Virus record (IMG/VR): IMGVR_UViG_3300030393_000004
Span: 1 to 50,097 of that record
Reading direction: 5' to 3' (one strand)
DNA from: a virus
Lineage: Duplodnaviria > Caudoviricetes
Length of the DNA stretch: 50,097 nucleotides
In this document: positions 1 through 50,097 of the stretch, piece by piece
Numbering within the stretch: the first letter of the stretch is position 1
Layout of the letters: each line of letters begins with the position of its first letter
Notes under the pieces: generated by a model
What the model saw: the letters and a program-made list of their open reading frames with translations, nothing else
The model's database searches: none
Told to the model about the DNA's origin: nothing
Position numbers and translations under genes: made by a program

Positions 1-12
1 GCAGATTTGAAC
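1..12. repeat. Left copy of 12-bp direct terminal repeat GCAGATTTGAAC (putative cos cohesive end)
   Basis: Identical to 50086-50097; lies upstream of lambda-type terminase genes in the circular map. Confidence 0.75.
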
Positions 13-57
13 GGCCTGCATTATGTGAGATTAATCACAGTACCTTTTATTTTTCAA

Positions 58-771
58 TCACTTACGCATCATCCTATCTATCTGGTACTGCATACGCTTC
101 ATATAAAACGTAGGCGCTGACTCATACGCTCGTGCTGTCGCTGGTGCTAGCCATGGCTTAGGTCTTGTGATCACAGCTCTGTGTTCTGTCTTGTATATGC
201 GGTCCAACTGGTATCGTTTCTTGTTGCCACGCACCTTGAATATGTTTGTCTCACCATTACGCTCTAACTCAATGAAACGTTTCTTAGTTTTGATAGCCTC
301 TTGAATAAGTGCCGCATTACGTTCACGTCTTGGCAGTTCTTTCATGCGCTTACTAGGCGATTTAAGCATATTCCTGCGATTAGGCTTGCGTACTGGCTTG
401 CGTCTAATGGTCTTACCTTGAGCCCCACCCTTGCGCTCCCCTGATGCCACTGGTGTTGGTATAGCCACTGCCCCTGTATATCTATCGGGTTGCGATACAA
501 ACCCTTCCTCTTGCTTAGCCATATACCCCAACGTCGATCCATACTCAGCAAACGGCTTTCCACGCTTAGCCCTATCCACTGGATTATTACGTGCTGACAA
601 AGTCCAATGGTTTCTTACCGTAAAATCACGCTCTATTTGCGCCCGTGCTTGCGTACGCGCTTCGAAAGCTAAATCATTGAGTGTTTGCTCGCTTGCTATT
701 TTAAAGCCCGTCTTATTGGCTCTCAGGAGCTTTAATTCAAGCTGCTTAAGTTCTCTTGTGTCTATGTCCAT
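58..771 (-). CDS. Basic protein, putative tail-completion/neck protein (lambda gpZ-like)
   Basis: 237-aa K/R-rich ORF; N-terminal LNDLAFEARTQARAQI..FTVR pattern resembles minor tail Z-like proteins; weak call. Confidence 0.45.
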   Translation of the reverse strand: MDIDTRELKQLELKLLRANKTGFKIASEQTLNDLAFEARTQARAQIERDFTVRNHWTLSARNNPVDRAKRGKPFAEYGSTLGYMAKQEEGFVSQPDRYTGAVAIPTPVASGERKGGAQGKTIRRKPVRKPNRRNMLKSPSKRMKELPRRERNAALIQEAIKTKKRFIELERNGETNIFKVRGNKKRYQLDRIYKTEHRAVITRPKPWLAPATARAYESAPTFYMKRMQYQIDRMMRK

Positions 772-808
772 AAAAAAGCCCCATCGTAGTGATAGGGCTA
801 GTTTAGCA
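772..808 (-). promoter_or_regulatory. Terminator-like hairpin directly before ATG with overlapping extended -10
   Basis: Minus strand TGC-TAAACT (808-800), stem GCCCTATC/GATGGGGC, then T6, then ATG. Confidence 0.55.
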
Positions 809-821
809 TTTACGCGACAGG

Positions 822-1694
822 CTAGAACTCCTCGTCGTCTTCACCGAAGTCAATGTCAGGGTCATTTGCTTCTGACATGTTGATTTGGTTGTCTAGGTCT
901 TTCTCGCTAACCTCCTCAAACTCTGCCTCTTCGACATCACTGTATGAGTTGATGCGGTCTTTGTGATGCTGTTTCATTTTAGATAGCTGAACTTTGTTGT
1001 TATCCCACAAGCCACTTGCTTCTAGTTTTTGACGGATATCACCACACACCTTATCAAGCGTTGATAGGTCGCCACACTCATCTAGATCAGCGCTAATGCT
1101 CTCAATATCAAACGCTGGTTTTTCTGGCGTAATATCTCGCGCCTGCGCTGGCTCGCTTTCTTTGATGCGGTCTGCTTCGTCGGGATCAACAATCTCGCTA
1201 ATACCAAAGGCCATGCGCGCCGCTTGAATGTAGGCTTTGTGACGTAACATGCGGCTAGGCCATTTATTCCAAACATCTGCACCATTGCCAGTCTTGCGAC
1301 ACTCAGCCAGATATTCAGTCACTGTTACTGGTCGAGTGCGGTTGGTTAGGTACATTCGGCAAGTGATGGCCGTTAGCTTGCCGTTTGCATCCATGTGATC
1401 ATCAAACTCAACACCATCAAACGTAGGCTGGCGGTTAACCATCTTGTACCAGCCGTCGATCATCACTGTAACTTGCAGTTTGCCACCAGATACGAAAGCG
1501 GCCATTTCTTTCACAAGCGGGTTTAGGTCGTACTTAGCCGCCACACCTGTCACGATAGCAAGCTCTGCATTGGTAGCTACTGAGCCATGTTGATTCTTGG
1601 CACTTACGATCATTCCGCTCAGTACTTCTTTGATTTCTTCTTGGCTTGCGCCTGTGTTTTGTGCCACTAGGGCTAGGGAGTTATTCGTGCTCAT
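822..1694 (-). CDS. bet: Phage recombination protein Bet/RecT-family ssDNA annealing protein
   Basis: LNPLVKE, IDGW, W..WPSRMLRHKAYIQAARMAFG motifs; acidic tail; near exonuclease. Confidence 0.9.
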   Translation of the reverse strand: MSTNNSLALVAQNTGASQEEIKEVLSGMIVSAKNQHGSVATNAELAIVTGVAAKYDLNPLVKEMAAFVSGGKLQVTVMIDGWYKMVNRQPTFDGVEFDDHMDANGKLTAITCRMYLTNRTRPVTVTEYLAECRKTGNGADVWNKWPSRMLRHKAYIQAARMAFGISEIVDPDEADRIKESEPAQARDITPEKPAFDIESISADLDECGDLSTLDKVCGDIRQKLEASGLWDNNKVQLSKMKQHHKDRINSYSDVEEAEFEEVSEKDLDNQINMSEANDPDIDFGEDDEEF

Positions 1695-1742
1695 GGTTTT
1701 GATTCCTGTTTTTATGCCCCACGGAATGCAGGGCGTATTGGT

Positions 1743-1928
1743 TTATTGTTCAGTTGTGATTGAAATGGTATGTGGTCCAATATTGATATTCTCTATACCG
1801 ACATCGTCCATCATGATGGCAGTTGTCATTGCAAAGCCTCCGATTATTGTTTCTACGTTTAAATGATCAAAACCTTCGACCTGCTGCGCTAGCTCCATCA
1901 ACTTCTGTGAAAATTCTTGGTGATTCAT
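1743..1928 (-). CDS. Small hypothetical protein
   Basis: 61-aa ORF with AAACAGGA RBS. Confidence 0.7.
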   Translation of the reverse strand: MNHQEFSQKLMELAQQVEGFDHLNVETIIGGFAMTTAIMMDDVGIENINIGPHTISITTEQ

Positions 1929-1945
1929 AATTATGTCCTGTTTAA

Positions 1946-1993
1946 TTATCTAATAATCTTGCTCAAATCGAGCTCTTCAATGTCTAGTCCGCT
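1946..1993 (-). pseudogene. Orphaned alternative 3' end of the exonuclease gene
   Basis: Translates SGLDIEELDLSKIIR*, matching current exonuclease end CGLDVEKLFIPEYLLRR*. Confidence 0.7.
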
Positions 1994-2747
1994 ATCTAGC
2001 CGACTCAATAATTTTAACCACGTTTGGATAGATTCTGGTGTCGATCTCATCCATTTCGATCTTTCTTTCCAGCGCTAATCCAAGTTTATATTTCTTCCAT
2101 GCTTGGTGTGCCGTTTCTGGGCTTTCATAAAGCCCAAGCTGCTTACGCTTAGCGTTTTCATTGCAATAAGCTTCAAACTTATTTTTCTGCTTCGAGAAGC
2201 TAACGCCTATAGGGTAGTCGCCCCTATCAGCGCCTCTTGCAACAGTAAATAAATTAAGCCATTGAGGAACAAGAGCGCAAGTTTCAGGTGAGTAGTGTTT
2301 GTTCCCATGAATTATTAAGTCCTTGTCCAGTTGATACTTTTCACCTTTATTGTTTTCATAAAACCATTTGGCAAACACCTGATAACTAAGCCAAGACTCA
2401 TCAACTGTGCACTTAATGTAAGTTGGTTGTCTTGACTTGTAATCATCACTAAAGCATCTGAAAAGCATGTTCGTCCAAGCTCTGTATGCCGGATCTCTTT
2501 TCCCGCTCTTCGTGGCAAAGAATTTACCTTCTCCAATAAAACCAACACCACAAACAACTGGTTTTTTCTTGTCCTTGACGCTTCCCTTCCTTATATTTCC
2601 AGCGCTAGCTGTTGTTTCGTATCCAGTTTTATCAAATTTTACTTTTATTTCGTATGAGTCAATAACATCTAAAACAGTAAGCATTCCAGATGAATTGGTT
2701 TCATGCTTAGAGCCTATTTTTATGTCGTTTGGTAATGGTAGTGGCAT
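1992..2747 (-). CDS. Free-standing HNH-like homing endonuclease with AP2-like C-terminus
   Basis: W..ML.RC, CTVDESW..F..W, LDKD....GNK.YSPETC motifs; C-terminal GVSFSK..KFEAY..LGLY.SPE.A..A. Confidence 0.75.
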   Translation of the reverse strand: MPLPLPNDIKIGSKHETNSSGMLTVLDVIDSYEIKVKFDKTGYETTASAGNIRKGSVKDKKKPVVCGVGFIGEGKFFATKSGKRDPAYRAWTNMLFRCFSDDYKSRQPTYIKCTVDESWLSYQVFAKWFYENNKGEKYQLDKDLIIHGNKHYSPETCALVPQWLNLFTVARGADRGDYPIGVSFSKQKNKFEAYCNENAKRKQLGLYESPETAHQAWKKYKLGLALERKIEMDEIDTRIYPNVVKIIESAR

Positions 2748-2777
2748 TATATTTACCTGCTTTGCACGTTTATCTGC

Positions 2778-2806
2778 ATTATACTTAAATACTACCTTCT
2801 AAGCAA
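2778..2806 (-). promoter_or_regulatory. Sigma70-like promoter for the HNH gene
   Basis: TTGCTT-N17-TATAAT; -35 lies in the last codons of the exonuclease gene. Confidence 0.65.
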
Positions 2807-3589
2807 GTACTCAGGAATAAAAAGCTTTTCAACATCAAGGCCGCAACCAAATTCTGAATACTCCCTAACCAGCTCAAGATCAGCAAGGTAATCACTCCTG
2901 CCAACATCAACTACACGATCAGGAAGCTCCCACACTCTGACAGGGTGGCGACCTATTGCTCTTTTCTCTCCAACGACAATGAAAATAAATCTAGGCTTAT
3001 GGCCTGAATATTGCTCATAGATATCAGAATAATAGGCTTGCTGGACGTTGTATCTAAATCCCATAACAGACTTTGCAAATTCGTCTATCGAGGCGCATTT
3101 CTTCACATCAACCAATATATGTTGATTAAACACCTCAGGGTCAACAATCCGGTCTGGTCGGCACTTAACGCGCATGCTGTTGATTTCACCAAATATTGAT
3201 GCCTCGCTAATGCCTTTAGATGTTAGCAGCATGTTGGCGACAGGGTGTGCCAGTACGCTGTCGCGCATTGCGATAACAGTGTCGGCGGTCACTGCATCAA
3301 GTATTATTTTGTCACCAACATTGCGAGTAAACGCATCTGCGCTTTCCTTGCCTGACTTGCTGGTGCCAAACTCTGGCATTTTCACATACTCACGCTTGAA
3401 CGCATCAGGCTCAAGCAACGCGCAGTGAATATGCGTACCAAGATCAACCGACTCGCTACCCGGTGCAGGATTGTTTTTATTCCACTCAAGCAAGGCGACA
3501 GAGTCATGTGCTAGGTCTAGCTCACTTTTTGAGATGCCTTTTTGTGCGCGGTACTCATCGTTTGTTAGTGCTGTTGTTAGGTTAGCCAT
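2792..3589 (-). CDS. RecE/ExoVIII-like PD-(D/E)XK exonuclease (DUF3799-like)
   Basis: GISKSEL, GTHIHCALLEP, KCRPD, VDVKK, YNVQQAYY motifs; ATG 3589 or GTG 3604 start. Confidence 0.85.
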   Translation of the reverse strand: MANLTTALTNDEYRAQKGISKSELDLAHDSVALLEWNKNNPAPGSESVDLGTHIHCALLEPDAFKREYVKMPEFGTSKSGKESADAFTRNVGDKIILDAVTADTVIAMRDSVLAHPVANMLLTSKGISEASIFGEINSMRVKCRPDRIVDPEVFNQHILVDVKKCASIDEFAKSVMGFRYNVQQAYYSDIYEQYSGHKPRFIFIVVGEKRAIGRHPVRVWELPDRVVDVGRSDYLADLELVREYSEFGCGLDVEKLFIPEYLLRR

Positions 3590-3627
3590 GGTTATTACGG
3601 CCACCTAAGCAGCCGCCCCGTAGTTGG

Positions 3628-4830
3628 TTAGTAATAAATACGAATATCAGGAAGTTCACCTTTAGCAATCGCGGTGATCACCTTCTTGCCATCCTCTTCA
3701 CTGATACCCATAGCCAGCAATACAGCCAAGTTGCGACGGTTCACCGTTGTGCGGTGCTTTTTGTTGGCTTCGCGCTCTTTCGCTAGTCGTTCAGTTTCTT
3801 TCTGCTCGTCTTCGATGGCTTTACGCTCTGCTGCTGCTGCCTCATCGGCTTGGCGTTGTGCGGCTGCTTCTGCGTCTTTTTTGGCTTGTGCCTCGCGGTC
3901 AATGCGTTGCTGTTCGGCTTTGGCTTCGTCTTCCGTCACTTTCTGAATGGTTACATCCAACTGAGCAACAACACGCGCTTTAACTTGCTCTGCTTCTTGC
4001 TGTAGTGGGTGCCAAGATCCATCAATCACGACTGCTTCAATTTTGGCTTTTTGAGTTACGTAGTAGCTAACAGGGAATACATTGCCGTTGTTATCCACCC
4101 AATCATAATTAAGCTCTGCATTGATTCGGTTCTGTGCTGCATTTAGCGCGTTAGCTGCTGCCTTGGCTTGCTCCTGTTTGCGCGCCTCTTCGGCTGCTTG
4201 GCGTGCTTTCTCTTCATCTTCACGCGCTTTGGCTTCGTCTTGCAGTCTTTTGAGCTCTGCCGCCTGCGCTTCTGTCGCTTCCACTCGCTCAAGTGTTACG
4301 CGGGCTGTGGTCAGTGCATTTTCTTGTGCGACTTTGAACTTCTTTTTGAGTTCAGGCCATACGCTGTTTAGATCGAATGATTCCGCGTATTCAATAAATC
4401 CCTTTAATTCATCAGATGTGACGCCAGGAATTGCACAAGTAACCGGTATTTGATTCAATTCTTCTAGCCAAGCGTTTTGTTCTGCTTGCGCCTCTTCCAG
4501 CGGCTTCAGGATATCCGCACGCAGCTTAGTGAACTTTTCTTTGTTCTCTTTCGCGATCGCTTCAATCAACTTCGGCTGCTTCTTGATATCGCGAAGGTAG
4601 TCACGCATCGGTGAATCGACTTCTGAGAGCTTTTTATTGATTTCAGCACCTAGCGCCTTAATTCGCTTTCTTCCCTCCTCAGAATCGATTTGAGGCACCT
4701 CTGCGTTGATTTCTGCGCTGTATGTGTCGAAGTTATTCTCAAGGAACGACTTAACTGTGTCGATACCACCAGATTTAAACTCTGTGATGATGAATGTTTC
4801 TGTAGTGCCTGTGTTATTTTCTGTTGTCAT
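3628..4830 (-). CDS. Coiled-coil protein of the recombination module
   Basis: 400 aa, A/E/K/Q-rich helical centre, ACAGGAC RBS. Confidence 0.75.
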   Translation of the reverse strand: MTTENNTGTTETFIITEFKSGGIDTVKSFLENNFDTYSAEINAEVPQIDSEEGRKRIKALGAEINKKLSEVDSPMRDYLRDIKKQPKLIEAIAKENKEKFTKLRADILKPLEEAQAEQNAWLEELNQIPVTCAIPGVTSDELKGFIEYAESFDLNSVWPELKKKFKVAQENALTTARVTLERVEATEAQAAELKRLQDEAKAREDEEKARQAAEEARKQEQAKAAANALNAAQNRINAELNYDWVDNNGNVFPVSYYVTQKAKIEAVVIDGSWHPLQQEAEQVKARVVAQLDVTIQKVTEDEAKAEQQRIDREAQAKKDAEAAAQRQADEAAAAERKAIEDEQKETERLAKEREANKKHRTTVNRRNLAVLLAMGISEEDGKKVITAIAKGELPDIRIYY

Positions 4831-4834
4831 GGTG

Positions 4835-5158
4835 TTAGTCCTGTTTGGTTGTTAGATCTTCAAGCCTTTCTAGAGCTTTATTAATGTCGGCTGTCATCCT
4901 GAAAGTTGTACGGGTTTGAGGTGCCTTGTTTTTGCATATCGGCTCTATGAAATTAAAATCCCATAACCATTCAAAAACCCATTCCGACGGATTGTAAATT
5001 ACTTTCTTGAGTTCAATTCTATTCTTGTTTCTGTGAGTGAATGTTTTTATTCCCTCGCAAGTTCTACTTCCTTCATCAAATCTGAGTAAAATATCCTTAG
5101 CCAGTTCGACTCCTTCTTTAGTGCTCATTATCTTATTTTTGATGCTCTGATTCGACAT
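4835..5158 (-). CDS. Hypothetical protein (AT-rich insert)
   Basis: ORF from ATG 5158 (or 5128); its last codons CAG GAC TAA form the RBS of the next gene. Confidence 0.6.
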   Translation of the reverse strand: MSNQSIKNKIMSTKEGVELAKDILLRFDEGSRTCEGIKTFTHRNKNRIELKKVIYNPSEWVFEWLWDFNFIEPICKNKAPQTRTTFRMTADINKALERLEDLTTKQD

Positions 5159-5579
5159 AGTTGTTCGCCTTTTCAGTATCAAGTTTGATTTGATTTGAAT
5201 TTCTAACTGCAATCCCATCGGTAACTAGTGAAGATACAACTTCGTTTGCCACGTTAGCGCCACGTTGATTGCACATTGCACGAAGGGTTTGAAAGTACTT
5301 GCGATGCTTGATTACATTGAAAATCTGAGAAGTATAAACAAGCTCATAATCTCCTTCGTCTGCACATCTCAAGTCACGGCTTAATCGAATGTAAGTCTTG
5401 ATAAATGCAACCTTCGATTTAACCAAGAACTCTCGCTCAATCTCTTCGTGGTCTCTTACCAGCAAAACGCTTCTTATGATCTCCGCAAGCTCCTTGCCGT
5501 TCTTAGGGACTTCTAGACGACCATCCTCTGCCATTGAAATCATTTCGATTTGCTTCTTGTTGATGTTATTCGTGTACAT
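5133..5579 (-). CDS. Stand-alone paralog of the primase-helicase C-terminal (putative winged-helix) domain
   Basis: AAGGAG RBS; residues 82-127 align without gaps to the primase C-terminus (see findings). Confidence 0.7.
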   Translation of the reverse strand: MYTNNINKKQIEMISMAEDGRLEVPKNGKELAEIIRSVLLVRDHEEIEREFLVKSKVAFIKTYIRLSRDLRCADEGDYELVYTSQIFNVIKHRKYFQTLRAMCNQRGANVANEVVSSLVTDGIAVRNSNQIKLDTEKANNYVESEHQK

Positions 5580-5639
5580 ATGAACTCCTTCAGGTCAGTG
5601 AGAATAGATTAGCAGTATTTATCAGGAAAAACAACCATT

Positions 5640-6000
5640 ATATTGAAAATAATTACATCGACACTTCCCCGCACGGTTTTTGTAATTTGTCGTAAAGTTA
5701 TACTTTTTTATCACCCCATAATACAAAAACTCCATCACCCCTAAGTTCTTGTTTCTTCTACTTTTTACTATAGTAAGTAAATAGATCATTTATTATTTAT
5801 AGTAAAAATAAAAGAAAGGGATAATATTTTTAGTAGGAAATAGACTCTTTTTTATAGCTAAGCGATTCTATAAGGAAATAGGGGCAGGAGCGTTAAAAAA
5901 CCACAAAAAAACATAAACTCTTTAAAAACAATGACTTGCGGTTTTTGTTGTGTTTTGTACTTTCAATATCAAAAAGTGATAAAAAGCACATTAATATCAA
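5640..6000. other. Putative replication origin
   Basis: Largest non-coding stretch, very AT-rich, nested inverted repeats (5762-5772/5798-5808; TTTTTATCAC/GTGATAAAAA), directly downstream of the primase-helicase. Confidence 0.6.
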
Positions 6001-6065
6001 TTGCTCACCTTTTTGCTGCTTGTTTATGTAAATGCTGTACGTGCGATTTATTTGTGAACTTGCAC

Positions 6066-6089
6066 AAAAAAGCCCTCAAATAGAGGGCT
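6066..6089 (-). terminator. Intrinsic terminator after primase-helicase
   Basis: GCCCTC/GAGGGC stem plus T-run on minus strand. Confidence 0.75.
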
Positions 6090-6113
6090 ATGTTATCGAT
6101 TGGAGGTGCCGAT

Positions 6114-8882
6114 TTAAGGCCACTTTCGTTTAACCTGCTTGTCGTTCTCAGGGTTGCGAATGACGCGACCCTCACCCATTAGCACAGCTAGCGCGTTCTC
6201 CATTGCGTCTTGACCATGCTCAAGCAGCTCTTTTGATATCTCCTGGTAATACTTCTGGCGCTTAAGGTAGTTCTTAAGCTCAGACTTATAACGCCATCCG
6301 TCGCGCTCATCCTTCTTGGACACAGACAGTCTCTTGATGATGGCCTCTTTAATGCCTTCAAGCTTATCTTCCACCGTGGCACCGTCTACCGCTTCGTTAA
6401 CGCGTAAGTTACTGCTTAAGTGATCGACAGAAGCAAGCGCAAGTTTAATGGCGTACATCACGTACTCCTCTTCAATAACCAACTCACCGTTAACTAGGTT
6501 ATCCATCGCCAAGATAGAAGCAACAGACATCACACGTTCAGGCAAACGCGCATAGATAGCGCCTAATCGGTTGTGATTGATGTAGTGATACTGATCGTAA
6601 TGGCATGACACGTCATACATCAGTTTGTACGCTTCTGGCGTCGCGGTCATTTTGTATTCGTGCCCGTTAAACTCAGCATCGATTTTCTTCTGGCTTGTGT
6701 CGCTAGCCATCTGAGCTATGGCACCAATGCGCGCCTTTAGTTTCTGCAGCTCGATTTCGGTTTGTCTTTCGTCGTGTGACTTCTTGCCCCACAAATCAAA
6801 GTTGCGGTGCGTTCTCTCTGAGCCGCAGTCGAAGATGAAACCACGACCCAAGAAGCCAGACTCAATCGCGTCCTCATCAATGATAGCTGCAAGTTTTTTA
6901 GGTGTAGACAAGGCGATCAGGTTTAAGCATGGATCTTTAATTCCGCTTTCCAGACCTTCCATCATGCCTTGAAGTTTGTTGATCTCAACTTGGATTTTCT
7001 CAAGCTCTGCTTCTGCCTTTTCAATCTTTGGTTTTTCAATCTCTGGGTGATAACCAAGTTTGATATCCTCTTTTGCTAGTACCTGCTTTTCAAGTCGGCT
7101 AATACGGTGCATCATTTGCCCTTGGAATTCATCAAGGTGCAAGCGTGAGATTGGCATTAGTGAAGTAGTAGCCAACTCCATTAGTGTGGCTGGAATGTTC
7201 GCGCTGTGCTTCTCTTGCTTTGAATTTGCCGCCAATAATGAATGTGCCTCATCTTTGATATAGAAACAGCGGCCATTATCGTAAACGGCAGAGCGTATAA
7301 CGTCCTTGTCAGAACGGATATCGCCATACACTTTGATACCACTTGAGGCTAGGATTTCCTTGATAACCTTCTGCGGCCACTCTTTACCACCAGCTGACAA
7401 GCCAAGAATAATGGTGATCATACTTGTCTTGGTTCCCATGAACCCACTTATACCAGCGCCAGCCATAGCTAGGCACTGCAAAGCCATTGCAGCATAAGCG
7501 CCGCCTTCCAACTCTCGGTGCGCGCCTTTCTTCATGAAGTCGACAATATCACCCGCAATTGCTGGTGGCGTATCTAGGTCGATGTGATCTAGATTGATGT
7601 CATTCGGCAAGTCTTCGACTGTCTTTGGTCGGTTTGGGTTTTTAATTGCTGGCTGTGGCGCCGGCGCTGCATTTAACCACGAACCAAACGCGGGTGGTGG
7701 TGCTGGCTCAGTTATAGGTGCTACAAAAGCCGCCTTGAACTGTTCTTCTTTCGCTTGTGGTGTTGAATCCACAACAACAGGCTTAACCACTGGCGCTTTA
7801 ATGTTCCCTAACTCTTTCTTAACCATATCGCGAAGCGTGGCTTTTAATGCATCCATACCATGCGCCTGTCGGTAGTCGTCCCAATCGCCATTTGTTTCAA
7901 TATCCATATCAGGAATAACCACACCCGCACCATAAGCTGCAGCTGCTTCGTTTGCGTAGTATTCACCCGGTCGTCGGTTGTGGTTTTCGTCTAACTTATC
8001 ATGATCACCAAAAATGATAACGCTCGAATCTGGGTGGTCGCCTTTGGCCTGTTTAACCGCTGCAGCTAGGTTGCCCGTGTTAAACGAAACATAGGTCTTC
8101 CACTTGGTTGCTTGGTTGATTGTCACGCCAGTTGCGAACCCTTCAGCAATAGCAATATTCTTTGTGGCACCGTCAATAACATGGTGAACGCCTTGCATGT
8201 CTCCACCAAACAACGGGCGCTTTTTGCCGTCTTCGGTGATCTTCTGTACGTTAACGAGTTCGCCGGACTTATAAACTGGCACCAGTAAAAGCTCACCAGG
8301 CTGCGTGATACCTTCGCGGCTCATCATTGGCTCTCCATTCACCAACCATTCACCAGAAAGCCCCTTGCTATCCATGTAGGCATGGCTTGCGCGTATCGCC
8401 GCGTCAACCATAAGCTTTGCGCCTTTCTTCGCTTGCTCGATGTTCGCTGCGCGTACTTCGTCATGGTTCACGGTATGGATGCGTTTTGGCGCAATGCTTC
8501 GGTGTAGATCGTCACCAACTAGCTCTTTTGCTGTTGCCATGGTTGTCTTGCCTAGATACATGGACAGCAGCTTTAAACCGCCGCCGCTTTGCTCTGGACA
8601 CTGCGAGCAATACCATGTGCCTAAGCCGTTTTTGTCGTCAAAGCGAAATCGGTCTTTACCACCGCAAACAGGGCAAGCGCCGTGCTTTTTATTGCTTGGC
8701 AGTTTTACGCTGTAGTTTTCAAGAACCGTTCGCCATTGACCTTGGAATTGAACCAAAGCTTTGTCGATCGGCGTGTCGCCATTGCTTTGGTATTGAAACT
8801 GGACGTTGCACCCGCAGTCTATCGGATCTGCTAGGCTTTTTCGTGTTGTGTGTCCACATGACAGTATTAGTGGGAATTTCAT
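6114..8882 (-). CDS. P4-alpha-like DNA primase-helicase
   Basis: Zn ribbon CPVCGGKDRFRFDD..GTWYCSQC; TOPRIM AEGFATG/GDHD/GDWDD; Pro-rich linker; P-loop-like GLSAGGKE and KDE; likely start ATG 8882. Confidence 0.88.
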   Translation of the reverse strand: MKFPLILSCGHTTRKSLADPIDCGCNVQFQYQSNGDTPIDKALVQFQGQWRTVLENYSVKLPSNKKHGACPVCGGKDRFRFDDKNGLGTWYCSQCPEQSGGGLKLLSMYLGKTTMATAKELVGDDLHRSIAPKRIHTVNHDEVRAANIEQAKKGAKLMVDAAIRASHAYMDSKGLSGEWLVNGEPMMSREGITQPGELLLVPVYKSGELVNVQKITEDGKKRPLFGGDMQGVHHVIDGATKNIAIAEGFATGVTINQATKWKTYVSFNTGNLAAAVKQAKGDHPDSSVIIFGDHDKLDENHNRRPGEYYANEAAAAYGAGVVIPDMDIETNGDWDDYRQAHGMDALKATLRDMVKKELGNIKAPVVKPVVVDSTPQAKEEQFKAAFVAPITEPAPPPAFGSWLNAAPAPQPAIKNPNRPKTVEDLPNDINLDHIDLDTPPAIAGDIVDFMKKGAHRELEGGAYAAMALQCLAMAGAGISGFMGTKTSMITIILGLSAGGKEWPQKVIKEILASSGIKVYGDIRSDKDVIRSAVYDNGRCFYIKDEAHSLLAANSKQEKHSANIPATLMELATTSLMPISRLHLDEFQGQMMHRISRLEKQVLAKEDIKLGYHPEIEKPKIEKAEAELEKIQVEINKLQGMMEGLESGIKDPCLNLIALSTPKKLAAIIDEDAIESGFLGRGFIFDCGSERTHRNFDLWGKKSHDERQTEIELQKLKARIGAIAQMASDTSQKKIDAEFNGHEYKMTATPEAYKLMYDVSCHYDQYHYINHNRLGAIYARLPERVMSVASILAMDNLVNGELVIEEEYVMYAIKLALASVDHLSSNLRVNEAVDGATVEDKLEGIKEAIIKRLSVSKKDERDGWRYKSELKNYLKRQKYYQEISKELLEHGQDAMENALAVLMGEGRVIRNPENDKQVKRKWP

Positions 8883-8917
8883 TATTGTATGCCTTGTGCC
8901 TGTTGTTTTGGTAGTTG

Positions 8918-9118
8918 TTACTCGCCCCAAGCGATAAACGCTGAAACCTTAACGTTGAATAACTTAGCTAGCTTTTCGATATCTGAAAATTTTGGCTCTG
9001 CTTTATTGTTCATCCAGTAACTTACTGTCTGCGGCGTCTTATCTACGCACTTGATAACGTCTTGAGTCGACAGCTCAGCAGTGGCTAGACCTACTCGAAT
9101 TGATTTTGCAATGTTCAT
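8918..9118 (-). CDS. Cro/CI-type (XRE) HTH regulator
   Basis: LSTQDV...TPQTVSYWMNNKAEPKFSDIEKLAKLFNV pattern; AAGG RBS before ATG 9118. Confidence 0.85.
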   Translation of the reverse strand: MNIAKSIRVGLATAELSTQDVIKCVDKTPQTVSYWMNNKAEPKFSDIEKLAKLFNVKVSAFIAWGE

Positions 9119-9168
9119 ATATAGTACCTTATGTGTGCGCACCATCGCGCATTGGCTAATTTTCGTTA

Positions 9169-9197
9169 AACTTAAACTAACTGATGATTAAAGTCAA
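9169..9197 (-). promoter_or_regulatory. Leftward sigma70-like promoter
   Basis: TTGACT-N17-TAAGTT. Confidence 0.6.
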
Positions 9198-9222
9198 TCT
9201 TTAACTTTTTAAACAAAAGTTG

Positions 9223-9252
9223 TTGACTTAGGTTTTTGGGTGGGCTTATACT
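9223..9252 (+). promoter_or_regulatory. Rightward sigma70-like promoter, divergent partner
   Basis: TTGACT-N18-TATACT with A/T-rich upstream region. Confidence 0.65.
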
Positions 9253-9306
9253 TCATCACATCAACGGCACAGAGCCGAAACAAACAATCAAAACGGAGTA
9301 ACACCA

Positions 9307-9927
9307 ATGAGCAATATGTTTCTAAACCCGCTATCTCAAGACGATCTAGGCTACGAAGGCTTTTTTGACGGTCAGAACAAAACTATCCCTGACAACACTG
9401 AACTTGAATTTGTAGTGACTGACGGTTTCGTTGGTATCGAAGAAGGCAAGAGCCAACAGGTGTGCATGATTAATATTGCAATCACAACGCCAGGCGAGTT
9501 CTACGGCCAGAAATACCGTTACAACGCAAAGATCTACGACATGGACGCAAACAAGCGCGACCTAGCAATGCGCAATTTGGGTGTACTTGATGCTCAATCA
9601 GGCTTCCCAATGACTAATGGCCAACTACCGCTTACTACTGAAAACGTAAAAGACCATTGGGTGCAGAAAGCAAATGCTCGCGTTAAGTTTGGTTTGCTGA
9701 TTTCTACTGAAAACATGGACGGCTCTCCAATTGTCGACCAGTTCGGTGAGCCATCATCTAACCACATTAACTTCGTTCGAGGCTTCGCTTATGACCGTGC
9801 GAGGATGGTGCAGCAAGGGCAACAGCAGCAAAGCGAGCCAGCGCAACAGGCACAGCAACAGCAGCAAGCAACACAAAATGAAGATATTGCCGCAGGTCAC
9901 GCTGGCGACGACGACATCGATTTTTAA
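9307..9927 (+). CDS. Putative ssDNA-binding protein
   Basis: Beta-rich N-terminus, Q-rich linker, acidic DDDIDF tail like SSB tails; replication context. Confidence 0.6.
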   Translation: MSNMFLNPLSQDDLGYEGFFDGQNKTIPDNTELEFVVTDGFVGIEEGKSQQVCMINIAITTPGEFYGQKYRYNAKIYDMDANKRDLAMRNLGVLDAQSGFPMTNGQLPLTTENVKDHWVQKANARVKFGLLISTENMDGSPIVDQFGEPSSNHINFVRGFAYDRARMVQQGQQQQSEPAQQAQQQQQATQNEDIAAGHAGDDDIDF

Positions 9928-9951
9928 TCTTTAGGCAAACCAATTAACAAT

Positions 9952-9970
9952 GCCGCTTTCGAGCGGCTTT
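9952..9970 (+). terminator. Hairpin terminator
   Basis: GCCGCT-TTCG-AGCGGC-TTT. Confidence 0.6.
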
Positions 9971-10032
9971 AAATTAAGCTTTTACTTTTGATTGTTCTGT
10001 GCGACAATATCATAAAAAGTAAGGGCTCTAAC

Positions 10033-10854
10033 ATGAATTACAGAAAGCTGCACAACTCAATCATAAACAATGCAATAACAAGATCTAAAGTGAAGGATCA
10101 ATATAAAGAAAATCACCATATAATTCCAAAGTCGATGGGAGGGACTGACAAAAAAGAAAATATAGTCCAATTAACAGCAAGAGAGCACTTCATTGTTCAT
10201 TGGCTGCTAAAGAAAATCCATCAAAACAAGTCTATGACCTATGCATTTTTCTCAATGACAAAGCTTGGAAATGAAAGCCAGCAGAGATACACAAGCCATA
10301 GCTTTAAATACGCAAGGGAATCTATGTCGAAAATGATGTCCGAACGAGTTGGCGATAAACACCCAATGCATGGCATTACTGGTGATGACAACCCAAACAC
10401 AGGATCAAAGCGAACAGAGGAATCCAAAAAGAAAATGTCAATAGCTATGACTGACAACAGAGTCGGCTCAAAAAACCACAAATCGAAGCCTGTTAAGAAT
10501 TTAGATACTGGTGATGTTTTTGAGTCAGTAAGGCAAGCTCAGTTAAAAACTACAGGTAACGTTTCTTACGCAATAAGAAGTGGCGGCACTGCTGGTGGTC
10601 ATAGGTATTCATACGTTAATGATGGAGAGCAATTATCAGAAAAACTAAGGCTTAAAGGATACATGAAGGGTGATAGTCATATTAATTCAGTGTCAATAAG
10701 AAACATAACAACAGGTGAAGAGTTCAGCACAATTAAAGCTGCTGGAGAATCAATTAGCAAAACAGGAACAGCGATAAGTTGGTCTATCAGAAACAACAAA
10801 GAGATAGGCGGCTTTAAGTTCGAAAGGATCAACAATGAAAAAAATGAAGCCTAG
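10033..10854 (+). CDS. HNH homing endonuclease with NUMOD-like C-terminal repeats
   Basis: HHIIPKSMGG....N...LTAREH...H; repeated V.N..TG..F.S...A modules; AT-rich; overlaps helicase start. Confidence 0.85.
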   Translation: MNYRKLHNSIINNAITRSKVKDQYKENHHIIPKSMGGTDKKENIVQLTAREHFIVHWLLKKIHQNKSMTYAFFSMTKLGNESQQRYTSHSFKYARESMSKMMSERVGDKHPMHGITGDDNPNTGSKRTEESKKKMSIAMTDNRVGSKNHKSKPVKNLDTGDVFESVRQAQLKTTGNVSYAIRSGGTAGGHRYSYVNDGEQLSEKLRLKGYMKGDSHINSVSIRNITTGEEFSTIKAAGESISKTGTAISWSIRNNKEIGGFKFERINNEKNEA

Positions 10855-12823
10855 ACCGTATCAGCAAGATGCAATAGACGCGGTGATTATGCATGTTAAA
10901 AAAAGGCTATCACCATGCCTAATAGAATGCGCCACTGGTAGTGGTAAATCACTAATAGTTGCAGAGCTTGCGGAGTTTTTCTCAAAGGTAGCACCAACCA
11001 AGCGCGTTCTTTGCATTGCTCCTTCAAAGGAGCTTGTTGAACAAAATTTTGAGCGTTACACGGTAGATTATGGAAATCCAGCATCAATCTACTGTGCCAG
11101 TGCTGGTAAGAAGTGCCTGCGATCTCAGGTTATCTTTGCATCACCGCAAAGCGCTTTGAAGTCGATTGATAAAATCGCGCACATGGGTATCAGTGCAATT
11201 ATTATTGATGAGGCTCACGGAATTACGCCAAGTTTATTGAAGATAATTGACGGGGTTCTCAATTATGAAATAGCAGGACGTAAAGCCAATGAGAAGTGCC
11301 GAATTGTCGGAATGACCGCTACACCCTACCGAATGAACACTGGCTACATCTACGCGATTGACGCAACAGAAGAAGAAGAGATCCACCACGACGAAACCAA
11401 AGCGGTTGATCCGTTCTTTTCAAAGTTGCTTTATCGAATCACAGCGGGTGAATTGGTTGAAGAGGGTTTCTTGACTAAGCCAGAGATTGGCGACAGTGAA
11501 GACAACTACGACACAAGCGGCCTAGAACTTAACCGAATGGGTAAGTTTGACGACAAACAAGTCGCTGAGGTTTTTCAGAAATCCACCAAGACAGAAAAGA
11601 TAGTTAATGAGATCGCACAACGCTCACAAGATAAGATGGGCGTTATGATCTTTGCTTCAACAATTAGCCACGCTGAAGAGATTGCAGGGCTATTGCCTCA
11701 AGGTCAATCTGAGGTGGTAACAGGCAAAACAAAAAGAAAAGATCGAGAAGCAATTATAAATAATTTCAAGGCAAAGCAATTCAAATTCTTGGTTAATGTT
11801 TCAGTTTTAACCACAGGATTTGACTGTAGTCACGTCGATCTTGTTGCTGTTCTTAGGGCCACAGAATCAGCAATGCTATTCCAACAGATTATTGGTCGAG
11901 GCCTTCGCTTAGATGAAAATAAGCCGTTTGTTTCAATTCTTGACTACGCAGAAAACATCGAGCGCCACGAACTTCAAGAGGATATCTTCACACCACAAAT
12001 CAAAGCCAAGCCAAAGCCAGGTGAGGGCGTAGAAATCGAAGTTACTTGCCCTGCTTGTGGTGCGCACTCAGTTAAGAAAAAGCGCAACGAAATGACCTAC
12101 GCAGGTTTGGCGCATGATGCTTTCGGTAACTTCTTGATTAGTGGCACTGAGAAGGCGATTGCTTGGGAGGATGGCGAGCCCGTATTGTGGGAAGGTGAAA
12201 CGCTTACGATGCAAGTGCTTGATCCAACCACTATGGATGAATTTGGTGATTGCGGATTTAAAGAAATACCGGTGCCAGCGCATTACTCGCGACGATGCAG
12301 CAATCCAGAGGCGTATGTTTTGAGTGGCAAGCCTATTCGATGCGAACACCGTTACAGCGCTAAGGTTTGCCCTGACTGCCATGCTGACAATGACATTGCA
12401 GCGCGCCATTGCGTTGAATGTAAAGTGCGACTAGTTGACCCAAACGAGAAACTAACTGAAAAGGCAGGTCAAGCTGGAATTATTGCCATGGGTGAAACGC
12501 GAACAGTGCACTGCTTAAGCGCCAAGTACGAGCCTTATGTTGGCGGTGGTGGTAAGCACTCAATAAAAGCCACCTACAACACGGAAATAGGCGCAATCGT
12601 TGCTTGGCATACTTCACGTCAACACTGGATCTTCAACCGACTAGCGGAAGCTAATGGCATTGTGCGCAGTCAGATTGATGATGCGATCGACGCTCAATAT
12701 TCACAGTGTGCGTTTTGGACGGTGGCACCGCATCAGATCAAAGTTAAGAAAAGCGAAGGCCAAAACGGCTACGCTAAATTTGAAGTTAAACAAGTTGAGT
12801 TTTTAGAGGAGCAGGTGGGATGA
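10835..12823 (+). CDS. SF2 DEAH-box DNA helicase (RadD/YejH-like) with C-terminal Zn fingers
   Basis: RPYQ, ATGSGKS, IIDEAH, TATP, TTGFD, QIIGRGLR; CxxC pairs. Confidence 0.92.
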   Translation: MKKMKPRPYQQDAIDAVIMHVKKRLSPCLIECATGSGKSLIVAELAEFFSKVAPTKRVLCIAPSKELVEQNFERYTVDYGNPASIYCASAGKKCLRSQVIFASPQSALKSIDKIAHMGISAIIIDEAHGITPSLLKIIDGVLNYEIAGRKANEKCRIVGMTATPYRMNTGYIYAIDATEEEEIHHDETKAVDPFFSKLLYRITAGELVEEGFLTKPEIGDSEDNYDTSGLELNRMGKFDDKQVAEVFQKSTKTEKIVNEIAQRSQDKMGVMIFASTISHAEEIAGLLPQGQSEVVTGKTKRKDREAIINNFKAKQFKFLVNVSVLTTGFDCSHVDLVAVLRATESAMLFQQIIGRGLRLDENKPFVSILDYAENIERHELQEDIFTPQIKAKPKPGEGVEIEVTCPACGAHSVKKKRNEMTYAGLAHDAFGNFLISGTEKAIAWEDGEPVLWEGETLTMQVLDPTTMDEFGDCGFKEIPVPAHYSRRCSNPEAYVLSGKPIRCEHRYSAKVCPDCHADNDIAARHCVECKVRLVDPNEKLTEKAGQAGIIAMGETRTVHCLSAKYEPYVGGGGKHSIKATYNTEIGAIVAWHTSRQHWIFNRLAEANGIVRSQIDDAIDAQYSQCAFWTVAPHQIKVKKSEGQNGYAKFEVKQVEFLEEQVG

Positions 12824-13011
12824 AATACTTACTAATAATGCAATTAATTATTGTCGGTTCCCAAAAAGGTGGTGGCTCACTGGACACTGTTATTTTAGAT
12901 AGCCATGAGCAGTGTGAAAAAGTGAAAGCCGTCTTTATGTACAACATGAAGGACGATCGGCCATATGGAAGAATTTTCCGAAAAGCTGAATGCGTGGAGC
13001 TCTCACAATGA
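12820..13011 (+). CDS. Small hypothetical protein
   Basis: ATGA overlap with helicase stop. Confidence 0.65.
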   Translation: MKYLLIMQLIIVGSQKGGGSLDTVILDSHEQCEKVKAVFMYNMKDDRPYGRIFRKAECVELSQ

Positions 13012-13136
13012 ACCTAACAGAAGATCAAATTAACGACTTAATTGAAAAGTGGCATGAAGACAAAGAAACCACGCTTGATCTTCATGAGTACCTTGGCATG
13101 ACGTGGGAAGAATACACAAAGTGGGTGCAATCATGA
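13008..13136 (+). CDS. 42-aa acidic hypothetical protein (not in ORF track)
   Basis: MNLTEDQINDLIEKWHEDKETTLDLHEYLGMTWEEYTKWVQS; GGAG RBS; ATGA overlaps on both sides. Confidence 0.7.
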   Translation: MNLTEDQINDLIEKWHEDKETTLDLHEYLGMTWEEYTKWVQS

Positions 13137-13555
13137 ACCTAGCCCAAATCACCAAACACAAGATCCCCATTTACGGGGATTTGGACTTTCGCGGCAAGTG
13201 CCCAAGCGAAGCAAGCGAACAAGTTAGCTTTTTGTGCCTTTTGCGCAAAGAATTTCCACATCTTGCAGAAGTAACAGCGCACATCCGAAACGAAGGGCAA
13301 AGAACGAAACTTCAAGCTTTTAGACAAAAGCAAGAGGGCTTAAAAAAAGGCGCGAGTGATTTATTTATACCATGCAATCCGCCAATTCTAATTGAACTAA
13401 AAAAGCAGGATCACACAGCATCACACACCACAACCGATCAAGTGAAGTATCTTTTCAGAGCTCGAAAGCTCGGCGCGTTTGGTTGCTACGCTTTAGGCGC
13501 TGCGGGCGCAATGGAGGCGGTCAGGGCATGGCATACAAAGTACGGCAAAAAATAG
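13133..13555 (+). CDS. VRR-NUC (PD-(D/E)XK) nuclease / resolvase
   Basis: E..EQ, HIRNEG.R, GLKKGASDL, IELKK, Q..YL. Confidence 0.85.
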   Translation: MNLAQITKHKIPIYGDLDFRGKCPSEASEQVSFLCLLRKEFPHLAEVTAHIRNEGQRTKLQAFRQKQEGLKKGASDLFIPCNPPILIELKKQDHTASHTTTDQVKYLFRARKLGAFGCYALGAAGAMEAVRAWHTKYGKK

Positions 13556-13806
13556 GCCAATTACCAGAACACCACTACAAAGCGGATCGAGAGTGGATAA
13601 ATAAAATGATGGGTTATTTGCAGTTTGACCCAGTTGACGACAGCAAAAACGAACGCGGCAAGGTGTGCCTAGCTTACAGTAAAGCTTTTCATGATGCTGT
13701 CAGCCTTGAGCCAGTCACACATAAGAAAACCAATGCAGGACGCTTCGAGGCTAATACCAGGTTGAGAAAGTTTATAGAGAAGCGGTTTCGTGTTTTTAAT
13801 CAATAG
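13528..13806 (+). CDS. Hypothetical protein
   Basis: ATG 13528, overlaps upstream gene, followed by terminator. Confidence 0.65.
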   Translation: MAYKVRQKIGQLPEHHYKADREWINKMMGYLQFDPVDDSKNERGKVCLAYSKAFHDAVSLEPVTHKKTNAGRFEANTRLRKFIEKRFRVFNQ

Positions 13807-13815
13807 CCCACAACT

Positions 13816-13838
13816 AGCCCCACACCGGGGCTTTTTCT
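13816..13838 (+). terminator. Intrinsic terminator
   Basis: AGCCCC/GGGGCT plus T-run. Confidence 0.8.
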
Positions 13839-13878
13839 TGTCTGTCACATAAAAAGTAATAAATATTAAAGAAAAGTA

Positions 13879-13907
13879 TTCACATTTATTTAGTTTGTGT
13901 GTATATT
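13879..13907 (+). promoter_or_regulatory. Sigma70-like early promoter
   Basis: TTCACA-N17-TATATT with AT-rich UP region. Confidence 0.6.
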
Positions 13908-13939
13908 GGGTTTATTGAAGTTAAACAGGAATAACAACC

Positions 13940-14116
13940 ATGCAAATAACCATACCCATTAAAGTAAACAGCACCTCTCACAAGTGGCTAACGGAGGGAG
14001 TAAAACGTTTCGGCTCAGATTACAGGCATGTGTGGAAAGGTAGTTACTACAAAATCGTGGACTGGAAGCCATCGGTACGCGGAGAGTTTAGTTTAGTTTT
14101 GGAGAGTGTATTGTGA
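13940..14116 (+). CDS. 58-aa hypothetical protein (not in ORF track)
   Basis: MQITIPIKVNS...LVLESVL; AAACAGGA RBS; GTGA overlap with next gene. Confidence 0.7.
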   Translation: MQITIPIKVNSTSHKWLTEGVKRFGSDYRHVWKGSYYKIVDWKPSVRGEFSLVLESVL

Positions 14117-14334
14117 GGATAATCGATGCTGCTAAAAAGCTATTTTTTAAAGAAGAGTCTAAAAAGATATTTGGACATAAAGCCCACGGTGAGAGTTGTT
14201 ATGTTTGCGGGAAGCCAATGCACACAGAGCATGGTGTGACAATGGTAGGTAGTGGCGAGAAAATGCATTCTGATTGCTGGCCTGATTTCTTTACGAAGAG
14301 AGTTGAGAAAATAGCTGAGGAGAACAAACAATGA
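14113..14334 (+). CDS. Small putative Zn-finger protein
   Basis: CYVC...HSDC. Confidence 0.65.
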   Translation: MRIIDAAKKLFFKEESKKIFGHKAHGESCYVCGKPMHTEHGVTMVGSGEKMHSDCWPDFFTKRVEKIAEENKQ

Positions 14335-14720
14335 AACCCTCAACCATAGCCAAAAACCTTGGCGCAAAGACAGCAAGCGCCGTAGCAGCATCATACGGCA
14401 TGTTACCGCAGCAGTTGCACGAGATATGCCGTAAAGACGCTAAACGCTTTGAGCGCATGGTCAGGACGCACGTACTTAGTGTTGAGCTTAACGTTTCGTG
14501 CCAGCATCTTGAGTTCTTGATGAAGCAAGTCGCTAGCAACATGGAAGGCAATAACGCGGCAGATTATTTCTTGAATGATCCAGAAGCCAAGAAAGAGTTA
14601 ACACGCGCTTACGTGGTGGATTTTCGTGTGCGCATGAAGGATATGTGCCAAAAGATTCTTGATAGCGAAATGGTGCAAGAGTCGGTTGGTGATTTGGTTG
14701 GTGAGAAGTTGGGTAAATAG
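14331..14720 (+). CDS. Hypothetical protein
   Basis: GAGGAG RBS, ATGA overlap. Confidence 0.75.
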   Translation: MKPSTIAKNLGAKTASAVAASYGMLPQQLHEICRKDAKRFERMVRTHVLSVELNVSCQHLEFLMKQVASNMEGNNAADYFLNDPEAKKELTRAYVVDFRVRMKDMCQKILDSEMVQESVGDLVGEKLGK

Positions 14721-14729
14721 GACGGGAAA

Positions 14730-15308
14730 ATGAAAGTAGATATTTACGACACAGGCAAAAAGTACGATGTTATTTATGCCGATCCACCATGGCAATTTAA
14801 CAATAAGAAAACTGGCGGCTCCATGAAGTCTGGCAGCGAGCATCAATACAAGTCTGTCATGTCAATTGACGACTTAAAGGAGATGCCAATACCAGAAATT
14901 TCCAGTGACAATTGCTTGCTTGTCATGTGGTGGGTTGGCTCAATGCCACAAGAAGCTATCGACTTGGTTAACTCTTGGGGATTCACCATCAAGAACATGA
15001 ACGGCTTTGTGTGGAATAAGATCACCCAAAACAACAAGCCATACTTTGGCATGGGTTTTTATACCAGAGCTGGTAGTGAGTCATGTGTGATTGCCACTAA
15101 AGGCAAGTTCAAGCCAGTTAGCCGATCTGTTCGAGCTGTGTTCTGTGCTGAGTCTCAAATTCAATTTGAAGCAAAGGTAACAAAGCACTCAGAAAAACCG
15201 CACCAAGTAAGAGATCTAATCGTCGACTTGGCTGGCGATGTGCCACGCATTGAGCTTTTCGCGCGCAAGACTGCGGACGGTTGGGATTGTTTTGGGAATG
15301 AGGTGTAG
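14730..15308 (+). CDS. MT-A70-family adenine methyltransferase
   Basis: YDVIYADPPW, LVMWW, WGF, FVWNK, HSEKP, RIELFAR...GWDCFGNE. Confidence 0.92.
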   Translation: MKVDIYDTGKKYDVIYADPPWQFNNKKTGGSMKSGSEHQYKSVMSIDDLKEMPIPEISSDNCLLVMWWVGSMPQEAIDLVNSWGFTIKNMNGFVWNKITQNNKPYFGMGFYTRAGSESCVIATKGKFKPVSRSVRAVFCAESQIQFEAKVTKHSEKPHQVRDLIVDLAGDVPRIELFARKTADGWDCFGNEV

Positions 15309-15380
15309 ATGATGTCCCACTACGAATGCAAAGAGTGTCAAAAACCTTATCAATATTGTGAATGTAAACAGGAAAGTAAA

Positions 15381-15818
15381 ATGAACGAATTAAAACGCAC
15401 GAAAGAATGGTTTGAGCAAGCGATTCCAGAGCCGACAATTGAGCAGGCTTGCATACAGATTGGCTGCCACTATGAAGAAGTAGCGGAGATGGCTGAGGCT
15501 ATGACTGATGATGAGCTTTCAGTTCAAATAGAGCATGTTTCAGATAGCTACAAAAACCTATCTCCAATATTTATGGATAGCGTAAGAAACCTAAGTGAAA
15601 GTGAAGAGGTTGAGCTACTCGACTCTCTAACTGACCAAATCGTCACAGCTATCGGTGTGTGCCACATGATGGGATTTGATATCGAAGGCGCACTTACAGA
15701 GGTCAACCGCTCTAACTTCTCTAAATTCGAAGATGGAAAACCGGTCTTTGATGCTAACGGCAAGATAACCAAAGGCAAGCACTACACACCACCAGAGTTG
15801 GGTGATTTTATTAAGTAA
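15381..15818 (+). CDS. MazG-like nucleotide pyrophosphohydrolase
   Basis: EEVAE, ELLDSLTDQIV, EVNRSNFSK, GKITKG..Y.PP; AAACAGGA RBS before 15381; in-frame Cys-rich extension from 15309 possible. Confidence 0.85.
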   Translation: MNELKRTKEWFEQAIPEPTIEQACIQIGCHYEEVAEMAEAMTDDELSVQIEHVSDSYKNLSPIFMDSVRNLSESEEVELLDSLTDQIVTAIGVCHMMGFDIEGALTEVNRSNFSKFEDGKPVFDANGKITKGKHYTPPELGDFIK

Positions 15819-15825
15819 TTTTGAC

Positions 15826-15850
15826 AGGGCAATTAATTTTGCCCTTTTTT
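15826..15850 (+). terminator. Intrinsic terminator
   Basis: AGGGCAA/TTGCCCT plus T-run. Confidence 0.75.
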
Positions 15851-15918
15851 ACATTAATTGTTTACAATGAAATTAAATTAAATTACTATAAATCCAAGTT
15901 AACGAATTGGAGAGATTC

Positions 15919-16065
15919 TTGAAGAAAGAAAACAAGCGTAACGCAGGCCGAAAGCCTAACGGTTACGATTCAAAACAAATCAGCGTACCGGTTGCACTAA
16001 TACCGGAGCTTAAGAAACGAATTGAAGAATGGAAGCTTAACAATGAAAATTGCAAGGAAGCTTGA
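15919..16065 (+). CDS. 48-aa putative DNA-binding protein (not in ORF track)
   Basis: TTG start after GGAG; RNAGRKP motif, then beta strand KQISVP and a helix. Confidence 0.55.
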   Translation: MKKENKRNAGRKPNGYDSKQISVPVALIPELKKRIEEWKLNNENCKEA

Positions 16066-16462
16066 AGTATTTTTCCAAATAGCAAGAGACAAAGGCAACG
16101 AATATGTAAAATCAACTTCCAGAAGAGATTTGTGCGTAGAACTAATTGAGTCAGGAATACCAATAAGAAAAAGGAAAGGTAGAGATCTTCTTATACGAAA
16201 CCCACTTGCGTCAATGATCAAAGGGTGTAACACATACGAAGTTGAGCTCGGTTATTCAGTGTGCGATTTCAGGGAAAGTATTGAAAGTAAATTCAAGGAT
16301 GGTATGAGTTGGGGTAATCATGGAGATTGGCACTTAGACCACATAATCCCAATAGCGCACTTTATGAAAGATAAGATTTACGACCCTAAAATAATTAACG
16401 CACTGGAAAATCTTCAACCGTTGTGGGCTGATGAAAACTTAAAGAAGTCTGCAAAAGCATAA
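16043..16462 (+). CDS. HNH endonuclease
   Basis: GMSWGNHGDWHLDHIIP...NLQPLWADENLKK. Confidence 0.85.
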   Translation: MKIARKLEVFFQIARDKGNEYVKSTSRRDLCVELIESGIPIRKRKGRDLLIRNPLASMIKGCNTYEVELGYSVCDFRESIESKFKDGMSWGNHGDWHLDHIIPIAHFMKDKIYDPKIINALENLQPLWADENLKKSAKA

Positions 16463-16476
16463 AAGGAAAAGAAACA

Positions 16477-16605
16477 ATGAAACTAACCACCATCCTAATC
16501 CTAACCGCGCTTGCATTTGGTCATGCGCATTACATGGCTTACGCAGAAGATAAATGCGCAGAGCTTGGCAATACACCTCAACAGTGCGCTTTGTTGGCTC
16601 AGTAG
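16477..16605 (+). CDS. 42-aa secreted/membrane peptide (not in ORF track)
   Basis: MKLTTILILTALAFGHAHYMAYAEDKCAELGNTPQQCALLAQ; AAGGA RBS. Confidence 0.6.
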   Translation: MKLTTILILTALAFGHAHYMAYAEDKCAELGNTPQQCALLAQ

Positions 16606-16628
16606 AATTTAGAACAGGACAAACAAAA

Positions 16629-17006
16629 ATGGCTAATACAAAAACAGGTTTACTTTACTCAGAGTTAACAGGTCACGTTTACTGGGGAACTATGAATGCA
16701 GATACTGGAATAGCTCGCGGAAACAAGAAAGATGTAACAAGTGATTTTATCGGAATCATGCTTCAGAAGTTCCCGCCAAACTTTAAGCAAAACATTGTTT
16801 GCAACGGAAAGTTTGAGGCTGAAATTATTGTCCTTGGCGAAGACAACAAAAACCGTGCTCGATTTGCGGTTGCAAAAGAGATGGAAGATATGCTTGCTGA
16901 AATTCTCCACAACATGGAAGTTGGCAATAGCGATCACACTGAAATAAACGATGCAATGATACCTAGAATTAGCTCGCTACTAGCCAAAGCGCGAGGTGAA
17001 GCATGA
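16629..17006 (+). CDS. Hypothetical protein
   Basis: ACAGGAC RBS before ATG 16629. Confidence 0.75.
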   Translation: MANTKTGLLYSELTGHVYWGTMNADTGIARGNKKDVTSDFIGIMLQKFPPNFKQNIVCNGKFEAEIIVLGEDNKNRARFAVAKEMEDMLAEILHNMEVGNSDHTEINDAMIPRISSLLAKARGEA

Positions 17007-17293
17007 ACACACCACAAGAAAGACGTGAAGCAGCCAAATGCATAGCAAAGATGCGCCCAGAACCAACACGCAAGCGCTTGCCACGCAATTCGCGCGCATT
17101 GGAGATTGACCATATGCGTGATGCACAAGCGCTCGTCAAGTTAGAAAATGGTGAAGAAATTGAAGTTCCAAGCTATAAGCTATCAGAGACAAATAAGATC
17201 AACTATAGCCAACAATCGATTTATGGCGCACGTACTGGCAAACAAAATTCACCTTGGCAGCAAGGTTGTTACTTAAATAAGACGAGTGTTTAG
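17003..17293 (+). CDS. Hypothetical protein
   Basis: GAGGTG RBS, ATGA overlap. Confidence 0.7.
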   Translation: MNTPQERREAAKCIAKMRPEPTRKRLPRNSRALEIDHMRDAQALVKLENGEEIEVPSYKLSETNKINYSQQSIYGARTGKQNSPWQQGCYLNKTSV

Positions 17294-17295
17294 TT

Positions 17296-17652
17296 ATGGA
17301 AATGAAATTCAGAGGTATCGATATAAAAACTGGTGAAATGGTTTTTGGTGGCGGCATTGATTCACAGCGAGATACGCCAATTATCATTAACCATGGTGAG
17401 CGCTATTTTGTTGATGCAAAGACTGTGGGTATGTTTACTGGAATGAAAGACATTGACGACAATGAACTTTATCAAGGTGACATTGTTGAAGTTGATGGTG
17501 ACATTGAAGTTATTAGATTTGATGGAGGGGCTTTTTGTGTTGATGTGCGCGGGTGTGATTACGACTTCACAGCAATCGGATGGGCGCAGTCGAACAATGC
17601 AATATCAAAGCTAGGCAACATTCACCAAAACCATGAGCTACTGGAGCAATAA
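17296..17652 (+). CDS. YopX-family protein
   Basis: MKFRG, TVGMFTGMKD....LYQGDIV, GNIHQNHELL. Confidence 0.9.
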   Translation: MEMKFRGIDIKTGEMVFGGGIDSQRDTPIIINHGERYFVDAKTVGMFTGMKDIDDNELYQGDIVEVDGDIEVIRFDGGAFCVDVRGCDYDFTAIGWAQSNNAISKLGNIHQNHELLEQ

Positions 17653-17653
17653 A

Positions 17654-18136
17654 ATGAAAGCATCACAACTAAAAAAATGGCCTAGCAACATTCAACCGCA
17701 CGAATGGCCGAAGGGTACACTTGACCATATGGACGCAGATTTATTCACTGACTGTGTTTTTCCATTGCGTAAAAAGTCAGGCATCCCAATAACACCAAGC
17801 TCTCTATATGGCGCTCACGTTCGTCATGATAATGGAGGAAGCCGTCACAGCACTAAAGAAGAAACGCGCCTTGCAGATGCCACAGATTTGCACGTATCGA
17901 GCATTAGTCGAATGGTTGCGCTAATGAACTATGCAGAATCGATCCCAGCAATTGGCGGTATTGGCATTTACTTCGACACAAACACACCGTTAGTTCATAT
18001 CGACAAGCGTCCAAATAGATTGGTTTGGCTTTGTTGTCAAGAATGGAATAAGACCACTGAAAAGTGGGAGCGCGTTTATCTGTATCGTGAAAACGATCCT
18101 ATTAAGTTCTACCAAAAACTAGGGGAGTTACTTTAA
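17654..18136 (+). CDS. Putative endolysin, peptidase M15-like (Zn, hedgehog/DD-peptidase fold)
   Basis: SRH...ADATD...GIGIY...VHID Zn-ligand pattern; next to membrane protein. Confidence 0.8.
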   Translation: MKASQLKKWPSNIQPHEWPKGTLDHMDADLFTDCVFPLRKKSGIPITPSSLYGAHVRHDNGGSRHSTKEETRLADATDLHVSSISRMVALMNYAESIPAIGGIGIYFDTNTPLVHIDKRPNRLVWLCCQEWNKTTEKWERVYLYRENDPIKFYQKLGELL

Positions 18137-18636
18137 TGGAATGGCTAAAAAAAATAGCCGGTTACGCGCCTGACATTGTTGGTGCAATTGTATCTGGTGG
18201 CGCAACGCTGCCAGCTACGGCACTTCGCATTATCAGCAAAGAGTTAACCGGTGTTGAAACGGACAATATTGATTTGGTTGAAAAGGCAGTAAACAACGCA
18301 ACGCCAGATCAACTATTGAAATTGAAGCAGGCTAACTTTGACTTTATTGTTCGAAAGATGCAGTTACAAAATGAAGAGTTAGCCAATCAACGAGCCGACA
18401 CGCAAGACGCACGTAAAGAGCATAAAGGCCACTGGATGACTTGGTTGTTACCTTTGCTTATGTTTTTGCTGTTTAGCGCCATGGCTTACTGGTTGATCAA
18501 GTACGCGATACCAGCGGAGAACAAAGACATACTTGTATTCATGGCTGGCCAAGTATCTGGATTTATGGCGGCAGGTGTTACGTATTGGTTAGGGTCTAGC
18601 CGTGGCAGTGCTGAGAAGCAGGTTAAATTTAAGTAA
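18136..18636 (+). CDS. Holin-like membrane protein
   Basis: Coiled region, DTQDAR, two C-terminal TM helices, YWLGSS.GS tail; coupled to endolysin. Confidence 0.7.
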   Translation: MEWLKKIAGYAPDIVGAIVSGGATLPATALRIISKELTGVETDNIDLVEKAVNNATPDQLLKLKQANFDFIVRKMQLQNEELANQRADTQDARKEHKGHWMTWLLPLLMFLLFSAMAYWLIKYAIPAENKDILVFMAGQVSGFMAAGVTYWLGSSRGSAEKQVKFK

Positions 18637-18643
18637 CACATAC

Positions 18644-18671
18644 AAAAAAAGCCCCTAGGCAAAGGGGCTTT
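18644..18671. terminator. Hairpin terminator, probably bidirectional
   Basis: A7-GCCCCT/AGGGGC-TTT. Confidence 0.7.
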
Positions 18672-18736
18672 ACAACTACAGGTCAAAACTACCAATTAAC
18701 AACAGGTTCGAACATTTTAAACAGGAAGGTTATACA

Positions 18737-19363
18737 ATGAAAAGCTTACTAACCGTGGTAATAGTAACGTGCTTAGCGACTGGGTGCAACTCAGAGCAAA
18801 GCGCACCAGCACAACAAAAGATAGTAACAGCGCCAGATACAAAACCGCAAGTCGATCCGCCGGTATTGATGCCAGAGTCAGAAGCACCAGAATCGCCAGT
18901 AGTGGAAGTGCCATCAATTCCACTAGACCCATCAGAACCAATCGCCCCACCAATAATAGAGCCAGAACCCGTGGCAACACTACCCATATTCATCGATGAA
19001 GGCATAACAACTCACGCTCAGAAACCATACAGCGGCACAGTCACGCGTGGTGGTGATGCTTATCTGCGATACAACCAAGACGCGCAATACTTCAATGACT
19101 TTGAGTTACCAGAGTGGAATGTCACATATCGATATGAGCCGTTTTTGGAAGTGTTGATTACCGATGGTGGTGAAACACTTTGCGCTAGATATTCGTGGAA
19201 GTTGAAAGGCTTTGGTTATGCACGACCCGTGTGTTTATGGTCAGATACTCGCGCAGCTGTGCCGCTTGAAGACATGAAAGCCGCATACTACGGATATTCA
19301 GTCGTGGAAACTCGCGTTTGGTTGAGTGGTTTTGTTGAGTTTGGGGTTGGTGTTTCTATGTAG
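18737..19363 (+). CDS. Lipoprotein with Pro/Glu-rich linker
   Basis: Signal peptide with lipobox LATG-C; P/E-rich stalk; globular C-terminal domain. Confidence 0.8.
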   Translation: MKSLLTVVIVTCLATGCNSEQSAPAQQKIVTAPDTKPQVDPPVLMPESEAPESPVVEVPSIPLDPSEPIAPPIIEPEPVATLPIFIDEGITTHAQKPYSGTVTRGGDAYLRYNQDAQYFNDFELPEWNVTYRYEPFLEVLITDGGETLCARYSWKLKGFGYARPVCLWSDTRAAVPLEDMKAAYYGYSVVETRVWLSGFVEFGVGVSM

Positions 19364-19373
19364 CGGAATGAAT

Positions 19374-19395
19374 AAAGCCCCATTACGGGGCTTTT
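19374..19395. terminator. Bidirectional terminator between convergent arms
   Basis: AAAGCCCC/GGGGCTTTT. Confidence 0.85.
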
Positions 19396-19397
19396 GT

Positions 19398-21590
19398 TTA
19401 ATTTAACTCATACCAACCATTAGGGTAGTGAGCGATCACCTGTATGTCTATGTTGTTAGGGTCAACCGATCCAGACGCGTTAGTCCACCGATACTGGAAT
19501 GACGCTGCGCTATTTGGAGAACCACCAGATAGAGATATTACAGACGCCGAAGATCCGTCAAATATAGGTGACACACCCTGGCTTACTCCCCCCAGCCTAA
19601 CTTCCATCCATGTTGGCTTTGATCCGTTGTACGGGAAGTTTATGGCTGAGTTTGGTACAGCTTGAAGAATATTAAACGTCCTTATCTTCGGTGCGTCAAC
19701 AAGCATAAGCTGAGATGATGTAATACTGTTTACATCACCCTGCACATCAACATAAGTACCATCTACAGTCAAATTATCAAGCGTATAGCGACCTGACAAT
19801 TGCATACATATGTTTGACGAGTTCATTACATTAGCCTGAGAGCCAGTCAGCAACTTAAGTGCTCCGTCAGGCTCTGTGCCTCTTTTTACTATGTTTGCAA
19901 TCTGCACCGTTGATTTAAAACTTAAAACTAGCGGCAGAGTTGAGCCTGAAGGTATTTTAATATCCTGCATGTAAAGCCCATCAACATCAGCGGCACAGTT
20001 TGATAAGTTTAATCCGTTCTGAGTTATCTCGGATAACTCCCAGTGCCAATTGTCAATATTTAGATTGAATACTGAGTTTGCAACAATCAAACTCTTCATC
20101 TTACCTTGTCCTGACTCATATGTTCTAATGTTTACCTCACCTATGGAGTTAAGAACGAGTGCGGCATCAGCCTCCGTTGTCTTGCTGCTGAAACCGCCAC
20201 AGTTAGTAATATTTATTGTAGTACCACCACCAGAAAGATCGTTCCTGTCACCATCAACTCTAATCTGAGCTAGGTTATAATTATCGCACCTACAATGCTC
20301 GTAACTCTGCCAGAATGAAACTTGATCTGAATGTATCCCGTAAGTCCCTCCCGTAGTGTGAATATGAGAGAGTTTAGCGTTGTGGTTCTCGTCAGTTAGA
20401 AATATCGCAGGTGCTGTTTGTGCTTGTAAATCATTTTCAAACCGGGCCCAAAACCCCTTCATATGAAAGAAGTCCATACCTGCCGTAAAAGATAACACTG
20501 ATTTTGAATTATCGGACTGCTCGAATACGCACGCCCTCTCAGGTCTATCGCTTGATATTGGTGCGGAGAGGCTTGGAGTTTCCGACATATTGCAAACGTC
20601 TTTATGATTTGGATTGATAAACGTTTTGTTTGTTACAGCTATAGCGCTAGCTGCCTCAAGTCTCAGGTGATTATCTGCATTTTCATTCTTAATGCCTACA
20701 TCAACCGTGCCAACCCCTTTACTCGCATCAACAACCAAAACTGCCGTATTACCGCCGCCTGCATCAATAACGCCGTATCCGTCAGAAATCCCGCCATGAA
20801 CAACCTTAAATCTAGCGCATCCTCTTTCTTCGACCTCAAATACAGAATTAACCGGAAGTAACTGTTTTAATGCGTCTTCAACTAATGCTATTGTTGATAC
20901 CTTATCAGGTTCAGAGACAAGATGCCCCGTCGCCACACTCCCCTGCTCAAACTTCACAGATCCAAGCGGAGTCAACACAGCGCTAACATCCTCAAGCGCA
21001 TCAGTTGTTACAGTAATGCGATACTCATCACCAACCAGAGAAAAAGAAACACCACGTGAGCGAGGCTTGCCGTCGAAGTCGGCCACAGATGCAGTGAGTT
21101 GATCGGAAGTCAAGCGCTCAATACCGCCTGCATTCGGCACAGCAAAATACAAATCACCACCAGACCAAGACACGCGACCATCAATGTAAGTTAAGTTGGT
21201 GATGCCCGTAGTTTCATTGGCAAAAACACCAGAGAATATTTGATAACCAGGCGGGTAACTTGCTGGTGTCGCGCTAGGCAGCGGCTGAGAGTCGTCAGGC
21301 GTTTGAATTAGAAAGTTATGGTTTGATAGCAGGTTTGCGCCATTACCAAGCGAGGCCTTGTAAGCCTTGAATAATTGAGAATCGTCAGGAGTGTCAGGTA
21401 GGCCGTTGTACTTGAAACCGGCGTCATTCATGATCGCCTCATCACGAGCAAGTAACTCGTTACGGTCAATGGCTTTTAACGGAGAGCCGTTATTCGTTGT
21501 TGATGGGTTATTGTCGCGGAATTTACCGCCTTGATAATCCGGATCGACATCGACTGCGCCCGGATACTTTTCGCTAGGTGAGTAAGCCAT
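19398..21590 (-). CDS. Tail fibre/tailspike with putative beta-helix (pectin-lyase-like) domain
   Basis: Last large gene of tail module; PD..DSQL..A baseplate-anchor motif; N/I/G-rich repetitive beta pattern in C-terminal half. Confidence 0.75.
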   Translation of the reverse strand: MAYSPSEKYPGAVDVDPDYQGGKFRDNNPSTTNNGSPLKAIDRNELLARDEAIMNDAGFKYNGLPDTPDDSQLFKAYKASLGNGANLLSNHNFLIQTPDDSQPLPSATPASYPPGYQIFSGVFANETTGITNLTYIDGRVSWSGGDLYFAVPNAGGIERLTSDQLTASVADFDGKPRSRGVSFSLVGDEYRITVTTDALEDVSAVLTPLGSVKFEQGSVATGHLVSEPDKVSTIALVEDALKQLLPVNSVFEVEERGCARFKVVHGGISDGYGVIDAGGGNTAVLVVDASKGVGTVDVGIKNENADNHLRLEAASAIAVTNKTFINPNHKDVCNMSETPSLSAPISSDRPERACVFEQSDNSKSVLSFTAGMDFFHMKGFWARFENDLQAQTAPAIFLTDENHNAKLSHIHTTGGTYGIHSDQVSFWQSYEHCRCDNYNLAQIRVDGDRNDLSGGGTTINITNCGGFSSKTTEADAALVLNSIGEVNIRTYESGQGKMKSLIVANSVFNLNIDNWHWELSEITQNGLNLSNCAADVDGLYMQDIKIPSGSTLPLVLSFKSTVQIANIVKRGTEPDGALKLLTGSQANVMNSSNICMQLSGRYTLDNLTVDGTYVDVQGDVNSITSSQLMLVDAPKIRTFNILQAVPNSAINFPYNGSKPTWMEVRLGGVSQGVSPIFDGSSASVISLSGGSPNSAASFQYRWTNASGSVDPNNIDIQVIAHYPNGWYELN

Positions 21591-21637
21591 TGCTATTCCT
21601 CGTTAGGCCAAGGAATAGCGTTAGCCGTGCGGTGTGG

Positions 21638-21982
21638 CTATTCCGTTGGTTTATCTTCACTAAGTGATATTAAATCACGCGTATTCACATAGTATACATC
21701 AAGCTTGCCTAGAGCGAAAAACTCGACTTTAGCGGTTACGCCGATATCAAACGCGGTTACGTCTTTATCTTGTGGAATAGTGGTGCATGAGTTGTTCACC
21801 TCTGCCAGTTGAACTTCGAGAACTGGCTCGTTAATCAACATGCGTTCGGCATAGTTTAGGGTGGTGAGTGTTTTACATGCGACTGATTTGGCGGCTAGTT
21901 GCATGTTTGGTGCGGCTTGTGCGGATGCAGACAATATGGATGCGATCAATGCTAAGGGTGCGGCTAGTTTGTATTTATCCAT
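21638..21982 (-). CDS. Secreted hypothetical protein
   Basis: Signal peptide ending AQA-A; two Cys; ACAGGAC RBS. Confidence 0.75.
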   Translation of the reverse strand: MDKYKLAAPLALIASILSASAQAAPNMQLAAKSVACKTLTTLNYAERMLINEPVLEVQLAEVNNSCTTIPQDKDVTAFDIGVTAKVEFFALGKLDVYYVNTRDLISLSEDKPTE

Positions 21983-21994
21983 AACTTTGTCCTG

Positions 21995-22369
21995 TTAGTT
22001 AGAAATCTTGGTGTTTATCTCTTTGACATCAACCTCAATCGCCCCAATGCGGGTTGAATTGACGGCTGTATCTTTTCGCATGAAAGCGATTTCCGCGAGT
22101 ATTTCCTTTGATATTTGCCTTTGCTCTTTCTGCCCATCAATAACAATGGCTTGAAACGCGTCTATACGCGCCTCTGCTGAACTTAATCGAGCCTCATAAC
22201 CAGATGCCCTATCAACCAAAGGTTTTCTGTCTCGTAGTGTCTGCGTGTTGGCATTAACTTGTGTTTGTACGCTTCCTGCTGCGTAATTGGCTGTCCCATA
22301 GCCAACAAAGCCCGCTACAAATAGCGATGAGCCCACAGTGACAAGGAATGATTGTAATGAAGATGGCAT
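21995..22369 (-). CDS. Single-TM coiled-coil membrane protein
   Basis: N-terminal TM helix and heptad C-terminus. Confidence 0.7.
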   Translation of the reverse strand: MPSSLQSFLVTVGSSLFVAGFVGYGTANYAAGSVQTQVNANTQTLRDRKPLVDRASGYEARLSSAEARIDAFQAIVIDGQKEQRQISKEILAEIAFMRKDTAVNSTRIGAIEVDVKEINTKISN

Positions 22370-22378
22370 AGCTATAAA

Positions 22379-22420
22379 GCCCTGATTAATTTAGTTAGTT
22401 TCAGTATATCAAATCAGGGC
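22379..22420 (-). promoter_or_regulatory. RBS-occluding hairpin with extended -10 in loop
   Basis: GCCCTGATT/AATCAGGGC inverted repeat; TGA-TATACT at 22411-22403. Confidence 0.65.
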
Positions 22421-22520
22421 GGTTGTTGTTGCTATGTCAGAGCTAAGTAAATACCAATTGCATATTTGCAGGCTAAGCAGGCAAACAGCGTGTATGCGGC
22501 ATAGGTTAGTGTGGTTTTTA

Positions 22521-22619
22521 TTATTTCCACCTCATTATCTCCAAGTAAAGATCTACCCATATCGCAAAAGTAATTGCTGCGGGTATGGCTAGGGCTATGC
22601 GTTGTTGGTTAGTTGTCAT
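22521..22619 (-). CDS. 32-aa TM peptide (not in ORF track)
   Basis: MTTNQQRIALAIPAAITFAIWVDLYLEIMRWK; overlaps upstream stop. Confidence 0.45.
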   Translation of the reverse strand: MTTNQQRIALAIPAAITFAIWVDLYLEIMRWK

Positions 22620-22782
22620 TATCAAAAACATCGTCGTCTTGTGTTTTTCTGCACCAAGTAAAGCTACATCGACTTCCGTTACTCTTGAATCCGTGACAGT
22701 GACCGCGTGGATTTACCCACTTAACGCAATCTGTTGTGCCAAACATCTCGCTACCGCACTCTGGACATTTAAACTCACTCAT
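22609..22782 (-). CDS. 57-aa Cys-rich Zn-finger-like protein (not in ORF track)
   Basis: MSEFKCPECG...HCHG.....RCSFTWC; TGATG coupling, GAGG RBS. Confidence 0.7.
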   Translation of the reverse strand: MSEFKCPECGSEMFGTTDCVKWVNPRGHCHGFKSNGSRCSFTWCRKTQDDDVFDNDN

Positions 22783-23072
22783 CACTCACCCTCGCTTAGG
22801 CGCTTATTCTCTTCATTCAAATCGTGGATTGTTTTAGTTTGCGCTTTAACCAATTCTCTAAATGCATCCAATGATTCGCGTTGCTGCTTGTTTTCTTCGA
22901 TTAGTCGGTCGTGGTTTAACACTGCATGCTCAATAGCTGAATCTTGATCGCCATCTGACTCGTATTTACTACCGTATGAGTACCAAGTTACATCTTGAAC
23001 TTCGAAGCTCTTATTATGGTCAACTTGAAATGCTTCTGGAAACATCTCACTCATCTTAATGTTACTCATCAA
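22782..23072 (-). CDS. Hypothetical protein with C-terminal coiled coil
   Basis: 96-aa ORF coupled to neighbours. Confidence 0.7.
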   Translation of the reverse strand: MMSNIKMSEMFPEAFQVDHNKSFEVQDVTWYSYGSKYESDGDQDSAIEHAVLNHDRLIEENKQQRESLDAFRELVKAQTKTIHDLNEENKRLSEGE

Positions 23073-23260
23073 GCGCCCACCTTCATATAAGCCGTTACTA
23101 GCTCGTTTAATACATCGTCATGCGTAATCTTACGCGCCTTGTCACCGTTAGCGATAAGGTTGGCATGGTTGATCTTCTTAACCAGATATTCGAATCGGTC
23201 TTTGGTTGATTCTTTCACGCCAATCATCACGCGCTTCTCTTGTTTCTTATCGATAGCCAT
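23069..23260 (-). CDS. Ribbon-helix-helix-like small regulator
   Basis: AAGGA RBS, ATG 23260; RVMIGV beta strand, helix, then ITHDDVLNELV helix. Confidence 0.65.
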   Translation of the reverse strand: MAIDKKQEKRVMIGVKESTKDRFEYLVKKINHANLIANGDKARKITHDDVLNELVTAYMKVGA

Positions 23261-23289
23261 TTTGAGTCCTTGTTTTGGTTTGTGTTTAT

Positions 23290-23361
23290 ACACTAACACT
23301 ACATTGCAATGAGTACAAATAAATATATTTAATTGACATCGACCAAAAACAAGCCAATAAT
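23290..23361. promoter_or_regulatory. Divergent promoter pair of an accessory island
   Basis: Minus TTGTAC-N17-TAGTGT; plus TTGACA(23333)-N17-AATAAT. Confidence 0.55.
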
Positions 23362-23390
23362 GAATCATCAAAACGAAACAGGACGTACAA

Positions 23391-23564
23391 ATGAAAAACC
23401 ACCAAATGTGCGAAATCGTCACGCTACGGCGTAAAAACAAAACGCAAGCGGAAAGAGTAGATGAACTTGAGCGAATGCTCGTAAGGGCCGCAAACAAACT
23501 CGAATCCTACGACGGTACGGAGTTTTTTGTAGCTAAGATTAATATGTTTTTGGAGAATAAGTGA
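23391..23564 (+). CDS. 57-aa hypothetical protein (not in ORF track)
   Basis: MKNHQMCEIVTLRRKNK...FLENK; AAACAGGAC RBS. Confidence 0.7.
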   Translation: MKNHQMCEIVTLRRKNKTQAERVDELERMLVRAANKLESYDGTEFFVAKINMFLENK

Positions 23565-23755
23565 TGTTTATAGACTTCAGGGGTCAAACGGTTATTGGTG
23601 CTGACATTCAATTGACCAATGGTTGCGTAATAGCGAATGCTAGACTTATTGATTGCATGATAGATGATGTTGAAAATTCACCTTTTGATAAGCCACCTCT
23701 TCACAATTGCATTCTTGAAAATTGCACAAGAAGGAGTGATTACGATGATAAATAA
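23561..23755 (+). CDS. Small hypothetical protein
   Basis: GGAG RBS, GTGA overlap. Confidence 0.6.
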   Translation: MMFIDFRGQTVIGADIQLTNGCVIANARLIDCMIDDVENSPFDKPPLHNCILENCTRRSDYDDK

Positions 23756-23879
23756 ACTAATAGGCGCAATCTGCACAACAACAGGCGTGTTAGTCATGTT
23801 TCTTGTGTGGTGTTTAATGTTCGGCTTGGTGATGTTTGCACCGGGTTTGGTTTTGTTGGTTGGGGAGTGGTTGAAGTGA
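23745..23879 (+). CDS. Small membrane protein
   Basis: AAGGAG RBS; highly hydrophobic 44 aa. Confidence 0.6.
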   Translation: MINKLIGAICTTTGVLVMFLVWCLMFGLVMFAPGLVLLVGEWLK

Positions 23880-24118
23880 TGGCTGATATTGTATCTTTGT
23901 GCCTAGGTGCTTTTGTTGTATGTTGGACTTATATCGCATTCTCTCTTGGTAGATATAAAACAGAACTATCAAGTTGGCATGAGACTAGAAGACTGGCGTG
24001 TGATAAAACCTGCATGTGCGGAAGTCCGATTGACTCTCACGGATGGTGGGATAACCATGGGCCAGTATCTCAACTAGATTGGCACGATAGCAACTTCGAT
24101 AAGCCAGTGTTTAAATAA
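23879..24118 (+). CDS. TM protein with Cys/His motif
   Basis: TM helix then CMCG....H.....H. Confidence 0.6.
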   Translation: MADIVSLCLGAFVVCWTYIAFSLGRYKTELSSWHETRRLACDKTCMCGSPIDSHGWWDNHGPVSQLDWHDSNFDKPVFK

Positions 24119-24122
24119 AAAC

Positions 24123-24150
24123 AACCCCCTCTACCGCAGAGGGGGTTTTT
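24123..24150. terminator. Bidirectional terminator
   Basis: AACCCCCTCT/AGAGGGGGTT between convergent genes. Confidence 0.85.
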
Positions 24151-24151
24151 G

Positions 24152-24688
24152 TTAACCCGCAGGCGCAATTTTAACTGCAAACATAATTAAGTCAGTTAGA
24201 ATCAAATCACCAGCCGTGTTAGATGATAGTTGCAGGCTAATCTTTTCATTAGCACCGATATTACCAAACACCACAGTTGAGAAACCAATAGCCGGTGATG
24301 AACCACCAAACGAAACACCTACAGGGTAGAATTTAATCCCACCCGTAAACTCTTGACCAGAATCACTAGCAATCTTTATCCCGATAAACGTATCAAGAAA
24401 CGCAGGGTCATCAGCAACAACAGTTCCACTAAAGTCAATTCGATAGTCATGAGGCGTTGCGTCTGCGTGCTCAATCGTAGCTAGTCCAGCAACGCCAGAA
24501 ATGAAATCGTTATCATAACCAGCAACAGGTGCCGCAAGGTCTGTGGTTAACGCAGCGGTTACAAACGCATTAGGATCTGAAGTGACCGCCGTGACTGCTA
24601 AGTCATTATTTGTAACTAGGATATTTGAAGGAGCGCCAGCAAACGGAGTGCTACCTCCTCCGCCCACACCTTTTTGTCCAAATGGCAT
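24152..24688 (-). CDS. Putative virion structural protein (beta-rich)
   Basis: Acidic, G/A/T-rich; end of baseplate operon. Confidence 0.65.
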   Translation of the reverse strand: MPFGQKGVGGGGSTPFAGAPSNILVTNNDLAVTAVTSDPNAFVTAALTTDLAAPVAGYDNDFISGVAGLATIEHADATPHDYRIDFSGTVVADDPAFLDTFIGIKIASDSGQEFTGGIKFYPVGVSFGGSSPAIGFSTVVFGNIGANEKISLQLSSNTAGDLILTDLIMFAVKIAPAG

Positions 24689-24696
24689 AAATCCCC

Positions 24697-24993
24697 CTAA
24701 GCCGACGGCGTTACAGAAAGAAGCTGATCGCCTTTAGCCGACACAGCCCAAATCGTTGTTGCGTCAAAGTACGCTTCTGATTCACCTGATTTCAGGTATA
24801 GACTTGCAGGGTTTGACTTAAATCGGTTGGTTGTCCCTGCAAGAACAGGTTTTGTCGCCGCCTCAACCAAAATGATAGTGCTATCACTAGAACCACTAGC
24901 GCTACCTTGATGCAGCACAGAACCGCTCGCACCTGCATCAGCCAGTTCGATGAAATCATCATCTGGCACTGTAAATTGTATTGCATCTGCCAT
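24697..24993 (-). CDS. Putative virion structural protein
   Basis: TAAGGAG RBS; follows gp48-like gene. Confidence 0.65.
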   Translation of the reverse strand: MADAIQFTVPDDDFIELADAGASGSVLHQGSASGSSDSTIILVEAATKPVLAGTTNRFKSNPASLYLKSGESEAYFDATTIWAVSAKGDQLLSVTPSA

Positions 24994-25020
24994 TGTTAGG
25001 CTCCTTATGTGCGTCTTGTG

Positions 25021-25788
25021 TTAAACGTACTCAACAATCACACCGACCCATTTGTCGGCAGGAAATATTGACAAAATTAACTCTTCAAACTCTGCTTTTC
25101 TTTCTAGCGGGACCGTTGCTTGATTCGGCATGGTTTCACCGGCCACATACACAAACCCACGCCACTTAACTGGATCGGCAGGTATTGGATAGAAATCACC
25201 GCTTTCCGTCTTTCTAAGCGATCCCATAAAGGAATCTTCACCATTCATAAAGGCGTCTTCGCTACCCATAGATAGAGGCGCATAACTCGTCACTGAGGTG
25301 CGATTGACTAGCGGGTAATATGGATCGACCAAGATGTTGTTAGGATTCCACGGTACTGGATACTCAACAATCTGAGCACCCATACGTGCATTTTCACCAC
25401 CCATGAAAGCATCATCACCACCCATGGTTAGATCAAGTATTTGCTCGTCTGGCATCCACCAATCGTGTACGTAAACATCGAAACCATAGCCGCGTAGTAT
25501 CGACTGCAAGTAACCAGGACTTTGACCGCCTGTCATTTTCCATGTTGCTTCAAGTCGGTCGCGGCGTTGCTGTTCGGTTAAGCCAGAAGATGGTAAATAA
25601 AACTGCTCCTCCCATCTAACCAAGTTGTCGGTCACTTGCGGATCGAGCTGCTTGTAGGTGGTATCAAACAAATCACGGTAATACTGCGGATAGCTCAGGC
25701 CCTGATAAAACAGGCGCATAGTCTTAGTGATGATTAGACTGAATGCGCGTGATTGTGGTAGGGCTATTTTCCATAGGTTTATTGGCAT
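25021..25788 (-). CDS. Baseplate wedge protein (Mu gp48/YmfQ-like)
   Basis: L.RWE..F.LP, RRDRL, GGQS..YL...L...GF; follows baseplate J. Confidence 0.8.
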   Translation of the reverse strand: MPINLWKIALPQSRAFSLIITKTMRLFYQGLSYPQYYRDLFDTTYKQLDPQVTDNLVRWEEQFYLPSSGLTEQQRRDRLEATWKMTGGQSPGYLQSILRGYGFDVYVHDWWMPDEQILDLTMGGDDAFMGGENARMGAQIVEYPVPWNPNNILVDPYYPLVNRTSVTSYAPLSMGSEDAFMNGEDSFMGSLRKTESGDFYPIPADPVKWRGFVYVAGETMPNQATVPLERKAEFEELILSIFPADKWVGVIVEYV

Positions 25789-25943
25789 TGCTCACCCTCA
25801 ACCAAGTTTTTTAAGCGGTAAATCAAATTGCGCTTAACGCCAAGCTGACTAGCAATCTCGCAAGGTCGCAACCCCAAACCAAGAAGTCGCTTAGTCTCGG
25901 CTAGTATTCTATTTCGTTTCGCTTCGGCTATTGTCATACTCAT
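25779..25943 (-). CDS. 54-aa HTH protein (not in ORF track)
   Basis: LLGLGLRPCEIASQLGVKRNLIYRL HTH pattern; fills the J-gp48 gap. Confidence 0.7.
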   Translation of the reverse strand: MSMTIAEAKRNRILAETKRLLGLGLRPCEIASQLGVKRNLIYRLKNLVEGEQCQ

Positions 25944-25952
25944 ATTGTTACC

Positions 25953-27146
25953 CTACACAAAAGAAATTGAGACCATCTTGGCCTTTTCACCAGTGCCAAG
26001 TTGATAACTAGGATCGACTGGTGCGCCACTTTGGAAAAGGTAAATACTTGCGCTGATAAACGAGCCGTTGTTTGCACGTACAATATCGTTGATCACACCT
26101 TCAACCGCAATCTTAGAGATTGAGTCTTTACGCGGTGGCACTGACAAGCCAGTGATGAACGGTTCAGCATCTAAGAAGAAATCCGTTAGGCCATCTTCTA
26201 TTTGCTCTTGCACTTGCGCAGGGTTGTTCACGATAAGGCCAGCGACCGCAACGGTAAAGCCCGTTCGCGTAATTGGGTAAACATTCACGAACACACCTGC
26301 AGGTCGTCTTGATGCTTTGCCGTTTTGGTCAAACTCAATGGAGTCTTTTACTTCTTGCAACTGTGTAGGTGTTGGGATTCCATCAGGGTTGCCACTGCTC
26401 GCTGGTGTCGCCTCTGCGTAAACATCCACCTCCATCGGTGCGCCAGTGTATGGGTACACGTTAGAAATGCCGTCCACTTCTTCTCCCCAGATTTGGTAGT
26501 CAATATACGCACCACCTTGCTTGCGACGACGAAACGCTTTTTGCACTCGCTTACGGTAAGACTCTGCGGTTTCTGGCTCTGCACCTGTGACAAGTTGGCC
26601 TGTAACGGTTGCGACTTTACCGACCTGCGCTAACGGGTTAACAAAAGATAATTCAGCACCATTTGCTAAGTTACCGTTTGCACCAACACCGTTATTAAAA
26701 GTTGGATCGTCAGCGGCTTTAACGTTTATCTCAATTGGATTGGTCGTTAAGATATAGGCTTGTGTGGTGATGTACGTAAAACCATTCTGTGAGGATTGCA
26801 ATTGCGTACCAGCATCAAGCGTATCGCCTATTTGCTCAACTACAACGCTAATGGTGTGCTCCGCGCGTTGCCCTGCTTTTCTGCCATCTAAGCCAATAAG
26901 ATTACCCCAAAAGTTTAGCGGGTTCACGGTCACGCCAAGGACTTTAATGTCTTCACTCGAACACGTAGACACGAACCACTGCTTCAGCATGAATGTGGAA
27001 TAGTGCTCAAGCATTACGTAAATAGACGCGGTCGCCTTGGAGTGTGCGCGCATAAACGACTTAGCCAGCAATGGGATCTTCTGGTTTAGCGTCGATTCAA
27101 GTTGCGCGATTATGCTGTCGGAAATTTCTTTGATTGTTCTAGCCAT
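25953..27146 (-). CDS. Baseplate J / Mu gp47-like protein
   Basis: GAEPET.ESYRKR, GG..IDY..W...V.G; ATG 27146. Confidence 0.88.
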   Translation of the reverse strand: MARTIKEISDSIIAQLESTLNQKIPLLAKSFMRAHSKATASIYVMLEHYSTFMLKQWFVSTCSSEDIKVLGVTVNPLNFWGNLIGLDGRKAGQRAEHTISVVVEQIGDTLDAGTQLQSSQNGFTYITTQAYILTTNPIEINVKAADDPTFNNGVGANGNLANGAELSFVNPLAQVGKVATVTGQLVTGAEPETAESYRKRVQKAFRRRKQGGAYIDYQIWGEEVDGISNVYPYTGAPMEVDVYAEATPASSGNPDGIPTPTQLQEVKDSIEFDQNGKASRRPAGVFVNVYPITRTGFTVAVAGLIVNNPAQVQEQIEDGLTDFFLDAEPFITGLSVPPRKDSISKIAVEGVINDIVRANNGSFISASIYLFQSGAPVDPSYQLGTGEKAKMVSISFV

Positions 27147-27546
27147 TGGTTCCCCACTCAACCGGAAGCGTGATATTAGTTGAGCTAGAGTCCTGCTCAA
27201 TCGTTATGCTAATGATAACACGGTTTAAGCCATCTGAAGAAACAGAGGTGTCGATGCTGTTAGCATTACCATTGGTCACAAGCCACTTCAGATCAGCATT
27301 TACCGCTTGCACAAGTAACTGGTAGTTTTTGGAGGATTGAGGTTTGTTTTGTATGATCGCTTCTGTCTGCGAGGACAGTTTTTCGTCATTGGTTTCTGCC
27401 GCTTCGTTTAGGTAGGTATCAACAGGCGAAAACAGCGATAAATACACCGCTGTTTCGAGTCCCTGCGTCATTTGTACGATGCCATCAGTGATTGACATAT
27501 CACTGTCATTAAGCGTCTGAAATAGTAGTACGTCGCCTTCTTGCAT
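27139..27546 (-). CDS. Mu gp46-like baseplate protein
   Basis: GLETAVYLSLF, DLKWLV motifs; synteny. Confidence 0.85.
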   Translation of the reverse strand: MQEGDVLLFQTLNDSDMSITDGIVQMTQGLETAVYLSLFSPVDTYLNEAAETNDEKLSSQTEAIIQNKPQSSKNYQLLVQAVNADLKWLVTNGNANSIDTSVSSDGLNRVIISITIEQDSSSTNITLPVEWGTNG

Positions 27547-27552
27547 TGCGCG

Positions 27553-27591
27553 CCCTTAGTGTTTGAGGTTTTGGTAAGTATACACTAAGGG
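27553..27591 (-). promoter_or_regulatory. RBS-occluding hairpin overlapping a -10 box
   Basis: CCCTTAGTGT/ACACTAAGGG 10-bp inverted repeat; TATACT at 27582-27577. Confidence 0.65.
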
Positions 27592-27602
27592 GTTTGGGTA
27601 TG

Positions 27603-27626
27603 AAAAAGCCCCTGCGGTGAGGGGCT
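27603..27626 (-). terminator. Intrinsic terminator of accessory island
   Basis: AGCCCCT/AGGGGCT plus T5 on minus strand. Confidence 0.8.
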
Positions 27627-27635
27627 GGTTGGTGG

Positions 27636-27788
27636 TTAGTTGCTTACTGTGAATTCTCCATCACTATCTACGTTGACATCAATATATTCGGTATCACTTG
27701 GCATGTGTATATCTATCCAGCACACCTCAGACTCATCGTTCACACCATTTGCTTCTACATGCTTTTTAAATTGCGCCCAAGTTACCAT
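27636..27788 (-). CDS. Small acidic hypothetical protein
   Basis: ATG 27788 coupled to upstream stop. Confidence 0.7.
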   Translation of the reverse strand: MVTWAQFKKHVEANGVNDESEVCWIDIHMPSDTEYIDVNVDSDGEFTVSN

Positions 27789-28426
27789 CACTTCACCCCC
27801 TTGCGGTAGTTGGTTTTGTCTACGATCTTGATGTATATATCTTTTAGTGGGCCAAAGTTGCAAAAACTATCAAACGTAGTTTTTTTATCAAGTGCATGAC
27901 AATACAAATCATAAGCCGCCTCAAGTCGCTCACGGTCTTCGCGTTGTTGTGGGGTTTCGGGTTTGCGGAATACTCGGTTGCGCTGCTCCATAGTGTCGAT
28001 AACAACTTCCATTCCTTTGTAAGTTTCTTTTGACAGCATTTCACCAACAACCACATACTTGCTAGAGTATTTACATAGCAACTCAACATCATGGTTAGGG
28101 TCTACTGTGTAGATGGCCCCAACAGGCGGCAAGCCTTCGCCGTTCCATTCAATCTCACCACTAAGCGCGCTCATTGCTTCTTGGTGTTCACTTTGCGTTT
28201 CAACTTTGTCGATGTTCATTTGGTTTTCCAAATCAGATAGCAAAAATACACTTGGCTGAAAAATATCTCTAAATACATTAATGAACACTTCATCAAGTGA
28301 TGAGATTACCGTTTCGTTTTTGTAGTATTGAGTTTTACCTTCAATGCACGAGAAGTGAGTCGCCTCTTTTGGTGCGCCTTCGATAATTTCTTTGGCTTTA
28401 TTGTTGCTAATATCTGTTAATTTCAT
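27788..28426 (-). CDS. Hypothetical phage protein
   Basis: 212 aa; GAP..ATH and EWNGEGLPPVG motifs; AAACAGGAC RBS. Confidence 0.8.
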   Translation of the reverse strand: MKLTDISNNKAKEIIEGAPKEATHFSCIEGKTQYYKNETVISSLDEVFINVFRDIFQPSVFLLSDLENQMNIDKVETQSEHQEAMSALSGEIEWNGEGLPPVGAIYTVDPNHDVELLCKYSSKYVVVGEMLSKETYKGMEVVIDTMEQRNRVFRKPETPQQREDRERLEAAYDLYCHALDKKTTFDSFCNFGPLKDIYIKIVDKTNYRKGVK

Positions 28427-28457
28427 CTTTCATTGTCCTGTTTATTAACCTACAAAC

Positions 28458-28490
28458 ACAATAACCGACCTAATGATTAAAATCAAGTCA
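28458..28490 (-). promoter_or_regulatory. Island promoter
   Basis: TTGATT-N17-TATTGT; shares the 14-mer TGACTTGATTTTAA with 37467-37480. Confidence 0.6.
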
Positions 28491-28508
28491 GTTATTGCAT
28501 TATTTTTA

Positions 28509-29165
28509 TTAAGGTTGCGAACCACTATTACCAGTAATTGGTCTAGATTCAGCATCCTGATAACTACCAGCCGCGTGGACGTGGTCTTTCTGCTCTTTAC
28601 CTGCAACAGTAAGTGACGATGAGCCATTAAGCACTGGAGCGCCAACACTCACAGGTGAGGTTGCCGAGCCGTCAGGGTTAATGATAAAGCCATTCAGGTT
28701 AAACGCTTGCCCCGTCTGCGTCATTGCCCCACTAGAATCAACCGTCTTGGTGTAAGCGCCGTTTGTCTCACTCCAGCTACCATCAGCGTTAACCGATTTC
28801 GAATAAGCACCATTAGTCTCAACCCATGAGCCGTCTGGATTGATAGTCTTGCTGTAACTGTCATTGGCAATAATGATAGTGCCGTCTTTCTTCAGATAAA
28901 CGTGGTTAACTGGATTGCCGTTAGCGTCACGTGCGTATGTACGCTTTTCCCCTGGCTCTGCAATCTTGTTGTCGTAATCAAACGCACCCAGGTAAACATC
29001 CACACCATTCTGACTAGTGCGATCGCTCCATCCATCATCTTGTGGTAGCGGTCGAGAATCATCACCTAATGGTTGCAAGTGCTCCATTTCGTTAATGTCG
29101 GTTGCATCAATGACGGCTTTTATTCTGCTGCCAATATTACTAAGCGCTCTGGTTATTCTTCCCAC
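28509..29165 (-). CDS. Baseplate spike (Mu gp45/P2 gpV-like)
   Basis: G.DSRP, PGE...Y, beta repeats, C-terminal HVH; GTG start with AAGGAGG RBS. Confidence 0.85.
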   Translation of the reverse strand: MGRITRALSNIGSRIKAVIDATDINEMEHLQPLGDDSRPLPQDDGWSDRTSQNGVDVYLGAFDYDNKIAEPGEKRTYARDANGNPVNHVYLKKDGTIIIANDSYSKTINPDGSWVETNGAYSKSVNADGSWSETNGAYTKTVDSSGAMTQTGQAFNLNGFIINPDGSATSPVSVGAPVLNGSSSLTVAGKEQKDHVHAAGSYQDAESRPITGNSGSQP

Positions 29166-29292
29166 TTGCAGCCTCCTTTTGCTTGGCTCGTTGATTTCGC
29201 TTGCGGCATTTATCAGAGCCGCATGTTTGCGCGTTCGACTGCATTCGCATTGGTGGTGCGTCGCAGTATGGGCATTTAAAGATTTTAGGCAT
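29140..29292 (-). CDS. 50-aa C4 Zn-finger basic protein (not in ORF track)
   Basis: MPKIFKCPYCD...TCGSDKCRKRNQRAK; TAATG coupling. Confidence 0.65.
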   Translation of the reverse strand: MPKIFKCPYCDAPPMRMQSNAQTCGSDKCRKRNQRAKQKEAASGKNNQSA

Positions 29293-29471
29293 TAGTCTTC
29301 CCACTCTATATTTAAGATTTCTCCGCTATCGACGCATTGTAGTGTTGCTTTGCATATATCAATAACTGGTCCGCAACCCATATCGCTAAATGCAGTAATT
29401 GTGAAATCAATAACTATGAACCTGTCACCTCGAATGGAAATTTCTTTTCCTATATCTGATTTTTTGATCAT
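29292..29471 (-). CDS. 59-aa hypothetical protein (not in ORF track)
   Basis: MIKKSDIGKEISIRGDRF...NIEWED; begins 3 nt after upstream stop. Confidence 0.6.
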   Translation of the reverse strand: MIKKSDIGKEISIRGDRFIVIDFTITAFSDMGCGPVIDICKATLQCVDSGEILNIEWED

Positions 29472-29474
29472 AAT

Positions 29475-30800
29475 CTACTCACACAGCCCGTACTTAGAGC
29501 TACAGACATCTTGAGTCAATGCCTCAGTAACAAGGTCGTAAACCTTTCCACCGCGCCCTGTCTTAGACCATTCAACAGCATCGTAAACGCTTCCTCCAAT
29601 AATATTTCCTCTAGGGCCAAGCATTGATGTGCCTTGGTAAGCTTCAACGTCAAGGGTTTGTATTCTGTTTAGCTTCTTCTCATACCCAAATCTAAACTTA
29701 CTAGACCCTGATATTATTGGATAAGATTCTGGAGCTTGTGTTGTTTCGTTTACTCCAGTGTAAATTCCAATCTGGTTTTTCATGCTTTTAAACTGGCGTC
29801 GATTCACATGCCCAACAACCATCCAGTGGATCCAGCGGGACATCAGTGCAACTTGCTTCTCCCATCGATGAACTCGTTCGATCTCATCAGGGAACCTCGC
29901 AGCCGTCTCGGCAAGCTCCTCCTTATTTACAAGTATGCAAGGCATGCACCCAACCCTCCCCATACCTTGACTGTATAGCGGATTAGGCTTAACACCAAAG
30001 TGCTTATAAATTGCAAAAACCTCTTGGGCGCTCCATTTATGGATTGGAAGGAAGTTAAACAAGTCTCCAGTATCAGACATGTTATCAATGGAAAACCTAT
30101 CGTAAGCAGCTCGCTTTTCAGATTCATCACCCCGAACCCCAGACCAGACAACAACCTCACCGTTATCAAGGGCCGGGTCGTAAACCTCATTAAATGCTAG
30201 ATTTATCTTTAATTCTTCAGTGCAAAATCTATTTCGCCCTAATGGAAATCCACCATGTAAAATGCACATATCAAGAAATGGGTTGCCAGATTTTTTGAAC
30301 ACAGATTTCATTGCATCAAACGCACAGTCAAAACTTCCGTGGTACAAGTGAGCAGAACGCTCTCGCCACAACTCCGCAAATTTGGTGTCAGTCCTTTTTA
30401 GTGATGGCATCACTGTTCCTCGGTACGATCCAGCTCTTACCATTTGCTTCTTGGACCAATCTTTCTCAAGTCGTTTAAATCTTTTGTCGAACGTCTCTTG
30501 AGAATACTCAGCCCTAAGTATTTTTACTGGATCTCCTCCGCGCTGCTCGTGGAGAGTCTTTAGGTGGTTAATCGTGTACGGGTGCTCATTTCCAGTGTCG
30601 CAAGCGACTGACTTGTAGTTTCCTTCAAGTATCTCCATGGCTAATAGATCGGTAGCTCCAGAGTCTTTGCCGCCACTGTTTGCGACAAAAACCTGATGAT
30701 CTTTCTCAATGCCATGGACTTCTATCTTTTCTTGGTATGTTCTTTTTACTTCGGATATCAGCTGCCCGATATCGCTTATGTTTAGATAACTCATATTCAT
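29475..30800 (-). CDS. PAPS-reductase-family PP-loop protein
   Basis: SGGKDS, DTGNEHP, RFCTEELK, GVRGDES..R, PI..W, NPLY..G..RVGCMPC, C-terminal CSSKYGLCE. Confidence 0.88.
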   Translation of the reverse strand: MNMSYLNISDIGQLISEVKRTYQEKIEVHGIEKDHQVFVANSGGKDSGATDLLAMEILEGNYKSVACDTGNEHPYTINHLKTLHEQRGGDPVKILRAEYSQETFDKRFKRLEKDWSKKQMVRAGSYRGTVMPSLKRTDTKFAELWRERSAHLYHGSFDCAFDAMKSVFKKSGNPFLDMCILHGGFPLGRNRFCTEELKINLAFNEVYDPALDNGEVVVWSGVRGDESEKRAAYDRFSIDNMSDTGDLFNFLPIHKWSAQEVFAIYKHFGVKPNPLYSQGMGRVGCMPCILVNKEELAETAARFPDEIERVHRWEKQVALMSRWIHWMVVGHVNRRQFKSMKNQIGIYTGVNETTQAPESYPIISGSSKFRFGYEKKLNRIQTLDVEAYQGTSMLGPRGNIIGGSVYDAVEWSKTGRGGKVYDLVTEALTQDVCSSKYGLCE

Positions 30801-30823
30801 CGCCTGTTCGTTAATGTCTACAC

Positions 30824-30852
30824 AGTGTCACTCAATAACTGGACGCTGTCAA
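30824..30852 (-). promoter_or_regulatory. Possible promoter for PAPS-like island
   Basis: TTGACA-N17-GACACT right after the upstream stop; -10 is weak. Confidence 0.4.
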
Positions 30853-30854
30853 CA

Positions 30855-32066
30855 TTATTCTTCCCACGGTAACATCTCCACTTCTTTCCCGCTGTAAGCC
30901 TCTGGCAATGTCAATTCCAACTCGCACACTCTAGAGCTTGGTGTAAGTGACATTGTCACGCCTCGCACAAACATCTTAGTGTCACGGTAAATCATCGCGT
31001 TAGGCGCTTCAATATTCACAAAGGTATTCACAGCGTAAAGCGCATTGTTTGGATCGCGTAATGTAGCCAGTTGGCACGTATAACTGATTGAGTTGGCTAA
31101 ACCGCGAGCTCTTCGGCTCTCTGCCACTGTCTTTTCGTCACCGTTAAACGAATCGGTCGCCATGTAGTTATCCACGCGTAGCGCGTTCGTAAGCTTACGA
31201 TTCTTAGCCGTGTAACTGGTTGGATTCTGTCTAATGATAACTGGCAAAATCGCCGTGTAATCGCTGTAGTAGCTTTGCTCACTGAAAGATGGAGTAACAG
31301 ACAGCAAAGGCGGTTGATTGTCTTTCAGGTACGCCACGCTTTCAGATTCGGTGGCTCTCGTGAGTAACAAGTTACCCTCAAGGTTGTTGGTCAACACGAT
31401 GTCACGCTGCTTGGCTAGCTCAGTGAGGTATGGGGCGATCCGCTTCTCTGGCTTAATGGTTGCTACGCTAAACGATGCGCCCATATCAGCATTGACCACC
31501 ACATCAAATGGGAAAGTCTCAGTTACTGACTTGGCGATTTTATCAAGCTTAAACCCGCGAACCTCAACCGGATAAGCCGAAATAGGAACGCAAGTATCAT
31601 TGATCACCGCGCATCGAGAATAAGCCGATAGCGTTACGGTTCTACTTTGCGCTGTCACGTTAGGGTTAACGCCCATTTGAGTTCCGCTAAACACCAACTC
31701 TTCACCAATAAACACCTCAATGTCTTGGTAGCTAAAAGGCTTAAACAATTGTCTAAACTGCGTATTCTCTGGCTCAAATGGCGCGATAATGTCGCACGTA
31801 TCAAACGAGTCAAAACGCTGGCTCACTAATATTTCAAGAAAGTTTTTAAACTCAAGCCCACCAATCAAAAGTGTCACTTCATCAAGTGTCGGGTTGATCT
31901 TACTTTTAGCTGGTGTCTTTGGGATAAATAACTGCGTGCCTTCGTCAAGCGTTGCACCCGCTGACGGGTTAGCCTTTCGTATGGTTGGCGTGTTTTCTTC
32001 TGTGCCATATTCCTTGCGGCTTATGTCTTCGAATGTTTCGCCGGATTTTGCGGTGTAGGTTGTCAT
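30855..32066 (-). CDS. Baseplate hub (Mu gpP-like) with N-terminal LysM/tail-X domain
   Basis: Y....GET...IS...YG.....IRKANP...G..L.IP; gpP-like body; synteny. Confidence 0.8.
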   Translation of the reverse strand: MTTYTAKSGETFEDISRKEYGTEENTPTIRKANPSAGATLDEGTQLFIPKTPAKSKINPTLDEVTLLIGGLEFKNFLEILVSQRFDSFDTCDIIAPFEPENTQFRQLFKPFSYQDIEVFIGEELVFSGTQMGVNPNVTAQSRTVTLSAYSRCAVINDTCVPISAYPVEVRGFKLDKIAKSVTETFPFDVVVNADMGASFSVATIKPEKRIAPYLTELAKQRDIVLTNNLEGNLLLTRATESESVAYLKDNQPPLLSVTPSFSEQSYYSDYTAILPVIIRQNPTSYTAKNRKLTNALRVDNYMATDSFNGDEKTVAESRRARGLANSISYTCQLATLRDPNNALYAVNTFVNIEAPNAMIYRDTKMFVRGVTMSLTPSSRVCELELTLPEAYSGKEVEMLPWEE

Positions 32067-32067
32067 A

Positions 32068-33318
32068 TTAGCTCACCAAGAAGCGCATTAGCTTCCCTTT
32101 TTCTAGCGTGAAAATATCACTATTATCCAACCCATTCAGCAAGATAACCTTCTCAACCGTATCGCTATCACTGGTGCCAAAATACTGGTAGGCAAAATCG
32201 AGAACTAACATATCTCGATCAATAACGACGTTACGTATGCGCTGCAAAGTAGCAGCATTATTGACAACATCAGCGACAGTTGTTGTGATTTGTTCAAGTA
32301 GCGCTTCATATCCTTCCCCCTCATCCTCAATACCTACTGACGTGTAATTACGTTCTTTCCATTCCACATAATTGAAAAAAGAGTTTTGCACCGACTCAGC
32401 CGCGCTTAGTGCCTCTTCACGCGTTTCAAAGTCCGTTGCTGTGATGCTATCAGCAATGGCGGATACGTTAGACGCAGCAAACAGGTCTTGAGTCTGCACG
32501 GAGTTTTGACCAACGTTGTTGTATGTCGGCGTTGTGGTCGTGTTATCTGGTGAAATAATGCTATCAAGCAGATCGCCATAAGCATCAAGCTTGTCACCGA
32601 TTAAAGCGGCTGTATTGGTTGCCGTCTTAACTAGCTGCGTACATTGAAAAGCCAGTGTTAGCGGCGTACCAATCAGCGTATCAATGCCGTTAGTGATTGA
32701 GTTGGACACGTCATTGAGAAAACGCTCTGCATCGGCCACACCCTCAACTAGCGGTGTTAATGCCTCTTTATACTCACCAACAAAATCATTAATCTCACCA
32801 ATCAGCGATTGCTCTTCTGCGACTGAGTCCAGATTGATCCCACCTGCAAACTCACCCGCTTTGGTTTCGTCAAAGTTTTCACTAGCCGCTTCACTCGCTT
32901 CTTTGCGGTTCGTCTGTGCGCTTGGATACAGGTCGGTAATGGTTTCAATGAAGGTGATGGTGAATGCTGACTGGTTGGCACCAGATTTTAGTCTGTCGAC
33001 TTGCTCAATGCTGTCGGTCGCATTAACCGTTAATAACCCATAAAGCGGGTGCTGAAGCTGACCTGCGCCTTGCTCAGATAAACCCTCAAAGAAGTCATTT
33101 GCTTGAATGTCGTGGTCTTCACCTGAGAAATACACAACCATTGGATAAGCTTTTGCACCAACAAAGTTATCCTGTACGTAAACATCGTCACTTGAGACAA
33201 ACTCAAATACCGTTGTTTTCTTTTTTAGTGTGCGCTTAACATCCTCGTAAGCCAGCGTAAATTCTGCGCCGCTTGGTGAGGTGTAGGTGCATGTTTGTAG
33301 GCGGTCTTGCCATGCCAT
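32068..33318 (-). CDS. Mu gpN-like DNA circularisation/tail protein
   Basis: MAWQDRL, YVQD, GAGQLQHP.YG, ITFIE; synteny. Confidence 0.85.
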   Translation of the reverse strand: MAWQDRLQTCTYTSPSGAEFTLAYEDVKRTLKKKTTVFEFVSSDDVYVQDNFVGAKAYPMVVYFSGEDHDIQANDFFEGLSEQGAGQLQHPLYGLLTVNATDSIEQVDRLKSGANQSAFTITFIETITDLYPSAQTNRKEASEAASENFDETKAGEFAGGINLDSVAEEQSLIGEINDFVGEYKEALTPLVEGVADAERFLNDVSNSITNGIDTLIGTPLTLAFQCTQLVKTATNTAALIGDKLDAYGDLLDSIISPDNTTTTPTYNNVGQNSVQTQDLFAASNVSAIADSITATDFETREEALSAAESVQNSFFNYVEWKERNYTSVGIEDEGEGYEALLEQITTTVADVVNNAATLQRIRNVVIDRDMLVLDFAYQYFGTSDSDTVEKVILLNGLDNSDIFTLEKGKLMRFLVS

Positions 33319-33511
33319 CGGTTAGCCCTCATCACTATGTGTGTCACTAGGGATTTTACCCGCGTAAACAGTGATGTCGTCTGGGATGTCATCAAAGTTT
33401 AATTTCTTTTTGCTGTTTTGATTGGGAAGTTGAAACTTGCCAGCGTCAAACGCTGCAATCATTGCCTTTAGTCTTTGCGTGGTTATTGAATCAGCCATCG
33501 GTTAGCCCTCA
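33314..33511. repeat. 18-bp direct repeat GCCATCGGTTAGCCCTCA (RBS plus start codon)
   Basis: Copies at 33314-33331 and 33494-33511. Confidence 0.9.
33322..33498 (-). CDS. 58-aa hypothetical protein between the repeats (not in ORF track)
   Basis: MADSITTQRLKAM...THSDEG; starts in one repeat and stops in the other. Confidence 0.75.
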   Translation of the reverse strand: MADSITTQRLKAMIAAFDAGKFQLPNQNSKKKLNFDDIPDDITVYAGKIPSDTHSDEG

Positions 33512-33566
33512 GTGTTGTTTTGGTTATTGTAGCATGAAGGGGATAGCCCTCGCGGGGAGGGCTTTT
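33499..33566 (-). promoter_or_regulatory. Hairpin followed by extended -10 and AACACTGAGGG RBS
   Basis: AGCCCTC/GAGGGCT stem 33545-33563; TGC-TACAAT 33534-33526. Confidence 0.6.
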
Positions 33567-33569
33567 GTG

Positions 33570-33845
33570 TTATCTTGCGTGCATAAACCATTCGCACTGA
33601 GTTATTTCCTTTATGTTGTTCTCTATGCAAAACAATCTAATTTCATCATCATTGTGATAAAAACGCTTTGTCATATGAAGTCTTGAGTAGTAAGGGCAGG
33701 TCAAGATGTTACTTATCGATACTCTGGTTCTTTTTGGTTTAAGTAGAAATATCGACGACTTCATTACTACGTCAAAACTAACAACCTTGCATCTGTCGTC
33801 ACAGCTAACCGTGATATTGTCAATTGATAGCACTTTTAAACCCAT
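33570..33845 (-). CDS. Hypothetical protein
   Basis: ORF; likely ATG 33845. Confidence 0.55.
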   Translation of the reverse strand: MGLKVLSIDNITVSCDDRCKVVSFDVVMKSSIFLLKPKRTRVSISNILTCPYYSRLHMTKRFYHNDDEIRLFCIENNIKEITQCEWFMHAR

Positions 33846-33847
33846 AC

Positions 33848-33931
33848 CTAAAACCACCCCTCTCTAATCGCCACATAAATCACAACACCCCAAAGCGTTG
33901 CGCTGAGTAATAATGTTTGTTTAGTTGGCAT
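33848..33931 (-). CDS. 27-aa TM peptide (not in ORF track)
   Basis: AAGGAGG RBS; MPTKQTLLLSATLWGVVIYVAIREGWF. Confidence 0.55.
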   Translation of the reverse strand: MPTKQTLLLSATLWGVVIYVAIREGWF

Positions 33932-34094
33932 TGATAGCCTCCTTTAAACCCAATGCGCGAGCGGCTGCCCCGCAGATCATTACTGCAAATACAATGTAAA
34001 CACCTGTAAGAAAGTAAGAGCTTTCAGCGATGAATGGAAGTGGCAAGAATGCTAAGAATGCCGCTAGTGCAAATTTAAATAGTTTAGTTTTCAC
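33921..34094 (-). CDS. 57-aa two-TM protein (not in ORF track)
   Basis: GGAG RBS, GTG start; two hydrophobic segments. Confidence 0.6.
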   Translation of the reverse strand: MKTKLFKFALAAFLAFLPLPFIAESSYFLTGVYIVFAVMICGAAARALGLKEAINAN

Positions 34095-34821
34095 TGTGCT
34101 TCTCCAATCTTGCGAATGTTACTGTTTCTGCGTAAGAGCGATCTTGATTATGAGTGTCAGTAGCTCCAATAAGGATAGCTCCGCGCTTATAGTTGTTGCT
34201 TTCAGCTATGACAGTTGCCTCTGCTGCATTCATACTATTAAGCGCAAGATAGGACATTATTAGAGACAATCCATAAATCTCAGAGCCTTTGCTGATCCGT
34301 ATTAAGTTTGGTGTTGCACCATCCCTGTCAGATATATGGTTAAAGATATCGCTCCATCTATCTTCGTCTTTTTTTGCGTGAGACTTACTAAAGTGCTGCT
34401 CTTCGTCATACTCGACAAATAAGCCCAAACCCTCAAGGTAAAAATCAACCCTATACCCACACACTGGAAATTGCCTAACTACATTAATGTGAGGCAAGAA
34501 CTCACAAAGCATCTTATAAAATATATCTTCGCTCCTAGTCCTCTTACTCCCAACCACTACGACATCAGAACCAAAGCTGTCCAGTATTATGGCTTTTTTC
34601 ACCCCAGATAAGGATCTGAATTCGGACAGCAGACTAAATCCGTCAAGATTCATCGTATATTGCTTGTAGACTCTACCCCTTGCGTTCTTGAACTCACCCA
34701 TCTCAAACAAATGGCTGTATTCCATATCTGATAATAATAGCCTTTTTACCTGGCGCATAATATCCTTGTGCTGGATATTGTAAATATCACTAATTTCTCT
34801 CGTGCTAATCTCAACTCTCAT
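34084..34821 (-). CDS. Rha-domain protein fused to DUF559/Vsr-like endonuclease domain
   Basis: STREI......HKDIMR...F....F.NARGR.Y..Y.MN.DGFSLL; RQFPVCGYRVDFY....VEYDE.QH. Confidence 0.8.
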   Translation of the reverse strand: MRVEISTREISDIYNIQHKDIMRQVKRLLLSDMEYSHLFEMGEFKNARGRVYKQYTMNLDGFSLLSEFRSLSGVKKAIILDSFGSDVVVVGSKRTRSEDIFYKMLCEFLPHINVVRQFPVCGYRVDFYLEGLGLFVEYDEEQHFSKSHAKKDEDRWSDIFNHISDRDGATPNLIRISKGSEIYGLSLIMSYLALNSMNAAEATVIAESNNYKRGAILIGATDTHNQDRSYAETVTFARLEKHSEN

Positions 34822-34846
34822 TTTACGACCCGTTGGTTTACCAGTG

Positions 34847-34880
34847 AATTAATATTAGCTCAATATTAATTTCCGATCAA
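34847..34880 (-). promoter_or_regulatory. Promoter with overlapping palindromic operator
   Basis: TTGATC-N17-TAATAT; AATTAATATT-N5-AATATTAATT at 34847-34871. Confidence 0.55.
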
Positions 34881-34888
34881 GAGAAAAT

Positions 34889-34912
34889 AAAAAAGAGGCC
34901 GAAGCCCCTTTA
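34889..34912 (-). terminator. Intrinsic terminator after tape measure gene
   Basis: AGGGGC-TTCG-GCCTCT plus T-run on minus strand. Confidence 0.75.
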
Positions 34913-34952
34913 TTTTAATTTTGGTTTGACTCAGCCAGTGGCTGTGTGAAAT

Positions 34953-36515
34953 TTAATTACCAGTGTTAATCAGATTAATGCGTGGTGATTGCATCGGACT
35001 TGATACCGTTGCGCCATTCTGACCAGTCACGTTAATATCAAACGTTTCTCTATTCTCGTTAATAGATCGGCTTATTCGCTCTTGTGGTGTGACCACGTTG
35101 TTTGTGTCTATGGTCATTGAGCGACTTACTTCTGTGTCGGTATCGTCACCAAAGCCAAAGAAGTCTTTAGCTGCATTAACTTTCCCCATCACTGCGCCAA
35201 CTGTTGATTGATACATATCAGCAATGCCGCCGAACAGGTTGCTAAAGTAATTGGTAACACCATCCCACTGAGATTTTACAAATTCCATTGGCGACCAATC
35301 AAACATTGATTTAACCATCTGTACGCCAATATTGAAAGTCGTGGTTATGTCGCCCCATAGCGAACTAAACCAATCGCTTATTGACCCCCAGTTGTCGTAT
35401 ATGTATTTAACTGCGAAACCTAACCCAACAATGGCAGCGGTAATACCTGCGATTACCCAAACGATCGGGTTGGCTGCCATTACTAAGTTGAATACTGTCA
35501 CTAATCCAATCACAACTTTAAGAGCTACTGATAAACCAGTAAAAGACGCTACTGCTATTCCTATCCACTTAGCATATGTGATAAACTTCTCGAAATTAGC
35601 GCCAAGGTTGAGAATAAAAGTAGAAGCCTGATCCGCATGTTCTGAAAAACTTCCAATCTTATCTGCTAGGACTTCAAAGAAATCATCAAGACCAATCTGG
35701 ATCACCTCTTTATTAGCAACTAAGAAGTCGTTAAATTTTCCAATCAGTGGTGATAAGTGCAATCCAATTAGGCCGCTTATCTCTTTTCCGATGCTTCCAA
35801 ATATTGTTTCTGTTTTGCTCAGCTCGTTAACGTATTTAGATGCACCCTCTCTTCCTTTCTCAGTAAAGAAGTTCAGCTTTCTGTATTCATCAATGACACC
35901 ACCAAGACCTTTTTCTTGCTCTCGTAAAAGACCTACGATTTTATTACCTTCCGATCCAAATAAAATATCTGCGGCCGCACTAGCCTCAGTGGCTGACTCC
36001 ATAGCTAGCAAAGTTTCAGTTATCTTTTTAAACTGGTCTTCTGGAGATAGTTTTTTGATGTCATTGAATTGAAGCCCCATGATCCCAAGGCTTTCAGTAA
36101 CCTTTGTGATCTCTTCTAGCCCAGCACTCTCCCCGAAGGCATTCCGCATCTCCTCCGCGAGATCGAGAACATTCTCAGCTCCAAGCCCTGTACCTTTTAA
36201 GGCATGAGTGATCGACTCAACTGTTTCTGCTGATAACTCTTGCGCCTTGATTAGCTTTTGGGTTTCTACGGTTTGTTTGTTGATCGCTGTTGAGCCAGCT
36301 AGCGCGGCGGTTGTGATAACGCCTAGGCCGATAACTGCTTTTTTACCTGCGTCAAACAATGAGGATGTGACTCGCTCGGTAGCTGCATCGACTTTTCTAA
36401 GTCCTGCCTCTGCCGATTCGGTCATTTTGCTTATAGACGCACTCATTTTTCTAACAGGGCGGGTCATGCGATCCACGCCCTTAAAAACGGTACTTATGGT
36501 ATATTTCGAGGCCAT
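34953..36515 (-). CDS. Tail tape measure protein
   Basis: F.GVDRMTRP, helical; hydrophobic segment, ANPI, W/F periodic repeats; follows chaperone. Confidence 0.88.
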   Translation of the reverse strand: MASKYTISTVFKGVDRMTRPVRKMSASISKMTESAEAGLRKVDAATERVTSSLFDAGKKAVIGLGVITTAALAGSTAINKQTVETQKLIKAQELSAETVESITHALKGTGLGAENVLDLAEEMRNAFGESAGLEEITKVTESLGIMGLQFNDIKKLSPEDQFKKITETLLAMESATEASAAADILFGSEGNKIVGLLREQEKGLGGVIDEYRKLNFFTEKGREGASKYVNELSKTETIFGSIGKEISGLIGLHLSPLIGKFNDFLVANKEVIQIGLDDFFEVLADKIGSFSEHADQASTFILNLGANFEKFITYAKWIGIAVASFTGLSVALKVVIGLVTVFNLVMAANPIVWVIAGITAAIVGLGFAVKYIYDNWGSISDWFSSLWGDITTTFNIGVQMVKSMFDWSPMEFVKSQWDGVTNYFSNLFGGIADMYQSTVGAVMGKVNAAKDFFGFGDDTDTEVSRSMTIDTNNVVTPQERISRSINENRETFDINVTGQNGATVSSPMQSPRINLINTGN

Positions 36516-36765
36516 TACTTATTCCTTTCTTTCTGAAATTGCATCAGTTCAGGCACAAGTAAATCGTAGTAGAAACGCAGCTCTTGAATGGTTATTTCTG
36601 TTGGCCTTGGCGCGTTTGCAAAGTCTCTAGCTACTTGTGCATACATAGTAGTGTATATGTTAGCACGAGTGTTGGGATCTATGCGTTTACCAAAGTGCAA
36701 GCGATTAGGGAGTCGCTGCAACTCCCCACCGCTTACGACTCGAACCGTTGTTAAGCCAAAAAAAG
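36515..36765 (-). CDS. C-terminal part of frameshifted tail assembly chaperone (gpGT-like)
   Basis: -1 frame open from the T7 run at 36758-36764 to stop 36515; no RBS of its own. Confidence 0.75.
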
Positions 36766-37167
36766 CAGCGCGAACTCTTTAAGGATTTTTAAGTCAGAGT
36801 TAGGCAGTCGGTTGATCTGAACGTATGGAACGCCAACCATGCCAGCAATAAACATCATGAGCTTTTTCATGTCTTGGTTTTTGCCGCCTTTATCCATCAT
36901 TTCCCAAGCCGTGCCACCTGGCTCTGTAATGGTGATGGTTTTCTCATCGTCGCTGATTGGCTTTTTAAGCGTTAGAACGTACGAATCACCATCAACGATA
37001 GCGCGACCAGTCATGATTGGCTTAGCAAGCGTGCGAAGCTTGTCTTTGAAGTCTTTCGCGTCATCTTCAAGCATTGAATCAACATCGGTGTCGATGTCCA
37101 TTGCATCTAGAAGGGTGATTAGTTCAGCCTCTGCGGCCTCTTGTGGGATAGAGATTTTTTTAGTCAT
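36751..37167 (-). CDS. Tail assembly chaperone (gpG-like)
   Basis: ACAGGAC RBS, ATG 37167; L.KP...ITITEP, I..L...D motifs; ends CTT TTT TTG GCT TAA. Confidence 0.8.
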   Translation of the reverse strand: MTKKISIPQEAAEAELITLLDAMDIDTDVDSMLEDDAKDFKDKLRTLAKPIMTGRAIVDGDSYVLTLKKPISDDEKTITITEPGGTAWEMMDKGGKNQDMKKLMMFIAGMVGVPYVQINRLPNSDLKILKEFALLFLA

Positions 37168-37172
37168 TGGAA

Positions 37173-37367
37173 TTAGTCCTGTGGTGAAATTAGTTTTGAA
37201 AGTTCTTTTGCGATGTCTTGAGTTGCAGTTCGAACTGGACATTTAGTTGCAGCTCCAGCCACACGCGGTGCGCCATTCAAAGCTTCAAGAGCGTTGGACA
37301 TCGCATAAATTAATTCGATTTTTTCTTGGTGCGGTACGTTTTGTTTTTTGCATTCTTTATTACACAT
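37173..37367 (-). CDS. Hypothetical protein inserted before the chaperone
   Basis: ATG 37367; flanked by ACAGGACTAA copies. Confidence 0.65.
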   Translation of the reverse strand: MCNKECKKQNVPHQEKIELIYAMSNALEALNGAPRVAGAATKCPVRTATQDIAKELSKLISPQD

Positions 37368-37375
37368 AATATTTA

Positions 37376-37442
37376 GTCCTGTTAAGGCTCCCCACCACAA
37401 TGGCTAAAGGTACAGGACAGACCGGGGAGCACGTTAAGTATA
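37376..37442 (-). promoter_or_regulatory. -10 box plus branched structured leader RNA
   Basis: TATACT 37442-37437; GCTCCCC/GGGGAGC stem enclosing two small hairpins; loop complementary to RBS. Confidence 0.5.
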
Positions 37443-37466
37443 ACCACTTCAAAATAATTAAACAAA

Positions 37467-37499
37467 TGACTTGATTTTAACCGATTCAGTGGCTAAGAT
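37467..37499 (+). promoter_or_regulatory. Island promoter
   Basis: TTGATT-N17-TAAGAT. Confidence 0.6.
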
Positions 37500-37527
37500 T
37501 AATTCAACTTAAACAGGAAGGAATATT

Positions 37528-37743
37528 ATGAAATTTACCGACACACCCACAACCACGCTTGATGAGTTGCTTGAGTTTACGCATGGCAATAAATCACATG
37601 CGGCCACTAAGATTGGCATTACTCGCACAACCCTGCGTAATTACATCGCTAAGAAAGACAAGGTTTTACTGGTGAAAATTGATGGCAAGCTAGTGCCATT
37701 TGTTGCTGACCGCCGTCAAGGTGCGCATAAGAAGGCTAGTTGA
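37528..37743 (+). CDS. NinH/Fis-like HTH protein
   Basis: LL..THGNKSHAA..IGITRTTLRNY then beta hairpin. Confidence 0.75.
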   Translation: MKFTDTPTTTLDELLEFTHGNKSHAATKIGITRTTLRNYIAKKDKVLLVKIDGKLVPFVADRRQGAHKKAS

Positions 37744-37745
37744 CC

Positions 37746-37931
37746 ATGCAATCACCAAACTACTCAAGGAACGCGCACAAGGCAGCGCAAGCAGAAAGGC
37801 AACACGACTACCCTATGGCTGTTGTGTTTTGGCAAAAGGCAGCAAAGAGCGAATGCAGCGACAAACAACGTCATTGGGCTGAGTGTCGCTGTCAGCACTG
37901 TAATAGATTTGTAGGGGATTGGGATGTTTAA
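37746..37931 (+). CDS. ANR-family (AraC negative regulator)-like protein
   Basis: Y...A..AA..ER...Y..A...W.KA......N/Q..WA..R...C pattern. Confidence 0.7.
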   Translation: MQSPNYSRNAHKAAQAERQHDYPMAVVFWQKAAKSECSDKQRHWAECRCQHCNRFVGDWDV

Positions 37932-38088
37932 TCAAGCAAGCAACTACGACAAATGGATCAACCAAAACAAAGAACGACTAATCGACGCGTGGGAAGTTGG
38001 TTTTCTAGGTGAAACGCCAATCACTGCCGACACCTATGAAGACTTTGTTCTGGCTCAATGGGAATCCAAATGCCAAGACCAAAAATAA
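37924..38088 (+). CDS. 54-aa hypothetical protein (not in ORF track)
   Basis: MFNQASNYDKWI...WESKCQDQK; AGGGG RBS; overlaps neighbours. Confidence 0.65.
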   Translation: MFNQASNYDKWINQNKERLIDAWEVGFLGETPITADTYEDFVLAQWESKCQDQK

Positions 38089-38264
38089 ACAAGTGTCGCG
38101 ATTGCTGGACACCTTCAGAAACCGACTATCTTGGTTTGTGTGAAGCGTGTGCCGGCGATCCTATTATCGTTAACGAGAAAATCAGAGCCGCGCAAGTCAC
38201 TAAAGAAATTAGAGATGGGTTGCCGGGGTTTTATAGAGAACTTAAACAGGAAGGGAAGAAGTGA
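38070..38264 (+). CDS. Small C4 Zn-finger protein
   Basis: CRDC...CEAC. Confidence 0.6.
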   Translation: MPRPKINKCRDCWTPSETDYLGLCEACAGDPIIVNEKIRAAQVTKEIRDGLPGFYRELKQEGKK

Positions 38265-38452
38265 GAGGTTCAGATATCTACGAAGGCAGCGAAGTTATGA
38301 TAATGACTGGTAAGCTAACATCATTCTACGGCCATGTTATTTCAATAAAACACTACCAATCCAAGCCAGACAAAGCATGGGTTGAAACTCTAGATGAGAA
38401 AAATGAAAGAACATTCAGGTGGTATAACTTATCAAATCTGCTAAAAACATAA
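38261..38452 (+). CDS. Small KOW/SH3-like protein
   Basis: GSEV.I..G.L..FYG.V pattern; AAACAGGA RBS. Confidence 0.6.
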   Translation: MRGSDIYEGSEVMIMTGKLTSFYGHVISIKHYQSKPDKAWVETLDEKNERTFRWYNLSNLLKT

Positions 38453-38454
38453 AC

Positions 38455-38480
38455 AAAAAAACCCCTCAATCGAGGGGTTT
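38455..38480. terminator. Bidirectional terminator
   Basis: AAACCCCTC/GAGGGGTTT between convergent genes. Confidence 0.85.
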
Positions 38481-38491
38481 ATCATTCCTAC

Positions 38492-38869
38492 TTATTGCTT
38501 TTGGAACCGGCCGGGGCCTTCCAATGTCAACGGCGCAGTACCATTCATCGAGCTCACTTCAATATCGCCCGTGATGTTACCTTGACCCGCTCGCACTGTA
38601 CCATCTGAATAAACCGCTTTCATTGGCACGAATCGACCACCATCTGCAATATTCTGCAAGAACTCTTGATCGTCATTGTCGTCATCAATAGCAAAGTTGA
38701 TGCCTGAAAACTTCCAGCCTGTAACCGTTTGAATCAAGCGACCACTAATGCCGTCACCGTTCGCACTAAACTCGTTACTCTTACCGCCTAGCATGGTGTT
38801 ACCGTCTGCATCAGCTGCGCATTTAAAGCTGCGGCCATTCACCGCAAATTCTACTAATGAACCTGGCAT
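38492..38869 (-). CDS. Tail tube protein (Mu gpM-like)
   Basis: 125 aa, beta-rich, directly after sheath. Confidence 0.8.
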   Translation of the reverse strand: MPGSLVEFAVNGRSFKCAADADGNTMLGGKSNEFSANGDGISGRLIQTVTGWKFSGINFAIDDDNDDQEFLQNIADGGRFVPMKAVYSDGTVRAGQGNITGDIEVSSMNGTAPLTLEGPGRFQKQ

Positions 38870-38870
38870 A

Positions 38871-40331
38871 TTATGCGCCTCCTAAGTAAAAGCCGAATGT
38901 TAGATCAGCTGAATGAATGTCCCAGTTACCGGAAAGTTTTGGAGGATAAGCAGTGTTCACTCGATTCGGGTTAGAACCGTCAATCGATGCAAATGTGTTT
39001 TTCTTCGTAAATTCAGGATCGGAGATAATAGCTGCATTTGCTAAGTTATCCGTCATTACAGCAAGTGCCGCTACTGCGTCACTAGGCTTGCGTGCGTTCG
39101 GGTTAGTGCTTACTTGGAAATCAGGAATAAGTGGCGCTTTCTTCCATTCGGGTTGGTCAAAAATCAAATCCATATTGTATATGATATTTTGCAACTTAAC
39201 GATGTAAATAATCTTGCCGTACTCTGGATCTGGCTTGCCATCTGGGTGATAGAAAGTCAGTGAGTTATCAAGCTTAATCACACCATCTTCGATTTGCGTT
39301 GAAGATACGCCAGCCTTCCAAGCTAAATCACGCTCGTCGTAGTTCCATTGCTCGCCATCTTTGCCGTTAACCACAGTATCAAGGGTCATGCCACGGTATT
39401 CAGTTGCTGGATCTTCGTTTGCTTGCTTAGCGATTCGAGCTGCTGCGCGAGCTGCAATAATCCAAGGTGCTGAAGGTGAGCCAGGGCAAGGGATAACTGC
39501 GTTGGTGCGGTCTGTCTTGCGTCCGTCTGTGTACGTCTTCAAAACCGTTTCGTCAGTCTCGTTAGTGCCGTACAAAGCAAATAAAGGCTTACGTACTAAC
39601 TGGCCCCAACGACCTTCGTTAAACGTGCTCAGTGCGTCATGCGCTGCCGTGCCAAGTTGGTTAACAATGATGGTTTCCCATACGTTACCTACCTGAGCTG
39701 TTGCACCGTCGATTGAAGGATCAACCAAACCGCCCGTCATTTCCGTTGTCGCGAACGTTACACCTTGAGGTGTGCCAAGCACTTCAACAACCAAGTCGTT
39801 GCCCGTCGTGCCTTTATGCTTCGCTGTGATTGTGACTTTGGTTGTTTCGTCAGTCGCGATAACTGGCATATCAAGATTGCCGTTGATTGCCGTAACAATC
39901 TTTGGAATGATGTCTGCTGGTACTTCATCTTTCAGCGCGGTAAACGCATTAGAAGTTACACCACCGACACGCACGAAGTATTGTGCCGCTACGGTTTGCG
40001 TACCAGTTGGAGTAATATCAGCCGCAGCTTGAACGCCACTCGCTTCATTTGGTAGCGGGTAAACAGTTACGCCAGCACCAAGAGCACCGTCACCACTGTC
40101 TGGAAAAATCTGTTTAGCGATCAAGTGAGCTGGAGAACCAAAGCCCATTGTTTCAGCCACATCTAAGCTTGATGTGATCTCAAACTTGTCCGTTGAGTAT
40201 GTCGCCGCTTCACTACCCTGTGCGAAAATAGCAATTCGCTGCTGCAAAAGGTAAACCGCGCCGACGTTGAAGTTTTTGTATTGCGTATCAATGCCGACAG
40301 CACTTGCTCGCAATGAATTTGGTAATGTCAT
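38871..40331 (-). CDS. Contractile tail sheath protein (Mu gpL-like)
   Basis: G.GS..H, VTITAKHKG..GND, GG..DP, ERD....GVS, NPNRV motifs. Confidence 0.92.
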   Translation of the reverse strand: MTLPNSLRASAVGIDTQYKNFNVGAVYLLQQRIAIFAQGSEAATYSTDKFEITSSLDVAETMGFGSPAHLIAKQIFPDSGDGALGAGVTVYPLPNEASGVQAAADITPTGTQTVAAQYFVRVGGVTSNAFTALKDEVPADIIPKIVTAINGNLDMPVIATDETTKVTITAKHKGTTGNDLVVEVLGTPQGVTFATTEMTGGLVDPSIDGATAQVGNVWETIIVNQLGTAAHDALSTFNEGRWGQLVRKPLFALYGTNETDETVLKTYTDGRKTDRTNAVIPCPGSPSAPWIIAARAAARIAKQANEDPATEYRGMTLDTVVNGKDGEQWNYDERDLAWKAGVSSTQIEDGVIKLDNSLTFYHPDGKPDPEYGKIIYIVKLQNIIYNMDLIFDQPEWKKAPLIPDFQVSTNPNARKPSDAVAALAVMTDNLANAAIISDPEFTKKNTFASIDGSNPNRVNTAYPPKLSGNWDIHSADLTFGFYLGGA

Positions 40332-40345
40332 TTGTTACCTCGTTA

Positions 40346-41014
40346 TTATGTGTAATCGTATTCGCACGTTGTGTAAATCTCACCGCTATCACCGCGCTCA
40401 ACGTCAATCACTATCCCTTCTAGCTCCACACCCTCGTTAATAACTGGTGTGTCGATCACGTTGCACTGCAAAGAAATTCGCTTTACAACGACTGGGCCCA
40501 ATTGACGCGAATCAAAGTCCGGCTCGAAATACTGCTCACCTGTAATATTAACAGAATTTACCAACTTGCGATCGAGCTGCAAATTATTGTTGATGTCGGC
40601 TTTCAGTATCTTGTTAACTAGGTTGGCAACGCGTCGACAATCTTGTGAAGCGTCTAAATCTGCAGGTCTGTGTCCGTCGACGGTTTGTTCTGCGCGGCCA
40701 ATGCCGAAACAGTCAATATTCAGAGTCAATAGCTTTTGCTGCTTGCCGTGGTTTGCACTTACGCCCATCTGCTTAGAATCATCAGATTCCTTAATGCTAA
40801 TGACGGGAGTTGTGTTGTCTTTCATGTTGTCGAACGGGTTGAACCTATCCGCAAAGACACGCAACTTGTACAATTCTGGATCTTTACCACCGGCCAATGC
40901 GAGCGCTTGCTGATTGGCTGACTCATTAATGAGTATTTCGCCAACCTTATCAATCACAATCTGAATTGTGTTTTCACTAAGGTCAATTAATCCCGGTATT
41001 ACATCAGTAGCCAT
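40346..41014 (-). CDS. Putative tail terminator/neck protein
   Basis: Position before sheath; size. Confidence 0.6.
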   Translation of the reverse strand: MATDVIPGLIDLSENTIQIVIDKVGEILINESANQQALALAGGKDPELYKLRVFADRFNPFDNMKDNTTPVISIKESDDSKQMGVSANHGKQQKLLTLNIDCFGIGRAEQTVDGHRPADLDASQDCRRVANLVNKILKADINNNLQLDRKLVNSVNITGEQYFEPDFDSRQLGPVVVKRISLQCNVIDTPVINEGVELEGIVIDVERGDSGEIYTTCEYDYT

Positions 41015-41387
41015 AAGAACCTAGATCACAAAGTATATTGCCGTTAGCCTCATCAGGCGCAGCGCGGGTGATTTTGTAAGTTACTACAACACCATCGATA
41101 TTCGTCTCGCGAACTGTCCACGGTCGTTGTAGCTCGTCAGATACGCCTTCAGGCAATGTAATACCAAGCGCATTAAGATCTAAACGGTTAATGGAAGCTG
41201 TAGCAAGATAACCAGACACCGGTTGCCCCGTATCTGGATCAACTAAGTTGTGAATAACAGTGAGAATAGACTTCAGCGAATACTCAACTTGCGCAGGGTC
41301 AATTAAGACTATGTCCGTACTAAACCCGAACTTTTCCGAGTTCATGATCCGCTGTGCGTCTTTTTGCATTCGCTGAAGTAAACTCAT
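41004..41387 (-). CDS. Putative head-tail adaptor/closure protein
   Basis: Synteny; VDPDTG.PV motif. Confidence 0.6.
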   Translation of the reverse strand: MSLLQRMQKDAQRIMNSEKFGFSTDIVLIDPAQVEYSLKSILTVIHNLVDPDTGQPVSGYLATASINRLDLNALGITLPEGVSDELQRPWTVRETNIDGVVVTYKITRAAPDEANGNILCDLGSYGY

Positions 41388-41731
41388 TATTTTTTCACCA
41401 CCAAGCCGCGCTCTAGCATTGAGTCGAGAAGTGTTTTGTTTGCTTTAAACTCAGGCCATTCAACATCAACCACATCGCCACCGGTTTTAATGCCAGCGCG
41501 GAAGCCGATTGATTGGCCATTTGCTACAGCGTAACCTTTGACAACAGGCACATCCTGCTCACCATCAAGCGCAGCAATAGCACCCTCGATAAGTTCGATT
41601 GCACCACTGCGATCTTTTCCTGACTTCTCAGCCTTAAGCAATGAATCTAAAAACGACTTAGAAAAAGAGCCCTTCGCGAGCTCAGTTTCTAGTTCGTCAA
41701 GATTCAGTTTTACTAAATCTTGAGTTTTCAT
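41387..41731 (-). CDS. Hypothetical head-associated protein
   Basis: Follows capsid gene; L.AEK.GK.R.G.I..I motif. Confidence 0.65.
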   Translation of the reverse strand: MKTQDLVKLNLDELETELAKGSFSKSFLDSLLKAEKSGKDRSGAIELIEGAIAALDGEQDVPVVKGYAVANGQSIGFRAGIKTGGDVVDVEWPEFKANKTLLDSMLERGLVVKK

Positions 41732-41732
41732 T

Positions 41733-42812
41733 TTAGAATGCCTTACCACAACCGTAACGGTCGATAGATGTTGGGATGATCAGCGGCTTAGATGCGATTT
41801 CACCAGTAATTGTCTTACCATTTAGAGATAGGTAAGCATTAAGGTTAAAATCAAGACCAACAGAAGATGCTGAGATTCGACCACCAAGGAAAGACAATGC
41901 GCGACCTTCTGGCGGGGCAATCACTGGGATAGCGCCAAATGTAGCATCAAGACGAAGACCTTCAGCAAGGATAAGAACAGATGAATCCTTTAGGAATCGC
42001 TCATTCGCTGATGCGCCAACATCTTTGTATTCGCCACGGTAAGTGTAAATATCAAGACGGTAGCCAGTCGCTGTAAGCGTACCCATGTAAGTCGCGCCGC
42101 TTGGTACATCGCGGGGTTCAATGTTGATGATCTTAACATGTTGAGTGTCAGTGTATTTGATAAACTCTGCACACTGCAGCATGTTGTCGTACGCACCATC
42201 GCCAAGCCATAGTTGAGTCGGTTTAGATTGACCATCAGTATTGATAACGTCACAAAGAGATTTTACGTTAGCAATCGGAGTTGCGTTAGCGTGATCAGTC
42301 CATGCCGTTGCAAATGTCGGGAAGTGAGTCGGCTTACCTTTAAAGTCAATCGTGTAAGCATCTTCGCCTTCTTCGTCCTTCAGGGTAACTGTAGCAGTTT
42401 GAAGGACTTGAGAAGCCATAAGCTCAAGAGTTCGACGCTGACGCTTACCACCGTAACGCATATGCTTCATGAACAGGTTCATTGCACTAGCGCGGAAAAC
42501 AGGATCGGTGTAGTCGATTTCACCAAATTGACGTTTAGTCAGTTCGTGAGCGTTAATTGAAAACTCTTCACTCATTACAACTGCTGAGAATTCTTTGTTT
42601 GTGAACTCGTCTAGAGAAAACTTAGTGTTGCCGTCTTTAACGCTGCGAACAACTGGTGCAACTTCTTCACCTTCACGCCAAATGTCGTGCTGGAATGTTT
42701 CAGCCGTGTAGTAGTTCTCTCGCGGAGCCTGAGCCATGCCAGAGAAAACTCCAGCCACTGGAGCTTCCTGAACGTATTCGCGACCCATATGGGTAGTATA
42801 TTTACCAGCCAT
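41733..42812 (-). CDS. Major capsid protein (lambda gpE family)
   Basis: VAPVV, R..E.MA.QVL....V, IDF, W......PI motifs; synteny. Confidence 0.88.
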   Translation of the reverse strand: MAGKYTTHMGREYVQEAPVAGVFSGMAQAPRENYYTAETFQHDIWREGEEVAPVVRSVKDGNTKFSLDEFTNKEFSAVVMSEEFSINAHELTKRQFGEIDYTDPVFRASAMNLFMKHMRYGGKRQRRTLELMASQVLQTATVTLKDEEGEDAYTIDFKGKPTHFPTFATAWTDHANATPIANVKSLCDVINTDGQSKPTQLWLGDGAYDNMLQCAEFIKYTDTQHVKIINIEPRDVPSGATYMGTLTATGYRLDIYTYRGEYKDVGASANERFLKDSSVLILAEGLRLDATFGAIPVIAPPEGRALSFLGGRISASSVGLDFNLNAYLSLNGKTITGEIASKPLIIPTSIDRYGCGKAF

Positions 42813-42820
42813 GTTAGCTC

Positions 42821-43219
42821 CTATTGGTTATCTAATACTGAAAAATCAGTAGTGTTTTTAACTGAGATTGAATTGTCTTTAAGGCTAGACACTTCACGGT
42901 AATCAACTGTGCCACCAGCTTTGATAATAAGCTTGTCTTGACGAACAATGCCGAACATCATTACGCGAACGTTTTTAGTGCCAGCGGTTACGTCTGCTGC
43001 TGTTACTACAGTGTCAGACAATAGAACGTAGCGAGCAACTTCAAGGCCAGTTGAGTCACCGCGAGTGTAGAAACCACCTGCGCCCGTTGCTGTAACTTCA
43101 GCAAGAATCAAGCCTTCTTTTAGCGTTTCAGCTGCAGTCACTGCAAGCGTTAGAGTTTCAGCGTTTTCTAGATTAAGCGTTACGCCACCTAGATCTTGAT
43201 TGGTTACTTTCATGCTCAT
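42821..43219 (-). CDS. Head decoration protein (lambda gpD-like)
   Basis: Size and position between protease and capsid. Confidence 0.75.
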   Translation of the reverse strand: MSMKVTNQDLGGVTLNLENAETLTLAVTAAETLKEGLILAEVTATGAGGFYTRGDSTGLEVARYVLLSDTVVTAADVTAGTKNVRVMMFGIVRQDKLIIKAGGTVDYREVSSLKDNSISVKNTTDFSVLDNQ

Positions 43220-44406
43220 TAGTAAAACTCCTGCTCTGAACCATTACCACTCATAGCAGCAATCGTTTTATTGAAAAGCTCATCTTCTGCGCTTTCAGCG
43301 GATGCTTCAGGCTTTTTGATGCCATCAGTATCAACATTGTCAGCTGCTAGTGCGCTTAGAGAGTTGTTTTTCATTTGAGCTGCCATGAACTTAGCGTTGA
43401 TTGACGCTGAATGCTCTGTGCCGTCTTTAATGCAAGCTATTGCAAGTTCGCCAGCGCCAGACGCTTCACCAAGTTCAGCAAACGCACTTACACGCTCTTG
43501 CTCTTGAGTTTTACCCGCTTGAATGCCTTCGTTTTTAATTTCAGCATATAGCTCAGGGTGCTTTGCTTGTAGTTCTGCTTTATTCATGATTTCCTCACTG
43601 TTAGCAGTTAGTTGGTGCTCAGTTTCGCCCTGAGCGGTTAAATTTGTTTGCGTTCCTGCCAATGCAGAGCCGCTTTGTGATGCGATTGCGTCAATCATAC
43701 CAGATTTTAAAGCGTTGCGCGCAGTGGTTACAGAGCCTTGTCCGTAGTTCGCTTTGATGTCGTCAGTGTTGGTGCCGCGACCCGCTGCGATTGCTTCAAT
43801 AAACAGATCTTCATAAGCATCTAGTTCGGCGCGGATTTGTGCCACACCTTCTTCTGTCGATGCGTCTGGGCGCTTGTTTGGTGCGTTAGTTGAGGTAATG
43901 CTTTTAACGTTTTCGTCAATATAAGCTTCAACCACAATACCAATTGAACCAATACCCTCACCCTCTGAAGCGGTTACGATACTGTCACACTGTGAAGCGA
44001 TAGCATAAGCCGCACTACAGCACATGCCAGACACTTCGCACGTCATTGGTGTTTTCATTGACTCCATTTGAGCAATTAAGTCAAACAAACCAGACACTTG
44101 ACCGCCGCCAGAGTTCATCTTGATTCGAATGTCGGTGATTTCTGGATCAAGTTCAGCCATTTGCATCGCTGCCATGATATCAGTGTAAGCAGTGCCACCC
44201 ATTAACCAAGTCATGAACCCGTACGAGTGCGTTAACACACCTGCAATTGCAATGGTCGCTACATTACCACTCACCGAAAGGATTCGGCTGTTAGATTGGC
44301 CATCTTGAGCAATGCCAGCTTCGTATTTAGTTCGCATGTCGGCAGAGATTGCATTCATATCGAATGATCGCACCTGCCTAATTACATCGTTACTCGCTAG
44401 ATACAT
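43219..44406 (-). CDS. S49 head maturation protease with C-terminal scaffold (lambda gpC/Nu3-like)
   Basis: NSGGG.V.G, CSAAY.IAS, GSIG.V, F...IA.GR, G.ID motifs. Confidence 0.9.
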   Translation of the reverse strand: MYLASNDVIRQVRSFDMNAISADMRTKYEAGIAQDGQSNSRILSVSGNVATIAIAGVLTHSYGFMTWLMGGTAYTDIMAAMQMAELDPEITDIRIKMNSGGGQVSGLFDLIAQMESMKTPMTCEVSGMCCSAAYAIASQCDSIVTASEGEGIGSIGIVVEAYIDENVKSITSTNAPNKRPDASTEEGVAQIRAELDAYEDLFIEAIAAGRGTNTDDIKANYGQGSVTTARNALKSGMIDAIASQSGSALAGTQTNLTAQGETEHQLTANSEEIMNKAELQAKHPELYAEIKNEGIQAGKTQEQERVSAFAELGEASGAGELAIACIKDGTEHSASINAKFMAAQMKNNSLSALAADNVDTDGIKKPEASAESAEDELFNKTIAAMSGNGSEQEFY

Positions 44407-44408
44407 TA

Positions 44409-46025
44409 TTATGCATCCTCTTCGTTATTATTCTGCTCTGTATTACTAGAACCAGACTCGTTATTTTCAATTATACTCGGTTGACGCTTTTCTGCAAAAT
44501 CACCCAATGCTTCCATAACTTGCGCTTTCTTAGCGTTTTCGTGTATGAGCTGCATCATGATTAGGTTGTTCTTGCGACCGAACAGCGCTTTAGATGCCAT
44601 TTCATGTGTCGCTAGTCCTGCATCAATTGCATCTGTCCAGCCTTTCACCTCTTTCACAAAGTCAGCGTTAAGCTTAACAGAGCCAGACCAATCGGATTGT
44701 GTCCACGCGCCAACCAAAGCGTATTGGTTTGGATCGTCCCATGCTTCAACCATGCCCGGCGCTTTAATGTTGCCTTTCACCGCTTCCACATACAGCCACT
44801 CTTTGTAAAGCGGCTGGTCGTTGGTCACGGTTGTTGCTGCGCGCTCTGAATCCAAGAACATATTGAACTCAGCCGTTGCTTGTTTGGATGCTGCGTAGTT
44901 AGAACCAAAAGACATCTTCAAGATTTCTGGCGGCATACCTTTAGACCATGCCACTGAGTTTATGATCGCTGCTTCAAAGTCACCAAAAGATAAATCGGTA
45001 CCATCGCTACCCATCATCTTGATTTTGTGGCCTGCTGGCATGTCGTCAATAAACACACCTGGATTAAAGTTCTTTAGGTTAAGCTTGTAACTGCCGTCAT
45101 TGCTCGAAATGTTAGCCGAACGACTTGCCGCGCTTGCTAATGGTTTGGCCCCAATGGTGTCTGCGTCTTTTTCTACAGCCAACGCCAAGAATGAAGTTGC
45201 TAAAGCCTTGCGTTGTACGCTGTCACGGTAGCGATCAATCTCTCGTAGTGATTGAAGCACGTTGCCGATCAGTGGCATACCACGAGCTTGGCCCATAATG
45301 CGCTTACCAGGACGGTATAAATTAGCCACACGGCGACCAGAACGAGCGCCAACACGCGGATAACGAACGTATTCCCCATCTTCTTTCAATACGTGGTAGG
45401 CAATTTCACGGCCTTGCGCGTCAAATTCAACACCATGCTCTAGATAATGACCATCAGCAACGCCGCCGTCACCATCTAAAGGTGATTGAATGCAATTGGA
45501 GCTAATTAACTGGATCTTAGGTAGATTCGTCTTTTTATCGAAGTGATGCACCACCAGTACGTCACCCTCGACCAAAGCCTGCAATTCACGCTGTGTTTGG
45601 AGCTGTGAGAGTGTCTTTTCGCCGTAATAATCCACTAATTGCGGGTTATTGCAGTACATGGTGAAACGAGCTTCTACGTCATCCGTCCACTTGTTTAGGG
45701 TTTCTTGCTCAACACCTAAAATGCTAGCGACTGGTTTAGCTTCAAGCGTTAAGCCAGTGTTGATGATGTTGGTGATGAAGCGGTTGATCAGACCTTCGGC
45801 GTAGATGTTCTCGTTATAAAGTTGGATAGAGCGATTACGCAATGACCAGTAGTCGATCAACTGTAATTGAGTTGCGCCGAATCCGCCGACGAACTTGTCG
45901 CCTGAAAGGGTCGCGTACTCAAAAGGTGGTGAGTAATTACCTGCCGCAGCAGAGGGTAATTGGTCTACGCCGATCACTGGTGTTTTTGGCGCGCTTGCGA
46001 ATAGGTTTTTTAGTTTATCGAACAT
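44409..46025 (-). CDS. Portal protein (lambda family)
   Basis: LR.RS..L..EN..A.G, GVEFD..GR..AY, GQ.RG.P, NYAAS motifs. Confidence 0.92.
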   Translation of the reverse strand: MFDKLKNLFASAPKTPVIGVDQLPSAAAGNYSPPFEYATLSGDKFVGGFGATQLQLIDYWSLRNRSIQLYNENIYAEGLINRFITNIINTGLTLEAKPVASILGVEQETLNKWTDDVEARFTMYCNNPQLVDYYGEKTLSQLQTQRELQALVEGDVLVVHHFDKKTNLPKIQLISSNCIQSPLDGDGGVADGHYLEHGVEFDAQGREIAYHVLKEDGEYVRYPRVGARSGRRVANLYRPGKRIMGQARGMPLIGNVLQSLREIDRYRDSVQRKALATSFLALAVEKDADTIGAKPLASAASRSANISSNDGSYKLNLKNFNPGVFIDDMPAGHKIKMMGSDGTDLSFGDFEAAIINSVAWSKGMPPEILKMSFGSNYAASKQATAEFNMFLDSERAATTVTNDQPLYKEWLYVEAVKGNIKAPGMVEAWDDPNQYALVGAWTQSDWSGSVKLNADFVKEVKGWTDAIDAGLATHEMASKALFGRKNNLIMMQLIHENAKKAQVMEALGDFAEKRQPSIIENNESGSSNTEQNNNEEDA

Positions 46026-46034
46026 TGTTTATAC

Positions 46035-46292
46035 CTACCATGCAGGTCCTGCGTTAAATGAACCACTATCCAAGCCGCAGCGTTGGCGTAAAGTGTCTCG
46101 GCGTGCCAATAGACTATCAATGTATGCTTGAAGGTCTTTCAAGTTAGCTTTAGTAACTGTTTGTACCGTCTGCCCTGAGTTGAACGTGTAGCTTTCAATA
46201 GCATCGGTGCTCAATTCCAAACTAGCCGTCATAGCCGCTGTTATATTGACTTCAATGTCGCTAATCAATCCACATAAAAATGAATCGCTCAT
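46035..46292 (-). CDS. Head completion protein (lambda gpW-like)
   Basis: SYT...GQ....VTKANL..L..YI; between terL and portal; GGAG RBS, ATG 46292. Confidence 0.7.
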   Translation of the reverse strand: MSDSFLCGLISDIEVNITAAMTASLELSTDAIESYTFNSGQTVQTVTKANLKDLQAYIDSLLARRDTLRQRCGLDSGSFNAGPAW

Positions 46293-46313
46293 AAATATTT
46301 TGCTCCAGATGTT

Positions 46314-46349
46314 AAAAAAGGTGCGATTAACTAAGTTTATCACACCTTT
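46314..46349 (-). terminator. Terminator hairpin with extended -10 in its 5' arm
   Basis: AAAGGTGTGATAAAC/GTTAATCGCACCTTT plus T-run; TGA-TAAACT at 46342-46334. Confidence 0.6.
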
Positions 46350-46359
46350 GTTGGGTTGG

Positions 46360-48318
46360 TTATTGTTCGTAGAATACCGGTAAGCCGTTGTTGCCTGTTT
46401 TGCAGTATTCGAAAAATTCAATCCAATTCACAATGTCACGGCCTGATTGTCGAATCATGATATCCCAAGCGAGAATGTCGAGTGTAGCGTTATTGTACAC
46501 AAGCAAATCCCAGTTCTCGTTGTCGCCTTTGCGATCCCATTTAAAACCTTGAATAGCACCTGTTGCTGGATCTTTAACTGGAACTTTAGTTTCAGCTTTA
46601 AATTCCATCATTTGCTCACGCGTCATGTCGATCGGGAAGTTAATGCAGTATTCGTGCTGCATTTCTGGCTCTGACCACTTACGATTGAGTGATGAGTACC
46701 ATCTATCCTTGTACATATTTGTGTTCAAATTCGCCACTGGTACACCCAGTTTTGTCTCTGTCATCTTGAACTCAGAGAATGTAGACCCCTTTTGCGCACC
46801 AGGTAAACCCTTAATTGGGATCACTCCGTCAGTGTCGTAACAAAATTCTAGTACTTCATGTTGAGCGTAACCAGAATCTATTGCTGTTAGTTGGATTCTG
46901 TATTTCTTGCCATCGTCTGCAATATAGACCTTGTTGTAGATCATATCCTTCAACGTTGTCCACGGTTCAGACTGTAGGTTGTGGCAATCGCCATAAAGCC
47001 TAAATGAATCAACCAAGAAAGAACGGTTTCTATCAGCCCATCCGTACACAGCAACAGCTAGGTTATTTTTATGCACATCGACTGCGCAAGTCAGTACTAA
47101 GATCTCACTGCCACAATGTTTGATTGCGAAGTTATTAGGAACTTCACCAAGTCGGTAGGCTGTGCGCCTGTGTGAAGCAACGCCGCTGTATTTAAGTCTG
47201 TCTGTCAGTACTTCAAACGGTTCGCCAAGGACATTGTTGTAAAAGGTTCTAAGCTTGTCGTTATCTCTTGATTCGTTCTTTACAACGTCCCAACACTCAA
47301 ACCAGTCTCTTACACATGCCTCAAAGCTCTTCATGCCAACTGGTGAATATAGTGCGTTAATGAAATAGCTTCGTCTTGTTTTGTCTTCACACTCTGCAGT
47401 TGCTCGCCACTCACCAGCGTTAAGCATTTTTGTTTTGTCTGCGTTCTTGTGTGATTCGCCACAGTACTTGCAAATGTATCGAACAGAATCAATATCAAGT
47501 CGGCCATTGTCGTGCTCGAAAACAAGGCCATAAACTTCGCCAGTTTCTTTATTGGTCTTGTTCCACTCTAGTGTCTGCATCATTTCGCATTTCTTGCATG
47601 GAACGAAGTACTTACGTTGATCGCCAAGCTTGTAGTTGTCATCAATAATTGAGTTGCCCTTTTCCAAAGGCGTAGACAACATGCACACTTTTTTAGATTG
47701 GGTATAACCTGCGGTACGGTCGATAGCTAGTTTTACTGGAGAACCGTCACGGCCTACCGATTTTTTATAACCATCAACCTCATCCAAGAATAAGTACTGA
47801 ATAGAGAATGAACGCAGCTTACCCGGCGAGTTACTACCAAAGAAAAGGCCATAACCACCACCGAACCATGATAAGCGGTCTTTTGTCTTACCTGTTTTGC
47901 GCCCATTAGTTTCTGCGTCGTTCGCTTGAATCAGGTGATCAAGGTTTGAATGCTGAAGCATGGGACCAATATTCTGTTCTAGTCTCAGCTTGGCCACGGT
48001 ATCGTCAACCGTCAAGATCATAGCTGGCGCATTCTTCACGTGGGCTATACAGTACAGCAGGCCGGATTCGACCAAAGCCACGGTTGCTCCTACTTGTGCA
48101 CTTTTTTTAACGGCTATCGTTCTGATTGGAGAAGACAAGGAAAGGCAGTCAACAACCTCACGCCAGAACGGAGTAACATCAAACGAGTAATAGCCGGGCA
48201 TTGGCGACACACTGGCGGGTAAATACCGTGTCGATTCTGTGAACTCGGATACAGATAAAACGTTGTGCGTATCCTTTAGGGCGCTGAACTGATCAATTAG
48301 CCATTCGCTATCATTCAT
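46360..48318 (-). CDS. terL: Terminase large subunit (lambda GpA family)
   Basis: TPFWRE, KSAQVGAT, LFLDEVDGY, STP, GDQRKYFVPC..C, ALYSP, FYNNVLGEP, AVDV, IDSG, NE..D. Confidence 0.95.
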   Translation of the reverse strand: MNDSEWLIDQFSALKDTHNVLSVSEFTESTRYLPASVSPMPGYYSFDVTPFWREVVDCLSLSSPIRTIAVKKSAQVGATVALVESGLLYCIAHVKNAPAMILTVDDTVAKLRLEQNIGPMLQHSNLDHLIQANDAETNGRKTGKTKDRLSWFGGGYGLFFGSNSPGKLRSFSIQYLFLDEVDGYKKSVGRDGSPVKLAIDRTAGYTQSKKVCMLSTPLEKGNSIIDDNYKLGDQRKYFVPCKKCEMMQTLEWNKTNKETGEVYGLVFEHDNGRLDIDSVRYICKYCGESHKNADKTKMLNAGEWRATAECEDKTRRSYFINALYSPVGMKSFEACVRDWFECWDVVKNESRDNDKLRTFYNNVLGEPFEVLTDRLKYSGVASHRRTAYRLGEVPNNFAIKHCGSEILVLTCAVDVHKNNLAVAVYGWADRNRSFLVDSFRLYGDCHNLQSEPWTTLKDMIYNKVYIADDGKKYRIQLTAIDSGYAQHEVLEFCYDTDGVIPIKGLPGAQKGSTFSEFKMTETKLGVPVANLNTNMYKDRWYSSLNRKWSEPEMQHEYCINFPIDMTREQMMEFKAETKVPVKDPATGAIQGFKWDRKGDNENWDLLVYNNATLDILAWDIMIRQSGRDIVNWIEFFEYCKTGNNGLPVFYEQ

Positions 48319-49028
48319 TATTCCGCTCCAATATTTCTAACAATTTGCGCTTTGGCGTTTTGAATAGGCTTGCTGATCTCACCACGCACTGTCTTTGTTG
48401 CTTCTTCTATGGTATCGCCAGATTCGCAATGCGCGTAGATCTTTGTTGCAATCGTAACGGCAGAGTCAACCAGTAGCCTTGAATTCATTTCCTCAAGAAA
48501 ACCAAACACACTTTTTTTCATTGCCTCGCGCTTTACTACTTCACCGGTCTTTTCTTCAACCTTGATTTCGCGCTCGACAATTTCAACTTGAGTTTTTTTG
48601 GCTTGTAACCATCCACGGTAAGATTCATCTGATCCGAAATATGCCACCAACTCATTTAGAGTTAAATTACCATGGTCTGAGATATCGACTTGCTCAACGG
48701 TTTTGTTTTGAGTGGCGGTTATTTTTGGTCTTGGCTTTTCGCTTTGAGTTCCAGTTCCGGAGCTTCGTCTAGACTTAGCGAGTTTACTTTCACTCTGAGA
48801 TACTGGTGTGGTTGCCAAATGGCTAGTTCGTTCTTCTGCTGGTTTTAATTGATTTGAAATATCAGCGCCTTTGCTTTGCATGAACGCATGCATAACAGGA
48901 TGATTGATATCAATCTTGGTGCCGATCTTAGCTTCTTGGCAATGCTCTTTTACATATCGAGTGATATATTGTCTCGACACTCCGCATGCTGCGCTTATTT
49001 TTGATGCTGGATATAGTCGTTGTTCCAT
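48318..49028 (-). CDS. terS: Terminase small subunit
   Basis: N-terminal HTH (ISAACGVSRQYIT), coiled C-terminus with GEVV.R; coupled to terL; ATG 49028 favoured. Confidence 0.8.
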   Translation of the reverse strand: MEQRLYPASKISAACGVSRQYITRYVKEHCQEAKIGTKIDINHPVMHAFMQSKGADISNQLKPAEERTSHLATTPVSQSESKLAKSRRSSGTGTQSEKPRPKITATQNKTVEQVDISDHGNLTLNELVAYFGSDESYRGWLQAKKTQVEIVEREIKVEEKTGEVVKREAMKKSVFGFLEEMNSRLLVDSAVTIATKIYAHCESGDTIEEATKTVRGEISKPIQNAKAQIVRNIGAE

Positions 49029-49036
49029 AGAAAAGA

Positions 49037-49071
49037 CCTGAGTGTTATTTCCCATAATGTTAACACTCAGG
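49037..49071 (-). promoter_or_regulatory. RBS-occluding hairpin with embedded extended -10
   Basis: CCTGAGTGTTA/TAACACTCAGG perfect 11-bp inverted repeat; TGT-TAACAT at 49065-49057. Confidence 0.65.
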
Positions 49072-49102
49072 GTTTACGTTTACAAAATCAGTTTACGTTT
49101 AC
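49072..49102. repeat. GTTTACGTTTAC twice
   Basis: 49072-49083 and 49091-49102; single GTTTACG also at 50043. Confidence 0.8.
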
Positions 49103-49935
49103 ACTTTTGTCCACCCTTTGTATGTTTTGATTTTTCCTGTTTTAAGTTGGTGAAAGCTAGTTGTATTTAGGTTGCTGTCCCTGCAGAATTGCGTCAAATT
49201 CTCAATGGTAACAACTGTCCCTGACGGGTTCCTAAATGTATGAGTTTTTGAGAAAGCTGCAACTGAGTTTTCGTTGTGGGTTACAAGAAGGCATGTATCT
49301 GGGCCATAAACTTTATTACCTTTAACTTTGATGTCTTTGTCTAACTCGTAACTCACCCCATCGTCTGGGTAATTATCAACAAACCATCCTGCGAAATTCT
49401 GGAAATTATGCCATTTTGGATCGACAGTGCAACCTGCATAGGTTGGTCTTACATTCAGGCTATTTTTGCTGTAACAACGCCTTAGCATGTCAGACCACTT
49501 AGTGTGCGCAAGTTGGATTAATTCTGAGTCGCAGGTGTTATATTCTCCGACACCATAAAAGCCAACCCCTTGAACTCTGGGGAAAAATGGATCTTTAATC
49601 TTTCCAGATTCTATTTCTTTTTTAGCTCTAACGGTTGTGTATCCAGTTAGGATAAATCTAACCTCAATACTTCTTGCATCGTTGTATTTAACAATCTCAA
49701 GATCACCGTTGAATTTAGTGCTATACACAGTGCCAGATTTGTATCCAGTAGGTATTAACAGCTTGTCTGTTACGTATCCTCTTCGAATGTCATGAGAGGT
49801 TGATGTGGCAATGAAACCAGTGGCTTCAAATTCAACATCAACACACTTGCTATTATGGTATTTAATGACAGTCAGAACTCCGCACTTTGTAGTTGAGTGC
49901 TTTGTACCTGTGATCATGTCTTGTGGAATTTTCAT
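49099..49935 (-). CDS. HNH-like homing endonuclease, paralog of 1992-2747
   Basis: Two copies of the N-terminal module; W..ML.RC, CTVD..W..F..F..W, ELDKD....NKVY.P.TC. Confidence 0.78.
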   Translation of the reverse strand: MKIPQDMITGTKHSTTKCGVLTVIKYHNSKCVDVEFEATGFIATSTSHDIRRGYVTDKLLIPTGYKSGTVYSTKFNGDLEIVKYNDARSIEVRFILTGYTTVRAKKEIESGKIKDPFFPRVQGVGFYGVGEYNTCDSELIQLAHTKWSDMLRRCYSKNSLNVRPTYAGCTVDPKWHNFQNFAGWFVDNYPDDGVSYELDKDIKVKGNKVYGPDTCLLVTHNENSVAAFSKTHTFRNPSGTVVTIENLTQFCRDSNLNTTSFHQLKTGKIKTYKGWTKV

Positions 49936-50085
49936 AAGAACCTCTTCTAGATTTAAAAGAGGCTAGGCTCGCGACCTTTCGGCTAACTCGGTTACTTTCG
50001 CGCTTTGTGCCTTGCTGGATTTATATACTAACACCCATGTTAGTTTACGGCAATAAGAATTCCCACTTTGTGAAATTTGCTCGCG

Positions 50086-50097
50086 GCAGATTTGAAC
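50086..50097. repeat. Right copy of 12-bp terminal repeat
   Basis: Identical to 1-12. Confidence 0.75.

Follow-up and report, generated by a model that had tools for sequence, protein, structure and literature searches.

Structural genes of a Vibrio myovirus are broken by accessory-gene slots

The window, meaning the whole stretch of 50,097 nucleotides analyzed here, is the ~50-kb genome of a marine Vibrio myovirus. Its minus strand carries tail sheath, tube, baseplate, terminase, portal and capsid genes (PHROGs). These packaging, head and tail genes are broken at fixed slots by variable accessory genes, comprising HNH and T5orf172-type nucleases, methylases, a Rha-like gene, a PAPS-reductase-like gene and small ORFs. 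We found 27 related Vibrio phage records and compared sites across 21 relatives (22 sequences with the window included), among which multiple relatives of one sequence type are non-independent samples.

Promoters of the accessory genes and islands have good -35 hexamers (TTGACA, TTGATT, TTGATC). The accessory gene at 27788-28426 is preceded by a predicted early-type promoter, TTGATT-17-TATTGT (28458-28486, minus strand), a paralogue of the plus-strand promoter at 37471-37499. Behind a terminator (34892-34911), the predicted promoter TTGATC-17-TAATAT (34852-34880, minus strand) precedes the Rha-like gene (34084-34821; Pfam Phage_pRha match) and is overlapped by a AATTAATATT palindrome.

Seven minus-strand sites combine -10 elements with hairpins or leaders

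The initial annotation had described seven minus-strand sites, here s1 to s7, as a single module built from a -10 box and a hairpin. On re-reading the sequence, we confirmed the positions of all seven -10 boxes, the repeats and the shared motifs: AACACT(C/A/G)AGG lies exactly at the three ribosome-binding sites claimed for it, as well as at the s1 repeat partner, and ACCAAAAC directly follows the -10 at both s4 and s5.

Ahead of terS, s1 (49037-49071) is a perfect 11-bp inverted repeat, CCTGAGTGTTA/TAACACTCAGG (arms 49061-49071 and 49037-49047), which encloses the extended -10 TGTTAACAT (49057-49065). The 3' arm carries the terS SD and the tail is U-rich. The conserved terS start is ATG 49028 and not the loop ATG at 49055. 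Four GTAAAC hexamers lie immediately upstream (49072-49102, minus strand) and are candidate protein-binding or packaging-related repeats, which we do not assign to the promoter; other terS types have GTTTCC or GTTTCCGGAAAC repeats in their place. The terS upstream region occurs as five non-homologous types, each with a -10 hexamer 23-30 nt before the ATG. An inverted repeat flanks the -10 in all five, and four have a correctly spaced TG.

The adaptor gene (ATG 46292) follows s2 (46314-46349), a predicted intrinsic terminator after terL with its stem at 46339-46349/46317-46327 and then a T-run. TGATAAACT (46334-46342) lies within the terminator stem and loop. The GGAG ribosome site stands outside the hairpin and is never occluded by it. 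A TGn -10 (TGNTANNNT) ending 35-41 nt before the adaptor start was found in 16/16 relatives, in at least three unrelated contexts.

At s7 (772-808), the extended -10 TGCTAAACT (800-808) abuts the terminator AGCCCTATC/GATGGGGCT (791-799/777-785 plus a T-run), immediately followed by the ATG (771) of a neck/tail-completion gene. ATGCTAAACTAGCCC was present in 10 of the 12 relatives covering the site, with unrelated 5' flanks. In 5/11 unique sequences, window included (L001, L003, L004, L007 and L131 carry this arrangement), a separate GGAG ribosome site follows the terminator.

Two further sites precede baseplate and fibre genes. s5 (27553-27626) consists of a terminator (27607-27626) and then a perfect 10-bp inverted repeat, CCCTTAGTGT/ACACTAAGGG (arms 27582-27591/27553-27562), with the SD of a gp46-like baseplate gene (ATG 27546) in its 3' arm. 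TATACT (27577-27582) lies where the 5' arm meets the loop, with the TG displaced by one base; TAGTGTATACTTA occurs in 22/22 sequences. s6 (22379-22420) is a perfect 9-bp inverted repeat, GCCCTGATT/AATCAGGGC (arms 22412-22420 and 22379-22387). Its loop holds the extended -10 TGATATACT (22403-22411) and its 3' arm the SD; the gene starts at ATG 22369. s6 does not directly adjoin a plus-strand island, as homology places its immediate upstream genes on the minus strand. An additional repeat that sequesters a ribosome site, GCTATTCCT/AGGAATAGC (21592-21619, minus strand), absent from the initial annotation, precedes a 730-aa fibre gene (ATG 21590) and has no -10 inside.

The two remaining sites differ from this layout. 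s4 (33526-33563) is a hairpin, AGCCCTC/GAGGGCT (33545-33563), then the extended -10 TGCTACAAT (33526-33534) and a leader containing ACCAAAAC and AACACTGAGG up to ATG 33498. CATGCTACAAT was found in 21/22 sequences; the DNA immediately before it is unrelated in L131, and that immediately after it in L126 and L128. The weak stem that had been noted folds no better than shuffles (z -0.50), and s4 is a putative terminator-coupled promoter without significant ribosome-site occlusion.

s3 (37437-37465) and the plus-strand TTGATT-17-TAAGAT (37471-37499) stand back to back within a divergent control region. s3 had been listed as lacking a -35; TTGTTT (37460-37465) is present, 17 bp from TATACT (37437-37442), and the -35 and -10 columns are identical in eight aligned relatives. 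Under a search that required the -10 block itself to be present, that block, TTATACTTAAC, was found in 20/22 sequences, counting the window, and GTGGTTATACTTAAC in 19. Downstream lies a structured leader (37368-37430) with P1 (GCTCCCC/GGGGAGC), a small helix P2, and P3. The SD CAGGAC (37376-37381) has its complement in the loop GUCCUG (37413-37418). None of its 15 pairs is broken in 19 sequences, and one covaries (UA:12, UG:6, GC:1); the leader has no Rfam match and folds no better than shuffles (z -0.11). We read s3 as an ordinary -35-containing promoter ahead of a conserved structured leader, and no gating is predicted there.

The -10 elements are conserved across mosaic breakpoints

Within this genome alone, counts of -10 motifs and inverted repeats are close to chance. 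The motif TGNTANNNT occurs 129 times in the window, with nine copies 15-80 nt upstream of a same-strand start codon vs 6.4 expected, and AACACTNAGG with at most one mismatch gives 13 matches vs 11.1 expected. Sigma-70-like two-hexamer sites show no enrichment (24 in the window vs 36.4 in shuffles). Perfect inverted repeats (stem of at least 9, loop 3-30) number 10 vs a mean of 5.45 in 20 Markov shuffles; above chance, however, is that in four of the six with long loops (s1, s5, s6 and 21592-21619) the 3' arm covers a minus-strand gene's SD. ACCAAAAC has eight copies vs 2.7 expected, and 0/100 shuffles reached at least eight. A composite detector (a stem, a TGn -10 with its predicted start inside the hairpin, and a start codon) also exceeded chance, with two matches in the 50-kb window vs two in 923 kb of unrelated viral contigs; relaxed, it showed no enrichment (four matches vs 50 in the same background).

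The weight of the case comes from the 21 relatives. Across them, the -10 elements are the most conserved bases, while flanking DNA on either side is often unrelated, and a TGn-TAnnnT box keeps a constant distance from the start codon in non-homologous upstream variants of one gene. When we searched for TGNTANNNT within 120 nt upstream of orthologous start codons, it was found in 16/16 relatives for the adaptor gene, 14/20 for the DNA-circulation gene and 10/12 for the neck gene, and in 0/16 and 0/20 for two within-operon controls. Breakpoints to unrelated DNA adjoin the -10 at s4 in L131, L126 and L128 and in every s7 5' flank; those immediately 5' of the -10 leave no conserved upstream binding site. 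A correctly spaced TGn is present at 5/7 sites, and variants include the consensus TGATATAAT. Extended -10 promoters can function with sigma-70 alone.

Hairpin pairing is kept in relatives and overlaps ribosome sites at four positions

Fold z scores against shuffles range from -2.1 to -6.6 for s1 (W, L002, L134 and L007 types), s2, s5, s6 and s7. Individual values were -2.06 (window) and -4.99 (L004) at s1, -4.12 at s2, -3.27 (window) at s5, -3.04 at s6 and -5.46 at s7. Folding is weaker in the L006 type of terS (z -1.73 in L006, -2.08 in L136) and in mid-clade s5 (z -1.3).

Relatives preserve the stems of s1, s2, s5, s6 and s7. Most of the changes are to G-U, consistent with RNA from this strand. 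Every stem pair stays intact at s5, s6 and s7, as do the core stems of s1 and s2, where only a few predicted pairs at the periphery are lost. At s5, all 22 sequences retain seven hairpin pairs, and at s6 six are retained among 15 unique sequences, with G-C replaced by G-U in five and in one. Both-side compensatory changes are few: one pair each at s1 (among three sequences) and s3, and two apical pairs at s2. In the loops of s5 and s6, the part with the -10 is invariant and the remainder variable; at s6 these are the 5' and 3' parts.

At s1, s5, s6 and s7, transcription is predicted to start within the hairpin. Between the long and the short leader, the SD's predicted probability of being unpaired increases from 0.00 to 0.47-0.73 (0.73 at s1, 0.50 at s5, 0.47 at s6, 0.56 at s7); the L002 and L134 types of terS gave similar shifts. 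Folding gave no SD occlusion in the L007-type terS leader or in s7 of L003 and L001. In a fixed-window scan of SD accessibility over 75 genes, s5 and s7 alone of these sites ranked with the lowest, and counting MFE pairs that cross the pseudo-start site did not discriminate these sites. Not every site occludes its ribosome site: s2 and s3 lack occlusion, and s4 shows weak occlusion.

Discussion

The recurring element ahead of structural-gene blocks is a -10 that lies within or next to a hairpin and lacks a conserved -35; in the 21 relatives it is found downstream of variable accessory-gene slots. To this extent the initial annotation stands, and its ribosome-site gating is retained, as a predicted shift in SD accessibility, for s1, s5, s6 and s7. 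The seven sites do not form one module, since s3 has a -35 and no gating, the s4 stem is comparable to shuffles and s2 never occludes. The sequences, their conservation, the stability of the hairpins and the pairing kept in relatives are established directly; from these we infer promoter activity, start sites, termination, differential translation and timing.

Our preferred reading, to which we give a probability of about 0.55, is that host sigma-70-type extended -10 promoters downstream of accessory slots are coupled to terminators, to stems that sequester ribosome sites, or to both. Short conserved cassettes at the downstream edge of the slots would have as their core a promoter relying on TGn-TAnnnT, with no conserved -35. 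One kind of hairpin (s2, s7, upstream of s4 and s5) would be an intrinsic terminator halting incoming transcripts; in the other (s1, s5, s6, and s7 in this genome), the 3' arm is the SD of the next gene. With the -10 in the 5' arm or loop, transcripts are predicted to start ~7 nt downstream, inside the hairpin, and, lacking the 5' arm, would neither terminate nor hide the ribosome site, while read-through transcripts would be stopped or poorly translated. Hairpins over ribosome sites with promoters inside them, the precedent invoked in the initial annotation, are indeed described for T4 genes (section 29 of PMC3014915; section 12 of PMC2988022). The same layout is known from T4 e, soc and I-TevI; for the Vibrio phage we read it from sequence.

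A simpler account is plain insulation, in which ordinary terminators or stability elements adjoin promoters because intergenic space is short, and SD pairing is incidental and non-regulatory. This is possible though doubtful. The hairpins at s2, s7 and upstream of s4 and s5 look like canonical terminators, s7 of L003 and L001, with the separate GGAG, folds without occlusion, the adaptor promoter is retained in contexts without any hairpin, and a preprint (10.64898/2026.08.19.745784) reports terminator-promoter coupling as common in bacteria. However, the stems of s1, s5 and s6 have long loops (13-24 nt), those of s5 and s6 lack U-tracts, and their 3' arms coincide with the SD; of the six long-loop perfect repeats in the window, four lie on an SD. 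Moreover, three non-homologous terS leaders retain pairing of the ribosome site or AUG, and at s5 the ribosome-site stem is already preceded by a separate terminator.

We consider it unlikely that these are true late promoters needing a phage activator or sigma-like factor (cf. T4 late, Mu Mor/C), as the initial annotation had implied. In favour of this view, a conserved -35 is missing, ACT is a frequent ending of the -10 hexamers (TAAACT, TATACT), and the phage encodes conserved small DNA-binding candidates: an HTH_8/NinH-like protein (37528-37743) and a 129-aa protein (14331-14720; PHROG 'transcriptional regulator'), which is modelled as all-helical and whose matches to HTH-like folds are no more than weak. 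Against an activator, the TGn at 5/7 sites, with TGATATAAT among the variants, suffices for sigma-70, the breakpoints leave no conserved activator site, and searches of 58 proteins against PHROGs and 39 against Pfam gave no sigma, Mor/C or gp55-like match. The same promoter type also precedes nuclease-like inserts after terL in relatives.

Less probable still, the repeats, especially at terS, would act as DNA, as operators of phage regulators or recognition sites of the small terminase. Hexamer repeats (GTAAAC, GTTTCC, palindromic GTTTCCGGAAAC twice) do border the terS -10 and vary in step with the terS sequence type, and a palindrome overlaps the promoter of the Rha-like gene. Yet s1, s5, s6 and s7 tolerate arm substitutions that give G-U (C-A on the opposite strand), a pattern that fits RNA pairing but not a symmetric DNA site; no motif is common to the arms of s5, s6 and s7, and the 3' arms coincide with ribosome sites. 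That the conserved islands lack promoter function and are recombination linkers or RNA-processing sites, with -10-like boxes as by-products of AT-rich loops, is very improbable: the cassettes do lie at mosaic breakpoints and the motif is common by chance (129 copies), yet the distance of TG and TAnnnT to the start codon is fixed across five terS types and at least three adaptor contexts, and the motif is missing at the within-operon controls.

Altogether, transcription of the head and tail genes in this Vibrio phage appears to begin anew behind each optional-gene slot, from short conserved promoters, most of which appear to lie inside or next to RNA hairpins and which look activator-independent.

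Accessory genes occupy fixed slots in a Vibrio myovirus family

The window is a complete or near-complete Vibrio myovirus genome. An identical 12-base sequence (GCAGATTTGAAC) stands at both window ends (1-12 and 50086-50097), and the assembly is therefore circularly closed or terminally duplicated, at ∼50,085 bp. PHROGs and Pfam assign HNH nuclease, terS, terL, adaptor, portal, protease, decoration and capsid genes to the minus strand, followed by neck, sheath, tube, chaperone, tape measure and Mu-like baseplate genes and a fibre gene; a block of replication and other genes lies on the plus strand (9307-19363). A megablast search with the window returned 27 records, all from Vibrio phages (best match ∼91% identity), and tblastn with the gp46-like protein returned 39 records, of which 19 share at least 97% identity, 8 share 75-79% and 12 share <60%. 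We compared the window with 16 genomes from the tblastn records and five IMG/VR relatives found with the same gp46-like protein, giving 22 sequences in all.

Annotation of the relatives shows the same backbone with variable genes in fixed slots: T5orf172- and HNH-type nucleases, DNA methylases, a phosphoesterase, Rha or antirepressor genes and small ORFs. The window carries its own accessory genes in or beside the structural cluster at 29475-30800, 34084-34821, 1992-2747, 9988-10854 and 49099-49935, a set that comprises a PAPS-reductase-like gene, a Rha-like gene with a DUF559-like part, two HNH endonucleases and a homing-endonuclease-like gene; other genes fill these slots in relatives. Between two copies of a 17-bp direct repeat (GAGGGCTAACCGATGGC; 33314-33330 and 33494-33510), which comprises the ribosome site and start of the DNA-circulation gene, lies a 58-aa ORF (33322-33498). 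Five relatives have different small ORFs in this slot, again with the ribosome site repeated, and it looks as if a gene was inserted here by means of a duplicated ribosome-site cassette. Further along, homology to annotated relatives places the genes at 23072-23260, 22848-23072 and ∼22527-22619 on the minus strand, and longest-ORF calling assigns the wrong strand within 22527-23560. The plus-strand island begins at 23391 and is preceded by TTGACA-17-AATAAT (23333-23361, plus strand), which is close to a consensus promoter.

Extended -10 boxes are conserved upstream of structural genes

The initial annotation had described seven minus-strand -10 sites, here s1 to s7, ahead of terS (s1, 49037-49071), head genes (s2, 46314-46349), the chaperone region (s3, 37437-37442), the gpN region (s4, 33499-33545), gp46 (s5, 27553-27591), the fibre region (s6, 22379-22420) and a gpZ-like gene (s7, 772-808). 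The gene directly after s2 is the adaptor gene, and that after s7 the neck gene. All seven boxes are present at these positions, together with the repeats and shared motifs reported for them. The window by itself gives the sites little statistical support. With a gene list that still contained wrong-strand ORF calls in 22434-23497, nine of the 129 occurrences of TGNTANNNT in the window preceded a same-strand start by 15-80 nt, where 6.4 were expected, and neither fixed-window Shine-Dalgarno (SD) accessibility nor an MFE crossing-pair count singled the sites out from other genes. A sigma-70 two-hexamer promoter scan of the window showed no enrichment, AACACTNAGG with one mismatch did not separate the sites from chance or from other genes, and the perfect inverted repeats (10, against a shuffle mean of 5.45) do not set them apart by their total. 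It is the combination of features that is unusual, not single counts. The 3' arm falls on the SD sequence in 4/6 long-loop perfect repeats (s1, s5, s6 and 21592-21619). A strict composite detector gave two matches in the 50-kb window and two in 923 kb of unrelated viral contigs, a background that reused 116 loci from a 14-mer scan of viral contigs for the s5 core; a relaxed detector showed no enrichment in the window. The stem at 21592-21619, which was missing from the initial list, is a perfect 9-bp inverted repeat (GCTATTCCT/AGGAATAGC) that spans the SD of a 730-aa fibre gene (ATG 21590) and has no -10 inside.

We then searched the relatives for TGNTANNNT within 120 nt upstream of orthologous start codons, an anchoring that avoids circularity. 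The box precedes the adaptor gene in 16/16 relatives, always ending 35-41 nt from the start and in unrelated contexts, namely a terminator loop (three apical variants), TGTTATTAT, or TGATATACT, the last of which sits within the 3' end of an inserted T5orf172-like gene (L008, L131, L132, L133). It also lies upstream of the neck gene (10 of 12 relatives) and of the DNA-circulation gene (14 of 20). Among the six relatives that lack it at the latter gene, L006, L130, L133, L134 and L136 have the extra small ORF and repeated ribosome site in between, and L127 has unrelated sequence immediately upstream. The same 120-nt test found no box at two within-operon controls, the terL start (0/16) and the orthologue of 21638-21982 (0/20).

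The promoter cores are islands of identity with unrelated DNA immediately adjoining. The s4 core CATGCTACAAT is found in 21 of the 22 sequences, and foreign DNA adjoins it on the upstream side in L131 and on the downstream side in L126 and L128. The s5 core TAGTGTATACTTA is found in all 22, and the s7 core ATGCTAAACTAGCCC has eleven different 5' flanks; the loops of s5 and s6 vary everywhere except in their -10 part, which does not change. At terS, the relatives have five non-homologous upstream sequences, each with a -10 hexamer 23-30 nt before the ATG (TGTTAACAT or TGTTAATAT, TGTTACAAT, TGATATAAT, TGATATAGT, TG-TATAAT) and, in four of the five, a TG at the correct spacing. TG is retained across non-homologous replacements. 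Defined as TG at -15/-14, one base upstream of TAnnnT, with no -35 required, the extended -10 is present at s1, s2, s4, s6 and s7; the TG of s5 is one base closer, and s3 lacks TG but has TTGTTT at 17-bp spacing. Altogether, the comparison across relatives argues, with a probability of roughly 0.8, that the sites are real promoters, and their predicted class is the sigma-70 extended -10 kind.

Hairpins are predicted to hide the ribosome site at four sites

Folding was significant relative to shuffles at s1 (z = -2.1), s2 (-4.1), s5 (-3.3), s6 (-3.0) and s7 (-5.5), and not in the s3 leader (-0.1) or at s4, where the weak stem of the initial annotation folds no better than shuffles (-0.5). All stem pairs are intact among the relatives compared at s5 (22 sequences), s7 (11) and s6 (15 unique), and the core stems of s1 (3 sequences) and s2 (8 unique) are likewise unbroken; RNAalifold also predicted a few peripheral pairs for s1 and s2 that one or two sequences disrupt. 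For s4, RNAalifold set the two variants of the hairpin out of register, and its pair counts for the hairpin upstream were not usable. Stem changes mostly turn G-C or A-U into G-U, and changes to both sides of a pair are rare, seen at one pair of s1 and two apical pairs of s2. Such tolerance of G-U fits an RNA of the late strand better than a symmetric DNA site. The strongest argument for the hairpins comes from the terS leaders, since an inverted repeat flanks the -10 in all five unrelated ones (z -1.7 to -6.6) and pairs the ribosome site or AUG in three of the five types (those of the window, L002 and L134).

We further folded long leaders, which stand for read-through transcripts from upstream, and short leaders, begun at a start assumed 7 nt after the -10 hexamer. 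The predicted probability that the SD is unpaired rose from 0.00 to 0.73 at s1, 0.50 at s5, 0.47 at s6 and 0.56 at s7, a rise that arises by construction for any promoter in a hairpin, showing that the geometry is right and not implying its use. Little or opposite change was predicted at s2 (0.59 to 0.35), s3 (0.57 to 0.84) and s4 (0.07 to 0.19). A stem that pairs the SD or start codon is predicted at s1, s5, s6 and s7 (long-leader probability 0.00; z -2.1 to -5.5), each with same-strand genes upstream; s2 and s3 have no such stem, and that of s4 is weak (z -0.5). The start inside the hairpin is predicted solely from the position of the -10 (∼7 nt downstream); a query for RNA sequencing runs with 27450-37449 listed none. 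Hairpin gating, which the initial annotation had extended to all seven sites, appears plausible as a mechanism.

The seven sites differ in layout

The combination of a G+C-rich stem, a short loop and a U-tract that defines intrinsic terminators is found at s2, s7 and 27607-27626. Both s2 and s7 are canonical terminators whose -10 lies within the 5' arm or immediately ahead of it, and the terminator at 27607-27626 stands ahead of the ribosome-site stem of s5. At s7, a separate GGAG ribosome site follows the terminator in L001, L003, L004, L007 and L131, and folding of the L003 and L001 sequences showed no occlusion of it. The s1 tail is U-rich in the window and L004 and less so in L001. s5 and s6 are not terminators, because their loops measure 19 and 24 nt and no U-tract follows. 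At s6, small genes of the same strand lie directly upstream, and the plus-strand island does not adjoin.

The promoter at s3 (TTGTTT-17-TATACT) has a -35 and stands back to back with the plus-strand promoter of an HTH_8/NinH-like gene; the control region that holds them shows almost no variation among the aligned relatives. A conserved 63-nt leader (37368-37430) separates s3 from the chaperone-region gene. This leader has three helices, with one pair that varies between U-A, U-G and G-C. Its loop GUCCUG is complementary to the SD CAGGAC and might form a pseudoknot or serve as an anti-SD. Rfam gave no match at E ≤ 1 for 37340-37460, and none at gathering score in the window.

Two observations concern the terS end of the cluster. 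Four GTAAAC hexamers (49072-49102) lie ahead of the terS promoter. In their place, other terS types (L002, L007, L134, L006) carry GTTTCC, two copies of the palindromic GTTTCCGGAAAC, or GTTTAC/GTAAAC. The repeats thus differ from one terS type to another, and the small terminase or a regulator is a candidate to bind them. The HNH gene (ATG 49935) has its SD within a small hairpin, CCTCTT/GAAGAGG (49941-49962), and a TGTTAGTAT box ∼90 nt upstream (50025-50033), so that this hairpin would be within the transcript.

Accessory genes and islands have a second predicted promoter class

Promoters with good -35 hexamers serve the accessory genes and islands. Besides that of the plus-strand island, these are TTGATT-17-TAAGAT (37471-37499, plus strand), with an inverted paralogue at 28458-28486 on the minus strand, TTGATC-17-TAATAT before the Rha-like gene, and a promoter with TTGACA before the PAPS-reductase-like gene. 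The two classes would fit the separately controlled islands of the initial annotation. A promoter block of ∼30 nt (AAAATCAAGTCA..., -35 TTGATT) occurs twice in inverted orientation (28458-28490 and 37465-37500), serving a minus-strand accessory gene (27788-28426) and the plus-strand HTH_8 gene, and most relatives carry both copies.

Structural genes are not alone in having the extended -10 type, which in relatives also stands ahead of nuclease-like inserts after terL. A T5orf172-like or other gene is inserted downstream of terL in L006, L007, L008, L131-L133, L135 and L137; a consensus extended -10 (TGTTATAAT or TGATATAAT) comes right after the terL stop codon, followed by an apparently structured leader of ∼80 nt. 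In the minus-strand replication/recombination block of the window, TGCTAATCT (5606-5614) lies ahead of gene 5133-5579, with its end 26 nt from the ATG, and has a TGCTAA core in common with s7 and s4.

The late activator that the initial annotation held to be implied is required by nothing here, because TGn is present, no upstream site is conserved, and no sigma- or Mor/C-like family was matched. For the sigma-like family this covers 58 proteins compared with PHROGs and 39 with Pfam, and for the Mor/C family the proteins scanned against both. A conserved 129-aa protein (14331-14720), of a family confined to this phage group, is helical in its AlphaFold model (pLDDT 79) and probably an HTH protein. 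It has no PDB sequence match, its Atlas scores are <0.85, and the model has no Foldseek match in PDB at E ≤ 0.001, the weak top rows being HTH proteins; we do not claim it as an activator.

Comparison with known systems

PMC3014915 and PMC2988022 describe a stable stem that hides the SD on transcripts from upstream in T4 genes e, soc, I-TevI/II/III and segB and in Aeh1 mobE, with a promoter in the DNA of the 5' strand or loop giving transcripts that lack this strand and are translated. The geometry predicted at s1, s5, s6 and s7 is the same. The promoters here are sigma-70-like (TGn-TAnnnT), whereas those of T4 are gp55-dependent (TATAAATA); the gated units would be structural-gene blocks downstream of accessory slots, in contrast to single late genes inside early regions; and some hairpins here would double as terminators. 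PMC2988022 also reports that free-standing homing-endonuclease genes of T4 hold embedded promoters for downstream essential genes, which the predicted adaptor promoter TGATATACT in the 3' end of the insert resembles, in relatives only and not in the window.

Promoter-coupled intrinsic terminators (Fletcher et al., bioRxiv 10.64898/2026.08.19.745784) consist of a hairpin and T-tract immediately upstream of a same-strand -10, between tandem units. s4, a hairpin followed by an extended -10, has this layout, as does the s5 variant of L002, L008 and L130, and both would fit the corresponding geometry (a termination site ≤∼35 bp upstream of a same-strand start, the -10 coming right behind the T-tract). 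In contrast, s1, s2 and s7 have the -10 upstream of or inside the hairpin, so that the predicted start is within the terminator and not after it.

Late promoters of Mu are activated by Mor/C. The present phages have a Mu-like tail module (gp46-, gp48- and DNA-circulation-like genes in the relatives' annotation), and their sites, like Mu late promoters, have a -10 and a poor -35. Unlike Mu, they have no conserved upstream dyad, no Mor/C match among the scanned proteins, and a TGn extended -10. A phage-specific late class (gp55/gp33, TATAAATA) is not what the boxes show, these being TGn-TAnnnT. The words promoter, terminator and transcription are absent from the MAG7 paper, and the literature searched yielded no description of such modules among VP16T/VP16C, H188 or Nahant vibriophage promoters. 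What differs from the known systems is the promoter class, the systematic placement at accessory-gene slots and the second role of some hairpins as terminators.

The feature itself is real, and it is conserved. More tentatively, and we consider this rather unlikely, the cassettes could be portable "plug-in sockets" in which 40-60 nt of terminator, -35-less promoter and anti-SD lock would insulate the structural operon from slot genes and double as homologous-recombination linkers for gene swapping, the 58-aa ORF repeat (33494-33510, 33314-33330) being an insertion footprint. The linker role is suggested because the cassette is nearly identical across otherwise diverged phages. If this were true, regulation and mosaicism would be two faces of one element, and the slot cargo would be accessory or anti-defence genes.

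The sites provide concrete, conserved start-site predictions for the annotation of these genomes, and the compact terminator-promoter units are possible genetic parts. If confirmed, the promoter-in-hairpin trick, which restricts translation to transcripts begun at the internal promoter, would extend beyond T4-like phages. It would be in systematic use, with host-type promoters, at accessory-slot boundaries in a marine Vibrio myovirus family, and would explain how nuclease, methylase and other optional genes can lie within the head/tail cluster without disturbing structural expression.

Follow-up and report, generated by a model that had tools for sequence, protein, structure and literature searches.

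Profile comparisons identify a free-standing paralogue of the primase-helicase C-terminal domain beside a candidate replication origin in a Vibrio phage

The window analysed here is the whole 50,097-nt stretch of a virus of the Caudoviricetes (IMG/VR record IMGVR_UViG_3300030393_000004), and the locus under study comprises two minus-strand genes, one for a primase-helicase and one for a small protein, ORF148, separated by an AT-rich spacer (table 1). The open reading frame of ORF148 is as the sequence-only reading had delimited it. Its ATG is preceded, at 5 nt, by a strong Shine-Dalgarno sequence (AAGGAG), its residues 1-133 give a full-length match to the PHROG family phrog_31721 (E 2.4e-15), whose 32 cluster representatives (E of 0.001 or less) are 111-222 aa long, and comparison with the homolog at locus L004 (pN 0.15, pS 0.67) indicates purifying selection. 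On the strength of the Shine-Dalgarno sequence and of this selection, ORF148 is a genuine gene encoding a real Vibrio phage protein. It heads a minus-strand operon that begins past a terminator and continues with ORF107 and the genes for a coiled-coil protein, an exonuclease, and RecT.

Table 1. Features of the ORF148 locus, in window coordinates
Feature	Position	Strand	Basis or remark
ORF148	5133-5579	minus	148 aa; free-standing phage protein family of ~140 aa, phrog_31721
Long helix and winged helix of ORF148, residues 42-133	5181-5456	minus	hhalign homology to primase tail; AF2
N-terminal module of ORF148, residues 1-40, two helices	5460-5579	minus	AF2 helices 8-18, 28-39
AT-rich spacer, 534 nt, 31% GC	5580-6113	none	Candidate origin and promoter region; co-inherited with ORF148
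Promoter-like TTGTTT-17 nt-TAATCT	5606-5634	minus	By eye; immediately upstream of ORF148
Spacer core, ~85 nt	5740-5824	none	Kept across allele types A, B, and D
Three direct copies of TATTT(C/A)CT	5873-5880, 5835-5842, 5776-5783	minus	Weak iteron candidates
Intrinsic terminator past the primase gene	6071-6089	minus	7-bp stem with 5 GC pairs, then a T run
Primase-helicase (Zn ribbon, Toprim, DUF3987 helicase, C-terminal tail)	6114-8930	minus	Pfam; phrog_25777, E 0
Primase-helicase tail, residues 848-935, long helix and winged helix	6126-6389	minus	Parent domain of ORF148, by homology

A Pfam scan of the primase-helicase with E values up to 1 found Zn_Ribbon_Prim, Toprim_3, and DUF3987, the last at 24.9 bits and hence under the cut-off of 27, and no D5 family; PF13148 is precomputed for part of the relatives' primases. 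With a DUF3987 match and no D5 domain, the helicase is not of the P4 alpha type (SF3/D5), and the P4 alpha precedent that had been invoked from the sequence therefore holds as an analogy only. DUF3987 helicases are described, in the available parts of the literature, as MCM-like SF6 enzymes with a C-terminal wHTH. In relatives, the annotated start of the gene is the ATG at 8882. The AF2 model of the isolated tail is poor (pLDDT 42.7), so the fold of the tail rests on homology and the literature. We class the protein as an SF3/SF6 helicase with a C-terminal winged helix, from its DUF3987 match, the SF6 placement in the literature, and the homology of the tail to the ORF148 model.

The gap-free alignment between ORF148 and the end of the primase that had been proposed from the sequence is correct, pairing residues 82-127 with primase residues 881-926 at 12 of 46 identities on recounting, and a further upstream match (KVAFIKTYI / KLEGIKEAII) lies within the aligned long helix. 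BLASTP of ORF148 against the primase gave 13/51 identities with 29.3 bits and an E value of 8e-5 for this single comparison. Profile comparison by hhalign of nine small-ORF sequences with nine primase tails returned 96.6% (E 6.1e-10, 78 columns), and with 38 and 33 sequences, respectively, 97.6% (E 4e-12, 85 columns), with residues 42-133 of ORF148 aligned to primase residues 848-935. The score of the larger comparison was 74.7, whereas neither the reversed template nor any of 20 column-shuffled templates exceeded 15.8; the profile alignment of the two domains is thus significant and far above its controls. A further comparison, between the alignment of the free-standing family (A3) and alignment A6, returned 97.0% (E 9.2e-11). 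Searched over all six frames of the phage's genome, the family HMM had just two matches, ORF148 and the tail of the primase (6153-6365, E 6.1e-11). It also matched the tail at each of the 11 IMG/VR loci (E values between 5.6e-13 and 2.5e-5) and in all 12 loci of a further set. ORF148 is thereby confirmed, as judged by profile homology, as a true free-standing, diverged paralogue of the primase-helicase C-terminal domain; its long helix and winged helix descend from the tail of its own phage's primase-helicase.

The AF2 model of ORF148 (pLDDT 85.3; 83-96 for the blocks from residue 51 onward) has helices at residues 41-72, 83-90, 94-105, and 110-120 and strands at 124-127 and 130-133, that is, three helices and then a two-stranded wing behind the long helix, and it ends in a C-terminal helix after the winged helix. 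The top 50 VIA matches of the model are all winged-helix domains, with Z values of 7.0-8.4 that are in the middling range, the best Foldseek E value is just 0.052, and the closest matches by both methods are CRP/FNR, PadR, and MarR regulators. For the ORF148 part, the fold check that had been suggested alongside the alignment therefore came out as a predicted winged helix with which the VIA matches agree, and the model supports a winged-helix fold for the C-terminal part of ORF148. The N-terminal module is specific to the family and has no counterpart in the primase; its residues N7, Q10, and P25 are conserved at 94-97% among 34 rows, and loci L024 and L025 keep the module although their C-terminal part differs.

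The winged-helix part of ORF148 has a net charge of +2 and is net positive in 35 of 38 family rows. Basic residues are absent from the recognition helix of type A (NVANEVVSSLV), and conservation within the family is highest in the N-terminal module and at structural positions, outside the recognition helix. Both observations would suit a mimic of the tail at the protein level, in which ORF148 binds the partners of the tail (a helicase subunit, the ATPase core, or a replisome protein) and loads, caps, or inhibits the helicase without sequence-specific DNA binding. So would the extent of the homology, which spans both the long helix and the winged helix, the MCM-like character and C-terminal wHTH ascribed to DUF3987 helicases, and the comparable regulation of their ATPase by MCM winged-helix domains. 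The helix and winged helix are, however, highly variable among alleles that meet an identical primase, which is unexpected for a conserved protein interface, and co-inheritance with flanking non-coding DNA points to a target in cis; we regard such mimicry as unlikely.

The two genes do flank the spacer, as the sequence-only reading had it, but the origin placed there is within the window only a candidate. By analogy, the position of the spacer, which separates the primase-helicase from ORF148, is where self-loading helicases keep their origin, and this supports its candidacy. The spacer core holds an AT-rich 21-nt inverted repeat (5762-5782 / 5788-5808) and the GC minimum of the spacer (15% at 5770-5829), which provides an AT-rich centre, and the core is the sole part of the spacer retained in phage 1.158.O, a natural isolate without the ORF148 gene. 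To assess iterons, we compared the copy number of the commonest 9-mer of a spacer with that in 100 dinucleotide shuffles. The maximum in the window spacer, four copies, was reached by 77 of 100 shuffles, so there is no repeat excess, and an array of the SaPI type flanking the AT-rich centre was not found in this spacer. It contains three to four TATTTCCT-like copies, all in one orientation, and TATTT(C/A)CT with one mismatch or less has four matches versus 0.8 expected for this chosen motif, which is not significant in the unbiased test.

In four or five relatives, significant iteron arrays surround an AT-rich centre, as in SaPI origins. The commonest 9-mer occurs 11 times in L027 and eight times in L019 (0/100 shuffles each), and six times in both L006 (1/100) and L013 (3/100); the repeats of the L022 spacer are marginal (count reached by 11/100), and the test was not significant in types B and D and in loci L020, L024, and L026. 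Seven of the L027 iteron copies point in one direction and five in the opposite one. Iteron class III is common to L013 and L027, which have sister primase tails (99/97), whereas the small ORF of L027 groups with that of L022 (90/87), apart from L013. The iteron class tracks the phylogeny of the tail and not that of the small ORF and therefore, where iterons exist, the primase tail is a likelier reader of them than ORF148.

Since ORF148 leads the operon that contains the exonuclease and RecT genes, it could be an ordinary regulator of transcription. As a winged-helix dimer it would repress or activate its own promoter and the operon behind it and would have no role at the origin, and its descent from the tail would be mere history. 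The operon begins past a terminator, the regulators among the top fold matches agree with this reading, and allele and flanking DNA vary jointly, as in phage immunity regions. The promoter-like element directly upstream, seen by eye, recurs in its layout in three other aligned type-A spacers; a consensus promoter scan did not report it. All four type-B spacers carry a conserved palindrome, TTCACAAATTTCATGTGAA, 4 nt ahead of a TTGACA box, but in the AT-rich type-A spacer no comparable conserved palindrome is distinguishable from chance. A plain regulator would also leave unexplained why phages of Vibrio and Shewanella alike keep the gene linked to this type of primase, and a swap, at L024, to the primase's own winged helix, and we consider it somewhat unlikely.

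In phages of both Vibrio and Shewanella, family members lie past the end of this type of primase gene, with an AT-rich spacer of 470-810 nt between. The family HMM found a member there in 10 of 11 relatives' loci in GenBank, Shewanella phage 1/41 included, and in 9 of 11 IMG/VR loci, where L025 has a match to the N-terminal module only and one further member lies 4.2 kb downstream, beyond an insertion. Nucleotide identity is at least 90% in the primase, falls to ~20-60% between the terminator and the point where the small-ORF block ends, and is again at least 90% in the next gene. Gene and spacer travel together across this block, which shows that ORF148 and its spacer are inherited jointly as a mosaic cassette. 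The block from the primase terminator to the coiled-coil gene is a mosaic hot spot in which optional small ORFs come and go, and one contig carries there a 3.7-kb insertion with six ORFs of at least 87 aa. This setting, and the absence of ORF148 from one isolate, would fit an accessory gene of a hypervariable island, with a role in anti-defence, superinfection exclusion, or the like that is unrelated to replication and with variability that reflects an arms race. The alleles, however, show age and purifying selection instead of rapid evolution (synonymous sites saturated, dN/dS ~0.1), and the family invariably accompanies this type of primase, from which it was rebuilt on one occasion, making this explanation very unlikely.

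At L024, the small ORF and the tail of the primase from the same phage share 57% identity (45/79, E 3e-30) and form a sister pair in the tree (100/99), and the recognition helix and wing of the small ORF are nearly identical to those of the primase. Alignment and tree together show a fresh re-copying of the winged helix from the lineage's own primase, and the gene slot accordingly requires a winged helix of the primase type. The likeness at L024 also speaks for a competitor for the same sites, the proposal of the sequence-only reading, in which ORF148 occupies the origin sites of the tail and damps or times initiation or excludes related phages and satellites. ORF148 has its domain in common with the initiator and adjoins the candidate origin, type A and its primase tail share an unusual 'V/I-R-N' wing start, and the Mu repressor and transposase, as far as the source available describes them, may serve as a precedent by analogy. 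Yet in this phage group, primase tails with 95-100% identity are paired with alleles (A, B, and D) that share just 14-32% with one another and differ in their recognition helices, so a same-site decoy fits poorly, as it does with an iteron class that follows the tail. Of the co-variation that had been suggested as a check, the joint travel of gene and spacer was found, but in 16 of 17 phages the small ORF is no more identical to its own tail than to others. Among 185,579 bacterial and archaeal species genomes, the tail type occurs in a single locus, on a phage-sized 47-kb contig; tail relatives were thus not found in bacterial chromosomes or satellites, and the blocking of satellites gains no support. 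We judge same-site competition rather improbable.

Most likely, in our tentative view, ORF148 is a non-essential, allele-specific, origin-proximal DNA-binding accessory factor. Its winged helix would dock on the DNA of the spacer with which it travels, while the conserved N-terminal module would contact a partner that is likewise conserved, for example the helicase or a replication protein of the host, and the outcome would be modulation of initiation or of an early-transcription switch from the spacer region. DNA binding, target site, partner, and effect on replication are all what we infer, and a helper that tunes initiation, the other option of the sequence-only reading, remains our best guess. 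The lack of basic residues in the type-A recognition helix and of a repeat excess in the window spacer count against this accessory-factor reading, as do the iteron class that tracks the tail, the missing own-tail preference in 16 of 17 phages, and the place of the gene at the head of an operon. More speculatively, and improbably in our estimate, the family might be a novel kind of licensing factor that acts in trans on MCM-like primase-helicases that load themselves. It would sit on the co-inherited origin cassette and admit or bar the helicase, with a logic like that of Cdt1/geminin. The conserved N-terminal module would then be coupled to a copied origin-reading long helix and winged helix, and if this were true, the alleles (A, B, C, D, and others), which are of ancient origin and recombine freely, would set replicon incompatibility groups among co-infecting marine vibriophages.

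Like the window phage, the SaPIs combine primase, SF3/SF6 helicase, and C-terminal winged helix in Rep/PriRep, and their origin lies immediately downstream of rep, with oppositely pointing iterons on either side of an AT-rich centre, according to the available part of the source (PMC9371898), which also states that no additional component aiding Rep loading is known. The SaPI-like layout is present in L027, L019, L006, and L013. Unlike in SaPIs, a free-standing winged-helix paralogue is conserved here on the far side of the spacer, and the window spacer is without significant iterons. P4 alpha likewise has a DnaG-type primase, a helicase, and a C-terminal winged helix in one chain (PMC2777425, in the part available), and P4 has a small separate gene, cnr, which lies upstream of alpha and controls copy number (PMC8628076, likewise in part). 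The helicase of P4 alpha is, however, of the SF3/D5 type and not DUF3987. Sequence searches with A3 and A7 gave no PDB match, and the P4 alpha winged helix (PDB 1ka8) is not among the fold matches listed. ORF904 of pRN1 also unites primase, helicase, and C-terminal winged helix, with an essential non-coding region just downstream of the gene, but this protein is a prim-pol of archaea whose helicase belongs to SF3, and the portions of the literature available describe no free-standing winged-helix paralogue.

The domains shared by Mu repressor and MuA are both winged helices. As in our phage, a small regulator and a replication enzyme there have a homologous DNA-binding region, which is N-terminal in Mu, where the enzyme is a transposase, and the two bind one operator/enhancer region (Harshey 1985, Mizuuchi 1986, as cited in the available part of PMC3820752); both Mu proteins read the same sites, which is doubtful here. 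In archaeal MCM, the C-terminal winged helix regulates the ATPase allosterically, and the MCM-like nature of DUF3987 helicases with their C-terminal wHTH extends the parallel, according to the available excerpts. The archaeal domain is a truncated, wingless winged helix, whereas the ORF148 model has a two-stranded wing, and the excerpts describe no free-standing copy for MCM. A literature search with most subscription journals outside its scope returned no description of such a free-standing tail paralogue.

In the current view, primase-helicases that load themselves, whether in phages, satellites, or plasmids, locate and open their origins unaided. A conserved paralogue beside the candidate origin, its exchange as part of a cassette, and its rebuilding on one occasion from the helicase suggest an extra layer of control on initiation in a widespread group of marine phages. 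With a single protein of 148 aa, a single spacer of 534 nt, and naturally occurring allele swaps as well as a natural deletion already in collections, this locus offers a compact test system that could reveal how a domain copied from an initiator gains a new role.

This complete virus record of 50,097 bp matches 15 GenBank records by megablast, all of them Vibrio phages belonging to a group of ~46–53 kb, and Vibrio phages 1.223.O and 1.100.O are the closest (~94% identity). The SSB gene (phrog_9002; 9307–9927, plus strand) is divergent from the HTH gene upstream of the primase, and the 161 nt between them are probably an early control region. The ORF overlapping the 3' end of ORF148 accompanies only type-A alleles (types A–D are allele types of the small ORF plus spacer; the window is type A), and it has no Pfam match and no PHROG match below E 0.038.

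Features of the primase-helicase/ORF148 region, in gene order
Feature	Position	Strand	Description
HTH_3 gene	8918–9145	minus	75 aa; Cro/C1-type HTH; directly upstream of primase
Primase-helicase	6114–8930	minus	938 aa; Zn_Ribbon_Prim + Toprim_3 + DUF3987 (Pfam); phrog_25777
Intrinsic terminator	6089–6071	minus	follows primase-helicase
Spacer	5580–6113		534 nt; 31% GC; between primase-helicase and ORF148
ORF148	5133–5579	minus	148 aa; downstream of spacer
Overlapping small ORF	4835–5218	minus	127 aa (107 aa as annotated in relatives); overlaps ORF148 3' end
Coiled-coil protein		minus	400 aa; phrog_1376; after overlapping small ORF
Exonuclease		minus	after coiled-coil protein
RecT		minus	after exonuclease

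The ORF148 gene is preceded by an AAGGAG Shine-Dalgarno sequence and is under purifying selection (pN 0.15 and pS 0.67 against its counterpart in the related locus L004; synonymous sites are saturated against L005 and L011). The protein has no Pfam match above the cut-off and belongs to phrog_31721, a PHROG without assigned function. Searching 1.84 billion cluster representatives with the ORF148 profile identified 32 proteins (E ≤0.001), all 111–222 aa long and none (0/32) in a long fused form. AlphaFold2 (10 rows, pLDDT 85.3) predicts short N-terminal helices at residues 8–18 and 28–39, a long helix at 41–72, and a winged helix at 81–133 (helix-helix-helix-hairpin) followed by a C-terminal helix. 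In an independent VIA fold search, 50 of the 50 listed matches were winged-helix domains with Z scores in the middling range of 7.0–8.4, and PadR, DtxR, CRP, MarR, ORC/Cdc6, Rpa2, and cullin were among those listed. Foldseek found no PDB match at E ≤0.001, the weak hits being mostly wHTH regulators; PDB sequence searches with the alignments A3 and A7 gave nothing significant, the best ESM Atlas score (0.87) was under the usable range, and scans of viral contigs with three patterns (P0060, P0065, and P0055) gave no matches. None of the RNA sequencing runs contains more than 0.14 of the words sampled from the stretch. Over 34 family rows conservation is highest at N7, Q10, and P25 of the N-terminal module and at Y82, S84, Y95, F96, and R106 of the winged helix; the latter are all structural, and the recognition helix is variable.

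The sequence-only reading had described ORF148 as a free-standing copy of the primase tail, the last ~90 residues of the primase-helicase, and its alignment is correct, our recount giving 12/46 identities over the same range. The likeness grows with profile depth: BLASTP of the two sequences gave 13/51 identities (E 8e-5 for a single comparison), hhalign of nine small ORFs (counterparts of ORF148 in relatives) against nine tails gave 96.6% (E 6.1e-10), and 38 small ORFs against 33 tails gave 97.6% (E 4e-12) over 85 columns that equate ORF148 42–133 with primase 848–935. In this last comparison the real template scored 74.7, and none of the controls, one reversed and 20 with shuffled columns, exceeded 15.8; a separate hhalign run gave 97.0% (E 9.2e-11). 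ORF148 is modeled as a winged helix; the model of the isolated tail (140 aa, 10 rows) reached a pLDDT of only 42.7, too low for a direct comparison of the two folds. A six-frame scan of the phage's own genome with the family HMM matched solely ORF148 and the primase tail (6153–6365, E 6.1e-11), and the tail was matched in 11/11 IMG/VR loci and in all 12 loci of a second scan. Further HMM matches in the N-terminal half of the primase (e.g., residues 135–174 and 350–388) were rejected as noise because their registers are inconsistent. The clearest case of likeness is the related contig L024, in which the small ORF and the final 79 residues of the contig's own primase share 57% identity (45/79, E 3e-30). 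Mimicry of the tail at the protein level would fit the regulatory role described for MCM winged-helix domains; we consider such a mimic unlikely. A complex prediction of primase 836–938 with ORF148, run without controls, scored 0.00 and speaks neither for nor against contact.

A family member was found by HMM downstream of the primase, on the same strand, in 10 of the 11 GenBank loci, a set that includes Shewanella phage 1/41 and the divergent 135-aa ORF of PS15B-5 (E 4.9e-8). The IMG/VR loci gave nine of 11, with an N-terminal-only match in L025; four of these 11 are contigs already counted (L017=L012, L018=L011, L021=L013, and L020=phage 1/41), and the scores of L022 and L023 are identical. 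In one IMG/VR contig the family gene lies 4.2 kb downstream of the primase because six ORFs of at least 87 aa are inserted right after the latter, and there the ~540-nt spacer stays beside the small ORF, not the primase. In L011 this insertion of six ORFs (3.7 kb, 334–3957) lies directly behind the primase stop and includes a 220-aa ORF with a cytosine-methyltransferase-like PPC motif by eye. Insertions thus have a hot spot just past the primase terminator. That ORF148 is itself an unrelated island gene we hold to be very unlikely. An optional ORF of ~76–78 aa directly upstream of the small ORF occurs at L010:1944–2180, at L014:3556–3786, and within the L013 and L026 spacers, the copies being alike by eye and ending in 'KFKTK ... 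W(V/I)xR'. In a collection of genomes from 185,579 species the tail type was found in one locus only, on a 47-kb contig, and the module is therefore essentially phage-borne.

The spacer directly follows the helicase gene and is AT-rich, with a GC minimum of 15% at 5770–5829. This minimum and a 21-nt AT-rich inverted repeat fall within a conserved core of ~85 nt (5740–5824) that types A, B, and D have in common. Type-C spacers, which go with a different helicase half, lack it; core presence therefore follows primase type, not small-ORF allele. The core motifs occur once each in the window and were thus rejected as a repeated phage promoter. Rfam gave only E 0.76 and 0.99 at best on 4800–6400. 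Three copies of TATTT(C/A)CT in the window spacer look like weak iteron candidates. We compared the maximum copy number of any 9-mer (at most one mismatch, both strands) with 100 dinucleotide shuffles and found no excess in the window spacer (four copies, reached by 77/100 shuffles), a negative result for type-B and type-D spacers, L020, L024, and L026, and a marginal one for L022 (11/100). The homologous place is clearly positive in L027 (11 copies, 0/100), L019 (eight copies, 0/100), L006 (six copies, 1/100), and L013 (six copies, 3/100). From its position and the iterons in relatives, we take the spacer to be the probable origin in this group of phages. The putative origin that had been placed between the two genes has iteron arrays in four relatives; the window spacer, devoid of repeat excess, is a candidate by its position.

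A P4-alpha-like helicase, implied earlier, was not borne out: Pfam finds DUF3987 in the primase-helicase and no D5 family, and P4 alpha and pRN1 ORF904 (PMC2777425) are therefore analogies. DUF3987 proteins are described as helicases of SF6 with a distant relationship to MCM; they frequently form fusions with a DnaG or AEP primase and bear a C-terminal wHTH (Kazlauskas et al. 2016). The closest described system is SaPI Rep, an SF3 or SF6 helicase that loads itself. Its C-terminal winged helix recognizes iterons located immediately downstream of rep in opposite orientations flanking an AT-rich center, and according to that account no helper is known (PMC9371898). The L027 spacer has this arrangement, with seven copies of TGAGTTTT in one direction upstream and five in the opposite direction downstream. 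P4 cnr, a copy-number control gene, lies upstream of alpha (PMC8628076). PICMI satellites are likewise reported to encode DUF3987 primases, and our tail search of the 185,579-species collection found no link between them and this tail. A literature search, with most subscription journals outside its reach, found no description of such a free-standing protein; the nearest conceptual precedent is the Mu repressor/transposase pair (PMC3820752).

Over the final 900 nt of the primase, phages of types A, B, and D share at least 90% nucleotide identity with the window; the value is ~20–60% from the terminator through the end of the small-ORF block and again at least 90% in the coiled-coil gene, type-C phages included. 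Identity among the small-ORF alleles of types A, B, and D is 14–32%, and among their paired primase tails 95–100%. Of the co-variation proposed earlier as a check, gene and spacer do vary together as a cassette; general co-variation of the small ORF with its own tail is absent: among 17 phages the small ORF is no closer to its own tail than to others except in L024 (49% versus ≤36%), the only one in which the own tail ranks first outright, L004 and L020 giving ties. A tree of the shared region, built after removal of 13 near-duplicate rows, separates a clade of 11 of the 13 small ORFs from a clade of the tails; the L010 small ORF stands by itself, with a long branch that meets the midpoint root, and in L024 small ORF and own tail are sisters (100/99). 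We read this as a single ancient duplication and, in addition, a recent second copying of the tail onto the family N-terminal module. L024 has a second, diverged member in tandem, 4654–5052 comprising the N-terminal module and a near-copy of its primase tail and ~5060–5410 the diverged ordinary member. In L025, 4641–5003 joins the N-terminal module (HMM positions 4–39, E 1e-6) to an unrelated C-terminal part, followed by a diverged ordinary member (4825–5445); a by-eye resemblance of that part to the optional ~78-aa ORF found no support (E 0.65). The N-terminal module behaves as a unit separable from the C-terminal part.

The palindrome TTCACAAATTTCATGTGAA, situated ~60–95 nt before the small-ORF start in L002, L003, L008, and L012, may serve the type-B allele as an operator. 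It is conserved in 4/4 type-B spacers, where it precedes a TTGACA box by 4 nt. This favors the view that ORF148 simply regulates the operon to which it belongs, which we hold to be somewhat unlikely; in front of the type-A promoter, short palindromes rich in AT are indistinguishable from chance, and a promoter scan found no minus-strand promoter, the ORF148 promoter-like element being recognized by eye.

Class III iterons (TGAGTTTT / TTGAGACA) occur in L006, L007, L013, and L027. The L013 and L027 primase tails are sisters (99/97), and the L027 small ORF groups with that of L022 (90/87), whose iterons are class II. Class I iterons (ATTTCCT) go with tails sharing the helix QDA(F/M)EN(A/S), and the small ORFs in these loci are only 21–37% identical. 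Because iteron class follows the tail, not the small ORF, the primase tail is weakly favored as the putative iteron reader, as in SaPI. Beside this pattern the earlier idea of a decoy at the same site seems quite improbable.

Phage 1.158.O (L009) has no family member and retains just the ~85-nt core of the spacer. Its record gives Vibrio lentus as the host on which this phage was isolated, so growth there probably does not require the small ORF. The same record annotates primase and exonuclease each as two CDS and lacks the RecT region, which points either to natural trimming of the replication/recombination module or to errors in the record. Our tentative preference is for ORF148 as an origin-proximal, allele-specific accessory factor with predicted DNA binding: it would bind DNA near the origin in an allele-specific manner, and its conserved N-terminal module would contact a conserved partner.
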